From a virus: a stretch of DNA of 64,000 nt. Under the pieces are notes generated by a model that saw only the letters and a list, made by a program, of their open reading frames with translations, was not told where the DNA came from and ran no database searches. The DNA lies in the IMG/VR virus record IMGVR_UViG_3300030497_000009; one strand, given 5' to 3'. Positions 1 to 64,000 of the stretch are shown here, piece by piece. The translations under genes were made by a program, and so were the position numbers. How positions within the stretch are numbered: position 1 is the stretch's first letter; each line of letters starts with the position of its first letter.

Positions 1-2
1 AG

Positions 3-656
3 CGTGTGGCTAATGCGAAAGCTGAGCTGGAAGCTGTTAAAGCTGAAATTGCAGATGCTAAAGCCGAGTTTACTGCCCAGCTTATCGAGCAAAAAGCTGC
101 TGAACAACAACGACGTGAGCGTGAGCAAGAGCAATATGATTACGACTTCGCTAAGAAGAAACGTGACCGTGAAGATGCGCTTGCTTCTGAAATTAAAACG
201 AAGAAAGCTGAGTTCCAAACTAAGATTGACGAAATCAATAAGGACATGGCTGAGCGTAAGGAAGAGCTTACGAAGTATGCTCAAACGATTAACGAGCGTG
301 AGAAAGCCGTTAAAGCGCAAGAAGAGTCTATTGCTAGCCTAGAAGAAAAGCATGCTGAAGCTATCGCAGAAGCGGTTAAAAAGGCTAAGTCAGAAGCTTC
401 AACGAGCTACTACTCTCAAAAAGCTATTATGGATAAAGAAATGGAACACCAAAAAGCTCTATACGAGTCTAAAATTGAGTCTCTTCAAACTTCTAACGAG
501 ACACTTGTTAATGAAGTTGCGCAACTTAAAGAGAAACTTGAAAAAGCGTACCAACAAGTACAAGATATCGCTAGCAAAACTATCGATAACTCTGGTGACA
601 AGAAGGTTATCAACCAACTTGAACGCCTTGTACAGAACCAAAAAGCTTCTAACTAA
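3..656 (+). CDS. Long coiled-coil protein, 5'-truncated by window edge
   Basis: Frame is open from base 3; E/K/A-rich heptads throughout; lies directly upstream of the terD genes. Confidence 0.75.
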   Translation, partial: RVANAKAELEAVKAEIADAKAEFTAQLIEQKAAEQQRREREQEQYDYDFAKKKRDREDALASEIKTKKAEFQTKIDEINKDMAERKEELTKYAQTINEREKAVKAQEESIASLEEKHAEAIAEAVKKAKSEASTSYYSQKAIMDKEMEHQKALYESKIESLQTSNETLVNEVAQLKEKLEKAYQQVQDIASKTIDNSGDKKVINQLERLVQNQKASN

Positions 657-716
657 TTTCATAGGCTCGTGTAGTGCGAGCCTTCTATAAAACTACTATA
701 ATTGGAGGAATTTATA

Positions 717-1286
717 ATGGCTATCAACTTATCTAAAGGTGGAAATATGAATTTAACGAAAGACAATCCTGGATTATCTAAGGTGACTGTTGGTCTTGGT
801 TGGGATAAGAATAAATTCGTTGGCCAAGCTTTTGACTTGGATGCATCGGCTACTTTAATTGGTGCGAACGGTAAACGTGTAAGCGATGAGCACTTTGTAT
901 ACTTTGGTAATCTGTCGTTCAAAGATGGCTCTGTTGCTCATACTGGGGACAACCTTACTGGTGAAGGTGATGGCGACGATGAGAAAATCAAAGTTGACCT
1001 GAAAGCTGTGCCAGCTGACGTAGAGAAGATTGCGATTGCTGTTTCTATCTACCAAGCTAAGGATCGTGGTAACCAAAACTTTGGTTCGGTTGAAAATGCG
1101 TTTATTCGTATCGTTGACGATGCTACTGGTGAAGAGCTAGTACATTACGATTTAGATGAGGACTACTCAACTGAATCTACTGTAATCTTTGGTGAACTTT
1201 ACCGTAACAACGGGGACTGGAAGTTCAAAGCTCTTGGTCAAGGTATCGTTGGAGAAATTAACGAACTAGTAGCATTCTTTGCTTAA
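717..1286 (+). CDS. terD: TerD-family stress protein
   Basis: [59 protein letters not shown] motifs; GGAGG RBS before ATG 717. Confidence 0.95.
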   Translation: MAINLSKGGNMNLTKDNPGLSKVTVGLGWDKNKFVGQAFDLDASATLIGANGKRVSDEHFVYFGNLSFKDGSVAHTGDNLTGEGDGDDEKIKVDLKAVPADVEKIAIAVSIYQAKDRGNQNFGSVENAFIRIVDDATGEELVHYDLDEDYSTESTVIFGELYRNNGDWKFKALGQGIVGEINELVAFFA

Positions 1287-1354
1287 GTAAACATCGGGCT
1301 TGTCTCGTACAAGCCCTTCCTATAAAACTATAAAAATATCTGGAGGTAACTATT

Positions 1355-1939
1355 ATGGTTGTAAACTTATCTAAAGGCGGACGCGTTGATTTAACAAAAG
1401 GAACTAACATCACAAAGGTTAAGGTAGCTCTTGGTTGGGACACGAATAAGTATGATGGCTCTGCTGACTTTGACTTGGACGTTGTAGCTTTCTTAGCTCA
1501 AGGTAATGGTAAAGTAAAAGGTGAAGCAGACTTCGTATTCTATAATAACTTGGTTCACGTATCTGGTGCGGTTGAGCACACTGGTGATAACTTAACCGGC
1601 TCTGGTGATGGTGATGACGAAGTAATCTATGTTGACTTCACAAAAGTGCCTGACCACGTTGAAAAGATTGCTTTCGCTGTAACGATTCACGAAGCTGACT
1701 CACGTCGCCAAAACTTTGGTATGGTATCTAACTCGTTTGTACGTGTGGACGATGTAACGAATAATGCGCAAGGGATTCCACTAGTAAACTTTGACCTTGG
1801 TGAAGACTTCTCGATTGAGACGAGCGTTGTAGTTTGTGAACTTTATAAACATGGTAACGATTGGAAGTTTAACGCGATTGGTGCAGGCTACTCAAACGGG
1901 CTTGTTGGCTTAGTAAGAGACTACGGGTTACAAGCTTAA
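1355..1939 (+). CDS. terD: TerD-family stress protein (paralog)
   Basis: [54 protein letters not shown] motifs. Confidence 0.95.
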
Positions 1940-1974
1940 TAATCAACTAGAAAGCTCTTTAAGGAGGTGATATC

Positions 1975-2085
1975 ATGGGTCTATTTATTGGATTAATCAT
2001 CGGTCTTGTATTAGGTGTTGTTATTGGAGATTACGCTGGTGCTGACATTAAGAAAGCGATTATGAATCACAAAAATAAACGATAA
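1975..2085 (+). CDS. 36-aa single-pass membrane peptide
   Basis: MGLFIGLIIGLVLGVVIGDYAG...; strong AAGGAGGTG RBS; below the ORF-track size cutoff. Confidence 0.7.
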   Translation: MGLFIGLIIGLVLGVVIGDYAGADIKKAIMNHKNKR

Positions 2086-2105
2086 GAGAATGGAGATATG
2101 TTGAC

Positions 2106-2846
2106 ATGGAAGTATATGTTGGAATAATAATCACGCTAGTTATCATGGAGGGGCTGTTGTCTTTTGACAACGCCTTGGTACTAGCTACTATGGCTGGTAA
2201 AATTAAGGATCCGAAGTTGCAAAAGAAAGCCCTAACTTATGGTATGGCTGGCGCGGTTGCGTTCCGTGCGCTGTTTATCTTCCTTGGTGTTGTCTTAATT
2301 AAGTTCTGGTGGCTAAAAGTATTGGGTGGGGCATACCTACTTAAGTTGGCTTATGATCACTTCTTTAAGAATGAAGATGAGGACGAGGATGGCGTACTAG
2401 ATAAATACCAAGATACGTTACTTCATAAGTTCTTACGTAAGTTTGGTGTTCATCTATCATTCTTCTGGTCAGTAATTATCTCCATTGAGCTTATGGACTT
2501 AGCTTTCTCAGTAGACTCGATCCTTGCGGCATTAGCTTTATCTGATAAATTCTGGGTGCTTTTAGTTGGTGGTGTGTTAGGTATTGCGATGATGCGTGGT
2601 GTCGCTGGCGTATTCATTAAGCTAATCGAGAGAGTTCCTGAAATGGAAACGACTGCATACCTGCTAATCGTAATTATCGCGGTGAAGATGTTACTAAGTA
2701 CGGTTCATAATATCGCTGGATTGTTTGGACATACGATGGTTGAGATTGAGATTGGCCACGGGTTATTCTTCGCTATCCTTGGTGCTACGTTCCTTGGTAC
2801 GTTCGTTGTACACTTTATCCGTAAGCCTAAAACTAAACAAGCATAA
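2106..2846 (+). CDS. terC: TerC-family membrane protein (YceF/YkoY-like)
   Basis: MEGLLSFDNALVLA and DLAFSVDSILAA signature motifs; multiple hydrophobic helices. Confidence 0.93.
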   Translation: MEVYVGIIITLVIMEGLLSFDNALVLATMAGKIKDPKLQKKALTYGMAGAVAFRALFIFLGVVLIKFWWLKVLGGAYLLKLAYDHFFKNEDEDEDGVLDKYQDTLLHKFLRKFGVHLSFFWSVIISIELMDLAFSVDSILAALALSDKFWVLLVGGVLGIAMMRGVAGVFIKLIERVPEMETTAYLLIVIIAVKMLLSTVHNIAGLFGHTMVEIEIGHGLFFAILGATFLGTFVVHFIRKPKTKQA

Positions 2847-2848
2847 TA

Positions 2849-2882
2849 AAAAACTCTGGCTGAAAAGTCAGAGTTTTTCTTT
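2849..2882. terminator. Bidirectional intrinsic terminator
   Basis: AAAAACTCTGGC-TGAAAA-GTCAGAGTTTTT. Confidence 0.8.
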
Positions 2883-2889
2883 GTCAACA

Positions 2890-2922
2890 GGCGTAAATTG
2901 TTGTGTAGAAGGCTTTTATTAG
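2890..2922 (+). promoter_or_regulatory. Phage-sigma (middle-like) promoter
   Basis: GGCGTA-N18-TTTTATTAG. Confidence 0.6.
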
Positions 2923-2950
2923 ATGTAATTATTAATAGGGAGGTAACGAA

Positions 2951-3244
2951 ATGGGACACTATGACTTTGTATACGAAACGCAAACGAACAAGGATATTAT
3001 GAAACAATTAGAGTGGTTAGAATCAAGAATGGATGTAGTTCAGCTTGAATTTGCTGACTTGAAGGTTGACGCTAAAAACGTTAGAACGCTTCATGGTAAG
3101 CGTGTGGTTAACGATGCTCTTAAGCAGGTTGAAAGAGATAGAGAAAAACTTAAAAAGAATATCAAGGATACTAAGGTACTCCTGACAAAGCACGATGATG
3201 GCGAGCAGATTACTTGGGCTGACTTACATGGAGGTAGAAGTTAA
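2951..3244 (+). CDS. Hypothetical coiled-coil protein
   Basis: ORF with GGGAGG RBS. Confidence 0.7.
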   Translation: MGHYDFVYETQTNKDIMKQLEWLESRMDVVQLEFADLKVDAKNVRTLHGKRVVNDALKQVERDREKLKKNIKDTKVLLTKHDDGEQITWADLHGGRS

Positions 3245-3618
3245 TGGGTGCTTATGATACTCCAACTCAAAAGTGTCCATACTGTGGCACTGAATGTGAA
3301 TGTGACTGGGTTGACGTAGGTGTTGGGATGGTTCAATGCGGACCGTACCACTGTGAGGTCTGTCACGCTAGTGAAATCGGACCTGAAAAGGGTAAATGGT
3401 ACAAGCTCGAAGAGGTTAACGGTGAATACAAAACTATTTGGCTTGAGGGCGCACCGTTTAACGATAACGAGAAGAAGTATGGTTGGTACGATCCTGAACG
3501 CGGTGGAAAGATTTCTCCATACGCGAACACCGTTGGAGGTAAGTTGGTTGACCACATAACTGCTAAAGAAGCCTATAACATAGGATTGCTAGATGAAAAG
3601 GAGATTGACAATGACTAA
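3244..3618 (+). CDS. Zinc-ribbon phage protein
   Basis: CPYC...CEVC motifs; translationally coupled. Confidence 0.7.
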   Translation: MGAYDTPTQKCPYCGTECECDWVDVGVGMVQCGPYHCEVCHASEIGPEKGKWYKLEEVNGEYKTIWLEGAPFNDNEKKYGWYDPERGGKISPYANTVGGKLVDHITAKEAYNIGLLDEKEIDND

Positions 3619-3802
3619 GGTAATTTTATATGTAACAGAAGATAACTTCTATGCGTACCGTTCAGGCACTGCGTTCCAAGGGTACTCTGACAGCCCTAAG
3701 ATACCAACGTTTGCTGTATTGGTTCCACCAGAAGCGATAAAAGATTACACGAAGAACTCTGGATATTTTATAGCAAAGGTACACCCAAGAGAAAAGTGGT
3801 AA
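3611..3802 (+). CDS. Hypothetical protein
   Basis: GGAG RBS before ATG 3611. Confidence 0.6.
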   Translation: MTKVILYVTEDNFYAYRSGTAFQGYSDSPKIPTFAVLVPPEAIKDYTKNSGYFIAKVHPREKW

Positions 3803-3815
3803 GGGAGAGATAGTT

Positions 3816-3932
3816 ATGTGTAATTGTAAACACCAAAGCCCAGTGGCTGATCATCGAGTAAAGTATGACGGAACGTTACGTGAAGTATACGTTTGCGAGA
3901 ACTGCGGTGAGGATATCGAAGAGGGCTTGTAA
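3816..3932 (+). CDS. 38-aa zinc-finger peptide
   Basis: MCNCKH...VYVCENCG; GGGAG RBS. Confidence 0.6.
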   Translation: MCNCKHQSPVADHRVKYDGTLREVYVCENCGEDIEEGL

Positions 3933-3948
3933 AAGCTCTCTTTTTCTT

Positions 3949-4035
3949 TTGACAAAAGTTGAATAAAACTGTTGAAATGTGTAATAATAAATAGTATGAT
4001 AAGTTTGTAAGATAAACCGAGTCATAAAAGGAGAG
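3949..4035 (+). promoter_or_regulatory. SigmaA-type early promoter with conserved leader (copy A)
   Basis: TTGAAA(3972)-N17-TATGAT(3995); TTGACA 23 bp upstream; leader GTAAGATAAACCGAGTCATAAAAGGAG. Confidence 0.8.
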
Positions 4036-4043
4036 GTTTTAAG

Positions 4044-4265
4044 ATGAAATATAAAAATGTAGCTGGTGTAAACGTAATGGTATTTGGTTCTGTGGAAGAA
4101 GCGCGTGGGTTTGTTAATAAGCGTAGTCAATTGGCTATCTTCTTCGCAGAAGAAACAGAAGTATATGTAAGCGTGGAGCTTGACGCGTTCAAGCTAGAAG
4201 TTGCAGGCTATCCAGAGATTCCAGTAAAACGCGATTATGATTTTGTGGGGGTGAACGAGCTATGA
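4044..4265 (+). CDS. Hypothetical early protein
   Basis: ORF directly after the early promoter leader and RBS. Confidence 0.75.
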   Translation: MKYKNVAGVNVMVFGSVEEARGFVNKRSQLAIFFAEETEVYVSVELDAFKLEVAGYPEIPVKRDYDFVGVNEL

Positions 4266-4360
4266 TGGTTCCGTTTATCGTTGATGGCAGGGTAGTTTGG
4301 GTAAGACAAGAGCAACTAGATAACTACATAAAGAGCCAAAAACAAGAGTCTCAGAAATGA
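4262..4360 (+). CDS. 32-aa hypothetical peptide
   Basis: ATGA overlap with the upstream stop; followed by a hairpin terminator. Confidence 0.5.
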   Translation: MMVPFIVDGRVVWVRQEQLDNYIKSQKQESQK

Positions 4361-4383
4361 GGCTCTTTTTGTTTGTCAACACA

Positions 4384-4416
4384 GGAGTAAAAAGGTGTGA
4401 TGTAACCTTTTATTAG
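4384..4416 (+). promoter_or_regulatory. Phage-sigma (middle-like) promoter
   Basis: GGAGTA-N18-TTTTATTAG. Confidence 0.75.
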
Positions 4417-4436
4417 GTATAAGTTAAGAAAGGAAG

Positions 4437-4928
4437 ATGAAAATGAAAGAAACAAAGTTGCGTGTAATCGCTGGGCGCTCTGGCTCTGGGAAGTCGTTTA
4501 TTCTCGCTGATAAGGTCTATGAAGCTTCTAAGAAGGTTGACGTGCTTGTTATTACTGATAATCCGAAGCACTTCTTTAAGCGAATGGGCTTTGTGTGTGG
4601 TGTAGAAGAGTTAGAAAGCGTAACAGTAATCCATACCAACGATTTCACTAAGATTATGGAGAAGCTTATTGAGCGTGGTAGAAACTTTGATAAGATATTC
4701 GTTGACCAAGAAATGCACTTTATCGATAACGATGAACGACGTATCTTACTTGGTTACGTTATCGGCTCTGGAATGGACGTCACCGTTACGCAAACAACGA
4801 ATATGTATGGTACAACGAGACGAGTGACGATATATGAGCAGGGGTATTGTGAAACGTTGAACATGGTGGAAGAATATTCCCAGAAAGAAGTAGACGCCAA
4901 GATTAGCCTGTGGACGGGAAAAAAGTAA
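4437..4928 (+). CDS. Small P-loop NTPase, thymidine-kinase-like layout (degenerate)
   Basis: Walker A GRSGSGKS near the N-terminus; IFVDQEMHF resembles the TK IDEAQF motif. Confidence 0.5.
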   Translation: MKMKETKLRVIAGRSGSGKSFILADKVYEASKKVDVLVITDNPKHFFKRMGFVCGVEELESVTVIHTNDFTKIMEKLIERGRNFDKIFVDQEMHFIDNDERRILLGYVIGSGMDVTVTQTTNMYGTTRRVTIYEQGYCETLNMVEEYSQKEVDAKISLWTGKK

Positions 4929-5008
4929 GTCGGGTGTATTAGTATTAAAAATCGTTTTAAACGTCTTAGAAACGAAACTGAGAAGTCTCAGACATATAAA
5001 AGGAGGTT

Positions 5009-5380
5009 ATGTTAGTGCAAGAATCGTTAAAGCTTTTACGTAGCGAACGTTTAAAGAGAGTTAAAGAGAACTACGGGAAGAACCTTTATAAGATTGAGAA
5101 ACGCTTTATCAACCCTAAAAACAATGCGGTTGTTCGTATCTTTGAAGAAGAGTTGCTAACTCACCAAGGTAAACCAAGCTATACATACTACGGTATGTAC
5201 GTAACAACTTCTGGTGAGCCTATGTGGTTCTCTTCCGTTGAGTATACGAAAAAGGTAAGAGGGGCGAAAGGGTTCTTTGGTGATGGCCAGCGACGAATTA
5301 ACGTTTGTAACTGTGCTTATAACATCGATGAGTTCCAATATGTCGAGCTAAAGAAGGAGAAAGCCAAATATGAAGCCTGA
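5009..5380 (+). CDS. Hypothetical protein
   Basis: AAGGAGG RBS; ORF. Confidence 0.7.
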   Translation: MLVQESLKLLRSERLKRVKENYGKNLYKIEKRFINPKNNAVVRIFEEELLTHQGKPSYTYYGMYVTTSGEPMWFSSVEYTKKVRGAKGFFGDGQRRINVCNCAYNIDEFQYVELKKEKAKYEA

Positions 5381-5663
5381 GATAGCTGAACGGGTGATGG
5401 AAATTGCTGATTATGTTATCAAAACGAAATGTACAGTACGTCATGCCGCAAAGGTATTCTATACGAGTAAATCTACTGTACAACTTGACTTGGCTGTAAG
5501 GTTGCCTAAGCTCTCTGAAGAGAAAGGTAAGATAGTAAACGATATCATGTTTGACAACTGGTGTACGAAGCATATAAAGGCAGGGAAGGCAACCAGTGCT
5601 AAATGGAGAAAGATAAGGGAGGCAAAGAAAAATGGAATTATTCACGAAAGTAGTAGCCATTAA
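5370..5663 (+). CDS. spoIIID: SpoIIID-like sporulation transcription regulator
   Basis: ERVMEIADYVIKTKCTVRHAAKVFYTSKSTVQLDLAVRLP...KHIKAGKAT aligns by eye with Bacillus SpoIIID (TVRxxAKxFGVSKSTVHKDLTERLP...RHLRGGEAT). Confidence 0.88.
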   Translation: MKPEIAERVMEIADYVIKTKCTVRHAAKVFYTSKSTVQLDLAVRLPKLSEEKGKIVNDIMFDNWCTKHIKAGKATSAKWRKIREAKKNGIIHESSSH

Positions 5664-5910
5664 TCCTGCCCTAGCTGGGCAGGCTGTACGCTTAAAGGGT
5701 GAAGACTTTGATAGTGTTTATCTTGTTCAATCGATTAATAACGCCAAGCAAATGATTACGTTTGTTAATCGTAGTGGTGGAACGCTTAAGCTATCGATTG
5801 GAGATTTACAGTATAAGGTTAAGATGTACATCCTCACTCAAGAAGAGCAGGTGGACACTGACAACCCAGATGAACCGGAAGATGATTTCCTTAAAGGGGT
5901 GGATTTCTAA
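5632..5910 (+). CDS. Hypothetical protein with acidic tail
   Basis: ORF with GGAGG RBS. Confidence 0.7.
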   Translation: MELFTKVVAINPALAGQAVRLKGEDFDSVYLVQSINNAKQMITFVNRSGGTLKLSIGDLQYKVKMYILTQEEQVDTDNPDEPEDDFLKGVDF

Positions 5911-6096
5911 ATGATTCATAAAGTTAATCTTATAAACTGTCACAATACCACAATTAGTAACTCTCGTATTGAAGCTGGTAAAGGTGAAGGTTGTCTTAAC
6001 CTAGTAAACTCTGGTACGATTATGATTCATGGAAGTATTCTGGTAAACAAACCAATAAATGTAGGAAATGGAGTGACTATTCATGGGAAAAATTAA
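5911..6096 (+). CDS. Small beta-strand-rich hypothetical protein
   Basis: Coupled ORF; N/I/G-rich pattern like a beta-helix fragment. Confidence 0.55.
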   Translation: MIHKVNLINCHNTTISNSRIEAGKGEGCLNLVNSGTIMIHGSILVNKPINVGNGVTIHGKN

Positions 6097-6676
6097 TATT
6101 ACTGCTGGTCAAGATAAACGCGTTGAGGTAGCTTTGGAGTTAGCGAAAGGTATGAATAACCTTGCTGAAGTAATTCGAGAGTTAAAAGCTCCAGCCCCAA
6201 GTCAGATTAGTATGAGCAACATTAACATTAATACGAAAGAAGGGGAGTCAGCTATTGATGTAACGGGCGATGAAGACTTTGAAGAGGATCGTAGTGAAGG
6301 CTTAGATTATGAAGATGACTACGAAGACTATGACGATGAAGATGATGATGAAGAAGAAGACTTCTGCGATGATTGCATGGAAGAGCGTAGCTATTGTGAG
6401 TGTGTGGAGCCTAAAGTTAACTTTGAAAACCCACACGTGATAAACGCGATTAGTAATATGTATAATGTACCACCTAGCGAACTAGTACACGGTGTACAGA
6501 ATGCTGGTACGGATGATGAGTTTATCATAGAAGATGCTGGGAAGGGTACTGACTGGAAAGCGTTTATTGATAGTCAAGAGGATCCTGAGCACTTTAAAGT
6601 ATCTCTGTCATCAATAGTAAACCGTTGCGCGATCCGTTCAAGAAGATACCAACATAATCGAGGTAAACGTAAATGA
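6083..6676 (+). CDS. Acidic low-complexity protein with Cys cluster
   Basis: Long D/E tract followed by CDDC...CEC. Confidence 0.65.
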   Translation: MGKINITAGQDKRVEVALELAKGMNNLAEVIRELKAPAPSQISMSNININTKEGESAIDVTGDEDFEEDRSEGLDYEDDYEDYDDEDDDEEEDFCDDCMEERSYCECVEPKVNFENPHVINAISNMYNVPPSELVHGVQNAGTDDEFIIEDAGKGTDWKAFIDSQEDPEHFKVSLSSIVNRCAIRSRRYQHNRGKRK

Positions 6677-7128
6677 GCCAACACTTACACGATGTAACAA
6701 CGCATAAAAGAATCGTAGGAGAGAAGATGACGCAAGTTGTCTCTCTTCTAATGACTCGTGCGATTGTCCACGATAACTCGAAGTTCTCTCCGGAAGAGTT
6801 TGATTTATTTGAGAAAACAACGGCTAAGATGAAAGATATGGAGTATGGTTCTGATGAGTATAAAGCGAGTTTAAAAAGTATCAAACCAGCTATCGACCAT
6901 CACTATGCTGTAAACTCTCACCACCCAGAGCATTACGATAATGGTATTAATGGAATGGATTTGCTTGACGTTGTTGAAATGGTGTGTGACTGGATGGCTG
7001 CTGTCCAGCGAAATAAGAATGGAGATATCTATGAAAGCTTAAAGATTAATAAAGAACGATTTAATATCGATGACCAGCTTTATAGTATCCTAGTAAATAC
7101 AGTACTATCACTGGAGGGGTTAAAATGA
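6673..7128 (+). CDS. HD-like metal-binding protein (DUF5662-like)
   Basis: HK...HDNSK...HHYAVNSHHPEHY...EMVCDW motifs. Confidence 0.75.
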   Translation: MSQHLHDVTTHKRIVGEKMTQVVSLLMTRAIVHDNSKFSPEEFDLFEKTTAKMKDMEYGSDEYKASLKSIKPAIDHHYAVNSHHPEHYDNGINGMDLLDVVEMVCDWMAAVQRNKNGDIYESLKINKERFNIDDQLYSILVNTVLSLEGLK

Positions 7129-8009
7129 GTAATCACGCGTATATCATCGTAATAGGTAAAGAAGATGGCACGGCTGGGTTCGTAGGTATGGAAGATGAAA
7201 GCAGTGTATTAGAATACATTTATAACTCTGACGATGTTAGAACTATCTTCCGTATCGATGAGTATGGCCATACGACTGAAGTTGAGCGCGGTGTGAGATT
7301 AGTAGAGAAAAAGAAACAAAAGCCAAAGTTTACGATTGGTGGAACACCTTGCTATGGTATTCAACCGATTGGTGATCCTGTTATTACGAACAGTAGTTGT
7401 AACCTTGGTGAAGTAGCTGAACCACCTAAGAAGAATCCAATTGCGAAGGTATTTGTATATGCTGATGTAGTAGGTGGTATTAATGAAGAGCATGAGAAAG
7501 CGTATGCGTTCTATGAGGAATTAGTAATAAAAGAGCTAGCAAAAGCAGGGTATGACGTAATGACTCAAACGCGTAAAGCTGTGTATAATGGTTATCTGGT
7601 TAGTGTGCGCGATAAGAAGTTTGTAGCAGAAGACAGAAACGCGACCCCATCTTGGAAGCTAGCACTGGCTGATGCGAGTAAGAGTATTCGAGATATGGAT
7701 GGTATTGAAAAGCATGTGGTGATCCTGCTATCTGGTGGTAAGTATGATGTATCAACAGAAGCAATCGAAGGGCGTATTGCTCACGAGATAGGTGTATTAG
7801 CGAAATATGCTGATGGTATTATGTTATACGAGTATGGTGGTGGCGTGAATGGTGCTGATATGTTTAGAGTAGTACGAGAAACGAAGTATAAGTTGCCTGA
7901 CCAAGAACGATATAAAATCGACCTAGCTTATAATACAACGTTGGACTATGTGTTTAAGCGAGATAACGTTCATTTACCAAAACCAGTACGTGAAGGAGGA
8001 AAACAATAA
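7125..8009 (+). CDS. Two-domain protein with degenerate vWA-like C-terminal domain (paralog 1)
   Basis: VFVYADVVG ... VVILLSGGK ... IMLYEYG; shares this architecture with the next ORF. Confidence 0.55.
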   Translation: MSNHAYIIVIGKEDGTAGFVGMEDESSVLEYIYNSDDVRTIFRIDEYGHTTEVERGVRLVEKKKQKPKFTIGGTPCYGIQPIGDPVITNSSCNLGEVAEPPKKNPIAKVFVYADVVGGINEEHEKAYAFYEELVIKELAKAGYDVMTQTRKAVYNGYLVSVRDKKFVAEDRNATPSWKLALADASKSIRDMDGIEKHVVILLSGGKYDVSTEAIEGRIAHEIGVLAKYADGIMLYEYGGGVNGADMFRVVRETKYKLPDQERYKIDLAYNTTLDYVFKRDNVHLPKPVREGGKQ

Positions 8010-8974
8010 TGAAAAGTGTTTATATAATCGTAGACAAGCGTAATGGTAGCTCTGTATTTGTTAAATGCACTAATGAGGAAGATGTGTTGACGCAGATATC
8101 GTTTCATACGCACGATGTACAACATATTACACAAGTATTTGAAGATGGTACAACGAAACAGCTAACGATTGAGTTTGATGGAAAGCTGAAATTAGTAGAG
8201 AAAAAGAAAAAAGAAGACAACGTAAAGCTAGTAATGGATGGTACAGAGATTAATACATTCCAAGCGTTACCTGTCTACCCCCACCTTCATAAATTCAAAG
8301 AGGTACTAACACCTGAAGAAGCTGATGAAGTTATGAAAGATGATCCTTATGTTACTGAAACAATAACGAGTGATGGCTCAAGGTATGTAGATGGTATTCC
8401 TGTGTTACCTAAGAAGAAACCTAAGATGAACGTTATTGTATTAGCTGACGTAGTAGGTAACTTGAAGACTGCTCATAGAGAAGCATATGATGTAATTGAA
8501 AAGTTATTCTATAAGAAGATAGCTGAGAAGGGCTATGATATTAACCTTGTGAGTAGAAGGGCGTTAAAAGATTCTTGGAGTACTGAAGTTCATAAGCTTG
8601 ATCCGTTCCCTGTACAGAGTGGGCAAGAAAGCAGACCGGCTTGGATTAGTGGAATAGAAGATGCGAGACACCTGCTGTCCAATAAGAAAGATAACCCAAC
8701 GGCTGTACTATTGCTGTCTGGTGGTAAATACTATACTGGTGACACCGGAGCGATTAAAGGTAAACTTAAACAACTAGCGAGTGACGTTGACCATGTTCAG
8801 CTATACGAGTTTGGTAGTGGCTATGGACATACGTTCTATTCTGTAGTAGGTGATGCGGTTGACTCTCCTGAGCTACGACGTAAGATTCAACGTAACTTTG
8901 ATAACGACTTTAACGAGCTGTATTCACGTAATACGCTATACTTTGATGGCTATTTAAAAGACGCGAAAAACTGA
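8009..8974 (+). CDS. Two-domain protein with degenerate vWA-like C-terminal domain (paralog 2)
   Basis: VIVLADVVG ... AVLLLSGGK ... VQLYEFG; N-terminal domain also paralogous (YII...G...V....E..VL..I; KLVEKKK). Confidence 0.55.
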   Translation: MKSVYIIVDKRNGSSVFVKCTNEEDVLTQISFHTHDVQHITQVFEDGTTKQLTIEFDGKLKLVEKKKKEDNVKLVMDGTEINTFQALPVYPHLHKFKEVLTPEEADEVMKDDPYVTETITSDGSRYVDGIPVLPKKKPKMNVIVLADVVGNLKTAHREAYDVIEKLFYKKIAEKGYDINLVSRRALKDSWSTEVHKLDPFPVQSGQESRPAWISGIEDARHLLSNKKDNPTAVLLLSGGKYYTGDTGAIKGKLKQLASDVDHVQLYEFGSGYGHTFYSVVGDAVDSPELRRKIQRNFDNDFNELYSRNTLYFDGYLKDAKN

Positions 8975-8988
8975 TTTTAAAGATGTAT

Positions 8989-9024
8989 GCTGAGGTGTCC
9001 ACTAGACGATGCCTCAGCTTTTTC
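8989..9024 (+). terminator. Intrinsic terminator
   Basis: GCTGAGG...CCTCAGC stem followed by a T-tract. Confidence 0.7.
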
Positions 9025-9211
9025 TTTTAAATACCTTTCCTGTTGATTTGGAGCTTTTAAATGACAAAACGGTATTTTTTGGTGATGGTTTTAAATGTCC
9101 AGTCCAGCCGGCATGTGAGCATCCTTTTCTCTGTCATTTTAAATTAAAACGATAAAAACTTTGAGGTTTTAAAGTGATATTGAATGGTAAGAATGTGCAT
9201 AAAAGGAAGGA

Positions 9212-9949
9212 TTGGTGGATGAAATGGAACCAAAATCAAAGCTCGAATTGATGTGTGAGTGGGTTAAGCGACCTTTTGTTGATAAACAGTTAGATGATGG
9301 AGTGAGTCCGAATAAGGTGGCGGACTGGTGTACGGAGAATGGCTTTAGTATAAGCACTCCGATGATGTACACGTATGCGCGTAGACGTAAAGAAGCGATC
9401 ACGCGTGGAATCCCTATAGAAATGGTCATGAATAAGAATAAGCATCCAGGTATGAAGCTGGAAAGCGATCCGACTCCTAAGGCTAAGAAGAAGAAACGTG
9501 CGAAGAAGAAAAAGCCCCATCCGAACGCTGGAAAGTCTCCGATGACGGAGGAAGCACAGGCACGTATGCAAGAACAGCGTAGGCTGGACAACCTGACTAC
9601 TCCTAAGCTACGAAGCGACTATGAGCTCCTAGACGTTATTATGCAGAAAGGGTTAGAAACGATGGCCAATATGGACGTGGTGGCTCCTAAGGATGCCCTG
9701 AAAGCCCTTGAATTAAAGCATAAGTTTACGGGTGGAGCGCATAATGGTCTTACTATCTATGGAGTGGAAGAGATTAGACTGCGAGAAGCCGCACGTGAGA
9801 GCGCGATGACAGCTATATTACTAGAGTTTATTCCAGAAGACAAGCATGAAGCCGTACTGGAGCGCATGGAGGAAGCCACTAAAGAGTTCTATGAAGGTTT
9901 AGGGCTAGGCGATGAGTATAACCAAATGGAGGAGGCAGAAGAAGCTTAA
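9212..9949 (+). CDS. Conserved Herelleviridae-type hypothetical (N-terminal HTH-like, basic linker)
   Basis: VDKQLDDG...FSIS....Y...RKEAI..GIP and LDVIMQKG...KALELK..TG...G...G..E.RLR..A.E.AM...LL.FIPEDKHE pattern recalled from SPO1/Twort-like phages; not database-checked. Confidence 0.6.
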   Translation: MVDEMEPKSKLELMCEWVKRPFVDKQLDDGVSPNKVADWCTENGFSISTPMMYTYARRRKEAITRGIPIEMVMNKNKHPGMKLESDPTPKAKKKKRAKKKKPHPNAGKSPMTEEAQARMQEQRRLDNLTTPKLRSDYELLDVIMQKGLETMANMDVVAPKDALKALELKHKFTGGAHNGLTIYGVEEIRLREAARESAMTAILLEFIPEDKHEAVLERMEEATKEFYEGLGLGDEYNQMEEAEEA

Positions 9950-10122
9950 TGACTAACGAAGAGCGCGTAAATAAGATGATTGAAGAGCTAACCAACGATT
10001 TACGAGAAGCACTAGAACCATACGTGGGCAAACCCTTTACTGCGGAGGAGCAAGCCAAGGCTATTGAGGATGCTAATAGTACCTGTATTAAGTATATTAC
10101 GATAAACGGTATATCAGAATAA
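9949..10122 (+). CDS. 57-aa hypothetical protein
   Basis: TAATG coupling, GGAGG RBS. Confidence 0.6.
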   Translation: MTNEERVNKMIEELTNDLREALEPYVGKPFTAEEQAKAIEDANSTCIKYITINGISE

Positions 10123-10241
10123 CAACATTTTTCTTCCACCCCGTCGGTGAAGTTGTCTCGAAATTGACACGATTGCTTTAACCATGAGGATCTAATGAAA
10201 ACAGACATATTATACAGTGAATAGTAATGTTGACAGCACAG

Positions 10242-10274
10242 GGAGCAGGTTCCTGTGCTTTTGTCTTTTATTAG
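10242..10274 (+). promoter_or_regulatory. Phage-sigma (middle-like) promoter overlapping an inverted repeat
   Basis: GGAGCA-N18-TTTTATTAG inside GCACAGG...CCTGTGC. Confidence 0.75.
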
Positions 10275-10288
10275 GTATCTAAAGGAGG

Positions 10289-10603
10289 TTGTTAATAATG
10301 ATATATTCTGTAATAGGCTTTACTGATTCGATGATGCTTAATCTATACGTGGGTGACGAGATTCATAGGGCTATTAGGATGATACAAGCCGATCCGAACG
10401 TAATGGTGGAATGCTGGAAAGATGGGGAGCAACGTTATCTCGTAAGAACAGTTCCTGACAAAGAGTTAATCGAGGTTGCTTACTATGCGGATGGTAACGT
10501 ATCGTTGGGTGAGCCACTCGTTATTAGTAAACTAGACCATTATCCGATTAAAGAGTTTGGGTATTCACGAGTTATCCATACGCTGACGTGGGGTGCTAGA
10601 TGA
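10289..10603 (+). CDS. Hypothetical protein
   Basis: ORF after promoter, AAGGAGG RBS. Confidence 0.7.
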   Translation: MLIMIYSVIGFTDSMMLNLYVGDEIHRAIRMIQADPNVMVECWKDGEQRYLVRTVPDKELIEVAYYADGNVSLGEPLVISKLDHYPIKEFGYSRVIHTLTWGAR

Positions 10604-10902
10604 TGACTAACTATAAAACGATTCAGATGGTTACTAAGAAGTTCACGAGTAAGGATATGGCGGTTGAGAATGTACCGGCTAGAGAGGTTGACGTTACTGC
10701 TGACCATGATCCTACCAAGAATAAGTTCGCGATAAAGCTAGGCAATAAGTGGCGTGTTATTTGGCTGTTAGAGGTTTATATGCCGGCTCGTGGTATCAAA
10801 GTATTCGATTATAAAAACGAATGGTCTGACGAGCTAGAAAGGCAGTACAGAGTATGTAGAGGTAGCAATAAACTAAATGGTAGGAGACCAGAAGAATGCT
10901 GA
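10600..10902 (+). CDS. Hypothetical protein
   Basis: Coupled ORF. Confidence 0.65.
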   Translation: MMTNYKTIQMVTKKFTSKDMAVENVPAREVDVTADHDPTKNKFAIKLGNKWRVIWLLEVYMPARGIKVFDYKNEWSDELERQYRVCRGSNKLNGRRPEEC

Positions 10903-11054
10903 AAACGCCTTTGACCTACGAGCAAAAGAAATGGTATTTAATCGGCTATATTACAGCCCAGTCAGAATCGTTGTCTGAGAGCTTAAAGATTACGAAAGAG
11001 CAAGCCAGAGAGCTACTACTTGAGGAACTAAAGTCAATGAGGGGTGCTAAGTGA
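10896..11054 (+). CDS. 52-aa hypothetical protein
   Basis: MLKTPLTYEQKKWYLIG...; AGGAG RBS. Confidence 0.55.
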   Translation: MLKTPLTYEQKKWYLIGYITAQSESLSESLKITKEQARELLLEELKSMRGAK

Positions 11055-11060
11055 ACACAG

Positions 11061-11093
11061 GGAGAAGATTCCTGTGTTTTCGTCTTTTATTAG
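11061..11093 (+). promoter_or_regulatory. Phage-sigma (middle-like) promoter overlapping an inverted repeat
   Basis: GGAGAA-N18-TTTTATTAG inside AACACAGG...CCTGTGTT. Confidence 0.75.
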
Positions 11094-11113
11094 AGAGAAA
11101 GGAGTGAACAATA

Positions 11114-11146
11114 ATGGCGATTAATATTCCGTTTCTGACAAAATAA
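11114..11146 (+). CDS. 10-aa leader peptide (uORF) upstream of the Rep-like gene
   Basis: AAAGGAG RBS then MAINIPFLTK-stop; translation is unproven. Confidence 0.35.
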   Translation: MAINIPFLTK

Positions 11147-11215
11147 AGACCTCACTGTTGGATATTATAGGTTGAGCCTAGGAAACTCAACTTCACAACA
11201 GGAGGTCTTGAGAAG

Positions 11216-12112
11216 ATGTATAAAAATAATATAAACAAAGACAGCAAGAATCTTTATGAGAACGAAAAGAAGGGTGGAAGGTTTGTGTTTGTAAACATGT
11301 CAGATGAATCGTATAACAGTTTGCTTAAGCTAGAAATAAAGACAGCCGGTGTGCTCTTCAAGCTTATCTGTAATATGGACTGGGATGGGTTTGTAAAGAC
11401 TAAGAAGAGTGGCGACTCAGCGTTCCTGTTACCGCGTAAAGCGTTAGAAGGTACTATTTTGACCGGTATAAGTAAGAAGCCCCTGAGAGAAGCTATAAAC
11501 GCGTTGAGTGCCTGTGGATTTCTCGAAGAGTTAACCGTAAACGATGTTAAAGGCAAGGAAGGATTACGCCTGAAGACTTCAACGAAGAATAAAGATAAGT
11601 TTCTACGCGTTACGAACAAGGTTGCGTTCAAAGGTAAGCTAAAAGATAATGGTGTCAAGCAGGGAGAGCAATACCGTGTGTACACCGATGCGTTCTATGA
11701 TATGTTAGCCAACCTAGATGATGAACCATCGCTGGAAGCATGTGGTATTCTGCTTAAGATGGGCTTACTATTAAATAGACGTTACAACGTTGTCACTAGG
11801 GATACGCAGAATCTCAACCCGTTGGACATTAAGCCTTTAGGGATTATGGAGTTTACAGAAACGATTGGAGTGTCAGATAAAGTATTCAGAAAGCATATGA
11901 CCAACCTAGTTAGAACGGCTAAAGATGCATTTATCATAACTGGTACACTCGGTTACTATGGTTTAGAGGGTAGAGCATCGAACCAGCGAATTATCTCTGT
12001 CGATCCTATCATCCTTTGTAAAGGTACGGAAGCCAAGACAGGGTTTGAGTTCGTTGCGGACTTGAAGGAAGAGCTTAAGAAAGGTGAACAACTATTCGAG
12101 CTACCTTATTAA
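11216..12112 (+). CDS. Tandem winged-helix DNA-binding protein, plasmid/phage replication-initiator-like
   Basis: Two similar halves (AGVLFKLI...GISKKPLREAINAL..CG..VAFKG and CGILLKM..LLN..YNVV..D..N.N...IKPL...IGVS...F.K.M..L...VDP...KG), as in Firmicute Rep-like proteins. Confidence 0.5.
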   Translation: MYKNNINKDSKNLYENEKKGGRFVFVNMSDESYNSLLKLEIKTAGVLFKLICNMDWDGFVKTKKSGDSAFLLPRKALEGTILTGISKKPLREAINALSACGFLEELTVNDVKGKEGLRLKTSTKNKDKFLRVTNKVAFKGKLKDNGVKQGEQYRVYTDAFYDMLANLDDEPSLEACGILLKMGLLLNRRYNVVTRDTQNLNPLDIKPLGIMEFTETIGVSDKVFRKHMTNLVRTAKDAFIITGTLGYYGLEGRASNQRIISVDPIILCKGTEAKTGFEFVADLKEELKKGEQLFELPY

Positions 12113-12370
12113 GCCTATTGCTAGCCCAATTCTCCAATTTGAACCCGAACTGCCCAATGTATTCTCCATTTTGACAACAATTAAAATGCGTGAGTATCTG
12201 AGCATACAGAAGGGGTAAAGGAGCAAAAGCTTCCACATTTACTTCATTTATCTCAACAAGTAAAACGATGTTGTACATGCCGAAGGTATGAAAGAGCTGG
12301 TATGCTGGTGTGGTTTATGATTACTCGCTTACGCTCGTAATCAGTCCAACAGGACGTAATGTACAAATAA
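12113..12370. other. Non-coding origin-like region
   Basis: Imperfect direct repeats GCCCAAT(GTA)TCTCCA(A/T)TTTGA at 12124 and 12152; hairpins GATTAC/GTAATC and GTCC/GGAC followed by TGTACAA. Confidence 0.4.
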
Positions 12371-12392
12371 AAAAGATATGGTGAACAACGCA

Positions 12393-12425
12393 GGAGCAGA
12401 TTCCTGCGTTTTCATCTTTTATTAG
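12393..12425 (+). promoter_or_regulatory. Phage-sigma (middle-like) promoter overlapping an inverted repeat
   Basis: GGAGCA-N18-TTTTATTAG inside AACGCAGG...CCTGCGTT. Confidence 0.75.
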
Positions 12426-12449
12426 GTAAATAAGCTAGGAGGTATTGAC

Positions 12450-12788
12450 ATGGGAAAAGAGATTACGTATGTTTTATTATTGTGTACTCGTAATACGATT
12501 ACGCAGGAAGGTATGCTTTCTAACGGGCTGGTAACGTCTGACCCACAAGCTATTATTGGTGCGATGATAGACCACGCGAAGAACGAGAGTACAAGAAAGT
12601 TTAGTGAACCACGTTGGTGGATGACGGAGGTTTGGGTTGACGGTAAGAAAACCTATGAGATTCACCACTTATCCCGTTGTGTTACACTGGCTGACGCTCA
12701 GAAGCCTATCTGCTTTGAAGAATACGACTATGACCTTGGTTGCTTCGATAGAGTTATAGACCGCGTAAGAGAGTTGGTGGGCGAATGA
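12450..12788 (+). CDS. Hypothetical protein
   Basis: AGGAGG RBS. Confidence 0.7.
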   Translation: MGKEITYVLLLCTRNTITQEGMLSNGLVTSDPQAIIGAMIDHAKNESTRKFSEPRWWMTEVWVDGKKTYEIHHLSRCVTLADAQKPICFEEYDYDLGCFDRVIDRVRELVGE

Positions 12789-12910
12789 TAGACCTTATAA
12801 CGAGTAACACGTTTACACTAGCTGTTGGAATCTTTCTGGTGGTGTTTGGGTCAATCGAAACTATCCGCACCATCAAAGAAATTCGTCGTGAACGAAAGGG
12901 GAAGAAATAA
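12785..12910 (+). CDS. 41-aa membrane peptide
   Basis: One hydrophobic helix plus basic tail; coupled on both sides. Confidence 0.6.
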   Translation: MIDLITSNTFTLAVGIFLVVFGSIETIRTIKEIRRERKGKK

Positions 12911-13200
12911 TGGCTACTTACGTCGTAATGAAAGAGAATACGAGCGACCACTCGTCCGACTATACGCTGTACGCTGGTACAAAGGCTGGTAAGGCGATGA
13001 ATAAGGTTGAGAACGAAGAGAAAGACTCAACCTATACAGAAGTGTGGGTGCGTGGAGAACATCTTTATACGGTGACTGGTAACAGTCGATTTGAAGAATG
13101 GTGGGTGTATCGATTCAGCGATGAGAACAATTATCGTTACCACTGGAAAGACTACACGCTTCAAGATTTATTATTTAAGTTGGCGGTGGGTACGTTATGA
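12910..13200 (+). CDS. Hypothetical protein
   Basis: Coupled ORF. Confidence 0.7.
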   Translation: MATYVVMKENTSDHSSDYTLYAGTKAGKAMNKVENEEKDSTYTEVWVRGEHLYTVTGNSRFEEWWVYRFSDENNYRYHWKDYTLQDLLFKLAVGTL

Positions 13201-13358
13201 AGTGGATATTCTACTCTGTCCTGACTATCTCTGTTTCTTGGTTTATTAGTCTGTTAGTTCTACGCAGTATGATAAAGCGCATGGAAGAAGCAGAAGCGAA
13301 CTATTGTAAGAACTGCTCAACGTTTATATTAAAGTCTCAGAAAGGTGGAAAAGAATAA
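13197..13358 (+). CDS. 53-aa membrane peptide with CxxC
   Basis: Hydrophobic N-terminus, YCKNC; coupled. Confidence 0.6.
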   Translation: MKWIFYSVLTISVSWFISLLVLRSMIKRMEEAEANYCKNCSTFILKSQKGGKE

Positions 13359-13543
13359 TGCCTGTGTTTTATATAATTGGTATGTTAATCGTTGGTATTA
13401 CTATCTATTCAGTAATTGAAGCTGTGTTGCATCACCGAGAAGCTATGGCTAAGATTCAACGTACCGACTTTGTTTGTAAGGTGTGTCAAAAGACCACGCG
13501 CGCTGTGGTTGATAACAAAGAGCTAAACGGTGATAGACTATGA
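13358..13543 (+). CDS. Membrane peptide with CxxC
   Basis: Hydrophobic N-terminus, VCKVC. Confidence 0.65.
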   Translation: MPVFYIIGMLIVGITIYSVIEAVLHHREAMAKIQRTDFVCKVCQKTTRAVVDNKELNGDRL

Positions 13544-13800
13544 GATATTCCGTTGCTAAAGGTATCATAAAAGAGCTTCACGCCCACGGGTGGGAGCTCC
13601 TGCCCCGTATAGGTTCTTATGAGAAAGAATGGAAGTTTGGTGAATATCGATTACGCTATGCTATCTCGTTTATTCAGGTGTGTAGTCAACCAAGGGAACT
13701 AAAGGCGTACCTGAAGTTCCTTGACCAGATGAAGTATAGAGAGTTAGTACACTCTGTAGTATCAGAGCCGAAAGGGGACGTAAGTAATGAGAATAGTTGA
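13540..13800 (+). CDS. Hypothetical protein
   Basis: Coupled ORF. Confidence 0.65.
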   Translation: MRYSVAKGIIKELHAHGWELLPRIGSYEKEWKFGEYRLRYAISFIQVCSQPRELKAYLKFLDQMKYRELVHSVVSEPKGDVSNENS

Positions 13801-14185
13801 TGTCCAAATAATAACGATAAGCGCGGATGAGTTCGGTGTTCGTGTTCATCTTGATAACCTTGAAGAAGTGGATTTGAATATTGCTAAGAAAGCTATACCG
13901 ATGGCTGGCTATATAAGTGCTGAAAGATGGCTACGTGGGGATACTGGTAGAGCTTGGTTGCGTGGGTTGGTAATCGGTAAGAAGGTGGACGAGCTAATGA
14001 AGAATAAGCCCACTCAACTAAAGGTAACACCTCCTGGGCATGCCATCATGCTAACACCGGCTGACTGGAAGGACATAGCTGACGACTTACACACAGCGAG
14101 AGCTATTTTCTCTCAAGACCTTACACCGGCTTCAGAGAAGTTTATTAGATACGTAGAAACTATGGAGGGAACGCAGAGTGAATAA
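13787..14185 (+). CDS. Hypothetical protein
   Basis: ORF with AAGGGG RBS. Confidence 0.65.
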   Translation: MRIVDVQIITISADEFGVRVHLDNLEEVDLNIAKKAIPMAGYISAERWLRGDTGRAWLRGLVIGKKVDELMKNKPTQLKVTPPGHAIMLTPADWKDIADDLHTARAIFSQDLTPASEKFIRYVETMEGTQSE

Positions 14186-14555
14186 GAAAACTAGAGTATA
14201 CAACACGGACTACCACGGGAGCCAGTATCGATTCGAAGAGAAACGTGGGAGCATCGGTATTTACGTTAATGGAGATTACTGGGGAAGCCCTCAGGGAGAG
14301 CGTTTCATACGTGCTCTCCTAGATGATATCGAAGAGTTAGGCGCGGAAGTAATCGCGTTACGCGAACAGGCAGGGCTGTCTACATCTTCTCATTTATATA
14401 GAGGGATCGAGAGTTTAATTGGTAAGCTAGAAGCCGAGAAGGAGCCTGTCTGTAAGGGTTGTCAAAATAAGATAGGCACGTTATTCGGACACCCAAGTGG
14501 TTATTGCTATACTTGCTATCGTAAGATTAAAGACGCAGGAGGGAACCCAGATTGA
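14178..14555 (+). CDS. Hypothetical protein with C-terminal zinc finger
   Basis: CKGC...CYTC. Confidence 0.65.
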   Translation: MNKKTRVYNTDYHGSQYRFEEKRGSIGIYVNGDYWGSPQGERFIRALLDDIEELGAEVIALREQAGLSTSSHLYRGIESLIGKLEAEKEPVCKGCQNKIGTLFGHPSGYCYTCYRKIKDAGGNPD

Positions 14556-14746
14556 GTTATAAAGCCCGTTATATGTGCGAGGAGACACACGATGAATACG
14601 TAGCCGGTCAAATGTACACCATAGAAGAAGGTGGCATGGAAGACGACTTTGGAATAGATTGTCGTACTTGGAAAGTAGAGGGTAAAGACGTGGATATCTC
14701 GAAGTTCCACTGTGTCCACATAAACATAAAACAAGAAATAGATTAA
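14552..14746 (+). CDS. Small hypothetical protein
   Basis: TTG start with GGAGGG RBS. Confidence 0.6.
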   Translation: MSYKARYMCEETHDEYVAGQMYTIEEGGMEDDFGIDCRTWKVEGKDVDISKFHCVHINIKQEID

Positions 14747-14757
14747 GTTTAACTTAG

Positions 14758-14781
14758 GGCTTACATACGTGTAAGCCTTTT
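14758..14781 (+). terminator. Intrinsic terminator
   Basis: GGCTTACA-TACG-TGTAAGCC-TTTT. Confidence 0.8.
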
Positions 14782-14872
14782 GTCTTGTTCTAAAAAGGTG
14801 TTAACCTTATGTTAAACTAGTGGGCGTCCTAGCCCCTTGTGAGTTCCCGATTACTAATTTGTTGTACAGGAA

Positions 14873-14906
14873 AGAGTAAACTTTTGAGTGTTAGCCTTTT
14901 ATTAAG
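14873..14906 (+). promoter_or_regulatory. Phage-sigma (middle-like) promoter
   Basis: AGAGTA-N18-TTTTATTAAG. Confidence 0.65.
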
Positions 14907-14941
14907 TGTAAGTTAAATCGAGAGAAAAAGGAGAGATTCGA

Positions 14942-16591
14942 ATGAGTTTTACTTTTGGAAATAATCAGAATATGAATGCGTATACGGTGGAAGATAGTGA
15001 CCGCGATGGTTACAGAGAGTTCTTACAATCTGTTAAAGTTAACTTTAGTCATAAACTAAATGGTGGTTACAAGCTCTTTACGACAGCTGCTATTGAGCTG
15101 TTCGATACGTTCTTAGTTTACCTACCTGCTGAGGCACGACTTCATTATACTTGTAATGCTTGCCGTCACTTCGTTAATCGCTTTGGTGGATTGGTAACTA
15201 TCGATGAGAAAGGGCTACCACACTCTGCGATGTGGAATGAAGAGCTAGTTCCTGACTTCTTCAAACCGGCTGTACGCCAGATGCGTATTAACGTAGAAAT
15301 GTCTTCTGTATCCGGTGTGTTTATCGCTGGTGAAACAACGCTAGGGTATCCGATGGCTGGTGGTTGGTCTCACCTAGCTGTAGAGGTTCCATACTCTGAG
15401 TTATACCGTGACCGTTACGGGTTGAAAACGGCTGGCCAGATGGCTGCTGAGAAGCGAGAAGATTTTATCATGCTACAAAACGCGCTAGCTAAATATGGAC
15501 AAAGCACTATCGAGACAGCTTATGAGCTTCTAAAGTCGGATAGCCTTTACCGTGGTGAGAAAACGGTTGGTATGTGTAAATGGTTACTAAACGTTAAGCG
15601 TGATGTAAACTCTACGAACATCGCTAGACGTAAAGAGAACAAGATGTGGAAGGCTGTATCAACGGCTCCAACTGGCTTTACGCACGTTAGCTCTTCTATG
15701 ATTGGTACGCTATTAGATGATATTAACGAAGGTATGGACTTCGCTACTGTGAAACGTCGCTTCGATGATAAGATGGATCCTATGAAATACCAACGCCCAC
15801 AAGCTCCACCTAAAGCTGGTAATATCGCTCGTGGTGAAGAAATCATTAAAGCGATGGGTGCTGAACGTTCACTAGAACGACGATTCGCACGCCTAGATGA
15901 AATCAAAACTATCTGGAAATCACGTACTAAACAAGCTCCTGTAGCTGGTGGTGTATTTGGTCACTTAACGGCTCGTCACGACTCTAGCAAAGCAAATAAG
16001 ACTAACATGAGTGAAGTGGGCATGAAAAAGGTGACATGGGAGAAGTTTAAAGCTACGATCCTACCGTTTGCTGAAAACATCGAGTATAAGGTACAAGGTG
16101 GTTCAGACAACTATTCTGGTATCCTGACTGCTGTACACGACGATGCTCCACCAATCATCCAGTGGGACTCCGAGGAAGCGCGTAATCCGTTTAGTCACTA
16201 CGTATATAACGGTGGTTCACCTGCTAGCCGTTGGGGATTAACGATGGGATGGACAAAAGTAAACGCGGTAACGTACCAACCATCAGCTTGGCAGGAAGGT
16301 TTCGAACACCAAGGCAACGCGGTCTACTTCATCTTAGACGGTGCGAAGGATATCAACTTTGCTAGCCGATATACGGGTGGAAGCAACTGCTTATTCCCTG
16401 AAATCTTGAAGAGCGAACTTCGTGAAATACGTTCTACTATCGAAGCTTTCTCAGCTAGCAAAACGATAGAAGGGTATGAAGATGCGAGCGCGTGCGGTAT
16501 CCGTCTACAGAAAGGGCATGACTGGAATGCTGTATTACGTGTAACAACGGCTACGAATGTACAGCTTTATAAAATCGACAGATGGGATTGA
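14942..16591 (+). CDS. 549-aa conserved phage protein of unknown function with HYxCxxC motif
   Basis: Long ORF with strong RBS; HYTCNACRHF; no catalytic family recognised. Confidence 0.8.
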   Translation: MSFTFGNNQNMNAYTVEDSDRDGYREFLQSVKVNFSHKLNGGYKLFTTAAIELFDTFLVYLPAEARLHYTCNACRHFVNRFGGLVTIDEKGLPHSAMWNEELVPDFFKPAVRQMRINVEMSSVSGVFIAGETTLGYPMAGGWSHLAVEVPYSELYRDRYGLKTAGQMAAEKREDFIMLQNALAKYGQSTIETAYELLKSDSLYRGEKTVGMCKWLLNVKRDVNSTNIARRKENKMWKAVSTAPTGFTHVSSSMIGTLLDDINEGMDFATVKRRFDDKMDPMKYQRPQAPPKAGNIARGEEIIKAMGAERSLERRFARLDEIKTIWKSRTKQAPVAGGVFGHLTARHDSSKANKTNMSEVGMKKVTWEKFKATILPFAENIEYKVQGGSDNYSGILTAVHDDAPPIIQWDSEEARNPFSHYVYNGGSPASRWGLTMGWTKVNAVTYQPSAWQEGFEHQGNAVYFILDGAKDINFASRYTGGSNCLFPEILKSELREIRSTIEAFSASKTIEGYEDASACGIRLQKGHDWNAVLRVTTATNVQLYKIDRWD

Positions 16592-16597
16592 TTGACT

Positions 16598-16628
16598 GGG
16601 GTGGGCTTAGTGCTCACTCCTTTTTCTT
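16598..16628 (+). terminator. Intrinsic terminator
   Basis: GGGGTGGGC-TTAGT-GCTCACTCC plus T-tract. Confidence 0.75.
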
Positions 16629-16653
16629 TGCCTAAAATGTTATGTACAACAAA

Positions 16654-16686
16654 GGAGTAGAAAGCTGACGTGAGGGCTTTTATTAG
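16654..16686 (+). promoter_or_regulatory. Phage-sigma (middle-like) promoter
   Basis: GGAGTA-N18-TTTTATTAG. Confidence 0.75.
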
Positions 16687-16715
16687 ACGTAGATTAGATA
16701 AGGGAGGAAATTAAA

Positions 16716-17027
16716 TTGAACGAAACTAACAAAGCGTTATTAGCAAAAGAAAATAAGAAGAAATTACGCGTGGCTCACCTGCCCCAAGTACCTTGTAAGC
16801 CTTTCCACGTGGAAGTAGAAACGATTGAGGAAGCTAAGAAAATATTTGATGTGCTAGCGAACTACGACCTGTTCCAGTTCCATAATCGTATTAAGCCTGA
16901 TTACTGTAACGCTACCTTTCTCCAAACGTACAACGAAGAAGAGGGTGAATGGTTGGACTGGGATGATGACGAGTATGGCATGAGTGAGCCGGATGAATAC
17001 TTAGCGTTCTTAGAGGAGGACGAGTAA
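16716..17027 (+). CDS. P22 gp17-like (anti-exclusion / superinfection exclusion family) protein
   Basis: LRVAHLPQVPCKPFHVEV...LANYDLFQFHNRIKPDYCNA matches the recalled gp17 pattern LRVWHIPQVPMKPF...LADYDAFQYDNNIKPDYCNA. Confidence 0.7.
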   Translation: MNETNKALLAKENKKKLRVAHLPQVPCKPFHVEVETIEEAKKIFDVLANYDLFQFHNRIKPDYCNATFLQTYNEEEGEWLDWDDDEYGMSEPDEYLAFLEEDE

Positions 17028-17380
17028 TGAGTCATAGTTCAGGTACTGTAACGTTTGAAGATGGTGCTGTATGGTGGTGCGAATACAACGGAACTAGTGA
17101 TATTATGATACCAACTATCTACCCTACGCACGATGAAATGTCTGCTAACTGGAGAAACCACGAGTGGAACCAGTGCTCATGCGAGTCTGGAATGGAGCCG
17201 GTGAAGATTCATGCTGATTATGGTAGTGGAATGAACTGGACTGGTGAAGCATGCCGGAAGTGTAAAGCGATTAACCACGAGCACCTAGATAGCTTCTGGT
17301 TAGAAAATAAGGAATACGAAGAACGTAAACAAGCTGAGCTAGAAGCTTTCTACAAATTTCTTAGTGGGGAGGATAAATAA
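17027..17380 (+). CDS. Hypothetical Cys/His-containing phage protein
   Basis: MSHS.G.V.FEDG...CEYNGT.D; CSC and CRKC. Confidence 0.7.
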   Translation: MSHSSGTVTFEDGAVWWCEYNGTSDIMIPTIYPTHDEMSANWRNHEWNQCSCESGMEPVKIHADYGSGMNWTGEACRKCKAINHEHLDSFWLENKEYEERKQAELEAFYKFLSGEDK

Positions 17381-17520
17381 TGACTGAGTGGAAGCTCTCA
17401 GAGAAGGATATTATCAAGATTCTGAATACTCCAGCTAGTGGAATGCAACCTACGGAACAACGTTTAAAAGAGCTTGAGAAAGCTCGTAAAATACTAGATA
17501 ACTGGAAGGAGAATAAATAA
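17380..17520 (+). CDS. 46-aa hypothetical protein
   Basis: TAATG coupling, GGAGG RBS. Confidence 0.6.
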   Translation: MTEWKLSEKDIIKILNTPASGMQPTEQRLKELEKARKILDNWKENK

Positions 17521-17705
17521 TGGTTTATCTAAAGTATATCTTGATTGGTTGTATTACGGCTTTCTTTTTTGGGTTACTGGGTGCGCTGTTCAACCCTGTT
17601 ACGGAGGTTAGCGAGTCCGTTGTGCTATTCTTCTCGTTGACTCTTGCTCTAATGATAACTGATTTAATTCTATATGGTATTAAGAAAGGTGGTAAAAAGA
17701 AATGA
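17520..17705 (+). CDS. Two-helix membrane protein
   Basis: Two hydrophobic segments. Confidence 0.7.
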   Translation: MVYLKYILIGCITAFFFGLLGALFNPVTEVSESVVLFFSLTLALMITDLILYGIKKGGKKK

Positions 17706-17878
17706 AACTAAAAGCTACTATCGAAGAAGTATATGATGAAAAGAGTGAGCAGGAGGTTAACCTGAACATCACCGAGTCTGCTGATTATAGAGACGCTGTT
17801 AATCTGTGGTTCAACGGTCAATCTATCCACGTAAACAAAGGTGAACTGCTGAAAGCGTTGAAGGTGTTTATGACATAA
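17702..17878 (+). CDS. 58-aa hypothetical protein
   Basis: ATGA coupling. Confidence 0.6.
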   Translation: MKLKATIEEVYDEKSEQEVNLNITESADYRDAVNLWFNGQSIHVNKGELLKALKVFMT

Positions 17879-17893
17879 AAGGGGGAAAATAGA

Positions 17894-18088
17894 ATGGCTC
17901 AAAATGAAATCTTGTTTAGTATCGTAGAAAACTCACGGGATGGAGTAACATTCTCCGTTCCTGGCAACCAAGTTAAACGTATTCGCCAAAACAAGGAAGA
18001 GGTTCTTCGAACGCTAAGAGTACTTCAGGATAGACTGACTAGTGAGCATTACCCGTTCACTGACCATTCTAAAGAGAAGAAGTCATGA
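17894..18088 (+). CDS. Hypothetical protein
   Basis: GGGGG RBS. Confidence 0.65.
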   Translation: MAQNEILFSIVENSRDGVTFSVPGNQVKRIRQNKEEVLRTLRVLQDRLTSEHYPFTDHSKEKKS

Positions 18089-18198
18089 ACAGCTTAAGGA
18101 GCACTTTTGAGTATATTTGCCTTATATTAGGTAGCGTTATGATTGGCTGGGGCATAGTTGCCCTAGCTTCTTATTTGCTAAAACTGGGAGGTTGGTAA
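18085..18198 (+). CDS. 37-aa membrane peptide
   Basis: Hydrophobic helix; ends GGW-stop. Confidence 0.55.
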   Translation: MNSLRSTFEYICLILGSVMIGWGIVALASYLLKLGGW

Positions 18199-18199
18199 T

Positions 18200-18373
18200 A
18201 TGGAAAGTTCAAGAGTTAAACTTTTTAGAAAGCTTATTTCGCAAACAGAAGAGCTACAGAAATCAGTTAATTACTTCTTAGAAACAGTAACACCCATAAC
18301 CGTTGAAACGTCAACGAATAAAGACTATGTTGTCATTACAGTTTGGTATAAAGCTGAAGTTGGAGGTTGGTAA
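18200..18373 (+). CDS. 57-aa hypothetical protein
   Basis: GGAGG RBS; ends GGW-stop. Confidence 0.6.
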   Translation: MESSRVKLFRKLISQTEELQKSVNYFLETVTPITVETSTNKDYVVITVWYKAEVGGW

Positions 18374-18374
18374 T

Positions 18375-18629
18375 ATGTTCAATTATTACGAGAAGCATAA
18401 GAAAGGCGTTATGACTACATCGTATCGTTTTGGAGCTGTAACCAAGGGTGGAATGGTAGATAAAAGCGAGGACATCATGGAGTTCCCTGCCGGCATGCCC
18501 ATTACGATCCTAGGTGAGCTGGACGTACCTTCAGCTGCTAACGGTAAAATGTATATTGTGGCATCAGAGCCAGACCGTGACGTTTGTTCGATTCATGCAT
18601 CCCATATTGAGATATTCGAGGAGGACTGA
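18375..18629 (+). CDS. Hypothetical protein
   Basis: Start reassigned to ATG 18375 behind GGAGG. Confidence 0.65.
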   Translation: MFNYYEKHKKGVMTTSYRFGAVTKGGMVDKSEDIMEFPAGMPITILGELDVPSAANGKMYIVASEPDRDVCSIHASHIEIFEED

Positions 18630-18632
18630 CCC

Positions 18633-18791
18633 ATGCTAAAAAGTATTTGGAAACAATCTTGGAAAGAGTTCAAAGCTGACGTAAAGGAAGAAGTAGCTCT
18701 TGACATAAAAGCTTTTCTGTTTGCTTTCCCAGTGTTAGTGGTAGGCTTCGCAACTGCTGTCATCTTTTGGTTAATCGAAAGGGGTTTATAA
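18633..18791 (+). CDS. 52-aa membrane peptide
   Basis: GAGGAGG RBS; C-terminal hydrophobic helix. Confidence 0.6.
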   Translation: MLKSIWKQSWKEFKADVKEEVALDIKAFLFAFPVLVVGFATAVIFWLIERGL

Positions 18792-18792
18792 T

Positions 18793-19089
18793 ATGCGTGA
18801 CGCGTGTGCGGAATACAGAGCAGAACAGATTATCTATCATGTTCAAACAAAGCTAGGGGTTGAGTTACCAGAAGACCTCAAGCATGATATTCGTAGCAAC
18901 GTAGACGCAGTTGAACTCCAACGTAAGAAAGAGAACGATAGACACATCCAAGAGAATTACGCGCGTAGGTGGAATGAGCTCCGGCTCATGATTGAACAAC
19001 AGCAACCCTCGTATGCTAGTCAGCTACTATGGATAATGGGCTTGCTTAGTGGTGGCACTTATGTTCGAAACATTAAATTAAAAGGTTGA
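18793..19089 (+). CDS. Hypothetical protein
   Basis: ORF with AGGGG RBS. Confidence 0.65.
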   Translation: MRDACAEYRAEQIIYHVQTKLGVELPEDLKHDIRSNVDAVELQRKKENDRHIQENYARRWNELRLMIEQQQPSYASQLLWIMGLLSGGTYVRNIKLKG

Positions 19090-19095
19090 CATCGG

Positions 19096-19129
19096 GGAGC
19101 AGGTAACTGCTTCCTTTCCTTTTATTAAG
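19096..19129 (+). promoter_or_regulatory. Phage-sigma (middle-like) promoter overlapping an inverted repeat
   Basis: GGAGCA-N18-TTTTATTAAG; GGAGCAG-GTAA-CTGCTTCC hairpin. Confidence 0.7.
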
Positions 19130-19145
19130 TATAAGATTTGAAAGG

Positions 19146-19415
19146 GTGAAAGCGATGTGGAAACTGTCTGTTGACGGTGTGGAAATTGGTACAGCGAAGA
19201 GTGTAAAAGCTACTCGATTTAACGAGCAGGGTAGAATGCCCATGCCTTCTCGATTTGGTAAAACGTCATTATCTGCTGAATTAACGATGTTAAACGCTAG
19301 AATGGCGTTCACAATGACACCTGTAATGGAACATAACTTTAAGTCGGTGATGCTACCGATACAAACTATGAACTACGCATCTAAGAAACGTAGTGAACTG
19401 CCTTGGCGTAAATAG
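19146..19415 (+). CDS. Hypothetical protein
   Basis: ORF after promoter. Confidence 0.55.
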   Translation: MKAMWKLSVDGVEIGTAKSVKATRFNEQGRMPMPSRFGKTSLSAELTMLNARMAFTMTPVMEHNFKSVMLPIQTMNYASKKRSELPWRK

Positions 19416-19433
19416 ACTAAGGAGGAGCTTTCC

Positions 19434-21086
19434 ATGGAAGAAGAGTTAAAGCCGATAACCGATTTTGATGGAAAAGTTTACACCATAGAAGAAGCACTAC
19501 AGAGACATAATGGATTCCTGTGGACTGTCGCTAAAAAATACCAAGCTTCTGGTAAAGAGTATGGGCTTGGAACGGACGACCTAAACAGCATCGCTAAAAT
19601 GGGTTTGGTAAAAGCCTTTAAGAAGTTCGATTCAGGTGCTGGTGTTAAGTTCATAACTTACATGAGTCGGTGTGCTGAGAATGAAGTCCTGATGGCTTTA
19701 CGTAATGGGGCTACAGCTACTGGTAAGTGGGGGCTAGCTCGTCATAGAGCAAAGGTGTTCTACGAGAAGTTTCCTGAACAACAACCAACGATTGAGAAAA
19801 TAATCGAAGCTACAGGCTGTGACTACAATGGTGCTGTTAAGGTTATTGACTACATGGTACGTAGGCACGGACAGTCACTAGATGCTGAGATGTCTGTCCA
19901 CAACGGTGAAGATAACATAACCTTTGGTGACATGGTTGGAAAGAACGCTGACTACACGAGAATCCATATAAGTGAATACTTTGAAGTCCTAGACACCCGT
20001 GAAAGGCAAATAGTCGATTTAATGATGGAAGATGTTCAGCAACATGAGATTGGTAAACGTCTTGGCGTCAGTCAGTCGTACGTTAGCCGGTTGATTGGTA
20101 GAATAAAATTTAAAATGGAGAAAGTCCAGAGAGGGGAAAGAGTAATGAAAAGACAGAACAACGATACTCAATATAAAAAAGCTATCATTGAGGAAGCTAG
20201 AAATCTATTGCGTTCAGGGTTAACTATTTCTCAGGTTGTGAAGGCTACTGGAATGCCCCAAGCTTCCGTTTATTACTATAATGGTCAGGTAGAACTAGAA
20301 AAGAAAAAGGCGAACGCTACAGCGAAACCTCAGGCTCCTAAGAAGGATCTACCGAAACCGAAAGCTGTAACGCCTGACGAGGTAGCGCAAGCGAAGCCAG
20401 TGAAAGAAACTGAAACCCTTCGTGAGAAGCATGTGATTCACGCTGGTAAGCTTAAAGATAATCCGATTGCTAACCTGCCTGCCATTATTGAGGATCTACG
20501 AAAACAGCTTACTACTGCCCAGAATGAAGCGAAGTCTCACAAAGCTGAATTAGATAACGCACAGAAAATCGTGTTGTCTTATAAAGAGAAGGAAGAAAGT
20601 CGCAAGAAGCTTATCGAGAAACAAGGAGACCACATCGTTGAACTTAAGACCAACGTTAATACTCTAATCGCACAGGAGTTAGACTCCATGAAGAAATTAA
20701 ATGAGCTAGAAGAACGTCATAAAAAGGCTTTAAAACGTGAAGATGCCAAAGTCAAAGAAGCTGCTGACTTACAAGTACGTTGGGAGAAAGCTCAAGCACT
20801 TATCGAGAAACAGTTTGCTGAACTTGAAACAGCTAACGAAGCTGTGTTGGTTGCTGACCAACGAGTTGAAGAAGCTCACGCCAAGATTGCTAAGCTGGAA
20901 GCGAAGCTTGAGGATTATAACAAACCTTGTGATCTGGTTGAAGAGAAAGAACCTGACTTACGTGTTAAGTACTTTAAAACTGACTGGGAGAGAACAGCTC
21001 GTGAGAACGGGAGAATAATTACTGAACTCCATCACAAAGTGGAAGAACTAAAAGCGATTGCTAAAAAGGCGGTTAACTTACTATGA
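19434..21086 (+). CDS. Sigma-70-family sigma factor fused to an extra HTH and a long coiled coil
   Basis: Region 2 (DDLNSIAKMGLVKAFKKFD...KFITYMSRCAENEV), region 4 (RERQIV...QQHEIGKRLGVSQSYVSRL), second HTH (LTISQVVKATGMPQASVYYY), then about 250 aa of heptads. Confidence 0.85.
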   Translation: MEEELKPITDFDGKVYTIEEALQRHNGFLWTVAKKYQASGKEYGLGTDDLNSIAKMGLVKAFKKFDSGAGVKFITYMSRCAENEVLMALRNGATATGKWGLARHRAKVFYEKFPEQQPTIEKIIEATGCDYNGAVKVIDYMVRRHGQSLDAEMSVHNGEDNITFGDMVGKNADYTRIHISEYFEVLDTRERQIVDLMMEDVQQHEIGKRLGVSQSYVSRLIGRIKFKMEKVQRGERVMKRQNNDTQYKKAIIEEARNLLRSGLTISQVVKATGMPQASVYYYNGQVELEKKKANATAKPQAPKKDLPKPKAVTPDEVAQAKPVKETETLREKHVIHAGKLKDNPIANLPAIIEDLRKQLTTAQNEAKSHKAELDNAQKIVLSYKEKEESRKKLIEKQGDHIVELKTNVNTLIAQELDSMKKLNELEERHKKALKREDAKVKEAADLQVRWEKAQALIEKQFAELETANEAVLVADQRVEEAHAKIAKLEAKLEDYNKPCDLVEEKEPDLRVKYFKTDWERTARENGRIITELHHKVEELKAIAKKAVNLL

Positions 21087-21376
21087 GTTTACAGGGTACA
21101 CAGGTTGGAGTATTGAAGGATGAGGAGGGTAACGGCATACAGGTCACCTTAACGACGTATGGTGACCCCTCCTACCAAAGAATAATAAATCACGTTATAC
21201 AGCCTGAGATTGCCTTTGCTGGCTTCTCAGAGGTATACGATAAGAACCAAGGGAATAACGTTGCTGGAATCATCTTATACGATGCTAGAGGTTGGCCAAC
21301 AGGTGAAACGTATAAACGAAGTGATTTTACTTGGTCTGAAAACTTAACGTATGGTCAGGGAATAGAATTTCTGTAA
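21083..21376 (+). CDS. Hypothetical protein
   Basis: Coupled ORF. Confidence 0.6.
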   Translation: MSLQGTQVGVLKDEEGNGIQVTLTTYGDPSYQRIINHVIQPEIAFAGFSEVYDKNQGNNVAGIILYDARGWPTGETYKRSDFTWSENLTYGQGIEFL

Positions 21377-21419
21377 CTAGCTTATATTACGGTTAAAGAC
21401 AACGAATGGAGTGTTGGGC

Positions 21420-21599
21420 ATGGAAGATAAGTACCGTGAAATTGAAGTTGTAATCGATACAGAAGAAATCGCTGAGTATTTCTACGTAAGATTAGTTGAA
21501 CACGGGTTGGCTGTTAAAGAAGATGACTTGGCTATCCTTGCTGACATTACGTTTGATTACTTTATAGATAAAGGTGTCGTTGAAGAAGCCGACGAATGA
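21420..21599 (+). CDS. yozD: YozD-like small acidic protein
   Basis: EIEVVIDTEEIAEYFY..L..HG....EDDL...ADITFDY matches the Bacillus YozD pattern. Confidence 0.7.
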   Translation: MEDKYREIEVVIDTEEIAEYFYVRLVEHGLAVKEDDLAILADITFDYFIDKGVVEEADE

Positions 21600-21693
21600 A
21601 CTATTTAAATGAGACCGCAAAGCGTTCATACTAGATATACAAAGACATACTGTGATAAACGGTATGTCTTTTATTTTGAAAGGAGAGGATAAC

Positions 21694-22293
21694 ATGGCAG
21701 ACACATATGCTAACTGGGCTGAATTATCAGCAAATGAAACTGAAGGTGTTGACTATCTACTCGACTATAAGGATGAAAACACGGACTTCATCGTTCTTGC
21801 TATTCATGGTGGTGGTATCGAGGGTGGAACTTCTGAGGTACTTCGAGAGGTAGCAAAAGGACATTCATACTTCTTATTCGAAGCGATTAAAAGCAGTGGT
21901 AACCAAGACTTACACTTAACATCTACGCACTTCGATGAGCCACACGCGTTACAACTTACTGGTGACTCAGTGTTTTCTTTGTCTCTTCACGGATATTCTG
22001 GTGATGAGCTAAACACTAAGATTGGTGGAGGCAACAGAGAGCTAGTTCAAAAAGCTTATGACGAACTAACAGCTGCTGGTTTTAACGCTGAGATTCTACC
22101 ACTAGACGGTGGGCTGGCAGGTACTGACCCAGATAATATCTGTAACCGAACGTCTGAGCAAGGTGTTCAGTTGGAAATGAGTACTGGACAACGTAAAGCG
22201 CTGTTTGGAACATTTACGATGGCTGATCGTAAAAACACTCAGAATGCAACGTTCTACAAGTACGCGCAAGCCTTAACAAAGATTATGGGATAA
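21694..22293 (+). CDS. pghP: Poly-gamma-glutamate hydrolase (PghP family)
   Basis: DTYANWAEL, AIHGGGIEGGTSE, LHLTSTHFDEP, SLHG, NICNR, GVQLEMS motifs. Confidence 0.9.
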   Translation: MADTYANWAELSANETEGVDYLLDYKDENTDFIVLAIHGGGIEGGTSEVLREVAKGHSYFLFEAIKSSGNQDLHLTSTHFDEPHALQLTGDSVFSLSLHGYSGDELNTKIGGGNRELVQKAYDELTAAGFNAEILPLDGGLAGTDPDNICNRTSEQGVQLEMSTGQRKALFGTFTMADRKNTQNATFYKYAQALTKIMG

Positions 22294-22296
22294 ACA

Positions 22297-22328
22297 AAAG
22301 CACCCTTCCTAATGGTTGGGTGCTTTCT
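22297..22328. terminator. Bidirectional terminator between convergent blocks
   Basis: AAAGCACCC...GGGTGCTTT; the same CACCC/GGGTG stem recurs near 22947, 23636, 24401, 28905 and 37755. Confidence 0.8.
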
Positions 22329-22333
22329 TGTGT

Positions 22334-22864
22334 TTAGTTGAATTCTTTTTCTACGAGAACCAACGTGTATTTTTCAGGGTTGCTGTCATAGTCCTCTCTT
22401 GATATCCAGCAGGTTTCTCCACCGATAGAAACAGGAACCCTGCCTTCCTTGTCAACAGTACCTTTGATTTCAATTAGTTCTTCTTCTTTGAACTCTTCAT
22501 CAGGGTGGTATACTTCTTTCCAGTGATTACTGTTAAATGTGGCGTCGTCATCTTCCAGAATAAACTCAAAGTCGTTATTCGGCTTAGGATCAGGCTTTTC
22601 AGAAAGGGTAACGTATAAGTCCATTAGCTCCATCATTAGTTCCTCATCACCCGTTATTCGCTTCTGAACAGCTTCAATAAACCCTTTCGTAACGTGGTTA
22701 CGAGCTTTAAGCTTCTTAATGTCCAATTCAGCGACCTGCTCAGCCACCTCACGGTTGCCTTCTAGGTTACTTCCGGTTAAGTTAACCTCCGCCTTTTTAA
22801 TCGCTATCTCCTTAATGAGCTCCTCGATAAAACCATACGCTTTTCCTCTTAGATAGTTAGACAT
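22334..22864 (-). CDS. Hypothetical protein
   Basis: AAGGGGAG RBS on the minus strand. Confidence 0.75.
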   Translation of the reverse strand: MSNYLRGKAYGFIEELIKEIAIKKAEVNLTGSNLEGNREVAEQVAELDIKKLKARNHVTKGFIEAVQKRITGDEELMMELMDLYVTLSEKPDPKPNNDFEFILEDDDATFNSNHWKEVYHPDEEFKEEELIEIKGTVDKEGRVPVSIGGETCWISREDYDSNPEKYTLVLVEKEFN

Positions 22865-22891
22865 TTAACTCTCCCCTTTTCGATTAGATGC

Positions 22892-23194
22892 TTACAACAT
22901 ACTATATTCAGTGGTTAGGAAAAGATTCCCAAAATAACAAATAAAAACACCCTTTTTCAAGGGTGACCAGTTAATCATCTTAAGTACCTTATTAGCCTTT
23001 TCTTGGAACTTATCTGCTATAAACTCGTTCTTGCTAGAAATCGTGACCTCTATTTCACTAGCACTTTCAGGGAACATCGTAATGTCATCGTTCACGTAAC
23101 TTCTGAATTTAGCCATTCCAACTACTGGGTTGGAAGTCCAAGTTCGGACTTCCCCAGTATGGTTATTAGTGAGGCAAAACGTTAGCTCTGTCAT
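22892..23194 (-). CDS. Hypothetical protein
   Basis: Coupled to the upstream ORF; its 3' end runs through a hairpin, so the true stop may differ. Confidence 0.55.
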   Translation of the reverse strand: MTELTFCLTNNHTGEVRTWTSNPVVGMAKFRSYVNDDITMFPESASEIEVTISSKNEFIADKFQEKANKVLKMINWSPLKKGVFICYFGNLFLTTEYSML

Positions 23195-23535
23195 CGGTCT
23201 TCACCATTTCGAAGTACAAAGTCACCAAGGTCTTCAACGTAGTCTCCCCACCCCATATGGGGTAGCTTCTCTGGTAAATCAAGATTCATTTCGTCAACAA
23301 TAATTTCTTTTAGCCCTTCGAAGTCCAGCGTATCAATATATTCCTCATCGTAAACCTTAACGCTAGTGTAAGGCTCGTTATTTAGGAATTTGATAACTTC
23401 TTCGATAGGTAGTTTAAAGAAATTAAACTGACCTTCGTCACCTCTAGCTTCCAGAGTATAGTGGGCGTGGTTTCTAAGAACCGTCTCCCCAACTACTAAC
23501 ACCGCACCTTCAAGATTAATTCTGTAAACTGCCAT
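23191..23535 (-). CDS. Hypothetical early protein
   Basis: Follows early promoter copy D. Confidence 0.75.
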   Translation of the reverse strand: MAVYRINLEGAVLVVGETVLRNHAHYTLEARGDEGQFNFFKLPIEEVIKFLNNEPYTSVKVYDEEYIDTLDFEGLKEIIVDEMNLDLPEKLPHMGWGDYVEDLGDFVLRNGEDR

Positions 23536-23544
23536 TTAAAATCT

Positions 23545-23630
23545 CCCCTTTTCTGACTCGATTTATCTTACAAACCAATCATATAACTATTATACTCACA
23601 TTTCAACAGTTTATTCCTCAAATTTACAAA
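23545..23630 (-). promoter_or_regulatory. SigmaA-type early promoter with conserved leader (copy D)
   Basis: Minus strand TTGAAA(23606-23601)-N17-TATGAT(23583-23578); leader GTAAGATAAATCGAGTCAGAAAAGGGGAG. Confidence 0.8.
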
Positions 23631-23661
23631 ATAAAAACACCCTCCGGAGAGGGTGCCTTTC

Positions 23662-24030
23662 TTAGTCGGCTTTTGGCTTTAACGTAAAGGGCTTTTCGAG
23701 ATACGCACCGCCACAGTTTCCTTTTAGATACGTTAGGATAACAGCTTCAGTATTGTGTTTAACAGGTTTTGTGTTTTCGTAGATAACAAATCTTGCGTCG
23801 ATATCGTCACAAATTTCTTGAGGTGTCATACCCTCCACAGCTTCGTCGTTTACTAACTTCTCCAAGCGCTTCATAATCGTAACAATCTGGCTAGCGATGT
23901 CAACGTTTTGGTCACAAACGATAACTTTATTACTCACGATGTCAACAACGATTAGATAGTATTTATCTTTGTCAAGCCCAAACTCGTTAATATAGTATTC
24001 CTCTGACTTAGAATAAGTTTTGTTTGCCAT
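23662..24030 (-). CDS. Hypothetical protein
   Basis: GGAGG RBS. Confidence 0.7.
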   Translation of the reverse strand: MANKTYSKSEEYYINEFGLDKDKYYLIVVDIVSNKVIVCDQNVDIASQIVTIMKRLEKLVNDEAVEGMTPQEICDDIDARFVIYENTKPVKHNTEAVILTYLKGNCGGAYLEKPFTLKPKAD

Positions 24031-24031
24031 A

Positions 24032-24298
24032 TTATCGTACCTCCATTACGTGGTCTAAGAATAGTGATTCGTTTAGCGCGTACTTAGCGTAAGTATCCTC
24101 ATCGTGCGGTTTCGTATACTTATAAACAATCCAGCGTTCTTCCTTAGCACTAGGATCGTCCTGCGCGATATACTCCGGATCAGCGTACTCTTCCACCACG
24201 TCTTCGTAGCTTGAGATTCTCACAATTTGAACCTCTCCACTAGAGATATCACAGAAACCGTCGCTTGGCTCGATATAAAATTTTTGCCCTCTTTCCAC
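24032..24298 (-). CDS. Hypothetical early protein
   Basis: Follows early promoter copy E. Confidence 0.75.
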   Translation of the reverse strand: MERGQKFYIEPSDGFCDISSGEVQIVRISSYEDVVEEYADPEYIAQDDPSAKEERWIVYKYTKPHDEDTYAKYALNESLFLDHVMEVR

Positions 24299-24304
24299 TT
24301 AAAC

Positions 24305-24392
24305 CCTCTCCTTTTATGACTCAGATTAACTTACAAACTAATCATATAACTATTATATCCACAATTCAACAGTTTATTCCTAAAATTGTCAA
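24305..24392 (-). promoter_or_regulatory. SigmaA-type early promoter with conserved leader (copy E)
   Basis: TTGACA, then 23 bp later TTGAAT-N17-TATGAT; 33 nt of leader identical to copy B. Confidence 0.8.
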
Positions 24393-24418
24393 AAAGAAAA
24401 GCACCCACTTTACGGGTG

Positions 24419-25771
24419 CTACATATCACGGGATTTCACGCCCACCGTGCCAAGGCGTTTTACCTTATTCCAGTTATGTTTGTCTTTACTTAAGAAGTAG
24501 TTGACCGAACCATAAGCGAAAATAATAGGATCCATCAGGCGGAACGTGAACGTTTCAAATAGTGAGAAGAAGAAAAGCTTCACATAACTCATCTTATAGA
24601 ACGAATACCCGTAACGACTAGCGATTTGGTACGCAATCAATCTTGAACCCACTTGGAATACGAAGCTGAGAGCCACCAACGTTAAGAAATACGCGTCGTA
24701 GGTCTTAAAGATAACGATTAGAGGGAACGCACACAGCGTAATAATCCCCGTAACACCTTGCATTAACGAGTCCCAAAGTAGAACCAAGACAAACTTAAAC
24801 GTAAATCCACCCGTAAAGAAAGCTTTCTTATACTTGACCATGCAATCGATGAAACCTTTTTGCCATCTAGTCTTTTGCTTGAAAGAGTCTCTAAAGTTTT
24901 CTGGAACTTCCGTATAACAAACGGCTTCTGGAATAAAGATAAGCTTTCCTTTTCTGAACTTCTGCTTAATGTACTGCTGTAGGTTAAGTGTGATTTCCAT
25001 ATCTTCTCCGAGCGTCTTTTTGTATCCACCAATATCGTAAAGCACGTTACGTCTGAAGGCACCAAAGGCACCTGATACGATTGCTAGAACGTTTATGGAA
25101 GCTTGGGTACTCTTACGTAAATAAAACGAATTGAGGTAATCTGAAAGCTGATAAAGCACAAGCCCCTTGCCTTTAAACTTTTTCTTGCCTGCTTCGTCGA
25201 ATATCTGACCCACGTGAACCATACCGCCAGCACCAATGACTTCTTCATCCTGAAAGCTTTGGTTAATATAGTGAAGCGCGTTTTCCTCTAGTACGCTATC
25301 CGCGTCCAACGTAATAACAACATCCCCACTAGCGTAGTCAATAGCGGCATTTAGGGAGTCGGCTTTACCACCGTTCACTTTATCAATGAGGATCATGTTA
25401 GGGTACTTACGAGATTTGTAGACTGTGATTGTTGGGGCATAAATTAGCTTTCCACTAGGATTCTCTGGGATAGGAACAGCATCTAGGAGCTTTTCAAGTA
25501 GAGGTAACGTTTGGTCACTAGAACCATCGTTTACAAACACAGCTTCGTAGTTATCATAATTTAGAGCCAACATACTTTCCAAACAGTTTTCCACAACGGC
25601 TTCTTCGTTATAAGCCGGTATCAGGATCGAGATTTTAGACTGCTTTAGCGTGGTGTCAAGAGGGGAAACCCCTCTCTTTTTGAACAACGGGTACGCGATA
25701 TAAAAGAGTTGGAACGCCAAAAACGATAGAAACAGAAACAAACCAATATACATATTAACAGACATATTCAT
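24419..25771 (-). CDS. Processive family-2 glycosyltransferase (IcaA/PgaC/NodC-like polysaccharide synthase)
   Basis: IPAYNEE, VNDGSSD, NGGKADSLN, LDADS, SGAFGAFRR, GEDME, QKTRW (QxxRW); one N-terminal and several C-terminal TM helices. Confidence 0.92.
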   Translation of the reverse strand: MNMSVNMYIGLFLFLSFLAFQLFYIAYPLFKKRGVSPLDTTLKQSKISILIPAYNEEAVVENCLESMLALNYDNYEAVFVNDGSSDQTLPLLEKLLDAVPIPENPSGKLIYAPTITVYKSRKYPNMILIDKVNGGKADSLNAAIDYASGDVVITLDADSVLEENALHYINQSFQDEEVIGAGGMVHVGQIFDEAGKKKFKGKGLVLYQLSDYLNSFYLRKSTQASINVLAIVSGAFGAFRRNVLYDIGGYKKTLGEDMEITLNLQQYIKQKFRKGKLIFIPEAVCYTEVPENFRDSFKQKTRWQKGFIDCMVKYKKAFFTGGFTFKFVLVLLWDSLMQGVTGIITLCAFPLIVIFKTYDAYFLTLVALSFVFQVGSRLIAYQIASRYGYSFYKMSYVKLFFFSLFETFTFRLMDPIIFAYGSVNYFLSKDKHNWNKVKRLGTVGVKSRDM

Positions 25772-26532
25772 TATTTATACACCCTCACATAGTCAATTTT
25801 GAAATCCACAGGAAACTTTTGGTTCTTAGCTGGAGCGCCAGCCCATGTTCCGCCAACCGCGGTATTAATATAGAGATACATCGGAACATTAGGCGACTTC
25901 TTGGACACGAAGGTAACTTTTCCGTCGAGCGTAAAGGTTACTTTATCCTTTCGCCACTCCACACCGTATACGTGGAAGTCATCTGTCAAGTTCGCTTTCG
26001 AGGTAACACCAGTGAAGTCTCGCTTGTGTTTACCGCGCTCTTGGTAGTGAATGACGTTCCACAGTTCGTTCGGCTTTTCAGCTAGCAATTCGGCAAAGTC
26101 AATTTCAGGATACGGCTCTCCATTCTCTGGTAGCATCCAAATAGCTGGTAGCAACCCCTTTCCTTTAGGGAACTTCGCTCTTACTTCGATTTTACCATAC
26201 TTTATCGGGGCTTTTCCTTGGGTGGTAATCGCACTGGAAGTATACGTAAAGCCCTTATAGTTTTCTTTCTTCGTTTCTAGTGACAAAATACCTTTGTTCA
26301 CAGTAACATTTTTCGGGACGTAGCGGTGTAGCCTTCCGTGGTCTTTCCAACCTTCATCTAGCAGATTCCATCTTTTCTTATTGAGATTGTCAAAGTTGTC
26401 TTCCCAAACGAGGTTACTATCTTTCTTCTCGATAACGTGTTCAACTTTTGGAGCCGGTGTAGGATCTTCGACTTTCGTAGCACACGCGGTTAACATAGCG
26501 ACAGATGACATAACTAACAGAACTTTTTTCAA
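25771..26532 (-). CDS. GH16 glycoside hydrolase lipoprotein
   Basis: Lipobox LTAC; YGKIEVRAK.P.GKGL.PAIW; catalytic EIDFAE (ExDxxE); FHVYGVEW; IDYVRVY; TAATG overlap with the GT2 gene. Confidence 0.92.
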   Translation of the reverse strand: MKKVLLVMSSVAMLTACATKVEDPTPAPKVEHVIEKKDSNLVWEDNFDNLNKKRWNLLDEGWKDHGRLHRYVPKNVTVNKGILSLETKKENYKGFTYTSSAITTQGKAPIKYGKIEVRAKFPKGKGLLPAIWMLPENGEPYPEIDFAELLAEKPNELWNVIHYQERGKHKRDFTGVTSKANLTDDFHVYGVEWRKDKVTFTLDGKVTFVSKKSPNVPMYLYINTAVGGTWAGAPAKNQKFPVDFKIDYVRVYK

Positions 26533-26574
26533 AACATATCCACTCCTTTATATTCAAGGGTTGCCCCTTCTATT

Positions 26575-26631
26575 AACTGACTATACTACTATTCTATTCA
26601 CAGTTCAACACTTTATTCCGAAATTTGTCAA
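26575..26631 (-). promoter_or_regulatory. SigmaA-type early promoter (copy F) driving GH16-GT2
   Basis: TTGACA, then 23 bp later TTGAAC-N17-TATAGT. Confidence 0.75.
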
Positions 26632-26764
26632 AAAGTGACAACCAGCGTCGTTAAGCTGTGAGAACGTCTTTTCTCTATATACTATTCAAAGAGAATCGAC
26701 GTGTTACAAATAGCTGGAAAGTTAGTTCTTTAGCCCTAGTGAACAACCTGTACAACAAAAGTTC

Positions 26765-27070
26765 GAGTGACAAGAACTTTTTTACCCCGTAATGAAAGAC
26801 TTGTAAATACTTGAATATATGTATATATTATAATAAACATACAGTGTACATGAATGACGTGTTCAATTCAGAAAACATAAAGTTTTCTGAAGCGATGTAC
26901 AACATCGCTGTACAACCATAAAATAAGAAAAAGAACTTCTACAATTCTTCTTAGCGGTTTACTGTACTCTGAGCTTGTCTGTAATAGGGTTATTTAACGT
27001 TTAAATACGATTCTGGTTTAAATACCTTCTATAGAAGTAAAGGGTGTTTAAAACGAAATCTGAAGGCTCT
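26765..27070. repeat. Structured non-coding element, copy 1 (origin-like)
   Basis: 32-nt block identical to 53962-53993, AT-rich tract, twin hairpins, and a 19-nt block identical to 54220-54238. Confidence 0.8.
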
Positions 27071-27090
27071 GAGAAATTATTGTACAAAAC

Positions 27091-27125
27091 GGAGAACTTT
27101 CTGGCTGGTTATCCTTTTATTTAGG
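27091..27125 (+). promoter_or_regulatory. Phage-sigma (middle-like) promoter
   Basis: GGAGAA-N18-TTTTATTTAG. Confidence 0.6.
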
Positions 27126-27190
27126 TGTATTAACTAAACGAGCGAGCTTGTGTAGGCGAAAAGACCTAACAAGCCGAAAGGAGAATAATT

Positions 27191-27607
27191 ATGTCAATCG
27201 ACGGTCGCATTAAAGTAAGAGAAAATAACTTGGTACGTTTGAACGCGGAAAGGGATTCGTTATTCACTCATAAAACAACTAACCAGTACGTTTACGATAT
27301 GATTGTAAATAGAGTTTCGGAGCTTGACAAAGAAATCGCGGTTGTTAAAGAAGAGATTAACCAATTAAAAAGAGAAACCCCGACTCCGGAGGGCTACAAA
27401 GTCAAAGCGGTTAAGGTTTTGGAAGACCTAGCCGGTTGTGACAAACTCGAAAAAGGCTTTGTTTTTGAAGCAGAAGAAGTAAACCCTAATAAGATTCGTG
27501 TATACACAGGGTATTACATCCCCTTACAAGGCGGAAGAACAGAGCCGGTGACTCATCTTATCAACCGTGACAACCCTAAAGTGGAGCTGTTATTTGGCCA
27601 TGAGTAA
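27191..27607 (+). CDS. Hypothetical protein (coiled coil plus SH3-like C-terminus)
   Basis: AAAGGAG RBS. Confidence 0.7.
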   Translation: MSIDGRIKVRENNLVRLNAERDSLFTHKTTNQYVYDMIVNRVSELDKEIAVVKEEINQLKRETPTPEGYKVKAVKVLEDLAGCDKLEKGFVFEAEEVNPNKIRVYTGYYIPLQGGRTEPVTHLINRDNPKVELLFGHE

Positions 27608-27857
27608 CGCACCCTGCTTTACACACGTTGTCAGCGCAGTCACGATGGTATCGAAAGACTGTATTGACCCACTTATCTTTGCTGGTAGAAAGTATCCTGT
27701 TATCGCGTACATGGGTGATGGTGAATACTTGATAGAAACTGAGCCGAGTGAATACTATCATTATAACGGCTTTTGTTGTGGTATCACGATTAGTATCCTA
27801 AAACCTAAGATTGAACAGGCAATTAAGTTTCTCGACTTGTCGGAGACGAAAACGTGA
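27600..27857 (+). CDS. Hypothetical protein
   Basis: Start reassigned to ATG 27600 (overlap with upstream stop). Confidence 0.6.
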   Translation: MSNAPCFTHVVSAVTMVSKDCIDPLIFAGRKYPVIAYMGDGEYLIETEPSEYYHYNGFCCGITISILKPKIEQAIKFLDLSETKT

Positions 27858-28012
27858 GCGTTTTCTTTGCTTGTTGCTCAGGATTTACGCAGGGCTTTCT
27901 CTCTATGCTATACGGGAAAACCCTAGAAGAAATGGCTGACGGATTTGTGGCAGGCTTTTCCGTTGGCGTTTCAGAATTTTGTTATTACTTAGAATACAGG
28001 GAGGAAATGTAA
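27854..28012 (+). CDS. 52-aa hypothetical protein
   Basis: GTGA coupling, GGAG RBS. Confidence 0.5.
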   Translation: MSVFFACCSGFTQGFLSMLYGKTLEEMADGFVAGFSVGVSEFCYYLEYREEM

Positions 28013-28279
28013 ATGGAAGAAAAGCAAGTAATTGGAATGGAAGCGGCATGCTGGAAGTGTGAAAAAGTTTGGAATATCTCAACTTTACCGGCTGGCGCAA
28101 CGAGCGTAAAATGTGACTGCGGAGGATTCGTTGTAACTCCAAGTGGAAAAGCGATGATGAGACCAATTTATGACGTGTTCGATTCAAGAGCACCACTATT
28201 AGAAGTTGGTGACAACGAAACACCAGAAGTTACACCAAACAGAATAATTCTTCCGGGAGACGAGGGATTCAAAGCATGA
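28013..28279 (+). CDS. Zinc-ribbon protein
   Basis: CWKC...CDCG. Confidence 0.7.
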   Translation: MEEKQVIGMEAACWKCEKVWNISTLPAGATSVKCDCGGFVVTPSGKAMMRPIYDVFDSRAPLLEVGDNETPEVTPNRIILPGDEGFKA

Positions 28280-28452
28280 CAACCTTCTTTCTATTTCTTG
28301 TGTGGTTAGCTTCGCTTATCATGATGTTCGTTAACTTCCACTGGATTTGGTTAGTCATCTTTATTATTATTACCATCTATTTCCTTATCAAAATCGGTGG
28401 TGGCGGTGATTTCCTAGATGGTATCGGTGACGGTATTAGCTTCTTTGACTAA
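28276..28452 (+). CDS. 58-aa membrane protein
   Basis: Two hydrophobic helices, Gly/Asp tail. Confidence 0.6.
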   Translation: MTTFFLFLVWLASLIMMFVNFHWIWLVIFIIITIYFLIKIGGGGDFLDGIGDGISFFD

Positions 28453-28528
28453 AATGGTTGTACTCGTATTATGAGATTATTGTAGGCGGTCTAAAAGCCG
28501 TCTATTCCAACACAGAGAGGTGTTTGCC

Positions 28529-28900
28529 ATGCGCATCCGAGATAATTTATACCACTACAAATTCCAAGTACAGAAAGTCATCGATGGAGACACCATTGTA
28601 GGCAAACTAGACAAAGGGCGAAATAACTTTGACGAGGAAGTACATATCCGCATGCTGGGTATTCAGGCTCCTGAGATTTCAAAAGCGAAGACAGCTGAAG
28701 AACGTGTGCGAGGGTACGAAGCAAAGAACTTTCTTACTGACCTTATTCTAGGTAAAAGCGTAATTGTCAAGACTGTTAAAGCTGACGACGATGACAACTT
28801 TGGACGTATGCTGGCCATCGTGTATCTCCCAGAAAAAGACGACTTAGACGTGAACCAATATATGATTGATTCTGGTCACGCTGTTGTATATGAAGCTTAA
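28529..28900 (+). CDS. Thermonuclease (SNase) family nuclease, no signal peptide
   Basis: KVIDGDTI, IRMLGIQAPE, DNFGRMLA, VNQYMIDSGHA. Confidence 0.9.
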   Translation: MRIRDNLYHYKFQVQKVIDGDTIVGKLDKGRNNFDEEVHIRMLGIQAPEISKAKTAEERVRGYEAKNFLTDLILGKSVIVKTVKADDDDNFGRMLAIVYLPEKDDLDVNQYMIDSGHAVVYEA

Positions 28901-28904
28901 TGAG

Positions 28905-28927
28905 AGCACCCTTTGGGGTGCTTTTTG
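28905..28927 (+). terminator. Intrinsic terminator
   Basis: AGCACCC-TTTG-GGGTGCT plus T-tract. Confidence 0.8.
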
Positions 28928-28935
28928 TACACAAA

Positions 28936-28968
28936 GGAGTAAAAAGATGACGTGTAGACTTTTATTAG
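28936..28968 (+). promoter_or_regulatory. Phage-sigma (middle-like) promoter
   Basis: GGAGTA-N18-TTTTATTAG. Confidence 0.75.
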
Positions 28969-29001
28969 TCGTAGTTAGTTAAAACGGGAAAGGGTGATTG
29001 G

Positions 29002-29253
29002 ATGCTAAGCTTTTTCAAAAAGAAATACCGTTATGGAATGTTGTATCAGGTGGACGCGGTAAAAGGCAGAAAAGGCACGATGCTTTACGTATTTAACCGA
29101 GGGTACAACGAGCTAGAACGAAAGTTTGTAATTGACGTTGAGACGTTTGATTCTGAACTAGTTAACGTACTAAACATCTTGGGCAATCAAGGCTGGGAAG
29201 TAATCCAAGTATCTGATGAAGTAATCTATTTTAGAAAGGTTGTTAGAAAATGA
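29002..29253 (+). CDS. Hypothetical protein (DUF4177-like C-terminus)
   Basis: LNILGNQGWEVIQV...YFRK. Confidence 0.55.
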   Translation: MLSFFKKKYRYGMLYQVDAVKGRKGTMLYVFNRGYNELERKFVIDVETFDSELVNVLNILGNQGWEVIQVSDEVIYFRKVVRK

Positions 29254-29642
29254 AGCCTTATATCTGGAAAGATGGGATGACTGAAAAAGAAATGCGCGAC
29301 GGTGCTTATTGGGAAAGAAACATGCTTGCTCTTTACTTTGCTAAACAGGTTAATAAAACGTGGGAAGCTTTTGTAGAGCTTCAAAAAGCTGAAGGAAAAA
29401 CTAATCCCCAGCTAGATAAACCAGTTCCGTGTGGTTGGTATAAACATGAAGGAGAGGGCTTCGAAGGATGGTCACGAGTAATATCTCTCTTTGAAGGCAG
29501 ATTCACCTTCCACGTTCCAGATGACTTTGACATGGGTGATATCCCTAGAATTGAACCTAACTGGGATGGACACTCTACAGAAGAGAAATGGAACGCGATG
29601 ATGAAAGCTTGTGGAATTAAAGTTGACATGGAGGGAAAATAA
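29250..29642 (+). CDS. WDGH-motif phage protein
   Basis: Y.ERN.L...A...GW...TFH...WDGHSTEEK. Confidence 0.7.
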   Translation: MKPYIWKDGMTEKEMRDGAYWERNMLALYFAKQVNKTWEAFVELQKAEGKTNPQLDKPVPCGWYKHEGEGFEGWSRVISLFEGRFTFHVPDDFDMGDIPRIEPNWDGHSTEEKWNAMMKACGIKVDMEGK

Positions 29643-29929
29643 TGAATATCGTAGCAGTAATAAGCGCGCATGAGGAACAGAGTACAAAGATGGTAGCTAC
29701 ACGCAAGAAGAAAGGTCACTATTTAGTCCAGTTTATAGACGATGAAACCATTGACCAAATAATCGAAACTGACGACCTTTCTGTTACCGAGCTTAAAAAG
29801 ATTATAACTGACCACCTAAAAATGGGTTACAAAGTAGTTTCAATCTCAAATACGATGACTGGACGAGGAAGAAAGCCCGTTGGTTTGTCTCTTGATTCGA
29901 CAATAACAGTGACTAGGGAGGTAGAATAA
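29642..29929 (+). CDS. Hypothetical protein
   Basis: TAATG coupling. Confidence 0.65.
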   Translation: MNIVAVISAHEEQSTKMVATRKKKGHYLVQFIDDETIDQIIETDDLSVTELKKIITDHLKMGYKVVSISNTMTGRGRKPVGLSLDSTITVTREVE

Positions 29930-30111
29930 TGGATAGAATCAAAAGTGCTAAAATCGTTGGTGAAACGGCTACAGCGTATAAACTTTTATTAACATGGTAC
30001 TCTGGTAGACCAGAAAACGCGGTGATTTCTAAGAACTCTGTTGCGGATTACGATGATGTGGAAGAATACTTAAACTCACCAGAAGGTATTAACTTCTTGA
30101 TGGGACTATAA
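29929..30111 (+). CDS. Hypothetical protein
   Basis: GGGAGG RBS. Confidence 0.65.
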   Translation: MDRIKSAKIVGETATAYKLLLTWYSGRPENAVISKNSVADYDDVEEYLNSPEGINFLMGL

Positions 30112-30115
30112 AAGA

Positions 30116-30142
30116 AAGAGCCAACTTGTTTGGCTCTTTTAT
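30116..30142 (+). terminator. Intrinsic terminator
   Basis: AAGAGCCAA-CTTGT-TTGGCTCTT plus T-tract. Confidence 0.75.
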
Positions 30143-30154
30143 TTTGTCAATTTG

Positions 30155-30188
30155 GGAGTATATTGTTTCCCACTGTTGTTATATTAGG
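30155..30188 (+). promoter_or_regulatory. Phage-sigma (middle-like) promoter
   Basis: GGAGTA-N18-TTATATTAG; TGGGA/TCCCA inverted repeat. Confidence 0.6.
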
Positions 30189-30215
30189 TATAGTTGCTTT
30201 AGGAGAGTGAATGAT

Positions 30216-30287
30216 ATGTTGGAATTATTAGGGGTATTAATAGCTTTTGGAGTAGCAGTATATATGATAGAGACAGCAAATGACTGA
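30216..30287 (+). CDS. 23-aa hydrophobic peptide
   Basis: AGGAG RBS after the promoter. Confidence 0.4.
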   Translation: MLELLGVLIAFGVAVYMIETAND

Positions 30288-30378
30288 AAACGGTACTAAG
30301 GAATTACGTCTAAACCTCAGTTGCTCACGTATTATTGAGTAGGGGCAATTAAAATCTAAGAAGACAGGAGAGGATTTT

Positions 30379-30903
30379 ATGAAGGAAAAGGTACTCTTTA
30401 CAAACGGTAAAATCGAAGTACGGGAGAGGGATGGCTGGTTCGTATATGCACATACCTCGTTTAATGGGGGCATAGGCGTGGCTGTACTAGCGTACAAGAC
30501 GATTAAAGGAAAACGTTGGTATTTAGGAAGGCACGAGGTAACGCCCTCTCACAGCGACAAACCGATGCTCTGCGCGCTCACGGGTGGGTACGAGAAAAAG
30601 ATGACACTCGTGGAATGTGCTCTTAAAGAGCTATACGAGGAAGGTGGGTTCCGCGCTCCCCTGACAGCAGCAAGTAATTTGGGGATTGTACGTCCGAGTA
30701 AAGCTTCCGATACGATTATGCACCTTTACGCTGTAGACCTAGACAGCACCGGTGTTGAAGAGCTTAAAAGTGTGAGCGAAGGTAAAGTTGGTAGGTACGG
30801 TAGTTACGTGAAGTGGGTAACGGAAGAAGACCTTATTTATGCAGACGATCCGTTAAACCACGCGATGATTCTCAGGTTAAAGTACGCCCATCGAAATAGT
30901 TGA
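30379..30903 (+). CDS. Nudix hydrolase
   Basis: Nudix box GGYEK...ECALKELYEEGG. Confidence 0.85.
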   Translation: MKEKVLFTNGKIEVRERDGWFVYAHTSFNGGIGVAVLAYKTIKGKRWYLGRHEVTPSHSDKPMLCALTGGYEKKMTLVECALKELYEEGGFRAPLTAASNLGIVRPSKASDTIMHLYAVDLDSTGVEELKSVSEGKVGRYGSYVKWVTEEDLIYADDPLNHAMILRLKYAHRNS

Positions 30904-30911
30904 TGTACAGG

Positions 30912-30945
30912 GGAGACAACTTTTGCGGTTGTCTCCTTTTATTAG
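30912..30945 (+). promoter_or_regulatory. Phage-sigma (middle-like) promoter overlapping an inverted repeat
   Basis: GGAGAC-N19-TTTTATTAG; GGAGACAAC...GTTGTCTCC hairpin. Confidence 0.65.
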
Positions 30946-30970
30946 GTATAAAACTATTAGGAGTGATTAC

Positions 30971-31372
30971 ATGGGTAGGACAAGAAAGCTAATATCAAGA
31001 ATCGTTAAAGCTACGTTTCGAGCGTCGATGAAAGAAAGGCTTGGAGTTTTACTATACGCGTCTTCAGAGGGTGAACAGTACCAAACGAGAATCATAAGCA
31101 ATGAAGATAAGTTTAGGATGGTTGAAGAGTTTCATAAGTACGGAACTATTACAGTTCGCGATATAGACAGTCCGGGAGCACTACACGTTATGGTTGTAGA
31201 GCCTACGGAGATTATGTTCTTTGACTTTGACTCTCGTTATATTAAGCTGTTAGGCTCTCTTGAATACGACTCTTCTGAAGAGGTTCCTGACGTGATGCCT
31301 GATATCGACTTTTTGAGACGTAGTGACCAACGACGAAAAGAAGAGAACGACAGCTGGAGGTTCTACCAATGA
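30971..31372 (+). CDS. Hypothetical protein
   Basis: Start reassigned to ATG 30971 behind AGGAG. Confidence 0.7.
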   Translation: MGRTRKLISRIVKATFRASMKERLGVLLYASSEGEQYQTRIISNEDKFRMVEEFHKYGTITVRDIDSPGALHVMVVEPTEIMFFDFDSRYIKLLGSLEYDSSEEVPDVMPDIDFLRRSDQRRKEENDSWRFYQ

Positions 31373-31470
31373 GACTAAAACGCAGACGCAGACACCGTCA
31401 GTCGAAGGCAGAAAAGATAGCAGATATTATCTTGGACATCATCGAAATTGTAGTTAGCTTTAAAAAGTAG
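31369..31470 (+). CDS. 33-aa Arg-rich peptide
   Basis: MRLKRRRRHRQ...; GGAGG RBS. Confidence 0.5.
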   Translation: MRLKRRRRHRQSKAEKIADIILDIIEIVVSFKK

Positions 31471-31541
31471 TTTGAAAAGTTGTGAAAAAGAGTAATCATT
31501 TAGTAACGACCAGAATAGTATAGATTAAAATTTAAAAGGAG

Positions 31542-31745
31542 ATGGATAAAATGGGACGGGTTGGAATCTTTTTATTTACAGTCGCTTGCCTCCTAGGGTT
31601 TACGGGTATGTTACAATTTATCGTAGGAATACCAGCAGTTAATACCTTGCTGGCGATTATCGCGGTGAGCGTGGTTGTTCACTTATTCGCTTTCTATTCA
31701 GCCGTTGAGCAGTTCGGAGGTAAAGTAAGTGATTCAGAGAATTAA
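31542..31745 (+). CDS. Two-helix membrane protein
   Basis: AAAGGAG RBS, two hydrophobic segments. Confidence 0.7.
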   Translation: MDKMGRVGIFLFTVACLLGFTGMLQFIVGIPAVNTLLAIIAVSVVVHLFAFYSAVEQFGGKVSDSEN

Positions 31746-31828
31746 GAAGCAAGGTGACTCTTGGAAGGTGGTTCAAGAATTAACAATTAAAGAGGGTAAG
31801 CTGGTAGAAAAGCAGAAGGGTTGACTTT

Positions 31829-31878
31829 CTGCTTTTTCAACACAACAAAATCGTGGTCTGCGGGAATAGATATTACTT
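31829..31878 (+). promoter_or_regulatory. Late-like promoter module (copy 1)
   Basis: 30 nt identical to 34610-34639, then AGATATTACTT at the same offset. Confidence 0.65.
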
Positions 31879-31908
31879 CTTGTAACTAAATATGAAGGAG
31901 TGATACTT

Positions 31909-33525
31909 ATGTCTTTACGTCCAGATAAAGGTAGATTGGGTGATGACGTTTCTGCTGAGATAGATTTCACCCTTATGCACGTTCAGGATCTAATCTTGAA
32001 AAAGACAGAATGGGATGCTAAAATCGGAGGTTTATCTAGTACCGTTGGCGTCAGCGTTGAGTCATTTGGTGCTAAAGGAGATGGCACAGATGAAACATCT
32101 AAACTACTAAATGCATTTACTTACGCCCTAGAGAATGACATCCCTGTAAATTTAGGCGTTAAAAAAGAGTACAACGTTACAAGTCAGATGAAATTAGAGT
32201 TAACAACAGGTAAAAAACTATCTATCAGAGGTAACGGTTCCACAATCAAATTTTCTGGAAGTGGTGTGACTGGAATACAGTCCGTTTTAGAAGTAACTGA
32301 TAATAGTACCATAAACTTAACGGGCACGTCAATAGAAGTTGATGATCTAACTTTTGACGGAGTAGGCATTCCTGAACAATGGGAAGTAACCACATACGCT
32401 AATTTAAAACAGCTGTGGGGCTTAACGCTTCGAGCTGACACTATCCGTTTGAACAGAGTGGGCTTTAAAAATCTTTATGGGTACGGAATTAAAGTCAGAG
32501 GTTTCCAAAACGTATTCATCGATGGAGTTCAAGCTGATAAGGTTGGCGGTTGCTGGTATACAAACGACACCTACGATGCATTTGGAGATTCGATTTATAT
32601 CGGTGGTGGTAAGCAACCTAACAACACAACGAAAATTGATAATGTATACGCGGTTGGTTATCCGTCAGACAGACCAAGAAAATCAAGAATTGGAATCGCT
32701 TTTGAGAAAAGTGTAGAGATTGTTGATATTAAAAACATCTACGTTGAGGGTTATAACCGTGCTGTTCATATTGAAAACTGCCCTAATGTAATCTTCAATG
32801 GAATTAGTCTAAAAACAAGACGCTCTGACGTACACGTTTATATTCATACAGGATATAAAACAATCATGGTTGACTCATGGGATGCTGAGTGTACATCAGG
32901 TGGAGCCTACGGTGGACGTTCTGGACTGATTGCATTTGATACAATCGTTAATACTCCAAGAACGTGTAACATAAAAAATGGAAAAGTTAAAATTATGAAC
33001 GATGTCTCCACAAACTTTGCTTCTGAAAAGGTTGTATTTGAAAACACAGATATCGTAAATAGTGGTGGAAGACAGACGATTTCAGGTGGGGACACAACGT
33101 TAAGAGGTGGAAAAGTAGAAGGAAAAGCCTTACGTATTTACGCTGGACTACTTGAAACGCACGGTTGTACTACAGAAGGTAAAGACACAAGTCCTGTCAT
33201 AGAGGTTGAGTTTGGTAGTTCAAAAGGACGGTTACTTTGGAACGGAGGTATCATGAAAGACAGTCGCATTCACCTAATTAACGTCCCCTATGCTATGTTT
33301 AGTAACTTCACAGCGATTGAAACGATGAACTACCAATACAGTTCAACGTGTGTGTTCATTTCCGATTCGGCTTCAAAAGCGTTTATCAAAAATGGAACGT
33401 TGAAGACTACGACAAACGATGCGACTAAGTTTGTATTTGCTGACTCTCGCACTGTTTATCAAGGTGACAGCTATAAGATCCTGATTGATAACTCATCTGC
33501 AAAGGTTGCGTCTACAATTGTTTAA
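31909..33525 (+). CDS. Right-handed beta-helix (pectate-lyase-like) tailspike/depolymerase candidate
   Basis: VSVESFGAKGDGTDET motif followed by repetitive V/I-N/G beta-helix turns (FGDSIYIG, IAFEK). Confidence 0.8.
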   Translation: MSLRPDKGRLGDDVSAEIDFTLMHVQDLILKKTEWDAKIGGLSSTVGVSVESFGAKGDGTDETSKLLNAFTYALENDIPVNLGVKKEYNVTSQMKLELTTGKKLSIRGNGSTIKFSGSGVTGIQSVLEVTDNSTINLTGTSIEVDDLTFDGVGIPEQWEVTTYANLKQLWGLTLRADTIRLNRVGFKNLYGYGIKVRGFQNVFIDGVQADKVGGCWYTNDTYDAFGDSIYIGGGKQPNNTTKIDNVYAVGYPSDRPRKSRIGIAFEKSVEIVDIKNIYVEGYNRAVHIENCPNVIFNGISLKTRRSDVHVYIHTGYKTIMVDSWDAECTSGGAYGGRSGLIAFDTIVNTPRTCNIKNGKVKIMNDVSTNFASEKVVFENTDIVNSGGRQTISGGDTTLRGGKVEGKALRIYAGLLETHGCTTEGKDTSPVIEVEFGSSKGRLLWNGGIMKDSRIHLINVPYAMFSNFTAIETMNYQYSSTCVFISDSASKAFIKNGTLKTTTNDATKFVFADSRTVYQGDSYKILIDNSSAKVASTIV

Positions 33526-33540
33526 TTTTTAAACTTTTTG

Positions 33541-33570
33541 TTGAATTGTGAAGTTCACTAGGGGTATACT
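33541..33570 (+). promoter_or_regulatory. SigmaA-type early promoter (copy G)
   Basis: TTGAAT-N18-TATACT; leader ends AAAAAGGAGAGG. Confidence 0.65.
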
Positions 33571-33625
33571 AAATGTGTAAGCTGAATATAATAAACTGAG
33601 AAACGAAAAAGGAGAGGTTTAATTT

Positions 33626-34588
33626 ATGAAACATTTAGTTGGTATCCCTAACGAGCTTCACTTTGCTTTTGAAAACGCGGTTGAGAATGGTAGCTTTAAA
33701 GAGTACGATGACATCCCGTTAAGTTTCGCTGTAAAAGAAGCTAAGGAGATTCTAGCAACGTTTGGAGAGAATGGTCACGTTAACCACGCTTTAATTAATT
33801 CGGGCGTTAAGGACGAATATGAGCCGGCTCAGAATGAGGTTAACGCGCTAATGTCTTATATCGAACGTTGGGAGCCAGAATTAGTGAACGAGGAAAATGT
33901 TGAAAAAGAAGGTATGGGTGAAAGCTCTCCTGTATATACTAAGGGTAAGAAGGAAAAGAAAACTACTTTAAAACCCAAAGGAGAGAATAAAATGACGACT
34001 TTTAAATGGAATAATCGCAAGAAGGCTACTGAAACGGCTGTTGAGTACAAAGTGGAAAAGAACATGAAACCTGAAGAAGCTGTAAAGGCTGTGTTAAAAG
34101 AATTTGAAGGTGTCTATCACGTAAACGGTGACCAGATTTCTGAAACGCGTTTAGCTAACTTTATCAAGCGTGTAGCCGACGAAAAGAAGTATAAGAAGTC
34201 TGCGAAAGCCGAAACGCCAAAGCTTGACTTAACGCATAAGAAAATCGAAGTGCTAGTTGGTAAAGGTGAACTTACTGAACTCCAAGCCCGTGTACTTGAT
34301 GCTGTTTACGTTCTATTAGAAGGCAACCACCCTTCGTTCTCTGACGCGACCCTAGATGATGTGGCTGATTATACGAGCCTGAAGCCGAACCAAATTAAAG
34401 GTGCTCTTGGCCATCTTATGAAGAAGGATTACGTTGAAACGAAAGAAACGACGTTTGCCAAGGATAAAACGGCTACCACTATCTGGATTAACGAAGACAA
34501 ACTTGAGCTGTACAACGATGACGTTCTTGAGTTTAAGCGCGGTATGGAAGCTGAGGAAGAAGCAGAAGCGGAAGCAGTAACCGAGTAA
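33626..34588 (+). CDS. Early protein with C-terminal winged HTH
   Basis: LTELQARVLD...ATLDDVADYTSLKPNQIKGALGHL.KKDYV. Confidence 0.7.
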   Translation: MKHLVGIPNELHFAFENAVENGSFKEYDDIPLSFAVKEAKEILATFGENGHVNHALINSGVKDEYEPAQNEVNALMSYIERWEPELVNEENVEKEGMGESSPVYTKGKKEKKTTLKPKGENKMTTFKWNNRKKATETAVEYKVEKNMKPEEAVKAVLKEFEGVYHVNGDQISETRLANFIKRVADEKKYKKSAKAETPKLDLTHKKIEVLVGKGELTELQARVLDAVYVLLEGNHPSFSDATLDDVADYTSLKPNQIKGALGHLMKKDYVETKETTFAKDKTATTIWINEDKLELYNDDVLEFKRGMEAEEEAEAEAVTE

Positions 34589-34609
34589 GCAACGGGCAGG
34601 GTTTATACC

Positions 34610-34659
34610 CTGCTTTTTCAACACAACAAAATCGTGGTCAAGAGAGCAAGATATTACTT
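34610..34659 (+). promoter_or_regulatory. Late-like promoter module (copy 2)
   Basis: 30 nt identical to 31829-31858, then AGATATTACTT. Confidence 0.65.
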
Positions 34660-34686
34660 TTAGTAAGCTACGAGAGGAGTGATATC

Positions 34687-36171
34687 ATGGCTCTAAGACC
34701 TAGAGAAGGATATATGGACTTTGATCCAGCAACTAAACAAGCGCTTGCTGGTGAAAAAGCCTTGCTTGTTCAGACAGACACCGAAAACACCAATAAGATA
34801 TCGACACTTCAACGAAAGCTAAAAAATAAAGAAGTTGATGTTGTTGAGGATTATGGCGTGGTATTGGGTACGCTAGGAAACACAGCTGCCAAAATTCAAC
34901 AAGCCATAGATGAATGCGCACCATTGGGCATCTGGGTGCTGTTACCAAAGGGTGATTATCACCTTGAAAAATCAATTATCGCAAAAGCCGGTCTTAAGAT
35001 GTTGGTTCACAAAGATGCTAACCTCCTACGTTATCATAATGATTGTATGGTGCTCAACGGGTTATCAACCGACCTAGTTGGCCAGAGCAACATCTGGATT
35101 GAAGGTGGAAACTGGAATTGTCGTGGTAACTTAATTAATGATGATGGTTCAGCCTTTGCGATGGGTTACGCTAGCAATATCACATTAAAAAACCTAAAGA
35201 TTTACAATGTAAACTTCTCGCATGGAATGGAAATCTGCGCGATAGACGGTGCTGACATCGAGTTCTGTGAAGGATACGGCTTTATTGATGCAGGAGGCAC
35301 ACGCACAACGGCTGAGTTTATTCAAATTGAACGAGGCACAAAGACTGGATTCCCATACTTTGGTTCTGGAGATAACTCTCAGTCCAAGAACATACGAGTT
35401 AAACGTTGTAAAGTTGGAGCATCTGACGTAGCCCCGTCCTTCAATGTAGGGCTGGGATCTCATGACACCCCAACGGTTACGGCTCTGGTTGGATTGCACG
35501 TTGCTGACTGCGACTTCACAAGCGCGGTTGAAGTAGGCATGACAATTAAAGGTTACACAAACGTTGTTATTGAACGTGTAAAGGCTAAAGCCAAGAAAGG
35601 CATGGAGATTTACCATGATAACGCAACTGTTACAAATGTAGTCGTTCGTGACTGCGATATCACTGGAACAGCTGGTTATGGCATTGGAATGGATGGTGTT
35701 CAGAAGGTTGTTATTGAAGCAACTAAGGTAGACGGTAGCACAAATGGTATCTATGGAACACGAGTTAAAGATGCTGATATTTGTTCAAAAACAGATATCT
35801 CAGGGCAAACAAGTGATGCAGTAGCAATCATCACGACATCGTTCAACATAAACGTTAACCGAGTTATTATCAGAAAAGCTGGAAGACACGGATTTAACTT
35901 TTATGATAATTCACAACACTATCGAGTGCGCGACTGTGAAATTTTAGATGTAGCAACAAACGTATTCAACCTAGCTGGGGCAACTACGAAGCTTATTTTT
36001 ATTACTGGAAACTTAATCACGGACACAACCCTTACAAACGTTGTTAATGCTACAGCTGGAGTGGATAAACTTTTCTTTAAAGACAACGTCTATTCTAGTA
36101 CAATTGCCACTCCGATTAGCTCAGCTGCAACCAATAGCAACGTACTAGCTTCTGACAACCAAACATTCTAA
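34687..36171 (+). CDS. Right-handed beta-helix tailspike/depolymerase candidate
   Basis: VDVVEDYG...AAKIQQAID...LLPKGDY...NIWIEGGNW; HGMEI, EFIQI, GLGSH; many parallel-beta repeats. Confidence 0.82.
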   Translation: MALRPREGYMDFDPATKQALAGEKALLVQTDTENTNKISTLQRKLKNKEVDVVEDYGVVLGTLGNTAAKIQQAIDECAPLGIWVLLPKGDYHLEKSIIAKAGLKMLVHKDANLLRYHNDCMVLNGLSTDLVGQSNIWIEGGNWNCRGNLINDDGSAFAMGYASNITLKNLKIYNVNFSHGMEICAIDGADIEFCEGYGFIDAGGTRTTAEFIQIERGTKTGFPYFGSGDNSQSKNIRVKRCKVGASDVAPSFNVGLGSHDTPTVTALVGLHVADCDFTSAVEVGMTIKGYTNVVIERVKAKAKKGMEIYHDNATVTNVVVRDCDITGTAGYGIGMDGVQKVVIEATKVDGSTNGIYGTRVKDADICSKTDISGQTSDAVAIITTSFNINVNRVIIRKAGRHGFNFYDNSQHYRVRDCEILDVATNVFNLAGATTKLIFITGNLITDTTLTNVVNATAGVDKLFFKDNVYSSTIATPISSAATNSNVLASDNQTF

Positions 36172-36183
36172 GGAGTGATACCA

Positions 36184-37749
36184 ATGACTTTACGCTTAAA
36201 CCCAGATGATTTCTCATTTGACGTTGCGAGTCAACAAGAGTTAAATGAGAATAGCAAAAACGTTGGTGAAGACATCAACATGTTTTGGACTCCTCCAACG
36301 CAACCTGCCATGCCTTGGGGTTCAAATGGTGTTCCAGCTGACAGAAACCCTGAAGGGTTCATTAACGGTCTATACGAGCCGTTGAGAACAGCCAACCCAG
36401 ATTACATTACACGTTCAGTCATCGGTAAAGACCAAAGTGGAACGCATAATATCTATGAATATGTGTTAGCTCCGAAGAACTACACAAAGACAGTTATTGT
36501 CTCAGCCGGCACGCATGGTAACGAGTATACTGCTTCATTCGCGTTAGCTCGTATCATTAACCATTTAGTTAATGACTGGGAAGACAGCCCTGTGTTAACA
36601 GCTGTTAGACGTAGCGTGCGCCTGATTGTACTACCAATTAATAACCCGTGGTCTTTCGCCAACAACAAACGCCAGAACGTAAACGGTGTAGATATCAACC
36701 GTAACATGGATTATTTATGGTCTTATATCACAGGATCGTCTTATCAAGCTGGTGCGACGTATTATAAAGGTACAGCACCGTTTTCAGAGAAGGAGTCACA
36801 ATACTTGCGAGATACCTTTGTGAAGTACAGTGACGCGCTGTCGTACATCGACTTTCACACAATCAATACTATCAAGGCAGACCACATTGTGTTCACTCCA
36901 CGTTATCGTTCACAGTACCGCAGTATTTTCAACGATACAATTAGTCAGCTTTTTAAAACTGGTAATCGTATTGTTAACGGAACGACAGCCATGCCTACAG
37001 TTGCGTGTCACGCTGCTGTAACGCACAACATGACTACAGCAAACCCTGAGTGGTACAACGGAAACTATGAAGCTGACACGCGTGGTAGCATAGAAATGAC
37101 GGAAGCCGTTAAGTGGTTTGGTAATGTTGTAATGAAAGCTTGTGCGTTACAATATAAAACGACTCAAATCGACGAATCAGCTCCGTTTGCTAGACTTCTT
37201 ACTTATGATAAAGCAACGACACCTACGCCTATTACAGTGACTTCTGCTGTGTACGCAAACGTTGATCATGGTGTCCATGACATGACAATCAACCGTCATG
37301 GTATCTTAGAGGTGAGTGGGCGTGTAAAGATTACTGTTTCAGCAACCGCAACTGTTGGTTTAAATCCAGTAGTTTACCAAGTTAACCATCCAGAGTTAGG
37401 ATGGACTGATGTTAAAGACAAAACTTGGAATGAAGTCGTTCAGTCTTATGCTGCTGGAACATACTATGTACCGATTAACGCACTGTTCCATGTATTTCCA
37501 GCTAACTACAACGAAGCTGGTACAAGTCGACCTGAGCAAGTTAAGCTTCGCTTACGAATGAAAACATCGACTGGCACAATCACGATAGAGGGTTGGAGAA
37601 TCTATATTAAATACATTCCAACCGAACTGGGTGAAGCAGTAAAAGTTATCGATTATACGGGATTGGAAGCACAGCCTGAGGGCACCGATTACAAACAGGT
37701 GTTCCCTGACCCAACGAAGTTTCTTACTGATAGTTCAACCGACGAGTAA
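36184..37749 (+). CDS. M14 zinc carboxypeptidase-domain protein with C-terminal beta-rich domain
   Basis: GTHGNE (HxxE), NNPW, NGVDINRN, PFSEKES, YIDFH. Confidence 0.85.
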   Translation: MTLRLNPDDFSFDVASQQELNENSKNVGEDINMFWTPPTQPAMPWGSNGVPADRNPEGFINGLYEPLRTANPDYITRSVIGKDQSGTHNIYEYVLAPKNYTKTVIVSAGTHGNEYTASFALARIINHLVNDWEDSPVLTAVRRSVRLIVLPINNPWSFANNKRQNVNGVDINRNMDYLWSYITGSSYQAGATYYKGTAPFSEKESQYLRDTFVKYSDALSYIDFHTINTIKADHIVFTPRYRSQYRSIFNDTISQLFKTGNRIVNGTTAMPTVACHAAVTHNMTTANPEWYNGNYEADTRGSIEMTEAVKWFGNVVMKACALQYKTTQIDESAPFARLLTYDKATTPTPITVTSAVYANVDHGVHDMTINRHGILEVSGRVKITVSATATVGLNPVVYQVNHPELGWTDVKDKTWNEVVQSYAAGTYYVPINALFHVFPANYNEAGTSRPEQVKLRLRMKTSTGTITIEGWRIYIKYIPTELGEAVKVIDYTGLEAQPEGTDYKQVFPDPTKFLTDSSTDE

Positions 37750-37753
37750 GCAT

Positions 37754-37778
37754 GGCACCCCACGGGGTGCTTTTTATT
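37754..37778 (+). terminator. Intrinsic terminator
   Basis: GGCACCCC-AC-GGGGTGCT plus T-tract. Confidence 0.75.
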
Positions 37779-37829
37779 TTGACAAATCTGAACATTTATG
37801 TTGAACTGTGTTACATAATCAGTTATATT
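37779..37829 (+). promoter_or_regulatory. SigmaA-type early promoter (copy H)
   Basis: TTGACA(37779), TTGAAC(37801)-N17-TATATT. Confidence 0.65.
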
Positions 37830-37873
37830 TGAATTGTGAGATGAATATAGTATATCGAAAGGGGAGAGAAATT

Positions 37874-38383
37874 ATGAAAAAGCTTTTGGTTGCTGGGGGT
37901 ATTATCGGTATGTTGACAGCTTCGGTTATCGGCTGTGGTAAGGAGGAGGTTCCTGATACGTCGCAAACGGTTATGACAGGGGAAGAGTCACCTGAGGAGT
38001 TATTTAATGACTATCACGAGCCTGCTATCAGAATGTTTTTCGACGTATTTGAAGAATACGACCAGTTATTTGGGGATGCTGCCAACAACCCTGCGCTGTT
38101 GCAGGACGAGAGCTGGTATGCGTCGGTAGGTAGAAAAACTGGAGAGCTAGAATCAGTTGTAGAGCACCTAGAAGAGTATGACGGTCCTGTTCCTGATGAG
38201 TACCAAGATGCGTATGCTGAGCTTCAGGAAGGTACAAAGTACCTACGAGAAATGGTTGACAAAACGTCTTGGGCTGTAGCTCCACTAGCAGAAGGCAAGA
38301 GCGTTCGTTACGACCAACTAGTTGAAATTAGTGATAACTGCTATAACTATATGTTGACTGCAAAAGAAAAGTTGGATTATTAA
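37874..38383 (+). CDS. Lipoprotein with helical domain
   Basis: Signal MKKLLVAGGIIGMLTASVIGC; start reassigned to ATG 37874. Confidence 0.8.
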   Translation: MKKLLVAGGIIGMLTASVIGCGKEEVPDTSQTVMTGEESPEELFNDYHEPAIRMFFDVFEEYDQLFGDAANNPALLQDESWYASVGRKTGELESVVEHLEEYDGPVPDEYQDAYAELQEGTKYLREMVDKTSWAVAPLAEGKSVRYDQLVEISDNCYNYMLTAKEKLDY

Positions 38384-38399
38384 GAAGGTTGTACAGTCG

Positions 38400-38433
38400 G
38401 GAGTAGTTTCTGACGCTCTCGCTTTCTATTAAT
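38400..38433 (+). promoter_or_regulatory. Phage-sigma (middle-like) promoter
   Basis: GGAGTA-N18-TTCTATTAA. Confidence 0.55.
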
Positions 38434-38462
38434 AGAAAGTTAAATCTGAGGAGGAAATTTAT

Positions 38463-39314
38463 ATGGATTATGTAGTAGCTATGTTGGGTATGACTGGAAT
38501 GACAGCGATGGTTGTGTTTGCGGTGATGTGTTTGGTAACAGCGATTCAGAAAAAGAAAACTTGGAAGCGCTGGGCAAAGTGGTTTGGTATTAGCACGGGT
38601 GTTGTAATCGTAATGATGTTAATTCCGACTGGTGACAAAGAAGTTGCTAGCAACGATATCGATACAGAAAAGATTGCTAAAGTAGAAGATAAGAAAGAAA
38701 AGATTGAAACGGCTAAAGAAGAGAAGCCAAAAGTTGATAAAGAAGCTGAAGCGAAAAAGGCTGAAGAAGCTAAATTGAAAGCCGAGCAAGAGAAAGCTGA
38801 CCAAGTTAAGAAAGAAGCAGAAGAAAAAGCACTAGCCGAGAAGAAAGCCAAGGAAGATGCTGAAAAGAAGAAAGAGCAAGAGCAAGCGAAGAAGCTTAAA
38901 GAGTTAGCAGAAGCAAAGCAAGCCTATGTTGATTATTACACTCCGTTACTTTCTGATTTTGCTCAAGTTATGTACGATTTCTCTATTCACTTTACGGACG
39001 CTGGTGAAAACCCTTCAGTAATGTACACCGATGACTTCTATAAGGATACGGGCGTACTATTAGGGCGTACACAGCCGTTAATTGACAAGATGAAGAACTA
39101 TCCTGGTGAAATACCGGCTGAGCTTCAACCAAGTCACGATAAATTGATGGCTTCTATGGATGAATACCAAAAGATGGTGGACACTCTGCCTACAGCGATT
39201 GTTTCGCTAGTTGATAAACAGGATATGACTGGTATTAATAGCGTGATGCAGTACATGGGTGACGGTCAGAAGTATATGGAAGAGGGATCGGCTCTTTTGA
39301 AAGAGCTAAACTAA
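38463..39314 (+). CDS. Membrane protein: two TM helices, K/E/A-rich stalk, helical domain paralogous to 37874-38383
   Basis: Shared pattern DAxxNPxxxxDxxxY...G...Y.G..P.ExQ..xxxL. Confidence 0.75.
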   Translation: MDYVVAMLGMTGMTAMVVFAVMCLVTAIQKKKTWKRWAKWFGISTGVVIVMMLIPTGDKEVASNDIDTEKIAKVEDKKEKIETAKEEKPKVDKEAEAKKAEEAKLKAEQEKADQVKKEAEEKALAEKKAKEDAEKKKEQEQAKKLKELAEAKQAYVDYYTPLLSDFAQVMYDFSIHFTDAGENPSVMYTDDFYKDTGVLLGRTQPLIDKMKNYPGEIPAELQPSHDKLMASMDEYQKMVDTLPTAIVSLVDKQDMTGINSVMQYMGDGQKYMEEGSALLKELN

Positions 39315-39326
39315 ATACTTGTATGG

Positions 39327-39357
39327 AAACAGAGCCTTTGTAACGGCTCTGTTTTTA
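39327..39357 (+). terminator. Intrinsic terminator
   Basis: AAACAGAGCC...GGCTCTGTTT plus T-tract. Confidence 0.75.
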
Positions 39358-39462
39358 TTTTCGGAAAATTTGTAAATATTTTGTAATTTGTGTAATCCGT
39401 ACAAACCGGAACGACGTATAGTATAACGTAAGATAAAAACTTAAGAAAATGGAGTGATTAAC

Positions 39463-39807
39463 ATGATGAAAAGAACAGCGTTTGGACAAGTAGAAGGTAA
39501 AAGCTATAAGAAGTTTACTGGAGAAACTATCAAAGTGCTTGCTGGAACTCTTACTGGTTGTGAATCGTTTTGGGTTACAGGAGTAGACTTTGTTGCCTAC
39601 GTTGAAACTCGTGAAGGCTCTCCGTTTATGGAAGTTTTTAGACCAACTAAAGGTTTACGTAAGGCAGTTAAAAAAGAGGGTGGCGCGGTGAAAACGTCGA
39701 TGACTACAGCCGAGCTAATGAAGATTTTAGACAGAATCCTAATTCTAAACCCAGTTGTCAACCTTACGTTAGCTACAGTTGGTGGTAAGGAGGTTATCGC
39801 TAAGTGA
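39463..39807 (+). CDS. Hypothetical protein
   Basis: GGAG RBS. Confidence 0.65.
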   Translation: MMKRTAFGQVEGKSYKKFTGETIKVLAGTLTGCESFWVTGVDFVAYVETREGSPFMEVFRPTKGLRKAVKKEGGAVKTSMTTAELMKILDRILILNPVVNLTLATVGGKEVIAK

Positions 39808-39992
39808 GTAAAGTAGCGTTTTTAATAGATGAACTTGAATTTTACAACAGAGTTTCGAAGTTTCTTGAAAATATACAGATTGACAATGGTGCTGAGTCAG
39901 TGGAGGATGCTTATGCGTTTGCTCTTGAAGAGTCTGAAAAGCTAAAAACAACCCTTCGTGAAGAGGGTGTCGAGATAAGTGAAAGCAAATAA
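39804..39992 (+). CDS. Hypothetical protein
   Basis: GTGA coupling, AAGGAGG RBS. Confidence 0.65.
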   Translation: MSKVAFLIDELEFYNRVSKFLENIQIDNGAESVEDAYAFALEESEKLKTTLREEGVEISESK

Positions 39993-40014
39993 TCTAGAAA
40001 CTTGTTGAACACCA

Positions 40015-40048
40015 AGGGTAAATTCTTGGTGTTTCTTCTTTTATTAGG
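40015..40048 (+). promoter_or_regulatory. Phage-sigma (middle-like) promoter overlapping an inverted repeat
   Basis: AGGGTA-N18-TTTTATTAG inside AACACCAAG...CTTGGTGTT. Confidence 0.7.
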
Positions 40049-40087
40049 TGTAAGTTACTTAAGCTACCTAATAGGAGGAAAAGAAAA

Positions 40088-40750
40088 ATGAATACTTTAG
40101 TCCAAAATAACAAAATGTCTTTAACGAAAATCGTGATGAAACACCAAAAGCGTTTACACGGTGTAGAACTTGGTTCAGCTTTATTCGACGCTGTGAAGAA
40201 CGATCCTACGCTACGACGTTACGCGGATGAGTACAACATCAAATTCGTGCGTGACATGACTCTTGATAATGAGTTTTATACGATGGTGTTTGAAGACCAA
40301 CCGGCTCGCGTATCAGACTTTAACTATGAAATTAAACACGGTGGTGCTGAAGTAGCCTTTAAACCAAAGGCAGATGAGTTCAAAAAGCTAGCTACCAAAG
40401 CTGTTAGAATCGTTGAAACGCCATCCACGAAGCCACGCCAAGAGCTTCGAAAGTATATTGGATTACGTGGTACTGTACTGCTAGACTTAGCGAACCAAAA
40501 CCAATACGTTGTAGAGTTCCCAGAGTATGGTGTAGTTGCTATCCCAGCGGTTAACGTTAAAGAAGTAGAAATGGACTTAGTAACAAGTATCTCGCTTAAA
40601 GAAGCTTATAGCAACGGTGGAGAATACAATTCTATCATGCTAGCTACCGATGCGAAGCCACACGAAATTGAAGAGTATCTAAGACAACAAAATGGTAAGA
40701 TTGACGCTATCGTTGTAACGAAAAAATACTTTCTAGCAGAGCTAGACTGA
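40088..40750 (+). CDS. Hypothetical protein
   Basis: AGGAGG RBS; phage-typical codon usage. Confidence 0.75.
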   Translation: MNTLVQNNKMSLTKIVMKHQKRLHGVELGSALFDAVKNDPTLRRYADEYNIKFVRDMTLDNEFYTMVFEDQPARVSDFNYEIKHGGAEVAFKPKADEFKKLATKAVRIVETPSTKPRQELRKYIGLRGTVLLDLANQNQYVVEFPEYGVVAIPAVNVKEVEMDLVTSISLKEAYSNGGEYNSIMLATDAKPHEIEEYLRQQNGKIDAIVVTKKYFLAELD

Positions 40751-40763
40751 GGAGGAAAATACG

Positions 40764-41297
40764 ATGTCAGTAAAAATTCCAGTAAGTGCAAAGAAAGACT
40801 TTATCCGATTGATGTTAAAAGAGGGAAATTTCAAGCGCGAAGTGAACTGGATTTTTAATTACATCTTAAGCCATGACAAACTAATCGAAAACGCAATATT
40901 TATTAATGAATCAATCCAAGAAACAGACCGAGGAATATATGCTGCTGACTTAAGAGTTGAAACTGAGAGCTTCCGTTATTACAAAGGTAGCGTAAGCACT
41001 ACCGATGCTGAGAAAGCGTTCCATGATATTCGTTTAAATCGAGAAGATAAACTGTATGTACAGGTTAAGCTTACGAGCATTATGCAAGCGAAGTTTTATG
41101 AGGTATTAGAAGATAATCCCCACCATAAAGTTTCGACGCGTGATAAGCGTAAGATGGAGCTTACAGTAAACGATTTAGAGAGACAAAACCAAAAACGACT
41201 TATCGACCACTATGTGAATAAAGCGCTTGACGAACGAAATGAAGAAGCGTTCATGGAATGGACTGCTAAATATGCTGACCTACCAAAAGCTGAGTGA
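40764..41297 (+). CDS. ypiB: YpiB/ReoY-like protein with C-terminal IDEAL motif
   Basis: KKDFIR...KRE..WIFNYILSHD.L...RG...FRYYKG.V.TTDAEKAFHDIRLN...LEDNP...VNKALDERNEEAF. Confidence 0.88.
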   Translation: MSVKIPVSAKKDFIRLMLKEGNFKREVNWIFNYILSHDKLIENAIFINESIQETDRGIYAADLRVETESFRYYKGSVSTTDAEKAFHDIRLNREDKLYVQVKLTSIMQAKFYEVLEDNPHHKVSTRDKRKMELTVNDLERQNQKRLIDHYVNKALDERNEEAFMEWTAKYADLPKAE

Positions 41298-41312
41298 AAA
41301 CTCAGCTTTTTT
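41285..41312 (+). terminator. Intrinsic terminator
   Basis: AAAAGCTGAG-TGAAAA-CTCAGCTTTT. Confidence 0.75.
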
Positions 41313-41370
41313 AGCACAAATAAATCATCTGGTGGTGAATTACTATATTTTAGGTATAATTACTTAGGAG

Positions 41371-41610
41371 ATGTTGCCGTTGACAAAACGATATCAAGGG
41401 AGAGCAAAACTAGTCAAGCCAGGACGCTCAGCCGATTACCACCTGTGCGCACACTGTGGAACTCCATTAACTCACATTAGCCCGACGGATGGAGAGCTTT
41501 GGAGAACGAAAATGGTGAAGCTAGCTAAAATAAACGAATTAGAATTTTACTTTTGCGAGCACAGTCAACCGTGTCAGCAGAGAAGGAGGAAAAGACGAAA
41601 TGAATTATAA
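41371..41610 (+). CDS. Zinc-binding hypothetical protein
   Basis: CAHC...CEHSQPC. Confidence 0.6.
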   Translation: MLPLTKRYQGRAKLVKPGRSADYHLCAHCGTPLTHISPTDGELWRTKMVKLAKINELEFYFCEHSQPCQQRRRKRRNEL

Positions 41611-41761
41611 CTGTTGCATCTGTGGGAGAATTATACCTAAACACTCAACCGATTATCTCTGTGACCGATGCGAGGATAAGTATAGCGTATACGAAGATGA
41701 TGAACCAACTGTAAAGCCAATTAAGAAACGATCCGGAAAACGTTATAAGGGGGATGAATGA
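41600..41761 (+). CDS. 53-aa zinc-finger protein
   Basis: CCICG...LCDRC; AGGAGG RBS. Confidence 0.6.
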   Translation: MNYNCCICGRIIPKHSTDYLCDRCEDKYSVYEDDEPTVKPIKKRSGKRYKGDE

Positions 41762-42122
41762 AATGTATCCAAACGGCTACGTGAGTGGTAGTATTAAACG
41801 CCTACGTAAGCGACTTCAAGAAAACCCTGATAAAGCGAAAGCCTTTAAAGAGGAAGTGAAGAACACAGTTGCTTTTGGTCTTGAAGACTTTGATAAGCGT
41901 TTACGACGTGGTGAAGTTAAAATTGATAACGTCAGCGATTACGAAAAAATGGTTAAGCTTGGCTTGCTACTATATGGGGAAGCTACTGAGAAAATTGAGC
42001 ATACGACTGATATTGAGGAAGTCTCTACGGAGCAATACGAAGCAGTCAAAGACACACCAGAATTTGAAGAAGTAATGCGCAAGTTAGCTCTAAGCATGAA
42101 CGCACAAAATGAAGAGGGTTAA
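41754..42122 (+). CDS. Putative terminase small subunit
   Basis: Helical protein upstream of terL; RRGEVKIDNVSDYEKMVKL pattern recalled from the gene in this position in SPO1/Twort-like phages. Confidence 0.45.
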   Translation: MNEMYPNGYVSGSIKRLRKRLQENPDKAKAFKEEVKNTVAFGLEDFDKRLRRGEVKIDNVSDYEKMVKLGLLLYGEATEKIEHTTDIEEVSTEQYEAVKDTPEFEEVMRKLALSMNAQNEEG

Positions 42123-42138
42123 CTGACGAGATTTTAAT

Positions 42139-42450
42139 ATGGAGGTGATTCTCATGGGAATGGATTATAATCCACAGAATGGTGATGTTAAAACATCAGG
42201 TCCGACGCTTTACCCGTATGAATACGAAAATCATAAAGTAACAATTACAGCGGTGAACTACAAAACTGAGGATAACTTAACTCCTCAAGGTGCTGGTGCA
42301 CGTGTATTCTGCTTTATCGATTTATCAAACGGTGTTCGCGTAACTGGACTTCACGAGCAATACGATAAGAAGGATTTAGAAGCGTTTAAGCAACTAGCTT
42401 ACAAGCAAGCGATTGAACGCGCTGAATCTTTCGGATATCAGCTTTACTAA
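42139..42450 (+). CDS. Hypothetical protein
   Basis: ORF; GGAGG RBS suggests the start may be 42154. Confidence 0.65.
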   Translation: MEVILMGMDYNPQNGDVKTSGPTLYPYEYENHKVTITAVNYKTEDNLTPQGAGARVFCFIDLSNGVRVTGLHEQYDKKDLEAFKQLAYKQAIERAESFGYQLY

Positions 42451-42474
42451 GCCACGTGTTTCACGTGGTTTTTT
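42449..42474 (+). terminator. Intrinsic terminator
   Basis: AGCCACGTG-TTT-CACGTGGTT plus T-tract. Confidence 0.7.
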
Positions 42475-42538
42475 GCTGCACAATTTTATTTGGTACATAA
42501 AACGATATTGTTAATAAACCGACTATAGGAGTGTTCCC

Positions 42539-42826
42539 ATGAAAAGATACTTCAAGATTACGTGTAAAGCTTGTAACGTGGACATGTGGGAAGTTACGGG
42601 CGCAGTCAAACATAAAATTGGTACAGAAAATATTCTTATCTCAAACGCACCATTCTTCTTTTGTGAGACTTGTGGTGATGTAGCATATAGAAAAGGGTTG
42701 GGCATTACTGACATACTCGTTAAGGCGTACAGAGACGGTTACAACACAGTTATCTTCGAGGAAGAAGACTTAGCCTATCTTAACAACCCAAAGAGTGGTA
42801 GAAGCGAAACTGAAGGGGATGAATGA
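42539..42826 (+). CDS. YgiT-type zinc-finger protein
   Basis: CKAC...I.N.P...CETCG. Confidence 0.7.
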   Translation: MKRYFKITCKACNVDMWEVTGAVKHKIGTENILISNAPFFFCETCGDVAYRKGLGITDILVKAYRDGYNTVIFEEEDLAYLNNPKSGRSETEGDE

Positions 42827-44466
42827 CCATGAACGAACAGGCGCTTTTAGAGCGAATGAAGAAAGAGATACCTGAGCTTTATGCGCTCCAGTATCACACT
42901 ATACGTGGAAAGCCGTTGACGTTTCACATTAAAAATAAAAATGAAAAGAAAGCTCGTGGACATCGTCCTTGGCAGACAGCCATCATTAACGATGCACACC
43001 CAGATAAAATCGTGCGTAAGTCACGTCAGTTGGGTTTATCAGAAATGGGACTTATCGAGAACATTCAGTTTGCGGACGTGAAGAATAACGTTAAAACGAT
43101 GTTAACGTTCCCACGTAACCGTCAGCTGGTTGACTTTGTAAAAACCCGTATGAACCCTGTATTCGATAATAACCCTTACTTTAAATCAATACTTGACCCT
43201 GCGATGAACTCTATTGAGGTTAAAAAGATTCGTGATAGCTTCTTAATGTTCCGTTCAGCATGGGGTGGAGCGTTGGGGGAGGGTGCGGATATTGACTTTC
43301 TAGCCTTCGATGAATATGACCGTATGTCTGATGGCGTAGAATTAGCCTTCCAAGAGTCTATGAAATCTTCTGCTTACGGATGGTTGCGTCGTTGGTCTAC
43401 ACCTACGATCCCCGGACGAGGGGTTGACTTACAGTTTGGTAAATCCGATCAACGTTTCTACATGCATAAATGTGAAGCTTGTAACGAGTGGCAGGTTATT
43501 AATGCTGAGGATAACATCTTCCAATACAAGAAAGATGGTATTGACTTGATGACTGACGAGATTCAGGATGGCACGTTCGGATTCGTTTGCTCTCACTGTT
43601 CTAAGCCTTTAGACCGTTGGTACAACGGGGAATGGGTTGCGAAGTATCCTGACCGAAAAGCTATCCGTGGTTATCACATTTCACAGCTTAATGCGGTGTG
43701 GATTTCTGCCGATGACGTTAAACGACGTGAATTAAAATACACCTCTAAACAGCTATTCTATAACTACGTTATTGGAGAGCCGTATGCCAGTGAAGGTTTG
43801 GTAATTACAGAGGACGATATCTTAGGCAGTAAGCGATTCGAAACGCGCGTACACAGCCGACAGAGCTACAAGAAAACCGTTGTAGGAATTGACTGGGGTA
43901 TTCGAAACTGGTGTCTAGTGCTAGGTATTAAAGAGGATGGCCAAGTTGATTTGCTAAACCTCTTTATGTTCCCTGATAACCCACAGAAACCTCTGGAGCC
44001 GGTTGGAATGATTGCGGCAAGTATTAAGCCTTACGATCCTGATTTAATTATTGCGGATGCTGGGTTTGGTGCTGACCGGAATACGTATCTAATGCAATTA
44101 TTTCCTGGTGTTACTTGGGCTTGTCAGTACAATACGTATAAGGGTAAGTCAAAACCACAAGATTCATGGAACGAACAAGGTAGAATGATAAACGTTGATA
44201 AAACAGTTAAAGTTCAACGTATGCTTCATACTGTAAAAGGGCGCGGTGTGGGGATGTGGCGTATGGACGATGACCTCATGATTTTCACCAAGCATCTTAA
44301 AAACGTTCGTGTGATGGACGAAGAGGACGATGGGATTGTTTATCAGGTAGCTACTCGAATTGGTGACGACCACTGGAGTTCTTGTTTGGTCTACGCACTA
44401 ATTGGCGTTGAAAAATTAAAAGGTATCTACCTTCCAAAGCAGGATTTCAATTTCGATTTCATGTAG
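42823..44466 (+). CDS. terL: Terminase large subunit (SPO1/Twort-like)
   Basis: YHTIRGKPLTF, HRPWQ, KSRQLGLSE, FDEYDR, RRWSTPTIPG, CGKP-like CSKPLDRWYNGEW, GIDWG, GDDH. Confidence 0.95.
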   Translation: MTMNEQALLERMKKEIPELYALQYHTIRGKPLTFHIKNKNEKKARGHRPWQTAIINDAHPDKIVRKSRQLGLSEMGLIENIQFADVKNNVKTMLTFPRNRQLVDFVKTRMNPVFDNNPYFKSILDPAMNSIEVKKIRDSFLMFRSAWGGALGEGADIDFLAFDEYDRMSDGVELAFQESMKSSAYGWLRRWSTPTIPGRGVDLQFGKSDQRFYMHKCEACNEWQVINAEDNIFQYKKDGIDLMTDEIQDGTFGFVCSHCSKPLDRWYNGEWVAKYPDRKAIRGYHISQLNAVWISADDVKRRELKYTSKQLFYNYVIGEPYASEGLVITEDDILGSKRFETRVHSRQSYKKTVVGIDWGIRNWCLVLGIKEDGQVDLLNLFMFPDNPQKPLEPVGMIAASIKPYDPDLIIADAGFGADRNTYLMQLFPGVTWACQYNTYKGKSKPQDSWNEQGRMINVDKTVKVQRMLHTVKGRGVGMWRMDDDLMIFTKHLKNVRVMDEEDDGIVYQVATRIGDDHWSSCLVYALIGVEKLKGIYLPKQDFNFDFM

Positions 44467-44498
44467 GAGCAACTTTTGTATTTTCTTCCTTTTATTAG
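44466..44498 (+). promoter_or_regulatory. Phage-sigma (middle-like) promoter
   Basis: GGAGCA-N18-TTTTATTAG overlapping the terL stop. Confidence 0.7.
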
Positions 44499-44513
44499 TT
44501 AGGAGGGGATTTT

Positions 44514-45221
44514 ATGAAAGAGCACATATTTGAAGAGAACTATAAACGGTTGCCTCACGCTAAACCTGACCCAATAAGATTTGTGATAACTGAAAAAGGT
44601 TGTTGGAATGTTATTGGAAGGTCAGAGCGAAAAGGCGAAAATAGTTATACGCGTGTTGAACGCAATAATATCGCGACTAAAACACACCGTTATGTTTATC
44701 AGCAAGTCAAGGGCGCGATACCAGAAGGTCACGTTGTGAGACACCTTTGTCACAACAAACGTTGTATAAACCCAGACCACCTTACGACTGGAACCCAACA
44801 AGAGAACATCGATGACAACATTGATGCTGGACTAATTCTTAAAGGTGACAAACATGGACTTACAGACCTTCCAAAGCCGGTTTATTTCAAGATACGTGAG
44901 ATGTTATCACGTGAAATGACTTATACTTCGATTGGTGAGCTCCTTGATGTCTGTAGACACATAGTGAGAAAGATAGACCAAGGCACTCACTGGAGTGTTG
45001 AGAAATACGAGCCTTTAAGGTATAAACCTCATGAGCCACCAAAAGCGTATAACGAAAGTATACGCAAAGTCACACAGGAGGTATACGATATCATAATGGA
45101 ACTATCTTCAGAAAACTTTAGTGTTAAATCTATACAGGAAGCCACGGGGTTATCTTCAAGTACCATAAGACTAATAAGAAAAGGCAAACACTGGGCTAAC
45201 GACATTTTTGGAGGTAAGTAA
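44514..45221 (+). CDS. HNH homing endonuclease with tandem C-terminal HTH repeats
   Basis: GCW, THRYVY, VRHLCHNKRCINPDHL..GTQQEN; two HTH repeats each ending in (G)xHW. Confidence 0.9.
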   Translation: MKEHIFEENYKRLPHAKPDPIRFVITEKGCWNVIGRSERKGENSYTRVERNNIATKTHRYVYQQVKGAIPEGHVVRHLCHNKRCINPDHLTTGTQQENIDDNIDAGLILKGDKHGLTDLPKPVYFKIREMLSREMTYTSIGELLDVCRHIVRKIDQGTHWSVEKYEPLRYKPHEPPKAYNESIRKVTQEVYDIIMELSSENFSVKSIQEATGLSSSTIRLIRKGKHWANDIFGGK

Positions 45222-45222
45222 A

Positions 45223-45360
45223 ATGGACGATTTTATTAACGAATGGACAGCCGACGTAAGCAAAACGAGTAATACAACTCTCCCTCAAAGCCCACTTAAG
45301 TTGACAGTGAAGGAACCTGAACCACCCATAAAGCTAGTGATTAAAGACAGCGCAAAATAG
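45223..45360 (+). CDS. 45-aa hypothetical protein
   Basis: GGAGG RBS. Confidence 0.5.
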   Translation: MDDFINEWTADVSKTSNTTLPQSPLKLTVKEPEPPIKLVIKDSAK

Positions 45361-45372
45361 CGCTGTCTTTTT
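45343..45372 (+). terminator. Intrinsic terminator
   Basis: AAAGACAGCGC...GCGCTGTCTTT. Confidence 0.75.
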
Positions 45373-45419
45373 CAATATATTAGTTGTAGATGAATAGACT
45401 ATATAACGAGGTGACTATT

Positions 45420-46421
45420 GTGTTTGATTTAAAGAAAAGTATCTTTGACGACTTATCAGAAGATTGGAATAATTTGTTTAAAGCAGTTGGTGTCGAGTCT
45501 CTTGAAGAGCTATCAAAGGGTGAGAAGAAAGAAAAGAAACCGGAACCAGCTAAAAAGAAAAAACAGGAAAAGCCAGAAAAGAAACCTGAGAAGAAGCCGG
45601 TGGCAAAGAAAAAAGCCAGCCCAAAACCAAAAAGCAAGAAGAAGGGCGAACCTAAGACAGTCATAATTGCTCCTCATGATGACGAGAAGTTAAACGAGCT
45701 TCATGAGCACCTAGACGGTTGGAATGACACGGAAGCTTCAGTGGCATTCAAAGAAGCTTCACAAGACCATTACCTGATAGCACTAATGAACGGAGATACA
45801 GTGTCAGGTGTGGGATCGTTCAAACGAAGTGGAAAGACACTTCAGATGGAACACTTTGCATCCAACAAAGAAGTGAAAGGTGGAGGTAAATGTATCGTTC
45901 AAAAGCTTTTAGAGCAAGCTTCAAAGATGGATTTTGGTGTCGTTGTTAAACCTCCTAAGGGCGCTGGTAAGTGTCTCAAAAAGATGGGGTTTACAGATTC
46001 CGAATTAAACGGTACACTATCTTTAGACTCTGAAGAGGTTAAAAAGGTAGTTAGTGGTCAGCGTGACGGAGATACAGACAAAGTTACAGACTCTAAAGAA
46101 CCGAAAGAGAAACCAAAAACAGTGTCTAAAGATGAGTCAAAAGCGAACGAACACAAAAAGGCTACGAAAGCCATCAAGAAGGTTCGTAAACAACTTGGCT
46201 CAGCGCACCACCATGCGTTGTTGGAGCACCACGGTGTCTCTTGGGAAAAATCCAAACATGACGGTGTGAACCATATGCGTGCTAGCATGGCTGCTGCTGA
46301 CCACATTAAAGGTGGTGGTAAGCTAGACGTAAAAAGCTATGTAAAACATATAGGCTCAGCAGATAAAGAGAAAAAGCAAGACAGGGAGAAGAGTGATGAA
46401 AAAATTAGGGAGGATAATTGA
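45420..46421 (+). CDS. GNAT acetyltransferase-domain protein with Lys-rich linkers and the shared cargo module
   Basis: LIALMNGDTVSGVGSF...LQMEHFAS...KGGGKCIVQKLLEQA...A..LKKMGF; module GVSWEKSKHDGVNHMRA; GTG start behind GAGGTG. Confidence 0.7.
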   Translation: MFDLKKSIFDDLSEDWNNLFKAVGVESLEELSKGEKKEKKPEPAKKKKQEKPEKKPEKKPVAKKKASPKPKSKKKGEPKTVIIAPHDDEKLNELHEHLDGWNDTEASVAFKEASQDHYLIALMNGDTVSGVGSFKRSGKTLQMEHFASNKEVKGGGKCIVQKLLEQASKMDFGVVVKPPKGAGKCLKKMGFTDSELNGTLSLDSEEVKKVVSGQRDGDTDKVTDSKEPKEKPKTVSKDESKANEHKKATKAIKKVRKQLGSAHHHALLEHHGVSWEKSKHDGVNHMRASMAAADHIKGGGKLDVKSYVKHIGSADKEKKQDREKSDEKIREDN

Positions 46422-46564
46422 ATAGAATGGGTAAATTGCGAATAAACAAAAAAATTTCAAAATATTTCCGAAAATAGCGTTTAACTTTCAGAAAACGGGT
46501 ATATAAAGGTTAGATATGGATATAATATACTATAAACTGATATGTTGAGAGGAGATAGTCAAAA

Positions 46565-46771
46565 ATGACTAGAGAAGCTGTTTTGGAAAGAGAAGAACAA
46601 TTTGTGAGGGAACCATTTGTATTTGAGAGTGAAACAAGAGAACTAGTGAAACGTACTGCGGATAGGCTAAATAACCTACAATCTGATAAAACTTATGATG
46701 TTGATTACTTGACTAGAAATAATAAAACTATATACTACGTATTTGAAATAACAGACTTGGATGAAATATAA
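46565..46771 (+). CDS. Hypothetical protein (AT-rich)
   Basis: GAGGAG RBS. Confidence 0.65.
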   Translation: MTREAVLEREEQFVREPFVFESETRELVKRTADRLNNLQSDKTYDVDYLTRNNKTIYYVFEITDLDEI

Positions 46772-46787
46772 TAATTTATAATAAAGG

Positions 46788-46817
46788 AAGCCCTGACTCT
46801 ATGACGTCGGGGCTTTT
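46788..46817 (+). terminator. Intrinsic terminator
   Basis: AAGCCCTGAC...GTCGGGGCTT plus T-tract. Confidence 0.65.
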
Positions 46818-46827
46818 GTTGTACATA

Positions 46828-46860
46828 GGAGTATTTTTTGACACCCCAGCGTTTTATTAG
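46828..46860 (+). promoter_or_regulatory. Phage-sigma (middle-like) promoter
   Basis: GGAGTA-N18-TTTTATTAG. Confidence 0.75.
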
Positions 46861-46890
46861 GTAACTTATTAAACGAGGGGGATTAACCAG

Positions 46891-47961
46891 ATGACAGTTA
46901 AAAAGTTTGAAAATAATCCGCACCTAGAGGGAACCAGAGACGAATATTTGGAAAGTCATATAAAGATGGTATATAAAGTAGCGCAGAGCTTTTACGCGCG
47001 AGGTGAGGAATTTGGGTTAGACACCGACGATGTTGACCAAATTGGGATGATTGGGTATATTAAAGCTTACGATAACTATGACCCAACCAACGCGAAACTT
47101 AAGGGCAGAGTAACAAAGTTTACAACTTATGCTTATCCAAAGATAAAGGGCGAAATACTACGATACTTTGCGAACGTGGGGCAGGGTGGGATGAAAGTTT
47201 CGAGAACAGTAATTGACTTAGCGTTGAAGCTACGTTATTCAGAAAGAACATATAGTACAGCTAGCGATGTTATGGAAGATTACGATGTTTCCGAGTGGAT
47301 GGCATGCGACGCTCTTGAAATAGTTCATCACGGTAAATACACAATTTCGGCTGAGTCACCGATTACAACCGGATTGTCTGGTGATGAAGAACTACGCATA
47401 ATGGACGTAATGGAAGGGGATCTTAATGTTCACTCAATCGTTTTAAATGAATTTTTAAGTACGTTGACTTACAATCAGCGACGAATTGTTGAGTTGCGGT
47501 TTATCCACTTTTACACACAGGCAGAAGTTGGAGAAATTCTGGGTATCACACAAGCCCACGTTTCGAGGGTTGAGAAAGCGGTACGAGAAATTACTGCAAC
47601 TTGGCTTGAGTTCGGGTACACGGCAACTTATCTAAAACCAGAAACATATCTTTTTGATAAGATGCAACGAGAACGAATTGAAAAGCGTGAAGCTGAGAAG
47701 CAAGCGAAACTTGCGAAACCAAAGCCTGTTAGAAAGGGAAGACCCATCCGTGGCGACATCGAGCTGGCCAGAGAGCTTATGATGAACTCAGATTTGTCAC
47801 CGAGAGAAATTCACCTACAAACAAGAGTGTCATACCATATCGTGTTAAAGCTTGACAAAGAGCTACGCACTAAGGCTAAACGCAAGAAGGTTAAAACGCG
47901 TGTTGCGAAAGAACGTTATGAAAAGCTACATTCTGAGGTGGCAGCGTCACGTGAAGCCTAA
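46891..47961 (+). CDS. Sigma-70-family sigma factor (SigF/SigG-like) with C-terminal basic HTH extension
   Basis: DDVDQIGMIGYIKAYDNYD...KFTTYAYPKIKGEILRY; TQAEVGEILGITQAHVSRVE; extra HTH LSPREIHLQTRVSYHIV. Confidence 0.87.
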   Translation: MTVKKFENNPHLEGTRDEYLESHIKMVYKVAQSFYARGEEFGLDTDDVDQIGMIGYIKAYDNYDPTNAKLKGRVTKFTTYAYPKIKGEILRYFANVGQGGMKVSRTVIDLALKLRYSERTYSTASDVMEDYDVSEWMACDALEIVHHGKYTISAESPITTGLSGDEELRIMDVMEGDLNVHSIVLNEFLSTLTYNQRRIVELRFIHFYTQAEVGEILGITQAHVSRVEKAVREITATWLEFGYTATYLKPETYLFDKMQRERIEKREAEKQAKLAKPKPVRKGRPIRGDIELARELMMNSDLSPREIHLQTRVSYHIVLKLDKELRTKAKRKKVKTRVAKERYEKLHSEVAASREA

Positions 47962-48011
47962 ACATTAGTAATGGAGTAAATAACTAGAAATACGCGTTGT
48001 AATGTGCATGA

Positions 48012-48036
48012 GGGCTGGAAGTCTGCCAGCCTTTTT
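48012..48036 (+). terminator. Intrinsic terminator
   Basis: GGCTGG...CCAGCC plus T-tract. Confidence 0.7.
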
Positions 48037-48105
48037 CAACATTCTAAATGTCCTCCTTGATTCAGCTATATTTTTTAGTGACTGACTAACGAAGGAGGAA
48101 TTAAC

Positions 48106-48417
48106 ATGACAGACAACCAACGCGATGCACTAGTTGACCAACGACTAAAAGTATTAGAAGAAGACGTGAAAGAACTACAAGAGGACGTGAAAGAGCTTGA
48201 TAAACGTGTATCCAACCACGATGTTTCCATCGCTAAAATAGAGCTTATCGTTGAAGGGCTGAAATCACAATGGTCAAGTTTAGAAATTTCCATTAGACAA
48301 ATGCTTGACGGGCAAAATACGAACAATAACAATGCATGGGCTGATATCGTTCGTGAAACGTTAAAAACAACTGTTCTTATCGTTGGAGCTATTTTGGGCG
48401 CTAAAATTTTCTTGTAA
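48106..48417 (+). CDS. XhlA/BhlA-like holin-type protein
   Basis: N-terminal coiled coil and a single C-terminal hydrophobic helix. Confidence 0.55.
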   Translation: MTDNQRDALVDQRLKVLEEDVKELQEDVKELDKRVSNHDVSIAKIELIVEGLKSQWSSLEISIRQMLDGQNTNNNNAWADIVRETLKTTVLIVGAILGAKIFL

Positions 48418-48488
48418 AAAATCAGTATCCTAAAGCGTGTTTCTGTATAGACTATACTGTAACCTAACTTATAAAGGAGTGAAAGGTA

Positions 48489-48953
48489 ATGGGTATTAGT
48501 CTATTCATGGAAGGAACAGGTGTGATATTTCTAAACGGGATTGGGTACAAGAACAGTAATGGTCAGGTAAAATATGATGTAAAAGCTGGCTCGAAGGGTA
48601 TAATTAAGAAAGCGAAGCTGGCGGATGGGAAAACTGTTTATGACGTGGAGTTATCTTATGGAAAGACACTAACGAGTGGGTCAGTCGTAACAGACGTTCC
48701 TGGTGAAATGCTAGGTAAACTACAAAGTGACATACTAAAGCCGGTTGAAGAGTTCCCCAAGAAGCCTAAAAAGGATCGACCTTGGAGAAAGTTCAGTACA
48801 GAACAGCTTGAGAAGTTCGCTGAAGCGCATAATATAGAGTGGAAGCGCAACGAAAGCCCTAAAGTAAACCGTATGTTTTTGGTAAAGGCACTCGATGATT
48901 CTGGTGTTGAAGCTCCGAAGAATGAGGAAGAATTAAATAGTAACATCGGATGA
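48489..48953 (+). CDS. Hypothetical protein carrying a divergent copy of the shared module
   Basis: LEKFAEAHNIEWKRNESPKVNRMFLVKAL. Confidence 0.65.
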   Translation: MGISLFMEGTGVIFLNGIGYKNSNGQVKYDVKAGSKGIIKKAKLADGKTVYDVELSYGKTLTSGSVVTDVPGEMLGKLQSDILKPVEEFPKKPKKDRPWRKFSTEQLEKFAEAHNIEWKRNESPKVNRMFLVKALDDSGVEAPKNEEELNSNIG

Positions 48954-48954
48954 T

Positions 48955-48980
48955 GGGGAGCCGTGAGCTCCTCTTTTTTA
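48955..48980 (+). terminator. Intrinsic terminator
   Basis: GGGGAGC-CGTGA-GCTCCTC plus T-tract. Confidence 0.7.
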
Positions 48981-48985
48981 TTTAT

Positions 48986-49070
48986 TTGACAAAATGAGGA
49001 ATAAACTGTTGAATTGTGTATAAACTAGTAGTATGATAAGTTTGTAAGTTAATCTGAGTCATAAAAGGAG
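48986..49070 (+). promoter_or_regulatory. SigmaA-type early promoter with conserved leader (copy B)
   Basis: TTGACA(48986), TTGAAT(49009)-N17-TATGAT(49032). Confidence 0.8.
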
Positions 49071-49073
49071 AAG

Positions 49074-49937
49074 ATGGAAATGGAAAAACGTAAAGAGGAA
49101 CTTTTAACGAAAATTCAAAATTTATTAAACACAACTACTGATAAAGGTGCTAGTGAAGCAGAAGCCCAAAGCGCAATTTTGTTGGCGCAAAAGTTAATGG
49201 CGAAACACGGTTTGGAAACGTCTGACGTTGAAGCTAGTGGTGAACCAGTATCGAAAGAGGTTGCAGAAGCTGCTGGCCAAGATAAAGGTGGGGTGCTACA
49301 ATGGTGGGAGAAGAACCTTGCGAAAATTATTGCTGACAACTTCCGATGCTACACTTTTACGCGTGGGTATGGTAGACGTTACTTTATTGTATTTATGGGG
49401 TTGAAGGAAGATACGGAAATCGCGAAGAACATCTTTAAATTCGCTTCTGCTCAGATTGAACACCATGCTCGCCAATATCGTCGCTCTCGCAAGAAAGAGC
49501 TTGAGAAGCAACTCCCGAAAGATTTCAAGAAGTTCACGCTTGACCAACTAAAAGACTTCGCGATTGACATCGATGTTCCTTGGAGAAGAGTTGACTCCGC
49601 GCTTGATTACGATACAGACGCGATGAAGCGAAAATACTTAACGAGCTACATTAAAGAAAAGCTTGGACTCAACATAGATGGTGTGGCGTTACGAAACGAC
49701 TACGTGAGTGGATTCCTTAAAGGGCTAGGCGATAAGCTACGTGAACAACAAAAAGCCAACGAAGCAGAGTGGGGATTGGTACTTGTTAAAGATACAGACG
49801 TTGTTGCCAAGTACGAATCGATGAACTTTACGAAGGGTAAAGCTTCCAAAGTTTCGAGTAGTGGTGACGCAGAAGCGTATAGTGCCGGTGTGAAGCAGGG
49901 TAAAGCCTTTAGTAGCGCGTCTGGCGAGTTAGAATAA
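49074..49937 (+). CDS. DUF2786-domain protein
   Basis: KIQNLL......EAEAQSA...AQKLMAKHGL; LAKIIADNFRC; ..F.G..ED; Y..G...G C-terminus. Confidence 0.8.
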   Translation: MEMEKRKEELLTKIQNLLNTTTDKGASEAEAQSAILLAQKLMAKHGLETSDVEASGEPVSKEVAEAAGQDKGGVLQWWEKNLAKIIADNFRCYTFTRGYGRRYFIVFMGLKEDTEIAKNIFKFASAQIEHHARQYRRSRKKELEKQLPKDFKKFTLDQLKDFAIDIDVPWRRVDSALDYDTDAMKRKYLTSYIKEKLGLNIDGVALRNDYVSGFLKGLGDKLREQQKANEAEWGLVLVKDTDVVAKYESMNFTKGKASKVSSSGDAEAYSAGVKQGKAFSSASGELE

Positions 49938-50043
49938 ATGAACTAAGACCTTGGGCTTATGCCTGAGGTTTCTTTATGTTTAGAAAATTCTAAAAGATTC
50001 TCCTGTGGGGTTGATATTACCTTAAAAAAGGAGAGTGGTTAGA

Positions 50044-50235
50044 ATGGCACAGAAGTTAACGTTTGAACAGAAGATAAAAGCAGAGCAGATCATGATGTAC
50101 ACATACATGGATTACCATTTAGCAATATTGCACGAAGCTATTGAAAAAGGTGACGCAGAAGCGCAAACCTTACAGCTTGGACAACTAGAGAAGACAAGAG
50201 AACGGTTAATTGAACTTGGTTATTTCACAGCTTGA
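50044..50235 (+). CDS. Small helical Bacillus-type hypothetical protein
   Basis: DYHLAILHEAI.KGD......LE..RERL; preceded by a GATATT box. Confidence 0.6.
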   Translation: MAQKLTFEQKIKAEQIMMYTYMDYHLAILHEAIEKGDAEAQTLQLGQLEKTRERLIELGYFTA

Positions 50236-50325
50236 CAAAATGTAGGAAAAACTGTTGAAATGTAGAGAATAAACAATTATACTTGAACTATGTTAAATTA
50301 ACCGAGTCGAAAAAGGAGAGGTTAT
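50232..50325 (+). promoter_or_regulatory. SigmaA-type early promoter with conserved leader (copy C)
   Basis: TTGACA(50232), TTGAAA(50255)-N17-TATACT(50278); leader CCGAGTCGAAAAAGGAGAGG. Confidence 0.8.
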
Positions 50326-50329
50326 CTTT

Positions 50330-50866
50330 ATGGAAAAAGTTAAGGAGTACAGAATCAACGTTAGGCAGTTCCTCACTAAACCTAATCCAAAATACCCGAA
50401 TAAAGCCCCTGTGCCGATGCGCACGATGTTTGGCCAAATTACCAAAGAAACTGAAAAAGCGATTTACGTTGTTATGAAGGGCAAACCTGAACCAACTGAT
50501 ACTTGTATGCGTTGTGGGAGAGGACTTGACCACCCAGTATCCGTTTTATACGGCATAGGTCCTGAATGTGGAATGCATTATCACATTAGCCCGTTTAGCA
50601 CTAAAGAAGAACTGGATGCCCAGATGGACATTCTGAAAGCTAACTTGGCTGACGTTGTTTATGAAGGCTGGTTGCCTAAAGGTTATATTACTTACGAAGA
50701 AACTGGAGAGACGGTTGAGAAGGCTGAAACGGAGCTTGAAGCTTCTAATAAAGACTTAGCTAAGAAAGCTGAGAAAAAGCCTGAGCCAGCCGTTTTAGAG
50801 CCTGTGAAGGCGGATAAAGAGCTAGCGAAGAAGTTGGCTTCCGAATTTAATAAGATGTTCAAATAG
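50330..50866 (+). CDS. DUF6011-like zinc-finger protein
   Basis: CMRCGRGLDHPVSVLYGIGPECG. Confidence 0.75.
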   Translation: MEKVKEYRINVRQFLTKPNPKYPNKAPVPMRTMFGQITKETEKAIYVVMKGKPEPTDTCMRCGRGLDHPVSVLYGIGPECGMHYHISPFSTKEELDAQMDILKANLADVVYEGWLPKGYITYEETGETVEKAETELEASNKDLAKKAEKKPEPAVLEPVKADKELAKKLASEFNKMFK

Positions 50867-50898
50867 GAGTAAATTGTTGTATCGTATCTTTTTGTTAT
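50866..50898 (+). promoter_or_regulatory. Phage-sigma (middle-like) promoter
   Basis: GGAGTA-N18-TTTTGTTAT. Confidence 0.55.
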
Positions 50899-50926
50899 TC
50901 GAAACCTAATTTGAGGAGTGTTGGAT

Positions 50927-51169
50927 ATGTCAAGAGTAAACGATGTGAAGCAAGAACGTTTTAACAAAGTTATGGATAAAGTAATCGCGGTTGGTTTGGT
51001 TGCTGGTGTTTGTTTTGCTGCTCCGATTTTCTTTAAGGGTGCTGGTGTATTTTACCACCAGCAGTACGAAAAACCCGTCCTTGAATCCAAGATTTACGAA
51101 AAGGATACGTATACGAGAGAAACGATGCAACAAGGTACTTTTGAAATTGTTTATAAAAATAAGGAATAA
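50927..51169 (+). CDS. Single-pass membrane protein
   Basis: One hydrophobic segment; GGAG RBS. Confidence 0.65.
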   Translation: MSRVNDVKQERFNKVMDKVIAVGLVAGVCFAAPIFFKGAGVFYHQQYEKPVLESKIYEKDTYTRETMQQGTFEIVYKNKE

Positions 51170-51223
51170 GAGACGAGCTGTTTGCGTAAACTAGTAGTAA
51201 CTTAAAACAAAGGAGTGTTTGTT

Positions 51224-53617
51224 ATGGCGGTGGCGACTACGGGTTTATATCCGATTCACCATATTGTGGAAAAAGATGGAAAGCGTTCTGTGGAATCAAA
51301 ATATGTAAGTTTAGAAGAAGCGAAAGGTGCAGGTTACTTCTACGAAACGGAAAAGAAAGGTAAAGATGCACTTCAAAAATTACTACGTACTATACGTAAA
51401 GAGCTTGGCTCTCCTGAGTATCGAGAAATGATAAAATCGAATGGTTTAAGCTGGGAGGAGAAACCCCACGAGGGTGCTAATACGATGTTGGCAACGATGA
51501 CAGCTTATAACCACTTAATGGAGGGTAAATCGTTGTTCATTGGAGATAAGAGCGAGTATGAAGCTCGTAACGTGAAAAGTAATAAAGGGCGAAAAGCGGA
51601 AGCGACGGCAAAGCCCTCTAAGCCAAAGAAAAAACTGAATAAAACGCTGTTTGAAGTGTTTGGCATCTTGAACCTTAACTACTCTGAAGAGAATGACCAC
51701 ATTGTTATTGGTGATGGTCATACGAAAGCAGAAGGTAAATGGGGCAAGCTTGAGACTGAAGTGGGATCTATCCGTTTAGTTGACATCGAGGAAGTTACAT
51801 ACCGCAGAAAATCCCAAGGTCATTTCTTCGTAGTAGATAGCTGTTTCCGAGATAAGAATATGATTAAGGACGAGCTTGGTGGAAACTTTAAGAGTGAAAC
51901 GAAGCAGTGGAGAATTCCTTTTATCTACTTTATCGAGCTACTAAAGAAATATAAGCATATTACGATTGACCGTAAAATCGCGTTAACGGTTGTTGAAGCG
52001 TTTGAGCAAATCGAGTTGGAAGATATTGACACTGAGTTTACGTTTAATCCTGATGATGTTCCTACGGGTACGACGGAAGATGACATTGATATCTCAAACT
52101 TTGTTTTACCAGAAGGAATCCACGGAGTAGAGCTTTATCCCCACCAGAAAAAAGGCGTTATGTTTATGCTAGAAAATAAACGCGCGATCCTTGGGTTGGC
52201 TGTTGGTCTTGGTAAAACGTTGTCAACGATTGTTGCAGTCCAGCAACTATTTAACGAAAAGAAAATTGAGAAAGCGTTGGTTGTTTGCCCATCGTCCGTA
52301 AAGTATAACTGGAAGAAGGAAATTGAGAAGTTCTCTGGTATGACTGCATTGGTTCTTTCGTCTAGTATGGTGCGTGGACGTAAAGCCGAGAAAACTTGGG
52401 AATCCGCGAAAGAAGCGCAAATCCTAATCGCGAACTATGATATGCTTCGAAATGACGAAACTCGTGAAGAGCTTTTCGACTTAGCTCCTAACTGTATCAT
52501 CGCTGACGAAGCGCATAAACTTAAGAATGTGAAAGCGAAACAAACGAAAGCGTTCCGTAAGACTTGGAGAATGGCTGAGTATAAGTTTTTCCTAACGGCT
52601 ACACCTTTCCCTAACGGAAAGCCACAAGAAACGTATACGATCCTGAGTAACCTGAGAATGGACAAGCTAGGTAGCTGGTCAAACTTCTCTGGAGCGTTCG
52701 TTGAAAGCACTGGTCAGTATTCTTCGAATCTTGTCAACACCGAGTATCTAAAAGAAAGAATGTCTGACATCGTATTTATCCGAACTCACCATAGTAAAGA
52801 CGTAACTGCCGCATTACCACACGATAGACATTTTACTTTTGGAATCGAAATGACGAAAGAGCAGAAGAGATTATACAAAGTTGTTGCAGAGGAAATCGAG
52901 GGCGAAATTGAACGCCTAGAAAAAATGGGTGTGAAAGCTGGCTCTCCTGCTGTCATCGCGAAACTTAAGAAACTTGAGAGTGTTGCACTCGATCCCGATA
53001 TCCTGCAAGAGGATACTTCGAAAATCGATATGAACAAACTTTCTCCGAAGGAAGAATGGGTTGTGGATATGATTGAACAACACTTCCTAGGTGACGATGC
53101 TGACGGGTTTGTAGTCTTCTCGAATATGAAGTTGCCAATTGCGAAGATGGCACAGGGCTTAAAGAATCGCGGTTTTGCTGATTCTGAAATCGCTTATATT
53201 ATGGGTGGTGTGAATCCTGAAAAGCGTACCGAAGTTTCAAACCGTTTAGAGCGCGGTGAAGTGAAAGTTGTATTCTGTACGAGTGCTGCTGAAGAGGGTG
53301 TTAACTTACAAAAAGGGGCTTCTAACCTTATCCACTTTGACACTGACTGGACTCCTAAATCGATTACCCAACGCGAAGGGCGCGTGCTTCGTCAAGGTAG
53401 TACGAGTGAAGTGTGTAACTTCTTTTCTCCTATCGTAACGAATACGGTGGAAGACTTAAAAAGAGCGAAAGTTGGAATTAAAGTCGAGGTTATTGAAGAG
53501 CTACTTGGAAATGGAACGACTGGTTCTGTGAAAAATAACATTACGGCTGACCAAAATATCGCTAGTGGAAGCTTAACATTCGATGATATCCGTGGTATGA
53601 TAAGTGCTGACGTCTGA
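51224..53617 (+). CDS. SNF2-family (SMARCAL1/HepA-like) helicase with N-terminal shared cargo module
   Basis: YPHQKKG, GLGKT, VVCPSSV..NW, IADEAH, LTATP, EGVNLQ, WTP...QREGRVLRQG; N-terminal module NGLSWEEKPHEGANTMLA. Confidence 0.92.
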   Translation: MAVATTGLYPIHHIVEKDGKRSVESKYVSLEEAKGAGYFYETEKKGKDALQKLLRTIRKELGSPEYREMIKSNGLSWEEKPHEGANTMLATMTAYNHLMEGKSLFIGDKSEYEARNVKSNKGRKAEATAKPSKPKKKLNKTLFEVFGILNLNYSEENDHIVIGDGHTKAEGKWGKLETEVGSIRLVDIEEVTYRRKSQGHFFVVDSCFRDKNMIKDELGGNFKSETKQWRIPFIYFIELLKKYKHITIDRKIALTVVEAFEQIELEDIDTEFTFNPDDVPTGTTEDDIDISNFVLPEGIHGVELYPHQKKGVMFMLENKRAILGLAVGLGKTLSTIVAVQQLFNEKKIEKALVVCPSSVKYNWKKEIEKFSGMTALVLSSSMVRGRKAEKTWESAKEAQILIANYDMLRNDETREELFDLAPNCIIADEAHKLKNVKAKQTKAFRKTWRMAEYKFFLTATPFPNGKPQETYTILSNLRMDKLGSWSNFSGAFVESTGQYSSNLVNTEYLKERMSDIVFIRTHHSKDVTAALPHDRHFTFGIEMTKEQKRLYKVVAEEIEGEIERLEKMGVKAGSPAVIAKLKKLESVALDPDILQEDTSKIDMNKLSPKEEWVVDMIEQHFLGDDADGFVVFSNMKLPIAKMAQGLKNRGFADSEIAYIMGGVNPEKRTEVSNRLERGEVKVVFCTSAAEEGVNLQKGASNLIHFDTDWTPKSITQREGRVLRQGSTSEVCNFFSPIVTNTVEDLKRAKVGIKVEVIEELLGNGTTGSVKNNITADQNIASGSLTFDDIRGMISADV

Positions 53618-53640
53618 GTTTCGATTCTCAGGCGTTTTTC
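53610..53640 (+). terminator. Intrinsic terminator
   Basis: CGTCTGAG...CTCAGGCG plus T-tract. Confidence 0.7.
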
Positions 53641-53706
53641 TTTGTCTTAATATAAAGTTACCCCTTTCTAGATTAAATTAGTTGTAGAGCCAGCCAAGAG
53701 CTGAGA

Positions 53707-53928
53707 ATGGTCAGAAAGAGGGTAATCCTTTTGGAAGCAGAAAAAGTAAAGCTTTATATGACAAGCGGAACGATTTTATACCGTCCTGGGAATGAACAAG
53801 TAACACGATCCCAAATCAACTCTTCTAACGCAAGAGGAGCTGCTGTTGCTTCAGCTTATTTAGACGAAGCTTGTACACAGCATGTTCAGGTAGCTCTAGC
53901 CAATATTGAGTATTTCCACGATATTTAA
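53707..53928 (+). CDS. Hypothetical protein
   Basis: ORF between two terminators. Confidence 0.6.
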   Translation: MVRKRVILLEAEKVKLYMTSGTILYRPGNEQVTRSQINSSNARGAAVASAYLDEACTQHVQVALANIEYFHDI

Positions 53929-53955
53929 GCCCTGTCGTTGACAGGGTATTTTTTA
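53929..53955 (+). terminator. Intrinsic terminator
   Basis: CCCTGTC-GTT-GACAGGG plus T-tract. Confidence 0.7.
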
Positions 53956-53961
53956 TGTACA

Positions 53962-54275
53962 GAGTGACAAGAACTTTTTTACCCCGTAATGAAGTACATG
54001 TAAATATATAATATATTAATAATACTTGTATATGTATGTATAATACAATATGTTACATACATGTTCAATTCAATTACTTCGTAATTGAAGGCTACGCCTG
54101 TACAACTATTTTCTTGTTCAGATAGGAAATTCTTTATTAGTCGAATACGAGAGCGAAAGGTTAAGCTATACTGACCAGTGAGAAATACGAGAATAGATTT
54201 ATTCACTCGTTTAATCTCTTTCTGGTTTAAATACCTTCGAAAGTATAAAAACGTGCTTAAAACGAATCTGAGAGC
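53962..54275. repeat. Structured non-coding element, copy 2 (origin-like)
   Basis: Same ordered blocks as 26765-27070. Confidence 0.8.
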
Positions 54276-54365
54276 GTAAAAGAAATAATTACCTTAAAAC
54301 TCGTATAAAGGTATCTCCTTGTTATTCTGAGATTATTGGTATACTAACTAGGAGGTTGATGTTCA

Positions 54366-55298
54366 ATGGCAAGTTTAGAAGGCTTGAATCCTAAAGTTCG
54401 TCAGATGACTGAGGAGCTTATTAAGCGTTGCGCAGAAAAAGGTATTAAAATCATCATCACTCAAGGTTTGAGAACTATCGCTGAGCAGAACGCCCTGTAT
54501 GCTCAAGGAAGAACAAAACCAGGAAAAATCGTTACAAACGCAAAGGGTGGTACATCTTACCACAACTACGGATTGGCTGTAGACTTCTGTTTGTTACTTT
54601 CTAACGGTTCAGCTAGCTGGAGCATGACTGAGGATACAAACAACGACGGTGTGAAAGACTGGGGACAAGTTGCTTCAATCGCTAAGTCTTTAGGCTTCGA
54701 ATGGGGCGGTGACTGGAAATCTTTTAAAGACTATCCTCACTTCCAGTACACTTATGGGTTGTCTATTTCTCAGCTTAAAGCTGGTAAACGTCCACCTACA
54801 AGCGTTGTTGACACAGGCAAGGTTGTTACTGAGGTAACGAAGTCTCCTACTTCTTTACGTAAGGGTGACAAAGGGTTTGCAGTTTCTGAGTTACAGAAGA
54901 AGCTTATCCTTGTTGGTGAGAAATTACCACGCTTTGGTGCTGACGGTGGTTTCGGTGACGAAACAGTTACAGCGGTTAAAGCATTCCAAGCTCGTGCTAA
55001 ACTAGTGGTTGATGGAATCGTTGGTGAAGCAACTCAGACAGCTCTTCAAAAAGCTATCGATGAGCTTCAAAAGCAAAACGCTCCAGAGAAGCCAAACCTG
55101 ATCGTGCCTTATCCTGGCAAGGTTGTTAAGGTTGGTTCAACTGGAATCGACGTTGCGCGTGTACAACGAGCTGTCGGTGTAACACCTGATGAGAAGTTTG
55201 GTGCTTCCACTGAAAAAGCGGTTAAGGAATACCAAGCTAAACACAAGCTTGACGCTGACGGTATTGTTGGAGAGAAAACTTGGAACATGATGTTCTAA
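54366..55298 (+). CDS. Endolysin: M15 L-Ala-D-Glu peptidase with peptidoglycan-binding repeats
   Basis: GLRTIAEQNALYAQGRT, SYHNYGLAVDF, WGGDW..FKDYPHFQ; DGGFG.ET..AVKAFQ and DGIVGEKTW repeats. Confidence 0.95.
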   Translation: MASLEGLNPKVRQMTEELIKRCAEKGIKIIITQGLRTIAEQNALYAQGRTKPGKIVTNAKGGTSYHNYGLAVDFCLLLSNGSASWSMTEDTNNDGVKDWGQVASIAKSLGFEWGGDWKSFKDYPHFQYTYGLSISQLKAGKRPPTSVVDTGKVVTEVTKSPTSLRKGDKGFAVSELQKKLILVGEKLPRFGADGGFGDETVTAVKAFQARAKLVVDGIVGEATQTALQKAIDELQKQNAPEKPNLIVPYPGKVVKVGSTGIDVARVQRAVGVTPDEKFGASTEKAVKEYQAKHKLDADGIVGEKTWNMMF

Positions 55299-55311
55299 GG
55301 AGGTGATAACT

Positions 55312-55545
55312 ATGAAATTGACAGCAGGTACTATCACACGTACTATTCTATTAGTTGTGGCGTTGGTTAACCAATTCTTAACGGCTAAAGGATATTCACC
55401 TATCGATGGTCAACAAACAGCTGACTTTGCTGCGTTTGTATTTACAGGCGTGACAGCTGCATTAGCTTGGTGGAAGGATAACGCGTTTACTCAAAAAGCG
55501 CGTGCCCGTAAAGCACTAGCGAAAGCAGAAAAGAAAGCTAAATGA
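55312..55545 (+). CDS. SPP1-type holin
   Basis: AGTITRTILLVVALVNQFL...G.SP ... AWWKDNAFT. Confidence 0.9.
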   Translation: MKLTAGTITRTILLVVALVNQFLTAKGYSPIDGQQTADFAAFVFTGVTAALAWWKDNAFTQKARARKALAKAEKKAK

Positions 55546-55548
55546 GAC

Positions 55549-55578
55549 AAGGGAGGGCGAAAGCTCTCCTTTTTATTT
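55549..55578 (+). terminator. Intrinsic terminator
   Basis: GGGAGGGC-GAAA-GCTCTCCT plus T-tract. Confidence 0.8.
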
Positions 55579-55647
55579 TGGGAAAATAGGAATCATTTTA
55601 CCCTTCTTGAATAGAATATGTTGTAATCTACTTTAGGAGGGATTCTT

Positions 55648-56139
55648 ATGAGTAACGGTAAAGCTTGTAGAATTGCGAAAGAGTTAGCGGAAGAGAACGG
55701 TGGAAAGCCGAGTGACTACATGAGTGAAGCGTGGGAAATCGTAAGAGCAAGTGATGACAGACCTAGAAAGCGCCAGCAGAGCAGAGCACGAAGTGTTGTT
55801 GAATCCAGTAGCCGAAAACGTCACCCATCGAAACGCAAGAAAAGCCACATGCCTTCGACAGAAGAAATAATTGACAAGGGGCTAGCGAGTATGGGAGTGT
55901 GGGGGCAGGTTATAAAGGTTGCCGGAGGTTTATCTCTTAAAACGGTTAAATACGCCAACAAGAAGAAAAAGAGCGTTGTAAAGAAAACTGGCAGTAACAT
56001 GAACTTCACGAAAGCTCCGAAAGACAGTCCTGGTGATGTTTTTGGTGGTCTTCTAAAGATGACATCGAAAAGCCCTGATAAAATCGAAGTCCCCGAATCC
56101 CTCAAAAAGTACGTCAAAGATACCTTCCGTTTTAAATAA
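55648..56139 (+). CDS. Basic hypothetical protein
   Basis: K/R/S-rich; AGGAGGG RBS. Confidence 0.7.
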   Translation: MSNGKACRIAKELAEENGGKPSDYMSEAWEIVRASDDRPRKRQQSRARSVVESSSRKRHPSKRKKSHMPSTEEIIDKGLASMGVWGQVIKVAGGLSLKTVKYANKKKKSVVKKTGSNMNFTKAPKDSPGDVFGGLLKMTSKSPDKIEVPESLKKYVKDTFRFK

Positions 56140-56153
56140 ATCCTGTACAGTCA

Positions 56154-56186
56154 AGAGTAAAAAATGATATGGACTCCTTTTGTTAG
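56154..56186 (+). promoter_or_regulatory. Phage-sigma (middle-like) promoter
   Basis: AGAGTA-N18-TTTTGTTAG. Confidence 0.6.
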
Positions 56187-56217
56187 TTGATTAATGCTAA
56201 CGAGAGGGGTTTTTATT

Positions 56218-57054
56218 ATGCCAGAAGGCGTGGAAGTGAAGATTGTTAAAGAAGGATTAGAGAAGTCATTAGTAGGTGACACGATTATGCAAGTCATCTT
56301 TGATGATAGAGGAGAAAAGATTGCGAGACCACTTTCTGAAGAGGAGCTTGGTGAAGCGGTTGTAGGGAAAGAAATTACGAGCTTTGACCGTATTGGGAAG
56401 TATATCATTTTTAATTTTGACGATGGAACAATAATGACATCCCACCTAGCGATGACTGGACGATGGTTAATCGATGTACCGGCTACGCATGGGCTGACTC
56501 ACACAAGGGTAATGTTCGTGATGAAGTCAGGTAAAATCGTGCGATATTCCGATGTGCGATTATTTGGAAGAATACGAATTGAGGAAAACCTCGAAAAAGA
56601 TTATTACAACAAAGGGATAGATGTGCTGGAAGCGACAGAAGATGAGCTTTACGAGAAGTTGTTGCTGGTTCGTAAACGACGTGGAGAGAATCCCATCAAG
56701 AAGCTACTCTTGAACCAACGATTGTTCTGTGGTCTTGGTAACGTGTATTCTATCGAAGTTCTGTTTGACATGAAAATCAACCCGTTTAAAAAGATTAACC
56801 AGCTGTCTGATGAGACACTAAAGTTGATGGCGTTTACGATTAAGAGCATTGTTCAAGCCGGTTACGAAGCAGGTGGCTTATCGCTTAAAGACTATGTTCA
56901 CGTTGATGGCTCTAAAGGTAGCGCGCAAGACCTCCTACAGATTTATCAAAAGAAAGAATGTCCATCTTGTGGTGGTGAGGTATCAAAAGTAACGCGTATC
57001 GACAAGCGACCTACACACTACTGTAAACAATGTCAAAATATAGAAAACAAGTAA
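56218..57054 (+). CDS. mutM: Formamidopyrimidine-DNA glycosylase (Fpg/Nei family)
   Basis: N-terminal MPEGVEV, RIGKY, SHLAMTG, D.RLFG, H2TH IKKLLLNQ...GLGNVYS.E, zinc finger CPSC...R.THYCKQCQ. Confidence 0.95.
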   Translation: MPEGVEVKIVKEGLEKSLVGDTIMQVIFDDRGEKIARPLSEEELGEAVVGKEITSFDRIGKYIIFNFDDGTIMTSHLAMTGRWLIDVPATHGLTHTRVMFVMKSGKIVRYSDVRLFGRIRIEENLEKDYYNKGIDVLEATEDELYEKLLLVRKRRGENPIKKLLLNQRLFCGLGNVYSIEVLFDMKINPFKKINQLSDETLKLMAFTIKSIVQAGYEAGGLSLKDYVHVDGSKGSAQDLLQIYQKKECPSCGGEVSKVTRIDKRPTHYCKQCQNIENK

Positions 57055-57083
57055 GCTCTTTATATTTATAGTAGGGTGACACT

Positions 57084-57158
57084 ATGAAGACAAAATATTT
57101 GATAACCACGATGGTGATTATTGTCATCTTACTTTTCATACTTAACTTAACGGGGTGA
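57084..57158 (+). CDS. 24-aa hydrophobic peptide
   Basis: AGGGTG RBS; one TM helix. Confidence 0.4.
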   Translation: MKTKYLITTMVIIVILLFILNLTG

Positions 57159-57162
57159 AAAC

Positions 57163-57282
57163 ATGGTTGAAGTTTGTGATAGTTGCAAAAAGCAAAAGCC
57201 TAAATGCGACTGCGTTAAAAAGGCTGAAGCTTCCCATAACGACCTTAAAAAGCACATAACCAATTTTGATTTACGCAAATAG
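57163..57282 (+). CDS. 39-aa Cys-rich peptide
   Basis: CDSC...CDC; GGGGTG RBS. Confidence 0.5.
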   Translation: MVEVCDSCKKQKPKCDCVKKAEASHNDLKKHITNFDLRK

Positions 57283-57293
57283 GAGGAATAAAC

Positions 57294-57524
57294 ATGGCTG
57301 AACAAAAAGGTAAGTATACGTTCCTTAGATGGAACAGCGAATATGGTTCTGAAGCAAATTTTGTTGTAAGAGAAAATGCAACTGGAAAGCAGTCGTATTT
57401 CTCTCCAGACAACCCAAAGGACGTTGCGTTCGTTGATGAAGATTTAACAAAAGATCCGTTAGTAAAGTCGTGGGATACATTCGGGAATGAAACGATTGAC
57501 GACCTTAACGACGTTGTTTTTTAA
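57294..57524 (+). CDS. Hypothetical protein
   Basis: AGGAGG RBS. Confidence 0.7.
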   Translation: MAEQKGKYTFLRWNSEYGSEANFVVRENATGKQSYFSPDNPKDVAFVDEDLTKDPLVKSWDTFGNETIDDLNDVVF

Positions 57525-57614
57525 GCTTTCTTAACTTAAACAGATATTACTTGTAAAAGGTACGGTTACTTGCTGTACCTTTTCAAACACACTAATCGAA
57601 TGGGGTTGTCCAGT

Positions 57615-58259
57615 ATGCCATTAGACAAGCACAACTTATTTTACGACCTTCGTAAAGATGCTACAGAAGAACAACTATTCCTAGCAGATTCTATCATTGA
57701 CTATAACGTGGTTTTCTCAAATTCAGAAGCTGGAACAGGTAAAACAACATGGGCGACAGCGGCACTTTATTACTTATATGAGACAAAGAAAATTGACAAG
57801 ATTTATTATATCGTGTCACCCGTTGAAGAAGACAAAATGGGATTCCGTCCGGGAACGCAAGGGGAGAAGGAAGCTGATTATGCTCACCCTCTACATGACG
57901 CGTTAGCTAAAATTGGACTACAACCTGATAAAGCGCTGGACGCTAAGTATGGTTGCTTTGAAATGGCTACTCACGTTTTCTTACGTGGACGTAACCTAGA
58001 GCGCGTTGGAATCATTTTGGATGAAGCGCAAAACTATACAGTTTCTGAACTTAAGAAAACGATTACTCGTGTCCATGATAACTGTCATCTAGTCGTAATG
58101 GGACATACTGGACAAATCGACCTTAAAAATAAAGCAAAATCAGGTTTCGCAAAAGCGATTGAGCACTTTGGTAAATTAGAAAACCGCGTGCGTATCTGCC
58201 CGTTAACGAAGAACTTCCGTGGTTGGATTTCACAGCATGCTGATAAGCTAGATGACTGA
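57615..58259 (+). CDS. phoH: PhoH-family ATPase
   Basis: AGTGKT, GFRPG...EK, FLRGRNL, LDEAQN, ITRV, GHTGQIDL. Confidence 0.93.
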   Translation: MPLDKHNLFYDLRKDATEEQLFLADSIIDYNVVFSNSEAGTGKTTWATAALYYLYETKKIDKIYYIVSPVEEDKMGFRPGTQGEKEADYAHPLHDALAKIGLQPDKALDAKYGCFEMATHVFLRGRNLERVGIILDEAQNYTVSELKKTITRVHDNCHLVVMGHTGQIDLKNKAKSGFAKAIEHFGKLENRVRICPLTKNFRGWISQHADKLDD

Positions 58260-58269
58260 GGAGGATAAT

Positions 58270-58614
58270 ATGTCTGAACTTTGGAACTTCGCGAAGAACG
58301 TTGCGCAAGCAGAGGGAAGAAGACAGGACTGGGTCTACATCGTAGACCTTTTCAAGTCTTCAGGTGGAACAGATATGATGATGGAAATCTACGGTGAACG
58401 TGGGCGCTTCGAGGTGTTAGGTGAAACAACGAATGGTAACGTACTTATAGGTGATAAGCATGGAACTATCTCTGTTATTCAGAAGAGTGACATGAAATTG
58501 TTTCGTAAAAAGTTTCATAAAATCGAAGTCGATGAAAATAACATCGTTCGTAAGTCTCTTCACGTGGAAGGCAAGACTGAAGAAGTGTTACTTTATATAA
58601 ACGCGGTGAGGTGA
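58270..58614 (+). CDS. Hypothetical protein
   Basis: Start reassigned to ATG 58270 behind GAGGAGG. Confidence 0.7.
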   Translation: MSELWNFAKNVAQAEGRRQDWVYIVDLFKSSGGTDMMMEIYGERGRFEVLGETTNGNVLIGDKHGTISVIQKSDMKLFRKKFHKIEVDENNIVRKSLHVEGKTEEVLLYINAVR

Positions 58615-58618
58615 AAAG

Positions 58619-58840
58619 ATGAAGAAAATAAAGCTTTCGCACAATATGGATGATGTTCAATTAGAAGAAGCATTGGAGAAAGCCCTGAAAGGCATAAATA
58701 AGCGCGTTGAAACGTCTGATGCGGCTTTACCTTCTAAACTGTCAGAAGAGCTAAGAGAGGAAGCTTTCAGCGTTTTCACGAGGGTTTCTAACAACATGCT
58801 ACGCGAGATTAGTGAAGTTATTAATCGAAAGGGTGAATAA
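58619..58840 (+). CDS. Hypothetical protein of the head module
   Basis: GAGGTG RBS; adjacent to the MuF-like gene. Confidence 0.65.
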   Translation: MKKIKLSHNMDDVQLEEALEKALKGINKRVETSDAALPSKLSEELREEAFSVFTRVSNNMLREISEVINRKGE

Positions 58841-58842
58841 GA

Positions 58843-59700
58843 GTGATTCTGGATGAAAAACAACTAAAGGAAATCGCAAAAATCATAGACTCTCACGTGG
58901 GGGTCTTACTTTATGCAATGAATGGTGGAGCACAGCCTAGTAAGGAGCTTTTGAAGAAATTAGGCATCCCTGAGAACGCTCCCTCGTTTGTAAAAAACTC
59001 TTTCATCTTAGGTAAGATAGCACAGATGATGGGTGATGAAGAAACGAAAGACTTAACGTATGAAGAGTTGAAAAGAAAAGCGCGTGAGTACTCTTTATCG
59101 AAGTTGGAGCGGAATTCGATTAGGTACGCTGAGCACCATGCCGCACAATACGTAACCGCGCTTGGTCACAAGATGTCTAAGACCGTAAACACAAACGTTG
59201 CAAGAGCTAGTAAAGCTGCTGACTTAAAAATTGTACAACGAAACATGATTAAAGACGCAGTAAAACAAGCTATCTTGAATACGGAAACACGTGGTAAGCT
59301 AGCTAGTGAACTGTATCATGAGCTAGAGGACTGGAATCGCGATTGGAAACGTGTAGCTAATACTGAACTTTGGAACGCAAGATTGTCAGGGGAAGTAACC
59401 TCGATCCTACAGGGTGATACGATTCACCAAAATACTGACGGTGGGGAAACGATGGTATTTAGAAGACCAGCACCCGATGCTTGTAAACATTGTCAACGCC
59501 TTTACTTAGAAGATGATGGTGTCACACCTAAGATATTCAAGTTGAGTGAGCTTATCGCTAATGGAGACAACTATGGACGTAAGACAGCTGACTGGAAACC
59601 AACGACAGCTACGACACACCCCAACTGTACATGCCCAATAGCTGTTGTGCCTGACGGGTTTGGTTTTGATAGTCACGGAAATTTAGAATTTATGGAATAG
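58843..59700 (+). CDS. MuF / SPP1 gp7-like head morphogenesis protein
   Basis: RDWKRVANTE, DACKHC, HPNCTC. Confidence 0.85.
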   Translation: MILDEKQLKEIAKIIDSHVGVLLYAMNGGAQPSKELLKKLGIPENAPSFVKNSFILGKIAQMMGDEETKDLTYEELKRKAREYSLSKLERNSIRYAEHHAAQYVTALGHKMSKTVNTNVARASKAADLKIVQRNMIKDAVKQAILNTETRGKLASELYHELEDWNRDWKRVANTELWNARLSGEVTSILQGDTIHQNTDGGETMVFRRPAPDACKHCQRLYLEDDGVTPKIFKLSELIANGDNYGRKTADWKPTTATTHPNCTCPIAVVPDGFGFDSHGNLEFME

Positions 59701-59711
59701 GAGAGAGCTAA

Positions 59712-59978
59712 ATGCCAAAAATAACACATGTTAATATCATGAACGACAACGACCAAGTTTACTGTCACAAAGTTAAAAAGGTAGTTGAGTTCAACGAATT
59801 ACACCAAAAGTTTCATTGTGAAGACTGCCCGATGTTCGCTGGAACGGCTCAGGGTCAAGGGGTTGACTGCGTATGGGATGACCCACGTAAAGTATCAGAT
59901 CCCCACATGGTAACGAACCCAAAAGTTGAAAAAGACTACGTTGCAACAGCTGAAGCAGTTGCCCGTCGTAAGAAGTAA
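59712..59978 (+). CDS. Cys-rich hypothetical protein
   Basis: YCH...HCEDCPMFAGTAQGQGVDC.WDD. Confidence 0.7.
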   Translation: MPKITHVNIMNDNDQVYCHKVKKVVEFNELHQKFHCEDCPMFAGTAQGQGVDCVWDDPRKVSDPHMVTNPKVEKDYVATAEAVARRKK

Positions 59979-59991
59979 GGGGGAATAGGAG

Positions 59992-62604
59992 ATGGCACCA
60001 AGAAATGGATTAGTACCCGTTCAGCGTACCGTAACACGTCATGGGGTAACGTTTCAAACTACAGTTTGGATTAAACCTAAACATTCTAACAGCGTTCAGC
60101 ATGGTAGTCACGTACAAGTACCAACTTGGAACTTTAGTTCTTCAGCTGACCTAAAGAATGAAGTTGACCGAATTAATAAAGTAAAAGACCGTTCAGAGCG
60201 TCGTATCCTGAAAGAAAACCTTCTTGACCATATCGAAAACCACATGGGCGTTAAGTGGCAAAAGGTAGCGGATAATGAAGACCGTGCGTTTGCGAGAAAC
60301 ACGATGAAAGCCCTTTCAGCTGCGAAGAAACATCTTGATAGCCAACCTGCTACTCCAGCGCAACCTGCCCCTTCTCAGCCGGCTCAACAGGCACCGGCTG
60401 GTAATGGTAAGATGGGTATTACGAAGCAACCAGGAAAAGATTACGTAATGGACAGAGATACATCGAAGAAGATGGCTCGTGACTTCCGTGACCAACACGG
60501 TATGGACGAAGTTGTTAAGATGCTAAAAGACAACGGGATTACGTGGAACGAAGTTCCTGATGCAGGTCCGAATAACATGCGTGCGTTACGTGCGTTAGCG
60601 AGCTTTATGCGTAAGGGTGGACAACTTGGAGCAACAGCGCAAGCTACACCTCAACAGAATCCAGCACAGCCGGCTCCGGTTTTAAATAACCCAAACCAAC
60701 CAATGCAAAAGAAATCGAAGTATGAAAAGGACTCGATTCAGCACGATTACGAACAAGCGAAACCTCATCATAAGCTTATTGGCTTGGCTACTGGGGTTAT
60801 GCCTTTAGATGATGAAACGGCTACGTATCTTAAAGGACTTATTGACACTGGCCAAATGGGTTTATTGGGTGAAGATGGCGGTGGAGCTGATTACAAACTT
60901 CCGAAAGCCCTTAATAACGAACTTGATCCTGTCATCAGTTCCATTAACAGAGGTGAAAATCATCTTGGTGACCAAGCTTCGTTCTTGTACGCGAAACAGA
61001 TGTTTGAGGGCACTCAATATGAAGCAAACTTCAAGGAATATGAAAAGAGCAGGGATAGCTTCAAGACTAAATACCGTGAAAAAGCCGATGAAATGATGAG
61101 TGAAGGTGTAAAGGGCATCGAAGCTTCCAAAAAACTTTTAGAAGCACTAAACGAAGTGGACAAAGACTGGCTTGACCTGTCAGGTGAAGATTTCCTTGAG
61201 GAACTCCATATTAAGATAGGCAACCTTAAAGGCAAAAGTGACACTGAGATTGATGAAGCTTGGGATAAGTATGGGATGGATGACCTTTTTGCGCAAGGGC
61301 GTACATTCATGGATAGCAACCATTCGATTATAGAAGTCTTAGTAAGAGCTGGGATAACAAACGCAAACGCGTTTAGTACTGTAGAGAGCATGCTAACTGG
61401 TCCTGGCCAAACCAACATGGCTTCTATTAGACAGGCGTTGGTTAGTGGTTCATTAACAAAACGACAAATCTTTGCACGTATGGAGAACGACATGGGTATG
61501 ACAATAAGCTTGAGAGGTTCTTCACAACCAATGACTAACAACCTTGCGAAACGTTGGAATACTGGAGCCACCGGTTTGCTACAACAAGCTGTTCATGAGC
61601 ACGTACACGGTCCTGTTACCAGTTTTTCAGGAAGTTCACAACCTATCCCATTTAAACAAGACGAGTTCTTAAAGATGTGTGATGAAGCACTTGCTGATTT
61701 AGCTCCAATGAAAACTCCGGAAGGTCAGCATGTAGAGTACAACATTCAAGTAGCTCGTGGACTTCGATACGCTTATGATTTTGGAAATATCAAAAGAGTT
61801 CCGCACACACCTGTGCCTATGGATGACTTTCTAAGTGGACGTAGTAATGAGAACATTATCAAAACGCACATTGGGGCTGAGCGTCAAAAGTCCGAGAAGT
61901 CTAAGCAGAATTACATTAACAAAGTTAAAGAGAAACAAAATAAAAACTTTGGCAAGATACTTCGTGATGGCGTTGACCCAACAAAAGTTGATTTCCCAGA
62001 TGCTGCTGACGTTAAAGAGGTTGTTAAAACAACCCTTATGAAAGTTGATGCTGCTGAAACGGCTAAAGTTGCGGCAAATGTAGCCCGTTCTCATGATAAC
62101 GCCAACCACGGCTCTTTCAGAACGAAGGTTCATGGGGTTTACCGTGTTAAACGTATTTCCTCCGAAGAAAAATATCAGAAGGTCAGCAAAGATATTGGTA
62201 ATGAAGGGTTTTATTATCATGGAACGTCTTTTGATACAGCACAAAAGATTCTAGGTATGACCGGTGGATTCAAAGTCTTCACAGCTGCTGACGGTAACAA
62301 AATTAAAGCTGGAAGTATGCTAGGCTACGGTATTTATCTTGCTAAACAGTCTTCTAAATCAATGCAGTATGTAGGCTCTGGTTTCCGTTCTGGAAGTCGT
62401 GGTGTACTATTCGTTTGTAAAGCGGCACTTGGTAATGTGGTTCAAACGCGTTCCCGTGGCTGTGCAGCCAACCAACCGATTATGAACCGTGCGTCTACAG
62501 ACACAGTCTTTATGGATAAGCCTGACGTTATCAACCCAGAGTGGGCTGTTAAACGAGCTGAGCAAGCTGTACCAAGACTTTGGATTGACGCAGAACGTGT
62601 CTGA
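59992..62604 (+). CDS. 870-aa multidomain protein with C-terminal PARP-like (H-Y-E) ADP-ribosyltransferase domain
   Basis: SHDNANHGSFRTKVHGVYRVKR..EEKY...GNEGFYYHGT ... GSMLGYGIYLA..SSKS.QY ... GVLFVCKAALG ... NPEW; two N-terminal copies of the shared module. Confidence 0.85.
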   Translation: MAPRNGLVPVQRTVTRHGVTFQTTVWIKPKHSNSVQHGSHVQVPTWNFSSSADLKNEVDRINKVKDRSERRILKENLLDHIENHMGVKWQKVADNEDRAFARNTMKALSAAKKHLDSQPATPAQPAPSQPAQQAPAGNGKMGITKQPGKDYVMDRDTSKKMARDFRDQHGMDEVVKMLKDNGITWNEVPDAGPNNMRALRALASFMRKGGQLGATAQATPQQNPAQPAPVLNNPNQPMQKKSKYEKDSIQHDYEQAKPHHKLIGLATGVMPLDDETATYLKGLIDTGQMGLLGEDGGGADYKLPKALNNELDPVISSINRGENHLGDQASFLYAKQMFEGTQYEANFKEYEKSRDSFKTKYREKADEMMSEGVKGIEASKKLLEALNEVDKDWLDLSGEDFLEELHIKIGNLKGKSDTEIDEAWDKYGMDDLFAQGRTFMDSNHSIIEVLVRAGITNANAFSTVESMLTGPGQTNMASIRQALVSGSLTKRQIFARMENDMGMTISLRGSSQPMTNNLAKRWNTGATGLLQQAVHEHVHGPVTSFSGSSQPIPFKQDEFLKMCDEALADLAPMKTPEGQHVEYNIQVARGLRYAYDFGNIKRVPHTPVPMDDFLSGRSNENIIKTHIGAERQKSEKSKQNYINKVKEKQNKNFGKILRDGVDPTKVDFPDAADVKEVVKTTLMKVDAAETAKVAANVARSHDNANHGSFRTKVHGVYRVKRISSEEKYQKVSKDIGNEGFYYHGTSFDTAQKILGMTGGFKVFTAADGNKIKAGSMLGYGIYLAKQSSKSMQYVGSGFRSGSRGVLFVCKAALGNVVQTRSRGCAANQPIMNRASTDTVFMDKPDVINPEWAVKRAEQAVPRLWIDAERV

Positions 62605-62626
62605 GGAATCTAAAGGAGGATAAATT

Positions 62627-64000
62627 ATGGGATTCATGGATAGAATTGTGGGCGCTTATAGAGCGCTCACTAAATCTCAAGAAGTTGGTCACATTTTAGG
62701 TGAACCATACGAAGGACAAGTTGATATCCAGAAAAGTGAACCAGCAAGAGAAATGAAAGCTCTCATGGAAGATCCTTTAGGTATGATTCAAGCCATGGGT
62801 TATAAAGATAGACAGTTTTCTTTGTCCTATGACATCTTACGTCGAATGGGCACGAAGGACGCTGTCATTTCTTCTATCATTACGACACGTGTAAATCAGG
62901 TGTCTTCTTTTACTGCTCCAGCCCGTTTTAGTAAAGACGGTCTTGGCTATGAAATTCGTTTACGAGATACGAATGAGACTCCATCGAAGAAAGACCAAGA
63001 GACGATGGTTGCTATTGAAGAGTTTCTTGAGAACACAGGTTTTGACAACGACAATGAGCGTGATGACTTTGACACATTCATTCGTAAGGTAGTGCGTGAC
63101 CGACTCATCTATGATCAAGTTTGTTTCGAGATTGTACCTGACCGAGTGGGAAGACCAGCTGAGTTCTACGCAGTTGATGCTTCAACTATTCGACTAGCTT
63201 CTGAGAAGTTACAGGAAGACAACCCACAACATATTGGGCTTAAAAAGAATGAAATGGTAAAATACGTTCAAGTCATTGACGGACGTTTACGCGCGTTCTT
63301 CACAGCAGACGAAATGGCGTTTGGTACAGCCAACCCAAGAACAGACATGTACATTAGTGGTTACGGATTCTCAGAGTTAGAAATGCTTATTCATCAAGTA
63401 ACGTCTCACTTATGGGCAGAAGAGTATAACAGCCGTTTCTTCTCTCAAGGTGGTACAACGAAAGGTATCTTGAACTTTAAGGGTACGGCTAACGCACCTA
63501 TTAGCCCACAGCAACTTGATTCATTTAAACGTCAGTGGTTGTCACAAGTATCTGGTATGACTGGCGCTTGGAAAACGCCTGTTGTTTCGGTTGACGGACT
63601 AGAGTACATTAACGTTTCCCAGTCCAACCGTGAAATGGAATTTGAGAAGTGGATGAACTATCTTATTAACGTAGCTTGTGCGGTTTACCAAATCGATCCT
63701 GCTGAGATTAACTTCCCTAACCGTGGTGGCGCTGGAAACTCTGGTGGTGGTGGTTTAGGAAATGGCGGTATTGAAGACCGTGTTGAGCACTCAAAGGATA
63801 AAGGCTTACGCCCGTTGCTACGTTTTATCGAAGCACTCATCAATAAAAACATTGTTTCAAAGTTTGACCAACGTTATGTTTTCTCATTCAGTGGTCTTGA
63901 TACAAAGTCTGAGAAAGAGGTTGTGGAGTTAGATGAGAAGCGCGTTAAGGTCTACAAGACTGTTAACGAAATCCGTAAGGAGCAGGGACTTCCAAAACTA
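62627..64000 (+). CDS. Portal protein (SPO1/Twort-like), 3'-truncated by window edge
   Basis: AAAGGAGG RBS; IITTRVNQV, GLGYEIRLRD, RDDFDTFIRKVVRDRLIYDQV.FE, VDASTI, GYGFSELE, RFFSQGGTTKGIL, EFEKWMNYLIN...IDPAEINFPNRGG, SKDKGLRPLLRFIE. Confidence 0.95.
   Translation, partial: MGFMDRIVGAYRALTKSQEVGHILGEPYEGQVDIQKSEPAREMKALMEDPLGMIQAMGYKDRQFSLSYDILRRMGTKDAVISSIITTRVNQVSSFTAPARFSKDGLGYEIRLRDTNETPSKKDQETMVAIEEFLENTGFDNDNERDDFDTFIRKVVRDRLIYDQVCFEIVPDRVGRPAEFYAVDASTIRLASEKLQEDNPQHIGLKKNEMVKYVQVIDGRLRAFFTADEMAFGTANPRTDMYISGYGFSELEMLIHQVTSHLWAEEYNSRFFSQGGTTKGILNFKGTANAPISPQQLDSFKRQWLSQVSGMTGAWKTPVVSVDGLEYINVSQSNREMEFEKWMNYLINVACAVYQIDPAEINFPNRGGAGNSGGGGLGNGGIEDRVEHSKDKGLRPLLRFIEALINKNIVSKFDQRYVFSFSGLDTKSEKEVVELDEKRVKVYKTVNEIRKEQGLPKL

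Follow-up and report, generated by a model that had tools for sequence, protein, structure and literature searches.

A predicted, conserved internal translation start at the sigma-tail junction of long sporulation-like sigma factor genes in phages of Bacillales

The window analyzed here is a 64,000-nucleotide stretch of viral DNA (IMG/VR record IMGVR_UViG_3300030497_000009), and the locus under study is a single open frame on its plus strand that joins a sigma factor to a second helix-turn-helix (HTH), a linker and a long coiled coil. Shine-Dalgarno (SD) sites were scored in kcal/mol against an anti-SD that we take to be the end of the B. subtilis 16S rRNA. The features of the gene are as follows.

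19096..19128 (+), copy of a promoter-like motif, GGAG-N19-23-TTTTATTAR, upstream of the ORF at 19146-19415 and the sigma gene; putative promoter
19420-19427, the sigma gene's own SD, AGGAGGAG, -11.1 kcal/mol
19434..21086 (+), full-length ORF, sigma - HTH - linker - coiled coil, 550 aa, 62.8 kDa
19500..19706 (+), sigma region 2, residues 23-91, with the 2.3-2.4 segment TYMSRCAENEVLM of SigE/SigK type
19983..20102 (+), sigma region 4, residues 184-223, with the SigE-type recognition helix SQSYVSRL
20130..20147 (+), internal SD and ATG: GAGGGG at 20131-20136, 8-nt spacer and in-frame ATG at 20145 (M238)
20145..21086 (+), predicted nested product, HTH - linker - coiled coil, 313 aa, 35.7 kDa, pI 9.1
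20178..20324 (+), second HTH of three helices, residues 249-297
20325..20474 (+), K/P/A-rich disordered linker, residues 298-347
20475..20921 (+), long helix, residues 348-496, with 348-467 modeled as a coiled-coil dimer, parallel and in register
20976..21080 (+), C-terminal helix, residues 515-549, with a conserved IAKKAVNLL at its end

An earlier note made from the DNA letters had placed sigma regions 2 and 4 in the N-terminal part, and this was borne out: Pfam Sigma70_r2 (PF04542) matches residues 23-91 at 33.1 bits (cut-off 24) and Sigma70_r4 (PF04545) residues 184-223 at 26.2 bits (cut-off 24.1), while a TIGR02937 score of 66.5 (cut-off 42.9) assigns the protein to the sigma-70 family. 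Pfam matches to the second HTH (residues 247-282) were weak; a profile built from homologous tails, this one included, matched it with an E value of 3e-12, and AlphaFold2 modeled it as three helices (249-297) with a pLDDT of about 95. Using a 66-sequence alignment, AlphaFold2 returned the sigma part, the HTH, the disordered linker, a helix of 149 residues (348-496) and a final one (515-549), at a pTM of 0.30, meaning that no fixed packing is predicted between these parts. The HTH, linker and coiled coil do lie in frame with the sigma factor in one 550-aa open frame, as had been claimed, but the coiled coil, put at ~250 aa, proved shorter, its helical part (348-496 plus 515-549) amounting to about 185 residues.

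The protein matches PHROG 351 (E value of 9e-43 over residues 16-391), and its best matches among solved sequences are the 243-aa Bacillus-type sigma factor 1l0o, which we take to be SigF (E value of 1e-12), and SigK (8vjl, E value of 8e-9). It scores far below the NCBIfam cut-offs for the host SigB/F/G (TIGR02980, 80.3 against 234), SigK (67.4 against 299) and SigE (62.8 against 349) families. Roughly 90 residues lie between regions 2 and 4, with helices at 98-143, and align to SigF/G-type proteins; the protein is thus no group 4 (ECF) sigma factor, a group with regions 2 and 4 only. Being closest to the sporulation sigma factors, and encoded by a phage that probably infects spore-forming Bacillota, it ranks among the phage sporulation-like sigma factors. 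The closest described family comprises PHROG 351 and 21612, with gp168 and gp169 of phage Eldridge and Bcp25/26 of phage Bcp1 (10.1101/2021.11.12.468384; PMC2716549). Eldridge gp169 (506 aa) shares the family, the order of sigma factor, HTH and tail, and the start site at the junction, but its tail ends in a small strand-helix-strand-like module where that of the 550-aa protein ends in a coiled coil. In the host SigF/G-type clusters retrieved, the protein stops no more than about 20 residues past region 4, in contrast to the long tail seen here.

The promoter-reading motifs also set the protein apart. Most relatives carry the SigF/G-type motifs TYAVPMIxGE and SQVQVSR, whereas regions 2.4 and 4.2 of the 550-aa protein and of a 576-aa relative (67% identity) are, unlike those of the closest described family, of SigE/K type (TYMSRCxENE and SQSY(V/I)SRL) and match a verified SigE locus and the solved SigK. 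The SigE/K-type 2.4 pattern was found in only 4 of 152 proteins, and on the strength of these motifs the 550-aa sigma factor may read mother-cell-type promoters.

Extra domains after region 4 have been seen elsewhere. ECF41, ECF42 and ECF56 are group 4 sigma factors with sensing domains (SnoaL, TPR). They likewise extend beyond region 4 (PMC8999054, 10.1101/2020.01.30.927608), but the 550-aa protein differs in its SigF/G-like scaffold, its DNA-binding HTH and an oligomerizing tail that is predicted to be made, probably, in free form as well.

The fusion is genuine. An identical 550-aa protein occurs on 4 contigs of 50-200 kb, one of them 156 kb long, and the 67% relative is fused too, on 6 ENA and JGI contigs; an assembly error or a stop near codon 238 is thereby rejected. 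The contigs of one run match the entire window, and this run may be the window's source. No close short (split) relative of the 550-aa protein was found. Two apparent splits did not hold: P0003, a tail-only protein of 308 aa, begins 5 bases from a contig end, and in phage QCM8 the annotated split comes from a frameshift at an A-run of the HTH sequence that is probably erroneous. Scans of IMG/VR with the protein alone gave no match, and a genome scan returned mostly host sigma factors.

Long forms are common. Among the 150 nearest representatives about half are longer than 330 aa, so that length alone is not unusual among sigma factors of Bacillales phages, and annotated examples besides Eldridge gp169 include proteins of Moonbeam (514 aa), BC01 (566), Stills (618), MaeS (480) and LysYB1 (453). 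The earlier note's statement that phage SigF/G/K-like sigma factors usually measure about 200-260 aa therefore describes only about half of the family, forms of 450-620 aa being known. The tails are diverse, yet most start with a related HTH (the HTH profile matches 29 of 35), and their C-terminal end is a coiled coil, a small module of strand-helix-strand pattern or the HTH itself. The model of the small module from other family members was weak (pLDDT 71, one helix), and comparison of the tail with solved structures and the Atlas gave no firm match. Three long sigma factors (L022, L036, L272; about 2500-3700) carry a non-HTH tail with a conserved IG(L/V)NAxGIH domain, for which no Pfam or PHROG match was found in similar proteins, and also have junction starts. 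In L192 (about 980-3900), an HTH-only sigma gene adjoins that of a longer protein with apparently two sigma domains. The long sigma of L010 (MT362618.1), labeled 'Microcystis phage MaeS', is of Bacillus-phage type, and the host label may merit checking.

The main point of the locus, overlooked in the earlier note, is a predicted translation start at the junction between sigma factor and tail. Directly after region 4, the GAGGGG and its properly spaced ATG score -12.6 kcal/mol, stronger than the gene's own start and than the median of the own starts of the 64 ORFs in the window (-10.7 kcal/mol), and the strongest among 476 internal in-frame starts in those ORFs. The site is kept in the 67% relative, in which an indel relative to the 550-aa protein begins right behind the ATG, resembling a gene start. 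Both close relatives retain the GGG codon, a rare one (11% of Gly codons). Synonymous conservation at the junction of the close pair (2/13 against 65/195) comes from a very small sample, and synonymous recoding of the 550-aa gene by itself gave no significant effect (p 0.16). We consider translation from M238 very probable.

The junction start recurs across the family. Sigma loci were grouped at 70% identity, yielding 28 clusters with tails of at least 120 aa and 7 HTH-only clusters. In 22 of the 28 long-tail clusters (about 4.6 expected by position) the strongest internal start falls in the first 50 codons past region 4, and the junction start ranks first or second in 27. A score of -8 kcal/mol or stronger is reached at the junction in 25 of 28 long-tail clusters and in none of the 7 HTH-only clusters; among out-of-frame starts of that stretch, 3 of 27 reach it. 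Synonymous recoding weakens the junction sites (mean of -7.2 against -10.5 kcal/mol, combined p 5e-7), although the clusters are related and such p-values are too small, overstating the certainty. The site is spelled by different amino acids (RGE, KGE, REE, KEE, QES). Eldridge gp169 has it, at rank 1 of 25; Eldridge gp168 does not, and neither does a second sigma gene of the window (46891-47961). In a hold-out set chosen in advance, the site was present in 3 of the 4 long proteins and absent from 2 of the 3 short ones. The short exception has a small terminal module, and the second sigma, with its 123-aa tail, breaks a rule based on tail length; 'HTH plus terminal module' is the better rule, picked after the fact. 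One hold-out protein and one cluster lack the start codon at the junction. With an in-frame start, a ribosome-binding site of its own and conservation beyond protein constraint, the tail has the attributes of a putative nested in-frame gene. The long-tail fusion is widespread, and no earlier description of it was found; the conserved internal start, a computational result, is the stronger finding.

What such a start might serve can be sketched. Ribosomes starting at codon 1 would make the sigma-HTH-coiled-coil fusion (63 kDa) and those starting at M238 a free HTH-coiled-coil module (36 kDa). Both products share the coil and could pair with each other, and the long and short forms are proposed to do so through it. 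A sigma factor on host RNA polymerase would then carry a dimeric HTH pair, offering extra DNA contacts near chosen promoters; in a Bacillales host these would most probably be phage promoters or host promoters of sporulation type. Output would be tuned by how much of the short form is made relative to the long one, and dimers of the free tail could hold the same sites with no polymerase attached. We presume that the two forms pair and that the HTH binds DNA, and the targets are likewise presumed; we consider the chances of this nested two-product locus evenly balanced. In its favor are the M238 site, which outscores both the gene's own start and every other internal site in the window; the junction starts of the long clusters, absent from the 7 HTH-only clusters; the hold-out results, the HTH-module genes that stand separately in some phages and the indel right behind the ATG; and the homodimer model together with the activity of Eldridge gp169 as a sigma factor in vivo. 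No operator site for the second HTH was identified, which counts against it. Modeling lends support to the dimerization suggested in the earlier note: a parallel coiled-coil homodimer over residues 348-467 scored 0.51 against 0.00 for the best control, with pLDDT of at least 76 and at least 69% of contacts agreeing between runs. Of 30 solved pairs 20 attained the score mark, as did 1 of 23 single chains, and coiled coils pass dimer models easily, which limits the weight of the 0.51. Tethering through the second HTH is plausible. The other suggested role, a built-in anti-sigma shutting the factor off, is weakened, since expression of Eldridge gp169 in B. subtilis switched on sporulation genes and lowered spore yield by 99% (10.1101/2021.11.12.468384); its long tail does not silence the sigma factor.

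Three other explanations bear on the same observations. The short product could be an inhibitor or independent repressor that poisons dimers or blocks DNA sites and so damps or times the sigma fusion, as RepR' does with RepR. The same internal-start evidence applies to this reading, the opposing roles of RepR and RepR' of pIGRK give it a precedent (PMC6854812), and stand-alone HTH-coiled-coil proteins occur in Bacillota (feature-based leads only; PHROG 8794). We rate it a lesser possibility: it overlaps the two-product locus set out above, differing chiefly in sign, and by itself leaves unexplained why the tail is fused in about 27 of 30 module-bearing clusters. A single product is unlikely; the SD-like sequence would then be a remnant or would simply result from Gly/Glu/Lys codons, and the tail would act in cis, as tether or built-in anti-sigma. 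Known regulatory extensions of ECF sigma factors (PMC8999054) speak for it, as do the recoded mean, by which amino acids alone account for part of the signal, and the two cases without a junction start codon; against it stand a properly spaced start codon in nearly all long forms, codons that favor the SD beyond the protein's need, the retained GGG codon and the absence of the site from HTH-only forms.

Least likely of all, in our estimate, is tolerated read-through, by which the tail would be an ordinary downstream gene overlapping the sigma end, its stop lost and the fused product without special role. In short sigma genes the SD of the next gene often does overlap the same spot, and on a quick tree with weak support the long forms lie interspersed with the short ones (18 changes against 20.7 when shuffled, with well-supported branches forcing at least 3), which, like the diversity of the tails, fits this account and is compatible with repeated fusion and splitting. 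However, the unrelated genes that usually lie downstream of short forms do not appear as tails, most of which match one HTH profile. Nor are two ORFs the rule among homologs, a check that the earlier note had proposed: the HTH module is a separate downstream gene in three short clusters (L205, L047, L251) and fused in about 27, whereas random frames would leave at most one third in frame. HTH-only forms, moreover, keep the fusion without an internal start, so the sigma-attached HTH is retained by itself. That the continuous frame and the internal start are both kept suggests that the fused and the predicted free product both matter.

One ORF with an internal start whose short form is the C-terminal part has parallels in RepR/RepR' of pIGRK (PMC6854812), Fha-L/Fha-S of Vibrio (PMC13389060) and gp1/gp11 of filamentous phages (PMC5408679). 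These were shown at the protein level and none is a sigma factor, while the M238 start is predicted. A literature search, covering mainly papers outside subscription, found nothing relevant on a sigma-tail fusion with a nested partner, a regulatory design for which we found no description; a term search of Schwartz et al. (10.1101/2021.11.12.468384) and Schuch and Fischetti (PMC2716549) gave no mention of a C-terminal tail. We speculate, with rather less confidence than for this single locus, that Bacillota phage sigma factors form an undescribed gene-in-gene class, in which a self-association module would always go with a free HTH tail that pairs with the sigma fusion and serves RNA polymerase as a swappable second DNA-reading head, and the sporulation block by gp169 may depend on a hidden product. 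Phage sporulation-like sigma factors are the main proposed route for phage control of host dormancy and have been treated as plain SigF/G copies. Should a second DNA-binding head be present in about half of them, and a hidden protein be made by many, the 99% drop in spore yield may reflect two proteins, and the differing regulons of tandem paralogs could in part be explained.

The DNA most likely comes from a Spounavirinae-type Herelleviridae phage with a Bacillales host, as its terminase shares 80% identity with the terminase of Lysinibacillus phage LysYB1 and 76% with that of YungSlug; the sequencing runs containing the DNA are plant and rhizosphere metagenomes. The second sigma gene (46891-47961, +) encodes a 356-aa sporulation-like sigma with HTH, 26% identical to the 550-aa protein, whose 123-aa basic tail holds the HTH only and lacks a junction start. 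Like the LysYB1 long sigma, this gene is found a few genes downstream of the terminase. The GGAG-N19-23-TTTTATTAR motif, which presumably resembles the SPO1 middle promoters, is probably a phage-specific promoter; it occurs in 10 copies in the window (0.07 expected), including upstream of both sigma genes.

4384, 10242, 11061, 12393, 16654, 19096, 28936, 30912, 44466, 46828 (+), copies of GGAG-N19-23-TTTTATTAR

Repeated SigA-like promoter blocks containing TTGACA lie at 3936-4049, 48973-49086 and 50232-50323 (+; families D5, D7, D13), and an intergenic repeat of 61-106 nt, probably a promoter, recurs in a minus-strand gene block at 23532-23637, 24295-24400 and 26575-26635 (families D3, D6). 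A GT2 glycosyltransferase gene (24419-26532, -) adjoins a GH16 glycoside hydrolase gene on the opposite strand, a pair also present in the relative L001 and a possible host-surface-modifying cassette. A poly-gamma-glutamate hydrolase gene (PF05908; 21652-22293, +), preceded by a YozD-like gene, is missing at the same position in L001. An 870-aa protein (59992-62604, +) occurs only in YungSlug, LysYB1/2 and Nachito and is annotated in YungSlug as a PARP polymerase.

Follow-up and report, generated by a model that had tools for sequence, protein, structure and literature searches.

Why would a tailed phage of Gram-positive bacteria carry, side by side, one gene for a polysaccharide synthase and one for a glycan hydrolase? 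The question is raised by the IMG/VR virus record IMGVR_UViG_3300030497_000009, of which a stretch of 64,000 nucleotides, here called the window, was analyzed. The window represents a Herelleviridae-like myophage, a large soil phage from plant and rhizosphere metagenomes whose predicted hosts are Bacillus-like bacteria. A search of sequencing runs for this phage returned DNA metagenomes only (plant, rhizosphere, root and soil), and scanning the window for Rfam families and tRNA genes gave no matches. A preliminary description, made from the nucleotide sequence, had interpreted the locus as an early phage operon for exopolysaccharide synthesis.

Operon organization

The locus comprises the following features.

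26580-26631, minus strand: promoter cassette with TTGACA (26626-26631), TTGAAC (26603-26608), a 17-nt spacer and TATAGT (26580-26585)
26543-26549, minus strand: ribosome binding site AAAGGAG, located 10 nt 5' of the GH16 start codon (sequence reading)
25771-26532, minus strand: GH16 lipoprotein gene, 253 aa (ORF and Pfam)
24419-25771, minus strand: membrane GT2 synthase gene, 450 aa (ORF and Pfam)
24400-24420, minus strand: intrinsic terminator, a 9-bp stem containing 5 G-C pairs, then a T run

The preliminary description had placed two coupled minus-strand genes here, GH16 followed by GT2, and both reading frames were recovered. The GH16 gene starts with TTG, and the two genes are joined by the sequence TAATG, in which the stop codon TAA and the start codon ATG overlap by one base. 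The terminator hairpin lies directly 3' of the GT2 stop codon and closes the unit. As the next promoter cassette begins at 24392, the downstream gene of 88 aa belongs to a separate transcription unit. GH16 and GT2 form a self-contained two-gene unit with its own promoter and terminator, and the G+C content of the pair is similar to that of the remainder of the window. A poly-gamma-glutamate hydrolase gene of the same phage adjoins the operon.

Promoter cassette and probable expression timing

The 33-nt cassette pattern has three matches in the window, against zero expected in shuffled sequences. A looser scan gave seven copies, at approximately 3949 (+), 23598 (-), 24361 (-), 26600 (-), 37779 (+), 48986 (+) and 50232 (+); the copy at 26600-26631 is the one that precedes the operon. 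The five copies that were aligned correspond over about 110 bp. All five are preceded by a T run and three of them by a recognisable hairpin, which the copy in front of the GH16-GT2 operon does not have. A repeated phage-type promoter cassette before the unit and a terminator after it bear out the earlier view that the unit is under phage control.

Besides the operon cassette (TTGACA; TTGAAC-17-TATAGT), the window has a second, different class of repeated promoter-like element, AGGAG...TTTTATTAG. This class, AGGAG-N19-CTTTTATTAG, resembles the middle promoters of SPO1; none of its 14 copies in the window, all on the plus strand, precedes the GH16-GT2 operon. One further promoter-like site within the GT2 gene (25632-25659, 11 of 12 positions matching) was treated as a chance occurrence. 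Early expression is suggested by the sigma-A-like hexamers, and the promoter class and the timing of the operon are proposed by analogy with SPO1. Since the operon has a sigma-A-like promoter and a terminator of its own, it is probably transcribed by the host RNA polymerase as soon as infection begins.

The GT2 synthase

The GT2 protein matches Pfam GT2 families with E-values of up to 1e-26. The preliminary description had credited it with the complete D,D,D,QxxRW set, and all of these motifs proved to be invariant in 42 homologues: D82, D156-A-D158, E256-D257 and Q299-K-T-R302-W303, the (T/G)ED motif being represented here by G255-E-D257. The AlphaFold2 model (pLDDT 85.3, pTM 0.87) contains an N-terminal transmembrane helix (residues 5-30), a GT-A domain (approximately 47-310) and four C-terminal helices (325-355, 360-386, 393-407 and 410-427), followed by a C-terminal tail with the conserved residues W434, R439 and G441. 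The fold matches in the PDB are the chlorovirus and Xenopus hyaluronan synthases, yeast Chs1 and BcsA, with E-values down to 1e-18 and the chlorovirus hyaluronan synthase as the top solved structure. Among reviewed proteins, PgaC, IcaA, NodC, YdaM and HasA are matched with TM-scores of 0.63-0.81.

The highest scoring NCBIfam model is PgaC_IcaA (TIGR03937; 140.9 bits, E 5e-41), ahead of NodC (48) and CelA (40). The score is far below the curated cut-off of 422.3 bits for TIGR03937 and the identity to PgaC, IcaA or HasA is about 20%, so that the sugar specificity of these enzymes cannot be transferred to the phage protein.

Alternatively, the protein could be a membrane glycosyltransferase that adds sugar to glycolipids or to a lipid carrier and so modifies the host membrane or the teichoic acids, with GH16 acting separately on a host glycan; the preliminary description had named a lipid-linked transferase as the finding that would overturn its reading. 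The GT2 model is indeed matched by cyanobacterial beta-monoglucosyl-diacylglycerol synthases (TM 0.73-0.76), and two PHROG models of GtrB match its N-terminal nucleotide-binding part. GtrB, the phage-borne GT2 of seroconversion, makes a lipid-linked monosaccharide and works together with GtrA and GtrC. It resembles the present protein as a phage-borne GT2 predicted to affect the host surface. The GtrB matches, however, span only about 50-125 N-terminal residues (PHROG 841, residues 45-96; PHROG 34335, residues 46-171), and no GtrA or GtrC gene neighbours GT2 in the window. Unlike GtrB, the phage GT2 has in its model a C-terminal channel and, in addition, the QxxRW motif, which indicate a polymerising synthase; the alignment with hyaluronan synthase, PgaC and IcaA runs over the full length and takes in both QxxRW and the C-terminal helix bundle. 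A fixed endo-glycanase neighbour, accompanied by a polysaccharide deacetylase in relatives, also fits a polymer. The model thus has the fold of processive synthases embedded in the membrane rather than of GtrB-type lipid-linked transferases, and a role in glycolipid or lipid-carrier glycosylation appears very improbable.

The GH16 lipoprotein

The protein encoded by the first gene matches Pfam Glyco_hydro_16 (PF00722) with an E-value of 3.8e-26. Its N-terminus, MKKVLLVMSSVAMLTAC, reads as a signal peptide with the lipobox L-T-A-C, which fits the pattern [LVI][ASTVI][GAS]C, and Cys17 as the putative lipidated residue; a lipobox (LTAC, LVSC, LTSC or LASC) is retained in the closest GH16 homologues. 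The catalytic motif E143-I-D145-F-A-E148 is conserved, E143 and E148 being invariant and D145 present in at least 90% of 33 homologues. The lipid-anchored GH16 with an intact ExDxxE motif that had been described before is thus upheld by both features. In the AlphaFold2 model (pLDDT 91.5), residues 18-40 form a linker of low confidence, which is followed by a beta-jelly-roll catalytic domain; each of the top 50 fold matches is a GH16 enzyme. A role as virion depolymerase or lysis enzyme was considered and rejected in view of the lipoprotein signal peptide and the fixed position beside the synthase in bacteria.

The best solved structures are laminarinases (TM 0.75-0.79, 35% identity), such as 3AZX of Thermotoga maritima, which we take to be a member of CAZy subfamily GH16_3. 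The best sequence matches are likewise laminarinases and endo-1,3(4)-glucanases (E 1e-33), and the NCBIfam matches are EglC, ExoK and BglS. The nearest solved relatives being beta-1,3-glucanases, the hydrolase favours a glucan as the product of the operon. On this reading the pair would make and trim a beta-glucan (beta-1,3, or mixed beta-1,3/1,4 or beta-1,3/1,6), GT2 using UDP-glucose and GH16 serving as a laminarinase-type endoglucanase for the product. It is from the GH16 enzyme, and from nothing else, that the beta-glucan reading is derived.

The phage enzyme shares the beta-jelly-roll and ExDxxE with the laminarinases but differs from them in being shorter, lipid-anchored and fixed beside a PgaC-like synthase. 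In alignments of the GT2-linked GH16 group, two cleft tryptophans of the laminarinases are lost: that of WPA-W is replaced by L, F, I or M, and the loop with GWP before GEID is deleted. Both are kept in more distant GH16 homologues and in the Thermotoga laminarinase, and their loss counts against the beta-glucan reading. In addition, GH16 enzymes acting on GlcNAc-containing glycans are among the best matches (6t2n, E 3e-32).

Distribution in bacteria

Relatives of the synthase were found at no fewer than 492 places in Bacillota records limited to a single genome per species. In approximately 37 of the 80 best GT2 genome loci the synthase gene is immediately preceded by a GH16 gene in the same orientation. 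A CE4 gene lies just downstream in approximately 27 of these 80, of which about 24 also have the GH16 gene, and CE4 and GH16 are fused at one locus. For the two CE4 partners sampled from Bacillaceae (L019 and L031), the top-scoring models are those of IcaB and PgaB (88-120 bits), whereas the Pelosinus partner (L017) matches models of peptidoglycan deacetylase, PdaB and NodB instead. In a sister clade GT2, Acyl_transf_3 and GH18 genes are consecutive. CE4 is found only in a bacterial sister clade of the clade to which the phage copies belong; it is absent from the latter, and no CE4 homologue occurs anywhere in the window. The GT2 and GH16 trees are concordant on the main clades, which indicates that the pair moves as a unit.

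Distribution in phages and evidence for selection

The pair is located at the same position in two relatives of the window (L091 and L092). It also occurs on at least four further phage-like contigs (L002, L004, L093 and L097) that have nothing else in common with the window; L002 is related to Bacillus phage G, with which its DnaB shares 81% identity. For neither gene was a close homologue detected in 50,697 deposited phage records, and a megablast search of the region and of 43 kb of flanking sequence against the same records returned nothing but 63 bp inside the terminase gene. The IMG/VR single-protein scans detected no relative, and the IMG/VR profile scan detected distant GT2 genes only, none of them with GH16; one of these (L006) falls into the GT2-acyltransferase-GH18 clade. 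The pair is a widespread Bacillota chromosomal module that was acquired by several phage lineages. The earlier remark that no described equivalent was known in lytic Bacillus phages holds for the deposited records, in which nothing close was found, but the pair is not specific to phages.

A pair with bacterial relatives might be passive cargo, lately acquired from a host and silent or useless to the phage. The closest bacterial copies, 51-54% identical and located in ordinary chromosomal contexts, would be in line with such an origin. Against it stand the phage-type promoter cassette and the terminator, the window-like G+C content, the occupation of the same place in L091 and L092, and the presence on unrelated phage-like contigs. 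Moreover, the comparison of GT2 between the window and L091 gave dN/dS 0.044 at dS 0.24, which indicates strong purifying selection on the synthase in this phage lineage. The preliminary description had likewise held that the unit is not a passive host fragment, and we consider passive carriage highly unlikely.

Comparison with known systems

The closest parallels are the poly-beta-1,6-GlcNAc systems IcaADBC of staphylococci and PgaABCD of E. coli. They share with the phage unit a membrane GT2 of about 410-450 aa that polymerises and exports the chain (a prediction for the phage protein), they are its top profile and fold matches, and in bacterial relatives an IcaB/PgaB-like CE4 stands beside the synthase. 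As in Pga, a glycoside hydrolase accompanies the synthase, comparable to the C-terminal hydrolase domain of PgaB (PMC7112194). The differences, besides the score of 141 against 422 bits and the low identity, are that the two-gene unit has no IcaD/PgaD-like small membrane protein and neither IcaC nor PgaA, that the phage clade has no deacetylase, and that the phage hydrolase is a GH16 lipoprotein and not a PgaB hydrolase domain.

YdaJKLMN of Bacillus subtilis is a Gram-positive-type synthase-dependent operon, and its 420-aa GT2, YdaM, matches with TM 0.75-0.80. YdaJ is its glycoside hydrolase partner, and the operon includes a c-di-GMP receptor and extra subunits. The phage hydrolase belongs to another family, and the phage unit has neither receptor nor extra subunits. 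A mixed-linkage glucan synthase of Romboutsia ilealis was considered as a lead for GT2 and dropped, as the paper describing it has no GH16 or gene-cluster context.

The hyaluronan synthase of chlorovirus PBCV-1 (A98R) is also a virus-encoded GT2 synthase, processive, as is predicted for the phage enzyme. It belongs to a eukaryotic giant virus and not to a tailed phage of Gram-positive bacteria, is 17-20% identical, and has no coupled glycanase gene. The chlorovirus hyaluronan and chitin synthases are expressed from about 10-15 min post infection, and the infected cell extrudes polysaccharide fibres (PMC5408694).

Proposed function

On the whole, the operon appears to be a functional exopolysaccharide module of the ica/pga type, synthase-dependent and carried by the phage, with a polymer that is most likely GlcNAc-based, a reading to which we lean with some reserve. 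GT2 would be embedded in the membrane of the host, its catalytic domain facing the cytoplasm, and would polymerise a host UDP-sugar processively and extrude the growing chain via its own bundle of helices. The lipid anchor would hold GH16 on the external side of this membrane, where the enzyme would trim, release or transfer the emerging chain, in the manner of cognate hydrolases elsewhere, which are a regular component of synthase-dependent systems (PMC7112194, PMC7710045). Expression of the operon would alter the surface of the infected cell; by analogy with algae infected by chloroviruses, the bacteria probably put out a new polysaccharide on their surface during infection.

A synthase with a cognate glycanase that makes a beta-glycan had been proposed before. 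The pair, its motifs and the resemblance of GH16 to laminarinases agree with this proposal, but the kin and the partners of the synthase point to GlcNAc. The nearest characterised synthases (PgaC/IcaA, NodC, HasA and chitin synthases) all polymerise GlcNAc, CelA giving the lowest score, and the sister clades combine the synthase with IcaB/PgaB-like CE4 or with GH18 and an acyltransferase. A GlcNAc-based polymer, PNAG-like or chitin-like, therefore seems somewhat likelier than a plain beta-glucan. The missing deacetylase in the clade of the phage copies would suit a beta-glucan, and GT2 synthases with about 20% identity can differ in their sugar; a plain beta-glucan ranks second, as a less probable product.

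The preliminary description had suggested that the polymer would be made within minutes of infection and would mask receptors, aggregate cells or shield progeny. For the phage, the benefit of a new surface polymer may lie in blocked adsorption of further phages, in clumping or in shielding. A limited literature collection contained nothing relevant on phage-borne PNAG-type or other polysaccharide synthases or on GH16 in Bacillus phages, and no experimental work on the GH16-GT2(-CE4) module was found.

Significance

Phages are known for enzymes that destroy the surface polysaccharides of their hosts, and it is unusual for one to bring in a minimal but complete apparatus that makes a secreted polymer. 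To our knowledge, the early production of hyaluronan or chitin in chlorovirus infection is the only viral parallel that has been studied well. What that production is for has yet to be established (PMC5408694); a bacterial system of two genes that could be expressed in laboratory Bacillus would make the question of purpose tractable by experiment. The operon would also offer a first handle on the GH16-GT2(-CE4) module, and its hydrolase may define a new GH16 substrate specificity. More tentatively, several lineages of large lytic Bacillus-type phages might cause infected cells to put out, within the first minutes of infection, a PNAG-like or chitin-like GlcNAc polymer that blocks the adsorption of competing phages or clumps and shields the cells, with a GH16 whose new specificity is for a GlcNAc polymer. 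If true, this would be the first counterpart in a prokaryotic virus of the hyaluronan and chitin fibres on chlorovirus-infected algae.

Operon structure and promoters

The interval 24419-26532 is filled by two minus-strand ORFs, followed by a terminator:

25771-26532, minus strand: GH16 gene (ORF, 253 aa)
24419-25771, minus strand: GT2 gene (ORF, 450 aa)
24400-24420, minus strand: terminator (9-bp hairpin and T run), directly past the GT2 stop

The GH16 gene starts with TTG, with an AAAGGAG site 10 nt ahead, and the N-terminus of its product, MKKVLLVMSSVAMLTAC, is a lipoprotein signal peptide of standard type, with Cys17. The GH16 stop TAA and the GT2 ATG have one base in common (TAATG), which confirms the coupled lipoprotein and GT2 genes claimed in the preliminary description. 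The 88-aa gene downstream of GT2 has a separate copy of the promoter cassette; given this and the hairpin with T run, GH16 and GT2 therefore form a closed two-gene unit.

The phage-type cassette that had been claimed ahead of the GH16 gene was also found; it is an element of ~110 bp, present in 7 copies within the window. It consists of a T run, TTGACA, 15 nt, TGTTGAA-N-TGTG, a TATGAT-type hexamer 17 nt past the TTGAA box, and a conserved leader whose last bases are AAAGGAG. A second repeat class, AGGAG-N19-CTTTTATTAG, occurs in 14 copies in the window, on the plus strand only (e.g., 4383-4416, 12392-12425, 28935-28968 and 44465-44498), and none of the 14 lies ahead of the GH16-GT2 operon. Early genes of phage SPO1 have promoters of the host sigma-A, and its middle genes have an AGGAGA plus TTT-N-TTT element recognised by a phage sigma factor. 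We take the second motif to resemble the SPO1 middle-promoter consensus; one of the two sigma factors that the phage encodes (19434-21086; 46891-47961) probably recognises its sites. By analogy with the SPO1 promoters, the operon would fall into the host-polymerase class and be transcribed early.

A non-coding element of ~300 bp is duplicated 27 kb apart (26765-27057 and 53962-54266), with one block 93% and another 73% identical (repeat families D8, D14). Its first copy lies between divergent genes, immediately ahead of the operon promoter, and a search of Rfam gave no match.

Synthase and hydrolase

Both catalytic sets had been described as intact, and the alignments bear this out. In the GT2 protein D82, D156-A-D158, E256-D257 and Q299-K-T-R302-W303 are all invariant among 42 homologues; in the GH16 protein (Pfam PF00722, 3.8e-26) E143 and E148 are invariant among 33 homologues and D145 is found in at least 90%.

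The GT2 model (AlphaFold2, pLDDT 85.3, pTM 0.87) has a GT-A domain flanked by one N-terminal helix and four C-terminal helices. The top Foldseek match among solved structures was the hyaluronan synthase of Chlorella virus (E 1e-18, TM up to 0.68), ahead of Xenopus HAS1, yeast Chs1 and BcsA. Among reviewed proteins the top fold matches were E. coli PgaC and staphylococcal IcaA (TM 0.69-0.81), with further matches to NodC, B. subtilis YdaM, streptococcal HasA and fungal chitin synthases. The best NCBIfam match, PgaC_IcaA, reached 141 bits, far under its 422-bit cut-off; NodC and CelA scored 48 and 40 bits, respectively. PHROG GtrB models cover only ~50 to 125 N-terminal residues. Motifs, full-length synthase fold and partial GtrB coverage argue for a membrane-embedded polymerising synthase, as first proposed, and a lipid-linked transferase was rejected on the same grounds.

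The GH16 model (AlphaFold2, pLDDT 91.5) shows a beta-jelly roll after a poorly ordered linker, and its closest solved structures are laminarinases (E 1e-33, 35% identity, TM 0.75-0.79). However, the substrate cleft of the GT2-linked GH16 group differs from that of laminarinases: in the alignments L, F, I or M replaces the first tryptophan of the WPA-W motif, and the loop with GWP before GEID is deleted. The four best sequence matches include 6t2n, a GH16 endo-O-glycanase acting on GlcNAc-containing mucin glycans.

Bacterial relatives and probable polymer

With one genome scanned per species, at least 492 GT2 relatives were obtained, mostly in Bacillota, and the same contigs come up in the GT2 and GH16 match lists. 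Of the 80 best loci, ~37 have GH16 immediately upstream of GT2 on the same strand and ~27 have a CE4 polysaccharide deacetylase directly downstream, ~24 of the latter together with GH16; one locus encodes a CE4-GH16 fusion protein. The CE4 proteins of the two Bacillaceae loci sampled (L019, L031) best match IcaB and PgaB in NCBIfam, while for that of Pelosinus (L017) the matches are to models of peptidoglycan deacetylase, PdaB and NodB. An operon survey without experiments (PMC7112194) had earlier listed ica-like operons of Bacillus and other non-staphylococcal Gram-positives, with IcaB in divergent form and putative fusions to hydrolases.

In the GT2 tree the window falls inside a 21-member clade (SH-aLRT 100) holding Planococcus, Planomicrobium, two chromosomal copies (L001, L003) and the phage copies. 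Gene context, fetched for all but five members, is GH16-GT2 without CE4, except for GT2 alone in L005 and P0015 (L094); L001 and L003 have GH16 then GT2 in ordinary bacterial chromosome context. A sister clade, mainly Paenibacillus, has the order GT2, Acyl_transf_3, GH18. This grouping recurs in the GH16 tree, so both genes travel together. These relatives point to a bacterial origin of the pair, which is added to the preliminary interpretation. A remote clade within this GT2 family (L080-L090) has a HEAT-repeat protein gene, not GH16, upstream of GT2 (e.g., L080 2765-3988).

The preliminary description had pointed to secreted beta-glycan systems and to GH16 enzymes as typically cutting beta-1,3/1,4-glucans or galactans. 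A plain beta-glucan would fit the GH16 protein, which is most like beta-1,3-glucanases, but appears rather unlikely: the synthase most resembles GlcNAc polymerases, its partner enzymes in two sister clades (IcaB/PgaB-like CE4, or GH18 plus acyltransferase) need N-acetylated sugars, the cleft of the GH16 subgroup is altered, and GH16 enzymes for GlcNAc-containing glycans exist. On these points a GlcNAc-based polymer is modestly favoured. The observation of a synthase plus glycanase unit on a phage stands, and its interpretation is supported in part, with the polymer class revised. The phage clade lacks the deacetylase, so the product, if GlcNAc-based, would stay fully acetylated.

Carriage by phages

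The window is from a phage. Its large terminase subunit shares 80% identity with the one from Lysinibacillus phage vB_LfM_LysYB1 and 65-76% with those of several Bacillus myophages; the window also codes for portal and tail spike proteins, an endolysin, a helicase, two sigma factors and a poly-gamma-glutamate hydrolase. Almost no nucleotide match to deposited phages was obtained, and the sequence is present in plant and rhizosphere metagenomes. Further genes are:

21652-22293, plus strand: poly-gamma-glutamate hydrolase (Pfam PF05908, 2e-65)
59992-62604, plus strand: 870-aa protein with PARP catalytic domain (Pfam PF00644, 1e-14), shortly ahead of the portal gene
2106-2846, plus strand: TerC-family membrane protein (1.2e-49)

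The poly-gamma-glutamate hydrolase gene borders the minus-strand block containing the operon, and thus one phage has an enzyme for capsule degradation close to a unit for polymer synthesis. Beside the TerC-family gene are two tandem 194-aa paralogues (702-1286 and 1355-1939) with common repeats D10, D16 and D17.

The pair is carried repeatedly by phages. L091 and L092, close kin of the window phage, have it at the same position. L002, a 33-kb contig (Logan SRR23037907), has only the pair in common with the window, between primase and phage metallopeptidase genes; it also encodes a ligase, and by its DnaB (81% identity) it is an uncultured relative of Bacillus phage G. Phage G itself is absent from both the GT2 and the GH16 matches. 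The pair also occurs on three other phage-like contigs, L004, L093 and L097; L004, the one compared with the window, shares the pair alone. A search of 50,697 deposited phage records gave, at best, a GT2 match covering 59% of the protein at 35% identity, and the best GH16 matches (28-32% identity) were mostly from Sinorhizobium and Rhizobium phages.

Between window and L091 the GT2 genes show dS 0.24 and dN/dS 0.044, which argues for a function retained by the phage. The GH16 proteins (window 25771-26532, L091 3276-4034) are only 68% identical, with dS ~1.3 and catalytic residues kept in both, while the promoter just upstream (99% nucleotide identity) and the adjoining GT2 gene (95%) differ little; because of this the GH16 allele looks to have been replaced by recombination.

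Biological implications

The single membrane GT2 would likely polymerise a host UDP-sugar and export the chain, as in other synthase-dependent systems, and the extracytoplasmic GH16 hydrolase would then trim or release it. Such hydrolases are a regular part of synthase-dependent systems (PMC7112194, PMC7710045). The phage unit is an ica/pga-like synthase system, alike in its synthase and different in its GH16 partner and its carriage by lytic phages. The literature searched gave no description of a phage-borne synthase plus GH16 unit, in agreement with the earlier remark that no described equivalent was known in lytic Bacillus phages.

The nearest viral parallel to this unit is early hyaluronan or chitin synthesis by chloroviruses, in which fibres cover infected algae within 15 min; attachment of other viruses was seen to be inhibited, and the purpose is still debated (PMC5408694). 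Possible benefits to the phage are that further adsorption is blocked, that infected cells are clumped, or shielding.

Follow-up and report, generated by a model that had tools for sequence, protein, structure and literature searches.

We observed that a short DNA cassette, present twice (copies A and B) in the phage window analysed here (the whole 64,000-nucleotide stretch of IMG/VR record IMGVR_UViG_3300030497_000009), is, judged by sequence, clade-conserved in SP10-like Herelleviridae (Bacillus and Lysinibacillus phages) at two to three copies per genome. Its shared core, ~150 nt long, comprises a conserved box of 45-60 bp (box 1), a tract of 60-80 bp with 13-25% GC, and perfect hairpins that adjoin one another. 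The cassette most likely marks a start site of replication or transcription; to our knowledge, such sites have never been mapped in the SP10-like phage group. It carries no annotation in the window phage, in LysYB1 or in SP-10.

Copies A and B in the window

A sequence-only reading had described a two-copy element, and every sequence feature that it listed was recovered where it had been placed: the 32-mer, the 19-mer, TAAAACGAA(A)TCTGA (27049-27063 and 54258-54271) and the twin hairpins (Table 1). The 32-mer has exactly two matches in the window at ≤3 mismatches (26765-26796 and 53962-53993; shuffles expect 0), the 19-mer has two against 0.05 expected, and a profile-HMM search of the window returned copies A and B and no others. 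The count of two holds for the window; outside it, the 156-kb phage has another copy (copy C, sequence in L112), which differs slightly. Copy C occurs in the same phage population at a comparable depth: unitig depths were 34 for the 32-mer, 17 for the flanks and 13 for the variant copy. This phage was found in no RNA run. No ORF common to copies A and B was found. The 19-mer begins 246 nt from the element start in copy A and 258 nt in copy B.

Table 1 Features of the cassette copies and their surroundings in the window.
Feature	Position	Strand	Description or basis
Separate twin hairpin after 298-aa gene	12318-12355		fold z -1.8
TGTACA upstream element, copy A	26749-26754	+	10 nt before box 1
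Box 1, copy A	26765-26809	+	identical 32-mer plus GTAAATA extension; repeat family D19
AT-rich tract, copy A	26797-26866		base composition
Hairpin 1a, copy A	26867-26891		TTCAGAAAAC-ATAAA-GTTTTCTGAA; fold
Second hairpin, copy A	26892-26916		GCGATGT-ACA-ACATCGC, then TGTACAAC
Second half, copy A	26999-27063	+	three near-palindromic GTTTAAA(T)AC boxes, 19-mer (27011-27029), TAAAACGAAATCTGA (27049-27063); repeat family D10
SPO1-middle-like promoter of gene 27191	27081-27124	+	TGTACA, GGAGAA, N18, TTTTATTTAG; fits window-wide cassette
Intrinsic terminator of upstream 73-aa gene	53929-53954	+	immediately 5' of copy B
TGTACA and box 1, copy B	53956-54006	+	32-mer match, hexamer
AT-rich tract, copy B	53994-54068		base composition
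Hairpin 1b, copy B	54069-54089	-	TTCAATTAC-TTC-GTAATTGAA; minus strand a 9-bp stem with C-GAA-G cap
GGCTACGCC, then TGTACAAC, copy B	54090-54106	-	minus strand GCGTAGC, a mini-hairpin DNA motif
Second half, copy B	54209-54271	+	TTTAA boxes, 19-mer (54220-54238), TAAAACGAATCTGA (54258-54271)

The AT-rich tracts are extreme for the window. The 60-mer at 53998-54057 in copy B (13% GC) is the most AT-rich of the 64-kb window, and that at 26778-26837 in copy A (20% GC) is among its five most AT-rich. Copy A's tract holds a TATAAT (26829-26834) and a TTGTAA-17-TATATT match, and copy B's holds TTAATA-17-TATAAT (54016-54044). The twin hairpins fold at -20.6 kcal/mol (z -5.2) in copy A (26867-26891 and 26892-26908) and at -10 kcal/mol (z -2.2) in copy B (54069-54089 and 54090-54098). 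Next in each copy stands TGTACAAC, with 15 occurrences in the window where 2.6 are expected. The TGTACA found before box 1 also precedes at least nine GGAGTA-N18-TTTTATTAG promoters in the window. As a separate observation, Logan contigs end exactly at the TGTACA and box 1 of copy B.

Comparison with orthologues showed that the cores change slowly. Copy A differs from L003, L005 and L006 at 8 of ~320 positions, two of them in the box-1 extension and none in the 32-mer, while its flanks are only 78-87% identical; copy B's core is 96-100% identical to L001, against 78-88% for the downstream spacer. The second half of copy B diverges between the window and L001 at a near-neutral rate. We found no conserved or consensus RNA fold in the 19-mer half, where conservation is of sequence only, so the earlier idea of conserved structure with changed sequence does not apply there. 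This half of A and B, with its 19-mer and TTTAAA boxes, is a separate, putative regulatory or binding region at the sequence level, outside the fold.

Hairpin pairing and template-strand loops

Selection on the base pairing of the hairpins is supported by covariation across three phage lineages, although the contrast between copies A and B on which this claim had been built carries less weight. Both pairs of stems fold as had been described, but they are not strictly homologous: copy A combines a type 1a hairpin (ATAAA loop) with a second stem of its own and copy B a type 1b hairpin (TTC loop) with GGCTACGCC, so the apparent compensation is a replaced stem. Genuine compensatory changes occur among orthologues, and among copies B, C and those of LysYB1 and SP-10. 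In hairpin 1a, a G-C pair has become A-T in L003, L005 and L006 and in runs X2 and X3, and its loop and stem top recur in LysYB1-lineage copies; the second hairpin of copy A was found in copy A alone and has a GNA loop on neither strand. Across six distinct copies, both partners had changed in five of the nine pairs, and no pair showed a one-sided change. Paired cells made up 90.7%, compared to at most 48% in slid controls, and none of 500 shuffles matched the observed pairing score. All pairs are Watson-Crick except one peripheral G-T. Within one genome, stems differ wholly in sequence between copies and are still complementary.

The strand that folds appears to be the bottom (template) strand. 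There, 11 of 13 copies carry a hairpin of 7-9 bp capped by a C-GNA-G triloop, together with the mini-hairpin DNA motif GCGNAGC or GCGNNAGC (GCG(N)NAGC); the canonical GCGAAGC and GCGGAGC both occur in SP-10. Neither loop is present in copy A or its orthologue, yet these two copies are strongly conserved. The window contains 46 occurrences of GCGNAGC/GCGNNAGC, most of them in coding sequence, compared to 26 in shuffles; the motif counts only in its conserved context. Since the copies are paralogues and orthologues, shared descent could partly explain the conservation of the loops. Such SSB-resistant loops are known from the priming origins of G4, St-1 and alpha3, from RSF1010 ssiA and from N4 promoters (PMC13037366; PMC4496689); we took the definition of the mini-hairpin motif from the former (PMC13037366).

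Copies in related phages and their gene neighbourhood

Absence from relatives had been named as part of what would refute the element; the cassette is present in Lysinibacillus phage LysYB1 (three copies, as in its metagenomic relative) and in B. subtilis phage SP-10 (at least two). All copies are co-oriented with the adjacent downstream gene and lie 60-400 nt upstream of it, most of them straight after an intrinsic terminator. Often that gene is the one with which a functional block begins. One cassette precedes the endolysin, which opens the block of lysis and head genes, and another the UvsW-like helicase, which opens that of the replication genes; a further copy precedes the large terminase (TerL) in the LysYB1 lineage and the 27191 operon in the window phage. 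This placement is common to lineages whose helicases share only 45-51% protein identity.

Candidate functions

We tentatively put first the reading that the cassette serves as a replication origin or in single-strand initiation, and that transcription possibly primes it. The box would be a sequence-specific protein recognition site, and the AT tract, from its composition, would be first to melt, opening either when the box is bound or when transcription starts from it. Hairpins extruded from the bottom strand would withstand SSB and steer the loading of primase or helicase, DNA synthesis would begin at them and run rightward, co-directional with the genes, and the copies would serve as multiple phage origins. 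An origin, a packaging or recombination site and a structured RNA had all been proposed earlier. A DNA-level signal, whether origin or hairpin promoter, is favoured by the Watson-Crick stems, the template-strand GNA and mini-hairpin loops and the adjoining extreme AT tract, and a sense-strand RNA is retained. Packaging or recombination is disfavoured, since two to three co-oriented copies per genome each lie just 5' of a same-strand gene.

The architecture of such an origin would be that of a T7/T4-like promoter-plus-AT-tract origin fused to G4/ssiA-type single-strand initiation hairpins. The complementary-strand origins of G4, St-1 and alpha3 and RSF1010 ssiA likewise carry several adjacent hairpins with template-strand mini-hairpins of the GCGNAGC/GCGNNAGC type, and initiation is expected 3' of the hairpins on the template, which for the cassette means rightward synthesis. 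Those signals, however, work on naturally single-stranded genomes or at a plasmid oriV after initiator-driven opening, whereas the phage genomes considered here are double-stranded, of 140-156 kb, and in them the hairpins adjoin a long box and an AT tract and would direct priming. In the T7 primary origin and T4 oriF and oriG, a promoter leads straight into an AT-rich unwinding region of ~60 bp, and these multiple origins are co-directional with transcription. The cassette resembles them in its promoter-like element, AT tract, several copies per genome and co-direction, but has conserved twin hairpins that they lack, and the promoter activity of box 1 is putative. A 1977 report described multiple origins for SPO1, and we know of none mapped at the sequence level. 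Bacillus phage SPP1 provides a precedent in oriL and oriR, two related non-coding or embedded copies far apart that join protein-binding repeats to an AT-rich unwinding element (PMC6316719); gp38 binds its direct repeats, and the initiator gene contains oriL, whereas the cassette has a single box 1 and lies neither in nor beside the initiator-like gene.

Several observations count against an origin. GC skew tracks gene strand only, with no origin signature; box 1 stands alone, with no iteron array; and no copy lies within or next to a putative initiator gene, the 418-aa protein of L112 being ~4 kb downstream of copy C. The site itself is this phage's usual place for a promoter, since it follows a terminator, precedes a gene and, in the window lineage, comes after TGTACA, and copy A is strongly conserved despite lacking the loops.

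The main rival to this reading, somewhat less likely, is a purely transcriptional role. Box 1 and the AT tract would then form a rare-class promoter (sigma-A-like or phage-factor-dependent), and the hairpins would fold in the sense leader RNA as a cis-acting put/nut-like processive antiterminator, a stabiliser or a processing site, resulting in full transcription of long blocks with internal terminators. The co-oriented placement before genes and behind terminators fits this, as do the TGTACA shared with GGAGTA-N18-TTTTATTAG promoters, the TATAAT boxes inside the AT tract, the similar AT-richness of this phage's early promoters and the many terminator-like hairpins in the downstream blocks. 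Box 1 admits the reading xTGACA-N17-TAATGA (TTGGTA-N17-TATCAA or -TATCAT in relatives), but no -10 is convincing and the T at -7 is absent from most such readings; moreover, copies A and C have a standard promoter between hairpins and gene. HK022 putL and putR are a parallel: two ~70-nt two-stem RNAs past early promoters that head long transcription units, with pairing preserved, acting over >10 kb (PMC9378689), and RNA antiterminators are known from Gram-positive mobile elements (PMC11658703). The put RNAs, however, have long bulged stems with specific non-canonical pairs and, in the form of sense RNA, target the beta' zinc-binding domain, whereas the cassette's stems are short and perfect and its canonical stable loops (GNA/GNNA) lie on the antisense strand; on the sense strand the loops read UNC or UNNC, for which no stabilising fold is known. 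One G-U in 54 pair cells is below what is usual for RNA helices, the second hairpin, with only two to three base pairs, is plausible as a DNA mini-hairpin and marginal as RNA, and an Rfam search gave no match.

A promoter of the N4 type, in which supercoiling extrudes a template-strand hairpin for a phage polymerase, possibly virion-delivered, and rightward transcription begins a fixed distance downstream, is improbable. An AT-rich flank favours extrusion (C-type cruciform kinetics), and the adjoining tract would do so here. The three early N4 promoters (P1-P3) are template-strand hairpins with a 5-7 bp stem and a 3-nt loop, 5'G and 3'A, closed by C:G (GCGGAGC, or GAA loops), and SSB melts the opposite strand only (PMC4496689; PMC13037366). 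The cassette shares the template-strand C-GNA-G loop, the two to three copies per genome, variable stem bases that need only pair and, in one SP-10 copy, GCGGAGC itself. Its stems, at 7-9 bp, are similar but longer, it has an additional 45-60 bp box and AT tract, and N4 promoters require no 50-bp upstream box. The window showed no N4-like polymerase gene: none of the 13 window proteins scanned (Pfam or PHROGs), from the 64 kb read of a 156-kb genome, is a single-subunit RNA polymerase, and the largest window ORF is 870 aa. Herelleviridae redirect the host polymerase through sigma factors (PMC3601020).

We give equally little credence to a double-stranded binding platform with no part in initiation, its palindromes being dimer-binding sites. 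It might be a site of nucleoid or partition type, an array for a regulator or silencer, or a site of packaging or recombination. Box 1 is long, with conservation complete even across its would-be spacer, the second half has near-palindromic GTTTAAA(T)AC boxes and TGTACA is enriched, but same-genome stems that differ completely yet stay complementary point to folding and not to sequence-specific dimer binding. Nor do two or three direct copies resemble a single pac site, and as recombination sites they would invite deletions. A small non-coding RNA gene, giving a sense RNA that ends past the hairpins or an antisense RNA with GNRA-type loops, is very improbable: fold stability is significantly above that of shuffles and an antisense transcript would bear GNA or GNRA-like loops, but neither a terminator after the hairpins on either strand nor a conserved leftward promoter nor an Rfam match was found.

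A further twin hairpin with TGTACA had been pointed out after the Rep-like gene. The hairpin (12318-12355) exists, with GCGTAAGC at its tip on the minus strand, but it is weak and the TGTACA belongs to the next promoter cassette. We rejected it as a cassette copy, as it has neither box 1 nor an AT tract. The tie between the cassette and the Rep-like gene is weak, consisting of a similar hairpin style with no sequence homology.

Copies of the cassette in the window phage and its relatives

We observed that the two window copies of the duplicated element, A and B, both lie directly upstream of plus-strand genes and align at 74% identity, with fully identical blocks alternating with diverged stretches and indels. 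Each begins with box 1, which includes the 32-mer, followed by an AT tract and adjacent hairpins (together, the cassette), and continues downstream into a second half that contains the 19-mer. The sequence-only reading had described both oligomers as two-copy repeats, and this was confirmed: the 32-mer matched at 26765 and 53962 and, even with up to three mismatches allowed, exactly twice, where shuffles expect none; the 19-mer lies at 27011 and 54220. The adjacent hairpins fold as that reading claimed, at -20.6 kcal/mol in copy A (z -5.2) and -10 kcal/mol in copy B (z -2.2). The element is also non-coding, as had been proposed, in that no ORF common to A and B was found and the indels are not multiples of three; hidden small ORFs within the cassette were rejected, none being common to both copies. 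Scanning the window with a profile HMM built from seven copies returned only A and B, and a candidate fourth copy at 46721-46780 was rejected as coding sequence.

Copy number in the window phage, which was assembled from a plant or rhizosphere metagenome as a 156-kb contig, was assessed from the Logan contigs of the source run. The 32-mer forms a separate unitig at a depth of 34 compared to 17 in its flanks (twofold), and a third, slightly variant copy lies inside a 12-kb Logan contig at a similar depth (13). This third copy, C, is outside the window on IMG/VR contig L112, where it is located between a beta-helix tail gene and the UvsW-like helicase that opens the replication module. Box, AT tract and twin hairpins are all present, followed directly by a standard promoter and without the 19-mer half, so the common core measures ~150 nt. 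Since the three copies enclose essential structural genes, they are unlikely to be the boundaries of a long terminal repeat. On the same contig, an HNH homing-endonuclease-like gene with a C-terminal HTH (4626-5333, minus strand) directly follows the UvsW-like helicase in the replication module.

The nearest named relatives of the window phage are YungSlug, LysYB1 and SP-10 (Herelleviridae, SP10 type). Orthologues of A and B are present in close relatives (contigs L001, L003, L005 and L006), and the more distant LysYB1 lineage has three copies, found on Logan contigs, each broken within the element, and also in a mis-binned MAG. In this MAG, titled 'uncultured Clostridiaceae bacterium' (L114 / G001), contigs C9 (45 kb, with TerL, SNF2 helicase and endolysin) and C134 (UvsW-like helicase) are pieces of a LysYB1-like Herelleviridae phage, which looks like a binning artefact. 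Logan contigs from several runs (L009-L014 and L111) end exactly within the cassette, at the 32-mer or the common hairpin region, which indicates that identical stretches of at least 31 nt between copies break k=31 assemblies.

A covariance model, the check that the sequence-only reading had proposed, was built from five cassette copies and searched in the relatives' genomes. It returned three copies in LysYB1, all in unannotated gaps and placed, as in the rest of its lineage, before TerL, the amidase endolysin and the UvsW-like helicase. A weak match was obtained in SP-10, at the syntenic spot after the SNF2 helicase, and a second SP-10 copy lies before its DNA helicase; these regions too are unannotated in the GenBank record. 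Neither pattern nor covariance model found the cassette in YungSlug, the nearest named relative by helicase. Blastn of A and B against 50,697 phage records gave zero matches. For the 138-aa downstream gene, there was no tblastn match in phage records, and a viral-contig scan gave no relatives. Scanning viral contigs with an SNF2-helicase alignment brought up only distant SNF2 proteins (~25% identity), a metagenome pattern scan around the hairpins only already-known contigs and random matches, and the endolysin homologue, tried as a path to relatives, ended at an unrelated prophage. The cassette is clade-wide, with two or three copies per genome, and occupies syntenic positions just upstream of same-strand genes.

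Positions of cassette copies, promoters and repeat families (window coordinates, or record coordinates for LysYB1 and SP-10)
Feature	Positions	Strand	Remarks
Copy A	26765-27070		divergence point between leftward early cluster and 27191 operon
Copy B	53962-54275		directly after intrinsic terminator, ahead of endolysin
LysYB1 copies	25245-25386, 115427-115554, 129366-129495		host Lysinibacillus fusiformis
SP-10 copies	55866-56051, 92089-92223		host B. subtilis
Promoter cassette -10 boxes, first eight	2914, 4408, 10266, 11085, 12417, 14897, 16678, 18122
Promoter cassette -10 boxes, other eight	19120, 28960, 30179, 30937, 40039, 44490, 46852, 56178
Sigma-A-type repeat	3949-4040, 48986-49075, 50232-50323	+
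Sigma-A-type repeat	23573-23633, 24336-24396, 26575-26635	-
Third repeat family	31796-31858, 34577-34639, 48012-48041		upstream of 541-aa gene, tail-spike gene and gene 48106

Base pairing and template-strand loops

The core of copy A differs from its orthologues at 8 of ~320 positions, compared to 78-87% identity in the flanks; among these eight is a double change, G-C to A-T, in hairpin 1a (loop ATAAA). For copy B, the core is 96-100% identical to that of L001, and the spacer after the hairpins 78-88%, lower than neighbouring coding sequence. We then compared hairpin 1b (loop TTC in copy B) in six distinct copies, namely B, C, two from the LysYB1 lineage and two from SP-10. In this set, 90.7% of cells are paired compared to at most 48% with a slid partner, both members have changed in five of the nine pairs and a single member in none, and the observed covariation was reached by 0 of 500 shuffles. 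Apart from one peripheral G-T, all stems are Watson-Crick. In these alignments, stem pairing shows the marks of selection. The earlier claim of kept structure with changed sequence stands for the six 1b copies but not for the contrast between A and B, which carry different hairpins: copy A has type 1a with its own second stem, and copies B and C have type 1b. In the LysYB1-lineage copies before TerL and endolysin, 1a and 1b overlap.

The sense-strand loops, T-N-C and GCT(N)(N)CGC, match no known motif. In 11 of the 13 copies compared, the loops on the template strand of the downstream genes are C-GNA-G triloops (C-GAA-G, C-GTA-G, C-GGA-G) on stems of 7-9 bp, and the minus strand also carries the mini-hairpin DNA motif (GCGNAGC / GCGNNAGC); the exceptions are copy A and its orthologue. 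GCGTAGC, GCGCTAGC or GCGTGAGC adjoins the template-strand hairpin, and in SP-10 GCGAAGC and GCGGAGC lie within the hairpin itself. Mini-hairpins of this kind, defined as GCG-N(1-2)-AGC with two G-C pairs and a sheared G-A pair, are exceptionally stable, bind SSB poorly and are known from the primase start sites of G4, St-1 and alpha3, in RSF1010 ssiA and in N4 virion-RNAP promoters (PMC13037366). Judged by these motifs, the template-strand loops are of the single-strand-initiation (ssi) type. Because the motif is not rare elsewhere in the window, the argument leans on its conserved context.

The twin hairpin reported after the 298-aa 'Rep-like' gene does exist (12318-12355), but it is weak (z -1.8) and has neither box nor AT tract, and the TGTACA that follows it is the start of the next promoter cassette. 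Its first hairpin (12318-12341) has GCGTAAGC (GCGNNAGC) at the minus-strand tip, in the mini-hairpin style of the cassettes and without sequence homology to them.

Candidate functions of the cassette

In AT content, the tract of copy B ranks first among the 60-mers of the window (13% GC), and that of copy A falls within the top five, together with early promoters. Within a lineage, box 1 is conserved throughout, would-be spacer included; across lineages, its skeleton is a T-run, CGTA(A/T) and AAAGAC/CAT(A/G)TAA. From these sequence features we infer the function of the cassette, and we tentatively favour a replication origin or ssi cassette, perhaps opened by transcription as in the T7 and T4 origins, because under this reading the bottom-strand motifs, the all-Watson-Crick stems, the extreme AT tract and the box fit together best. 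Iteron-type origins such as those of SPP1 and lambda combine several direct initiator repeats with an AT-rich element; the cassette has its AT tract and one box 1 per copy, and A and B have three GTTTAAA(T)AC boxes in their second half. GC skew was uninformative on origin position.

A more doubtful proposal identifies the cassettes with the multiple, so far unmapped origins from which SPO1/SP10-type phages replicate; they would work by a mechanism undescribed for large dsDNA phages. The AT tract would be opened by a box-directed or transcription-driven route, and the template strand would then extrude SSB-resistant, GNA-capped mini-hairpins. These could serve as G4/ssiA-like priming signals for rightward leading-strand synthesis, co-directional with transcription.

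The main rival, which we consider rather unlikely, is a promoter followed by a sense-strand leader element, for example a put-like antiterminator. It gives the best account of the post-terminator position and of the co-orientation with genes, and the adjacent stems do fold on the sense strand; however, put stems are unlike those of the cassette, which are short and perfect (PMC9378689). Nothing in the window reached the gathering score in an Rfam scan, the sole weak match being STnc390 (E 0.35, 17.9 bits compared to a 50-bit cutoff).

The regular promoter cassette of this phage reads TGTACA N0-5 GGAGTA N18 TTTTATTAG behind a terminator; its full form comprises a terminator hairpin, a TGTACA/TTGACA-like element, GGAGTA, N18, TTTTATTAG and GTATAAG. 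At several GGAGTA promoters, the terminator hairpin ahead holds the -35 in its loop or arm (repeat family D1), and these promoters closely resemble the SPO1 gp28 middle promoters (AGGAGA / TTTNTTT). TGTACAAC occurs 15 times in the window compared to 2.6 expected. Both the TGTACA ahead of box 1 and the TGTACAAC behind the hairpins are part of this genome-wide promoter syntax. The gene-proximal promoter is clear in copy A (27081-27124) and degenerate in copy B; CTTTATTAG after copy B was rejected as a cryptic promoter, not being conserved in L001.

Box 1 itself allows a weak sigma-A-type promoter reading, with TATAAT boxes in the AT tract, but none of the promoter readings convinces across all copies. 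As an SPO1 late promoter (CGTAATG-N18-GAATAT or AATATA), compared by eye in an alignment, it has only 4/7 and 3-4/6 matches to the consensus CGTTAGA-N17-19-GATATT (PMC3601020) and was rejected. By eye, ECF-, sigma-B-, sigma-D-, sigma-E/K/G- and SPO1-late-type readings, both of box 1 and of the CATACA motif, were likewise rejected, as the spacing fits none of them across copies.

An N4-like hairpin promoter would reconcile the origin-type and promoter-type facts. N4 hairpin extrusion needs a C:G closing pair and a loop with 5'G and 3'A (PMC4496689), and the cassette, in the 11 copies with GNA loops, has these on the template strand, with a 3-nt loop. However, a scan of 13 proteins from the window, which spans 64 of 156 kb and has a largest ORF of 870 aa, showed no single-subunit (virion) RNA polymerase, and we regard this reading as improbable.

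The Herelleviridae include model and therapeutic phages, and to our knowledge the replication origins and rarer promoter classes of the SPO1/SP10-like members are undefined at the sequence level. Origins, ssi signals and hairpin promoters are each known; their combination in large Gram-positive myophages is not, and we found no description of the element in a literature search that was not aimed at it. The cassettes provide precise candidate sites in two cultivable phages, SP-10 and LysYB1. An origin or ssi function would extend the mini-hairpin initiation motif, so far seen in ssDNA coliphages, RSF1010 and N4, to large double-stranded Gram-positive phages. If the leader reading holds instead, the SPO1/SP10-like Herelleviridae would have an antiterminator-type leader, of which we know no description.

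The 19-mer half and other repeats of the window

Three near-palindromic GTTTAAA(T)AC boxes are limited to the second half of A and B, which looks like a binding region ahead of the gene-proximal promoter. A conserved RNA fold was rejected here, with a consensus energy of just -3.8 to -6.7 kcal/mol. TTTAAT(T)CTCTTTCTGG lies upstream of the copy B 19-mer (window 54205-54225) and also downstream of the TerL-proximal copy on L120, a contig of the LysYB1 lineage; the second half is therefore ancient too, at least in part.

A second repeated cassette, of sigma-A type, consists of TTGACAAAA, ~14 nt, TTGAAT, N17 and TATGAT. It presumably marks early promoters, driving the leftward GT2/GH16 cluster and a few rightward genes. 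The third repeat family combines a terminator hairpin with a downstream CTTTTTCAACACAACAAAATCGTGGTC and may represent a further promoter class. Comparison of window 26640-26745 with L003 3660-3906 shows that this relative has, between the GH16 promoter and copy A, a 54-aa gene under a promoter of its own; the window retains just a decayed remnant, in which the ATG has become ATA and most of the gene is lost.
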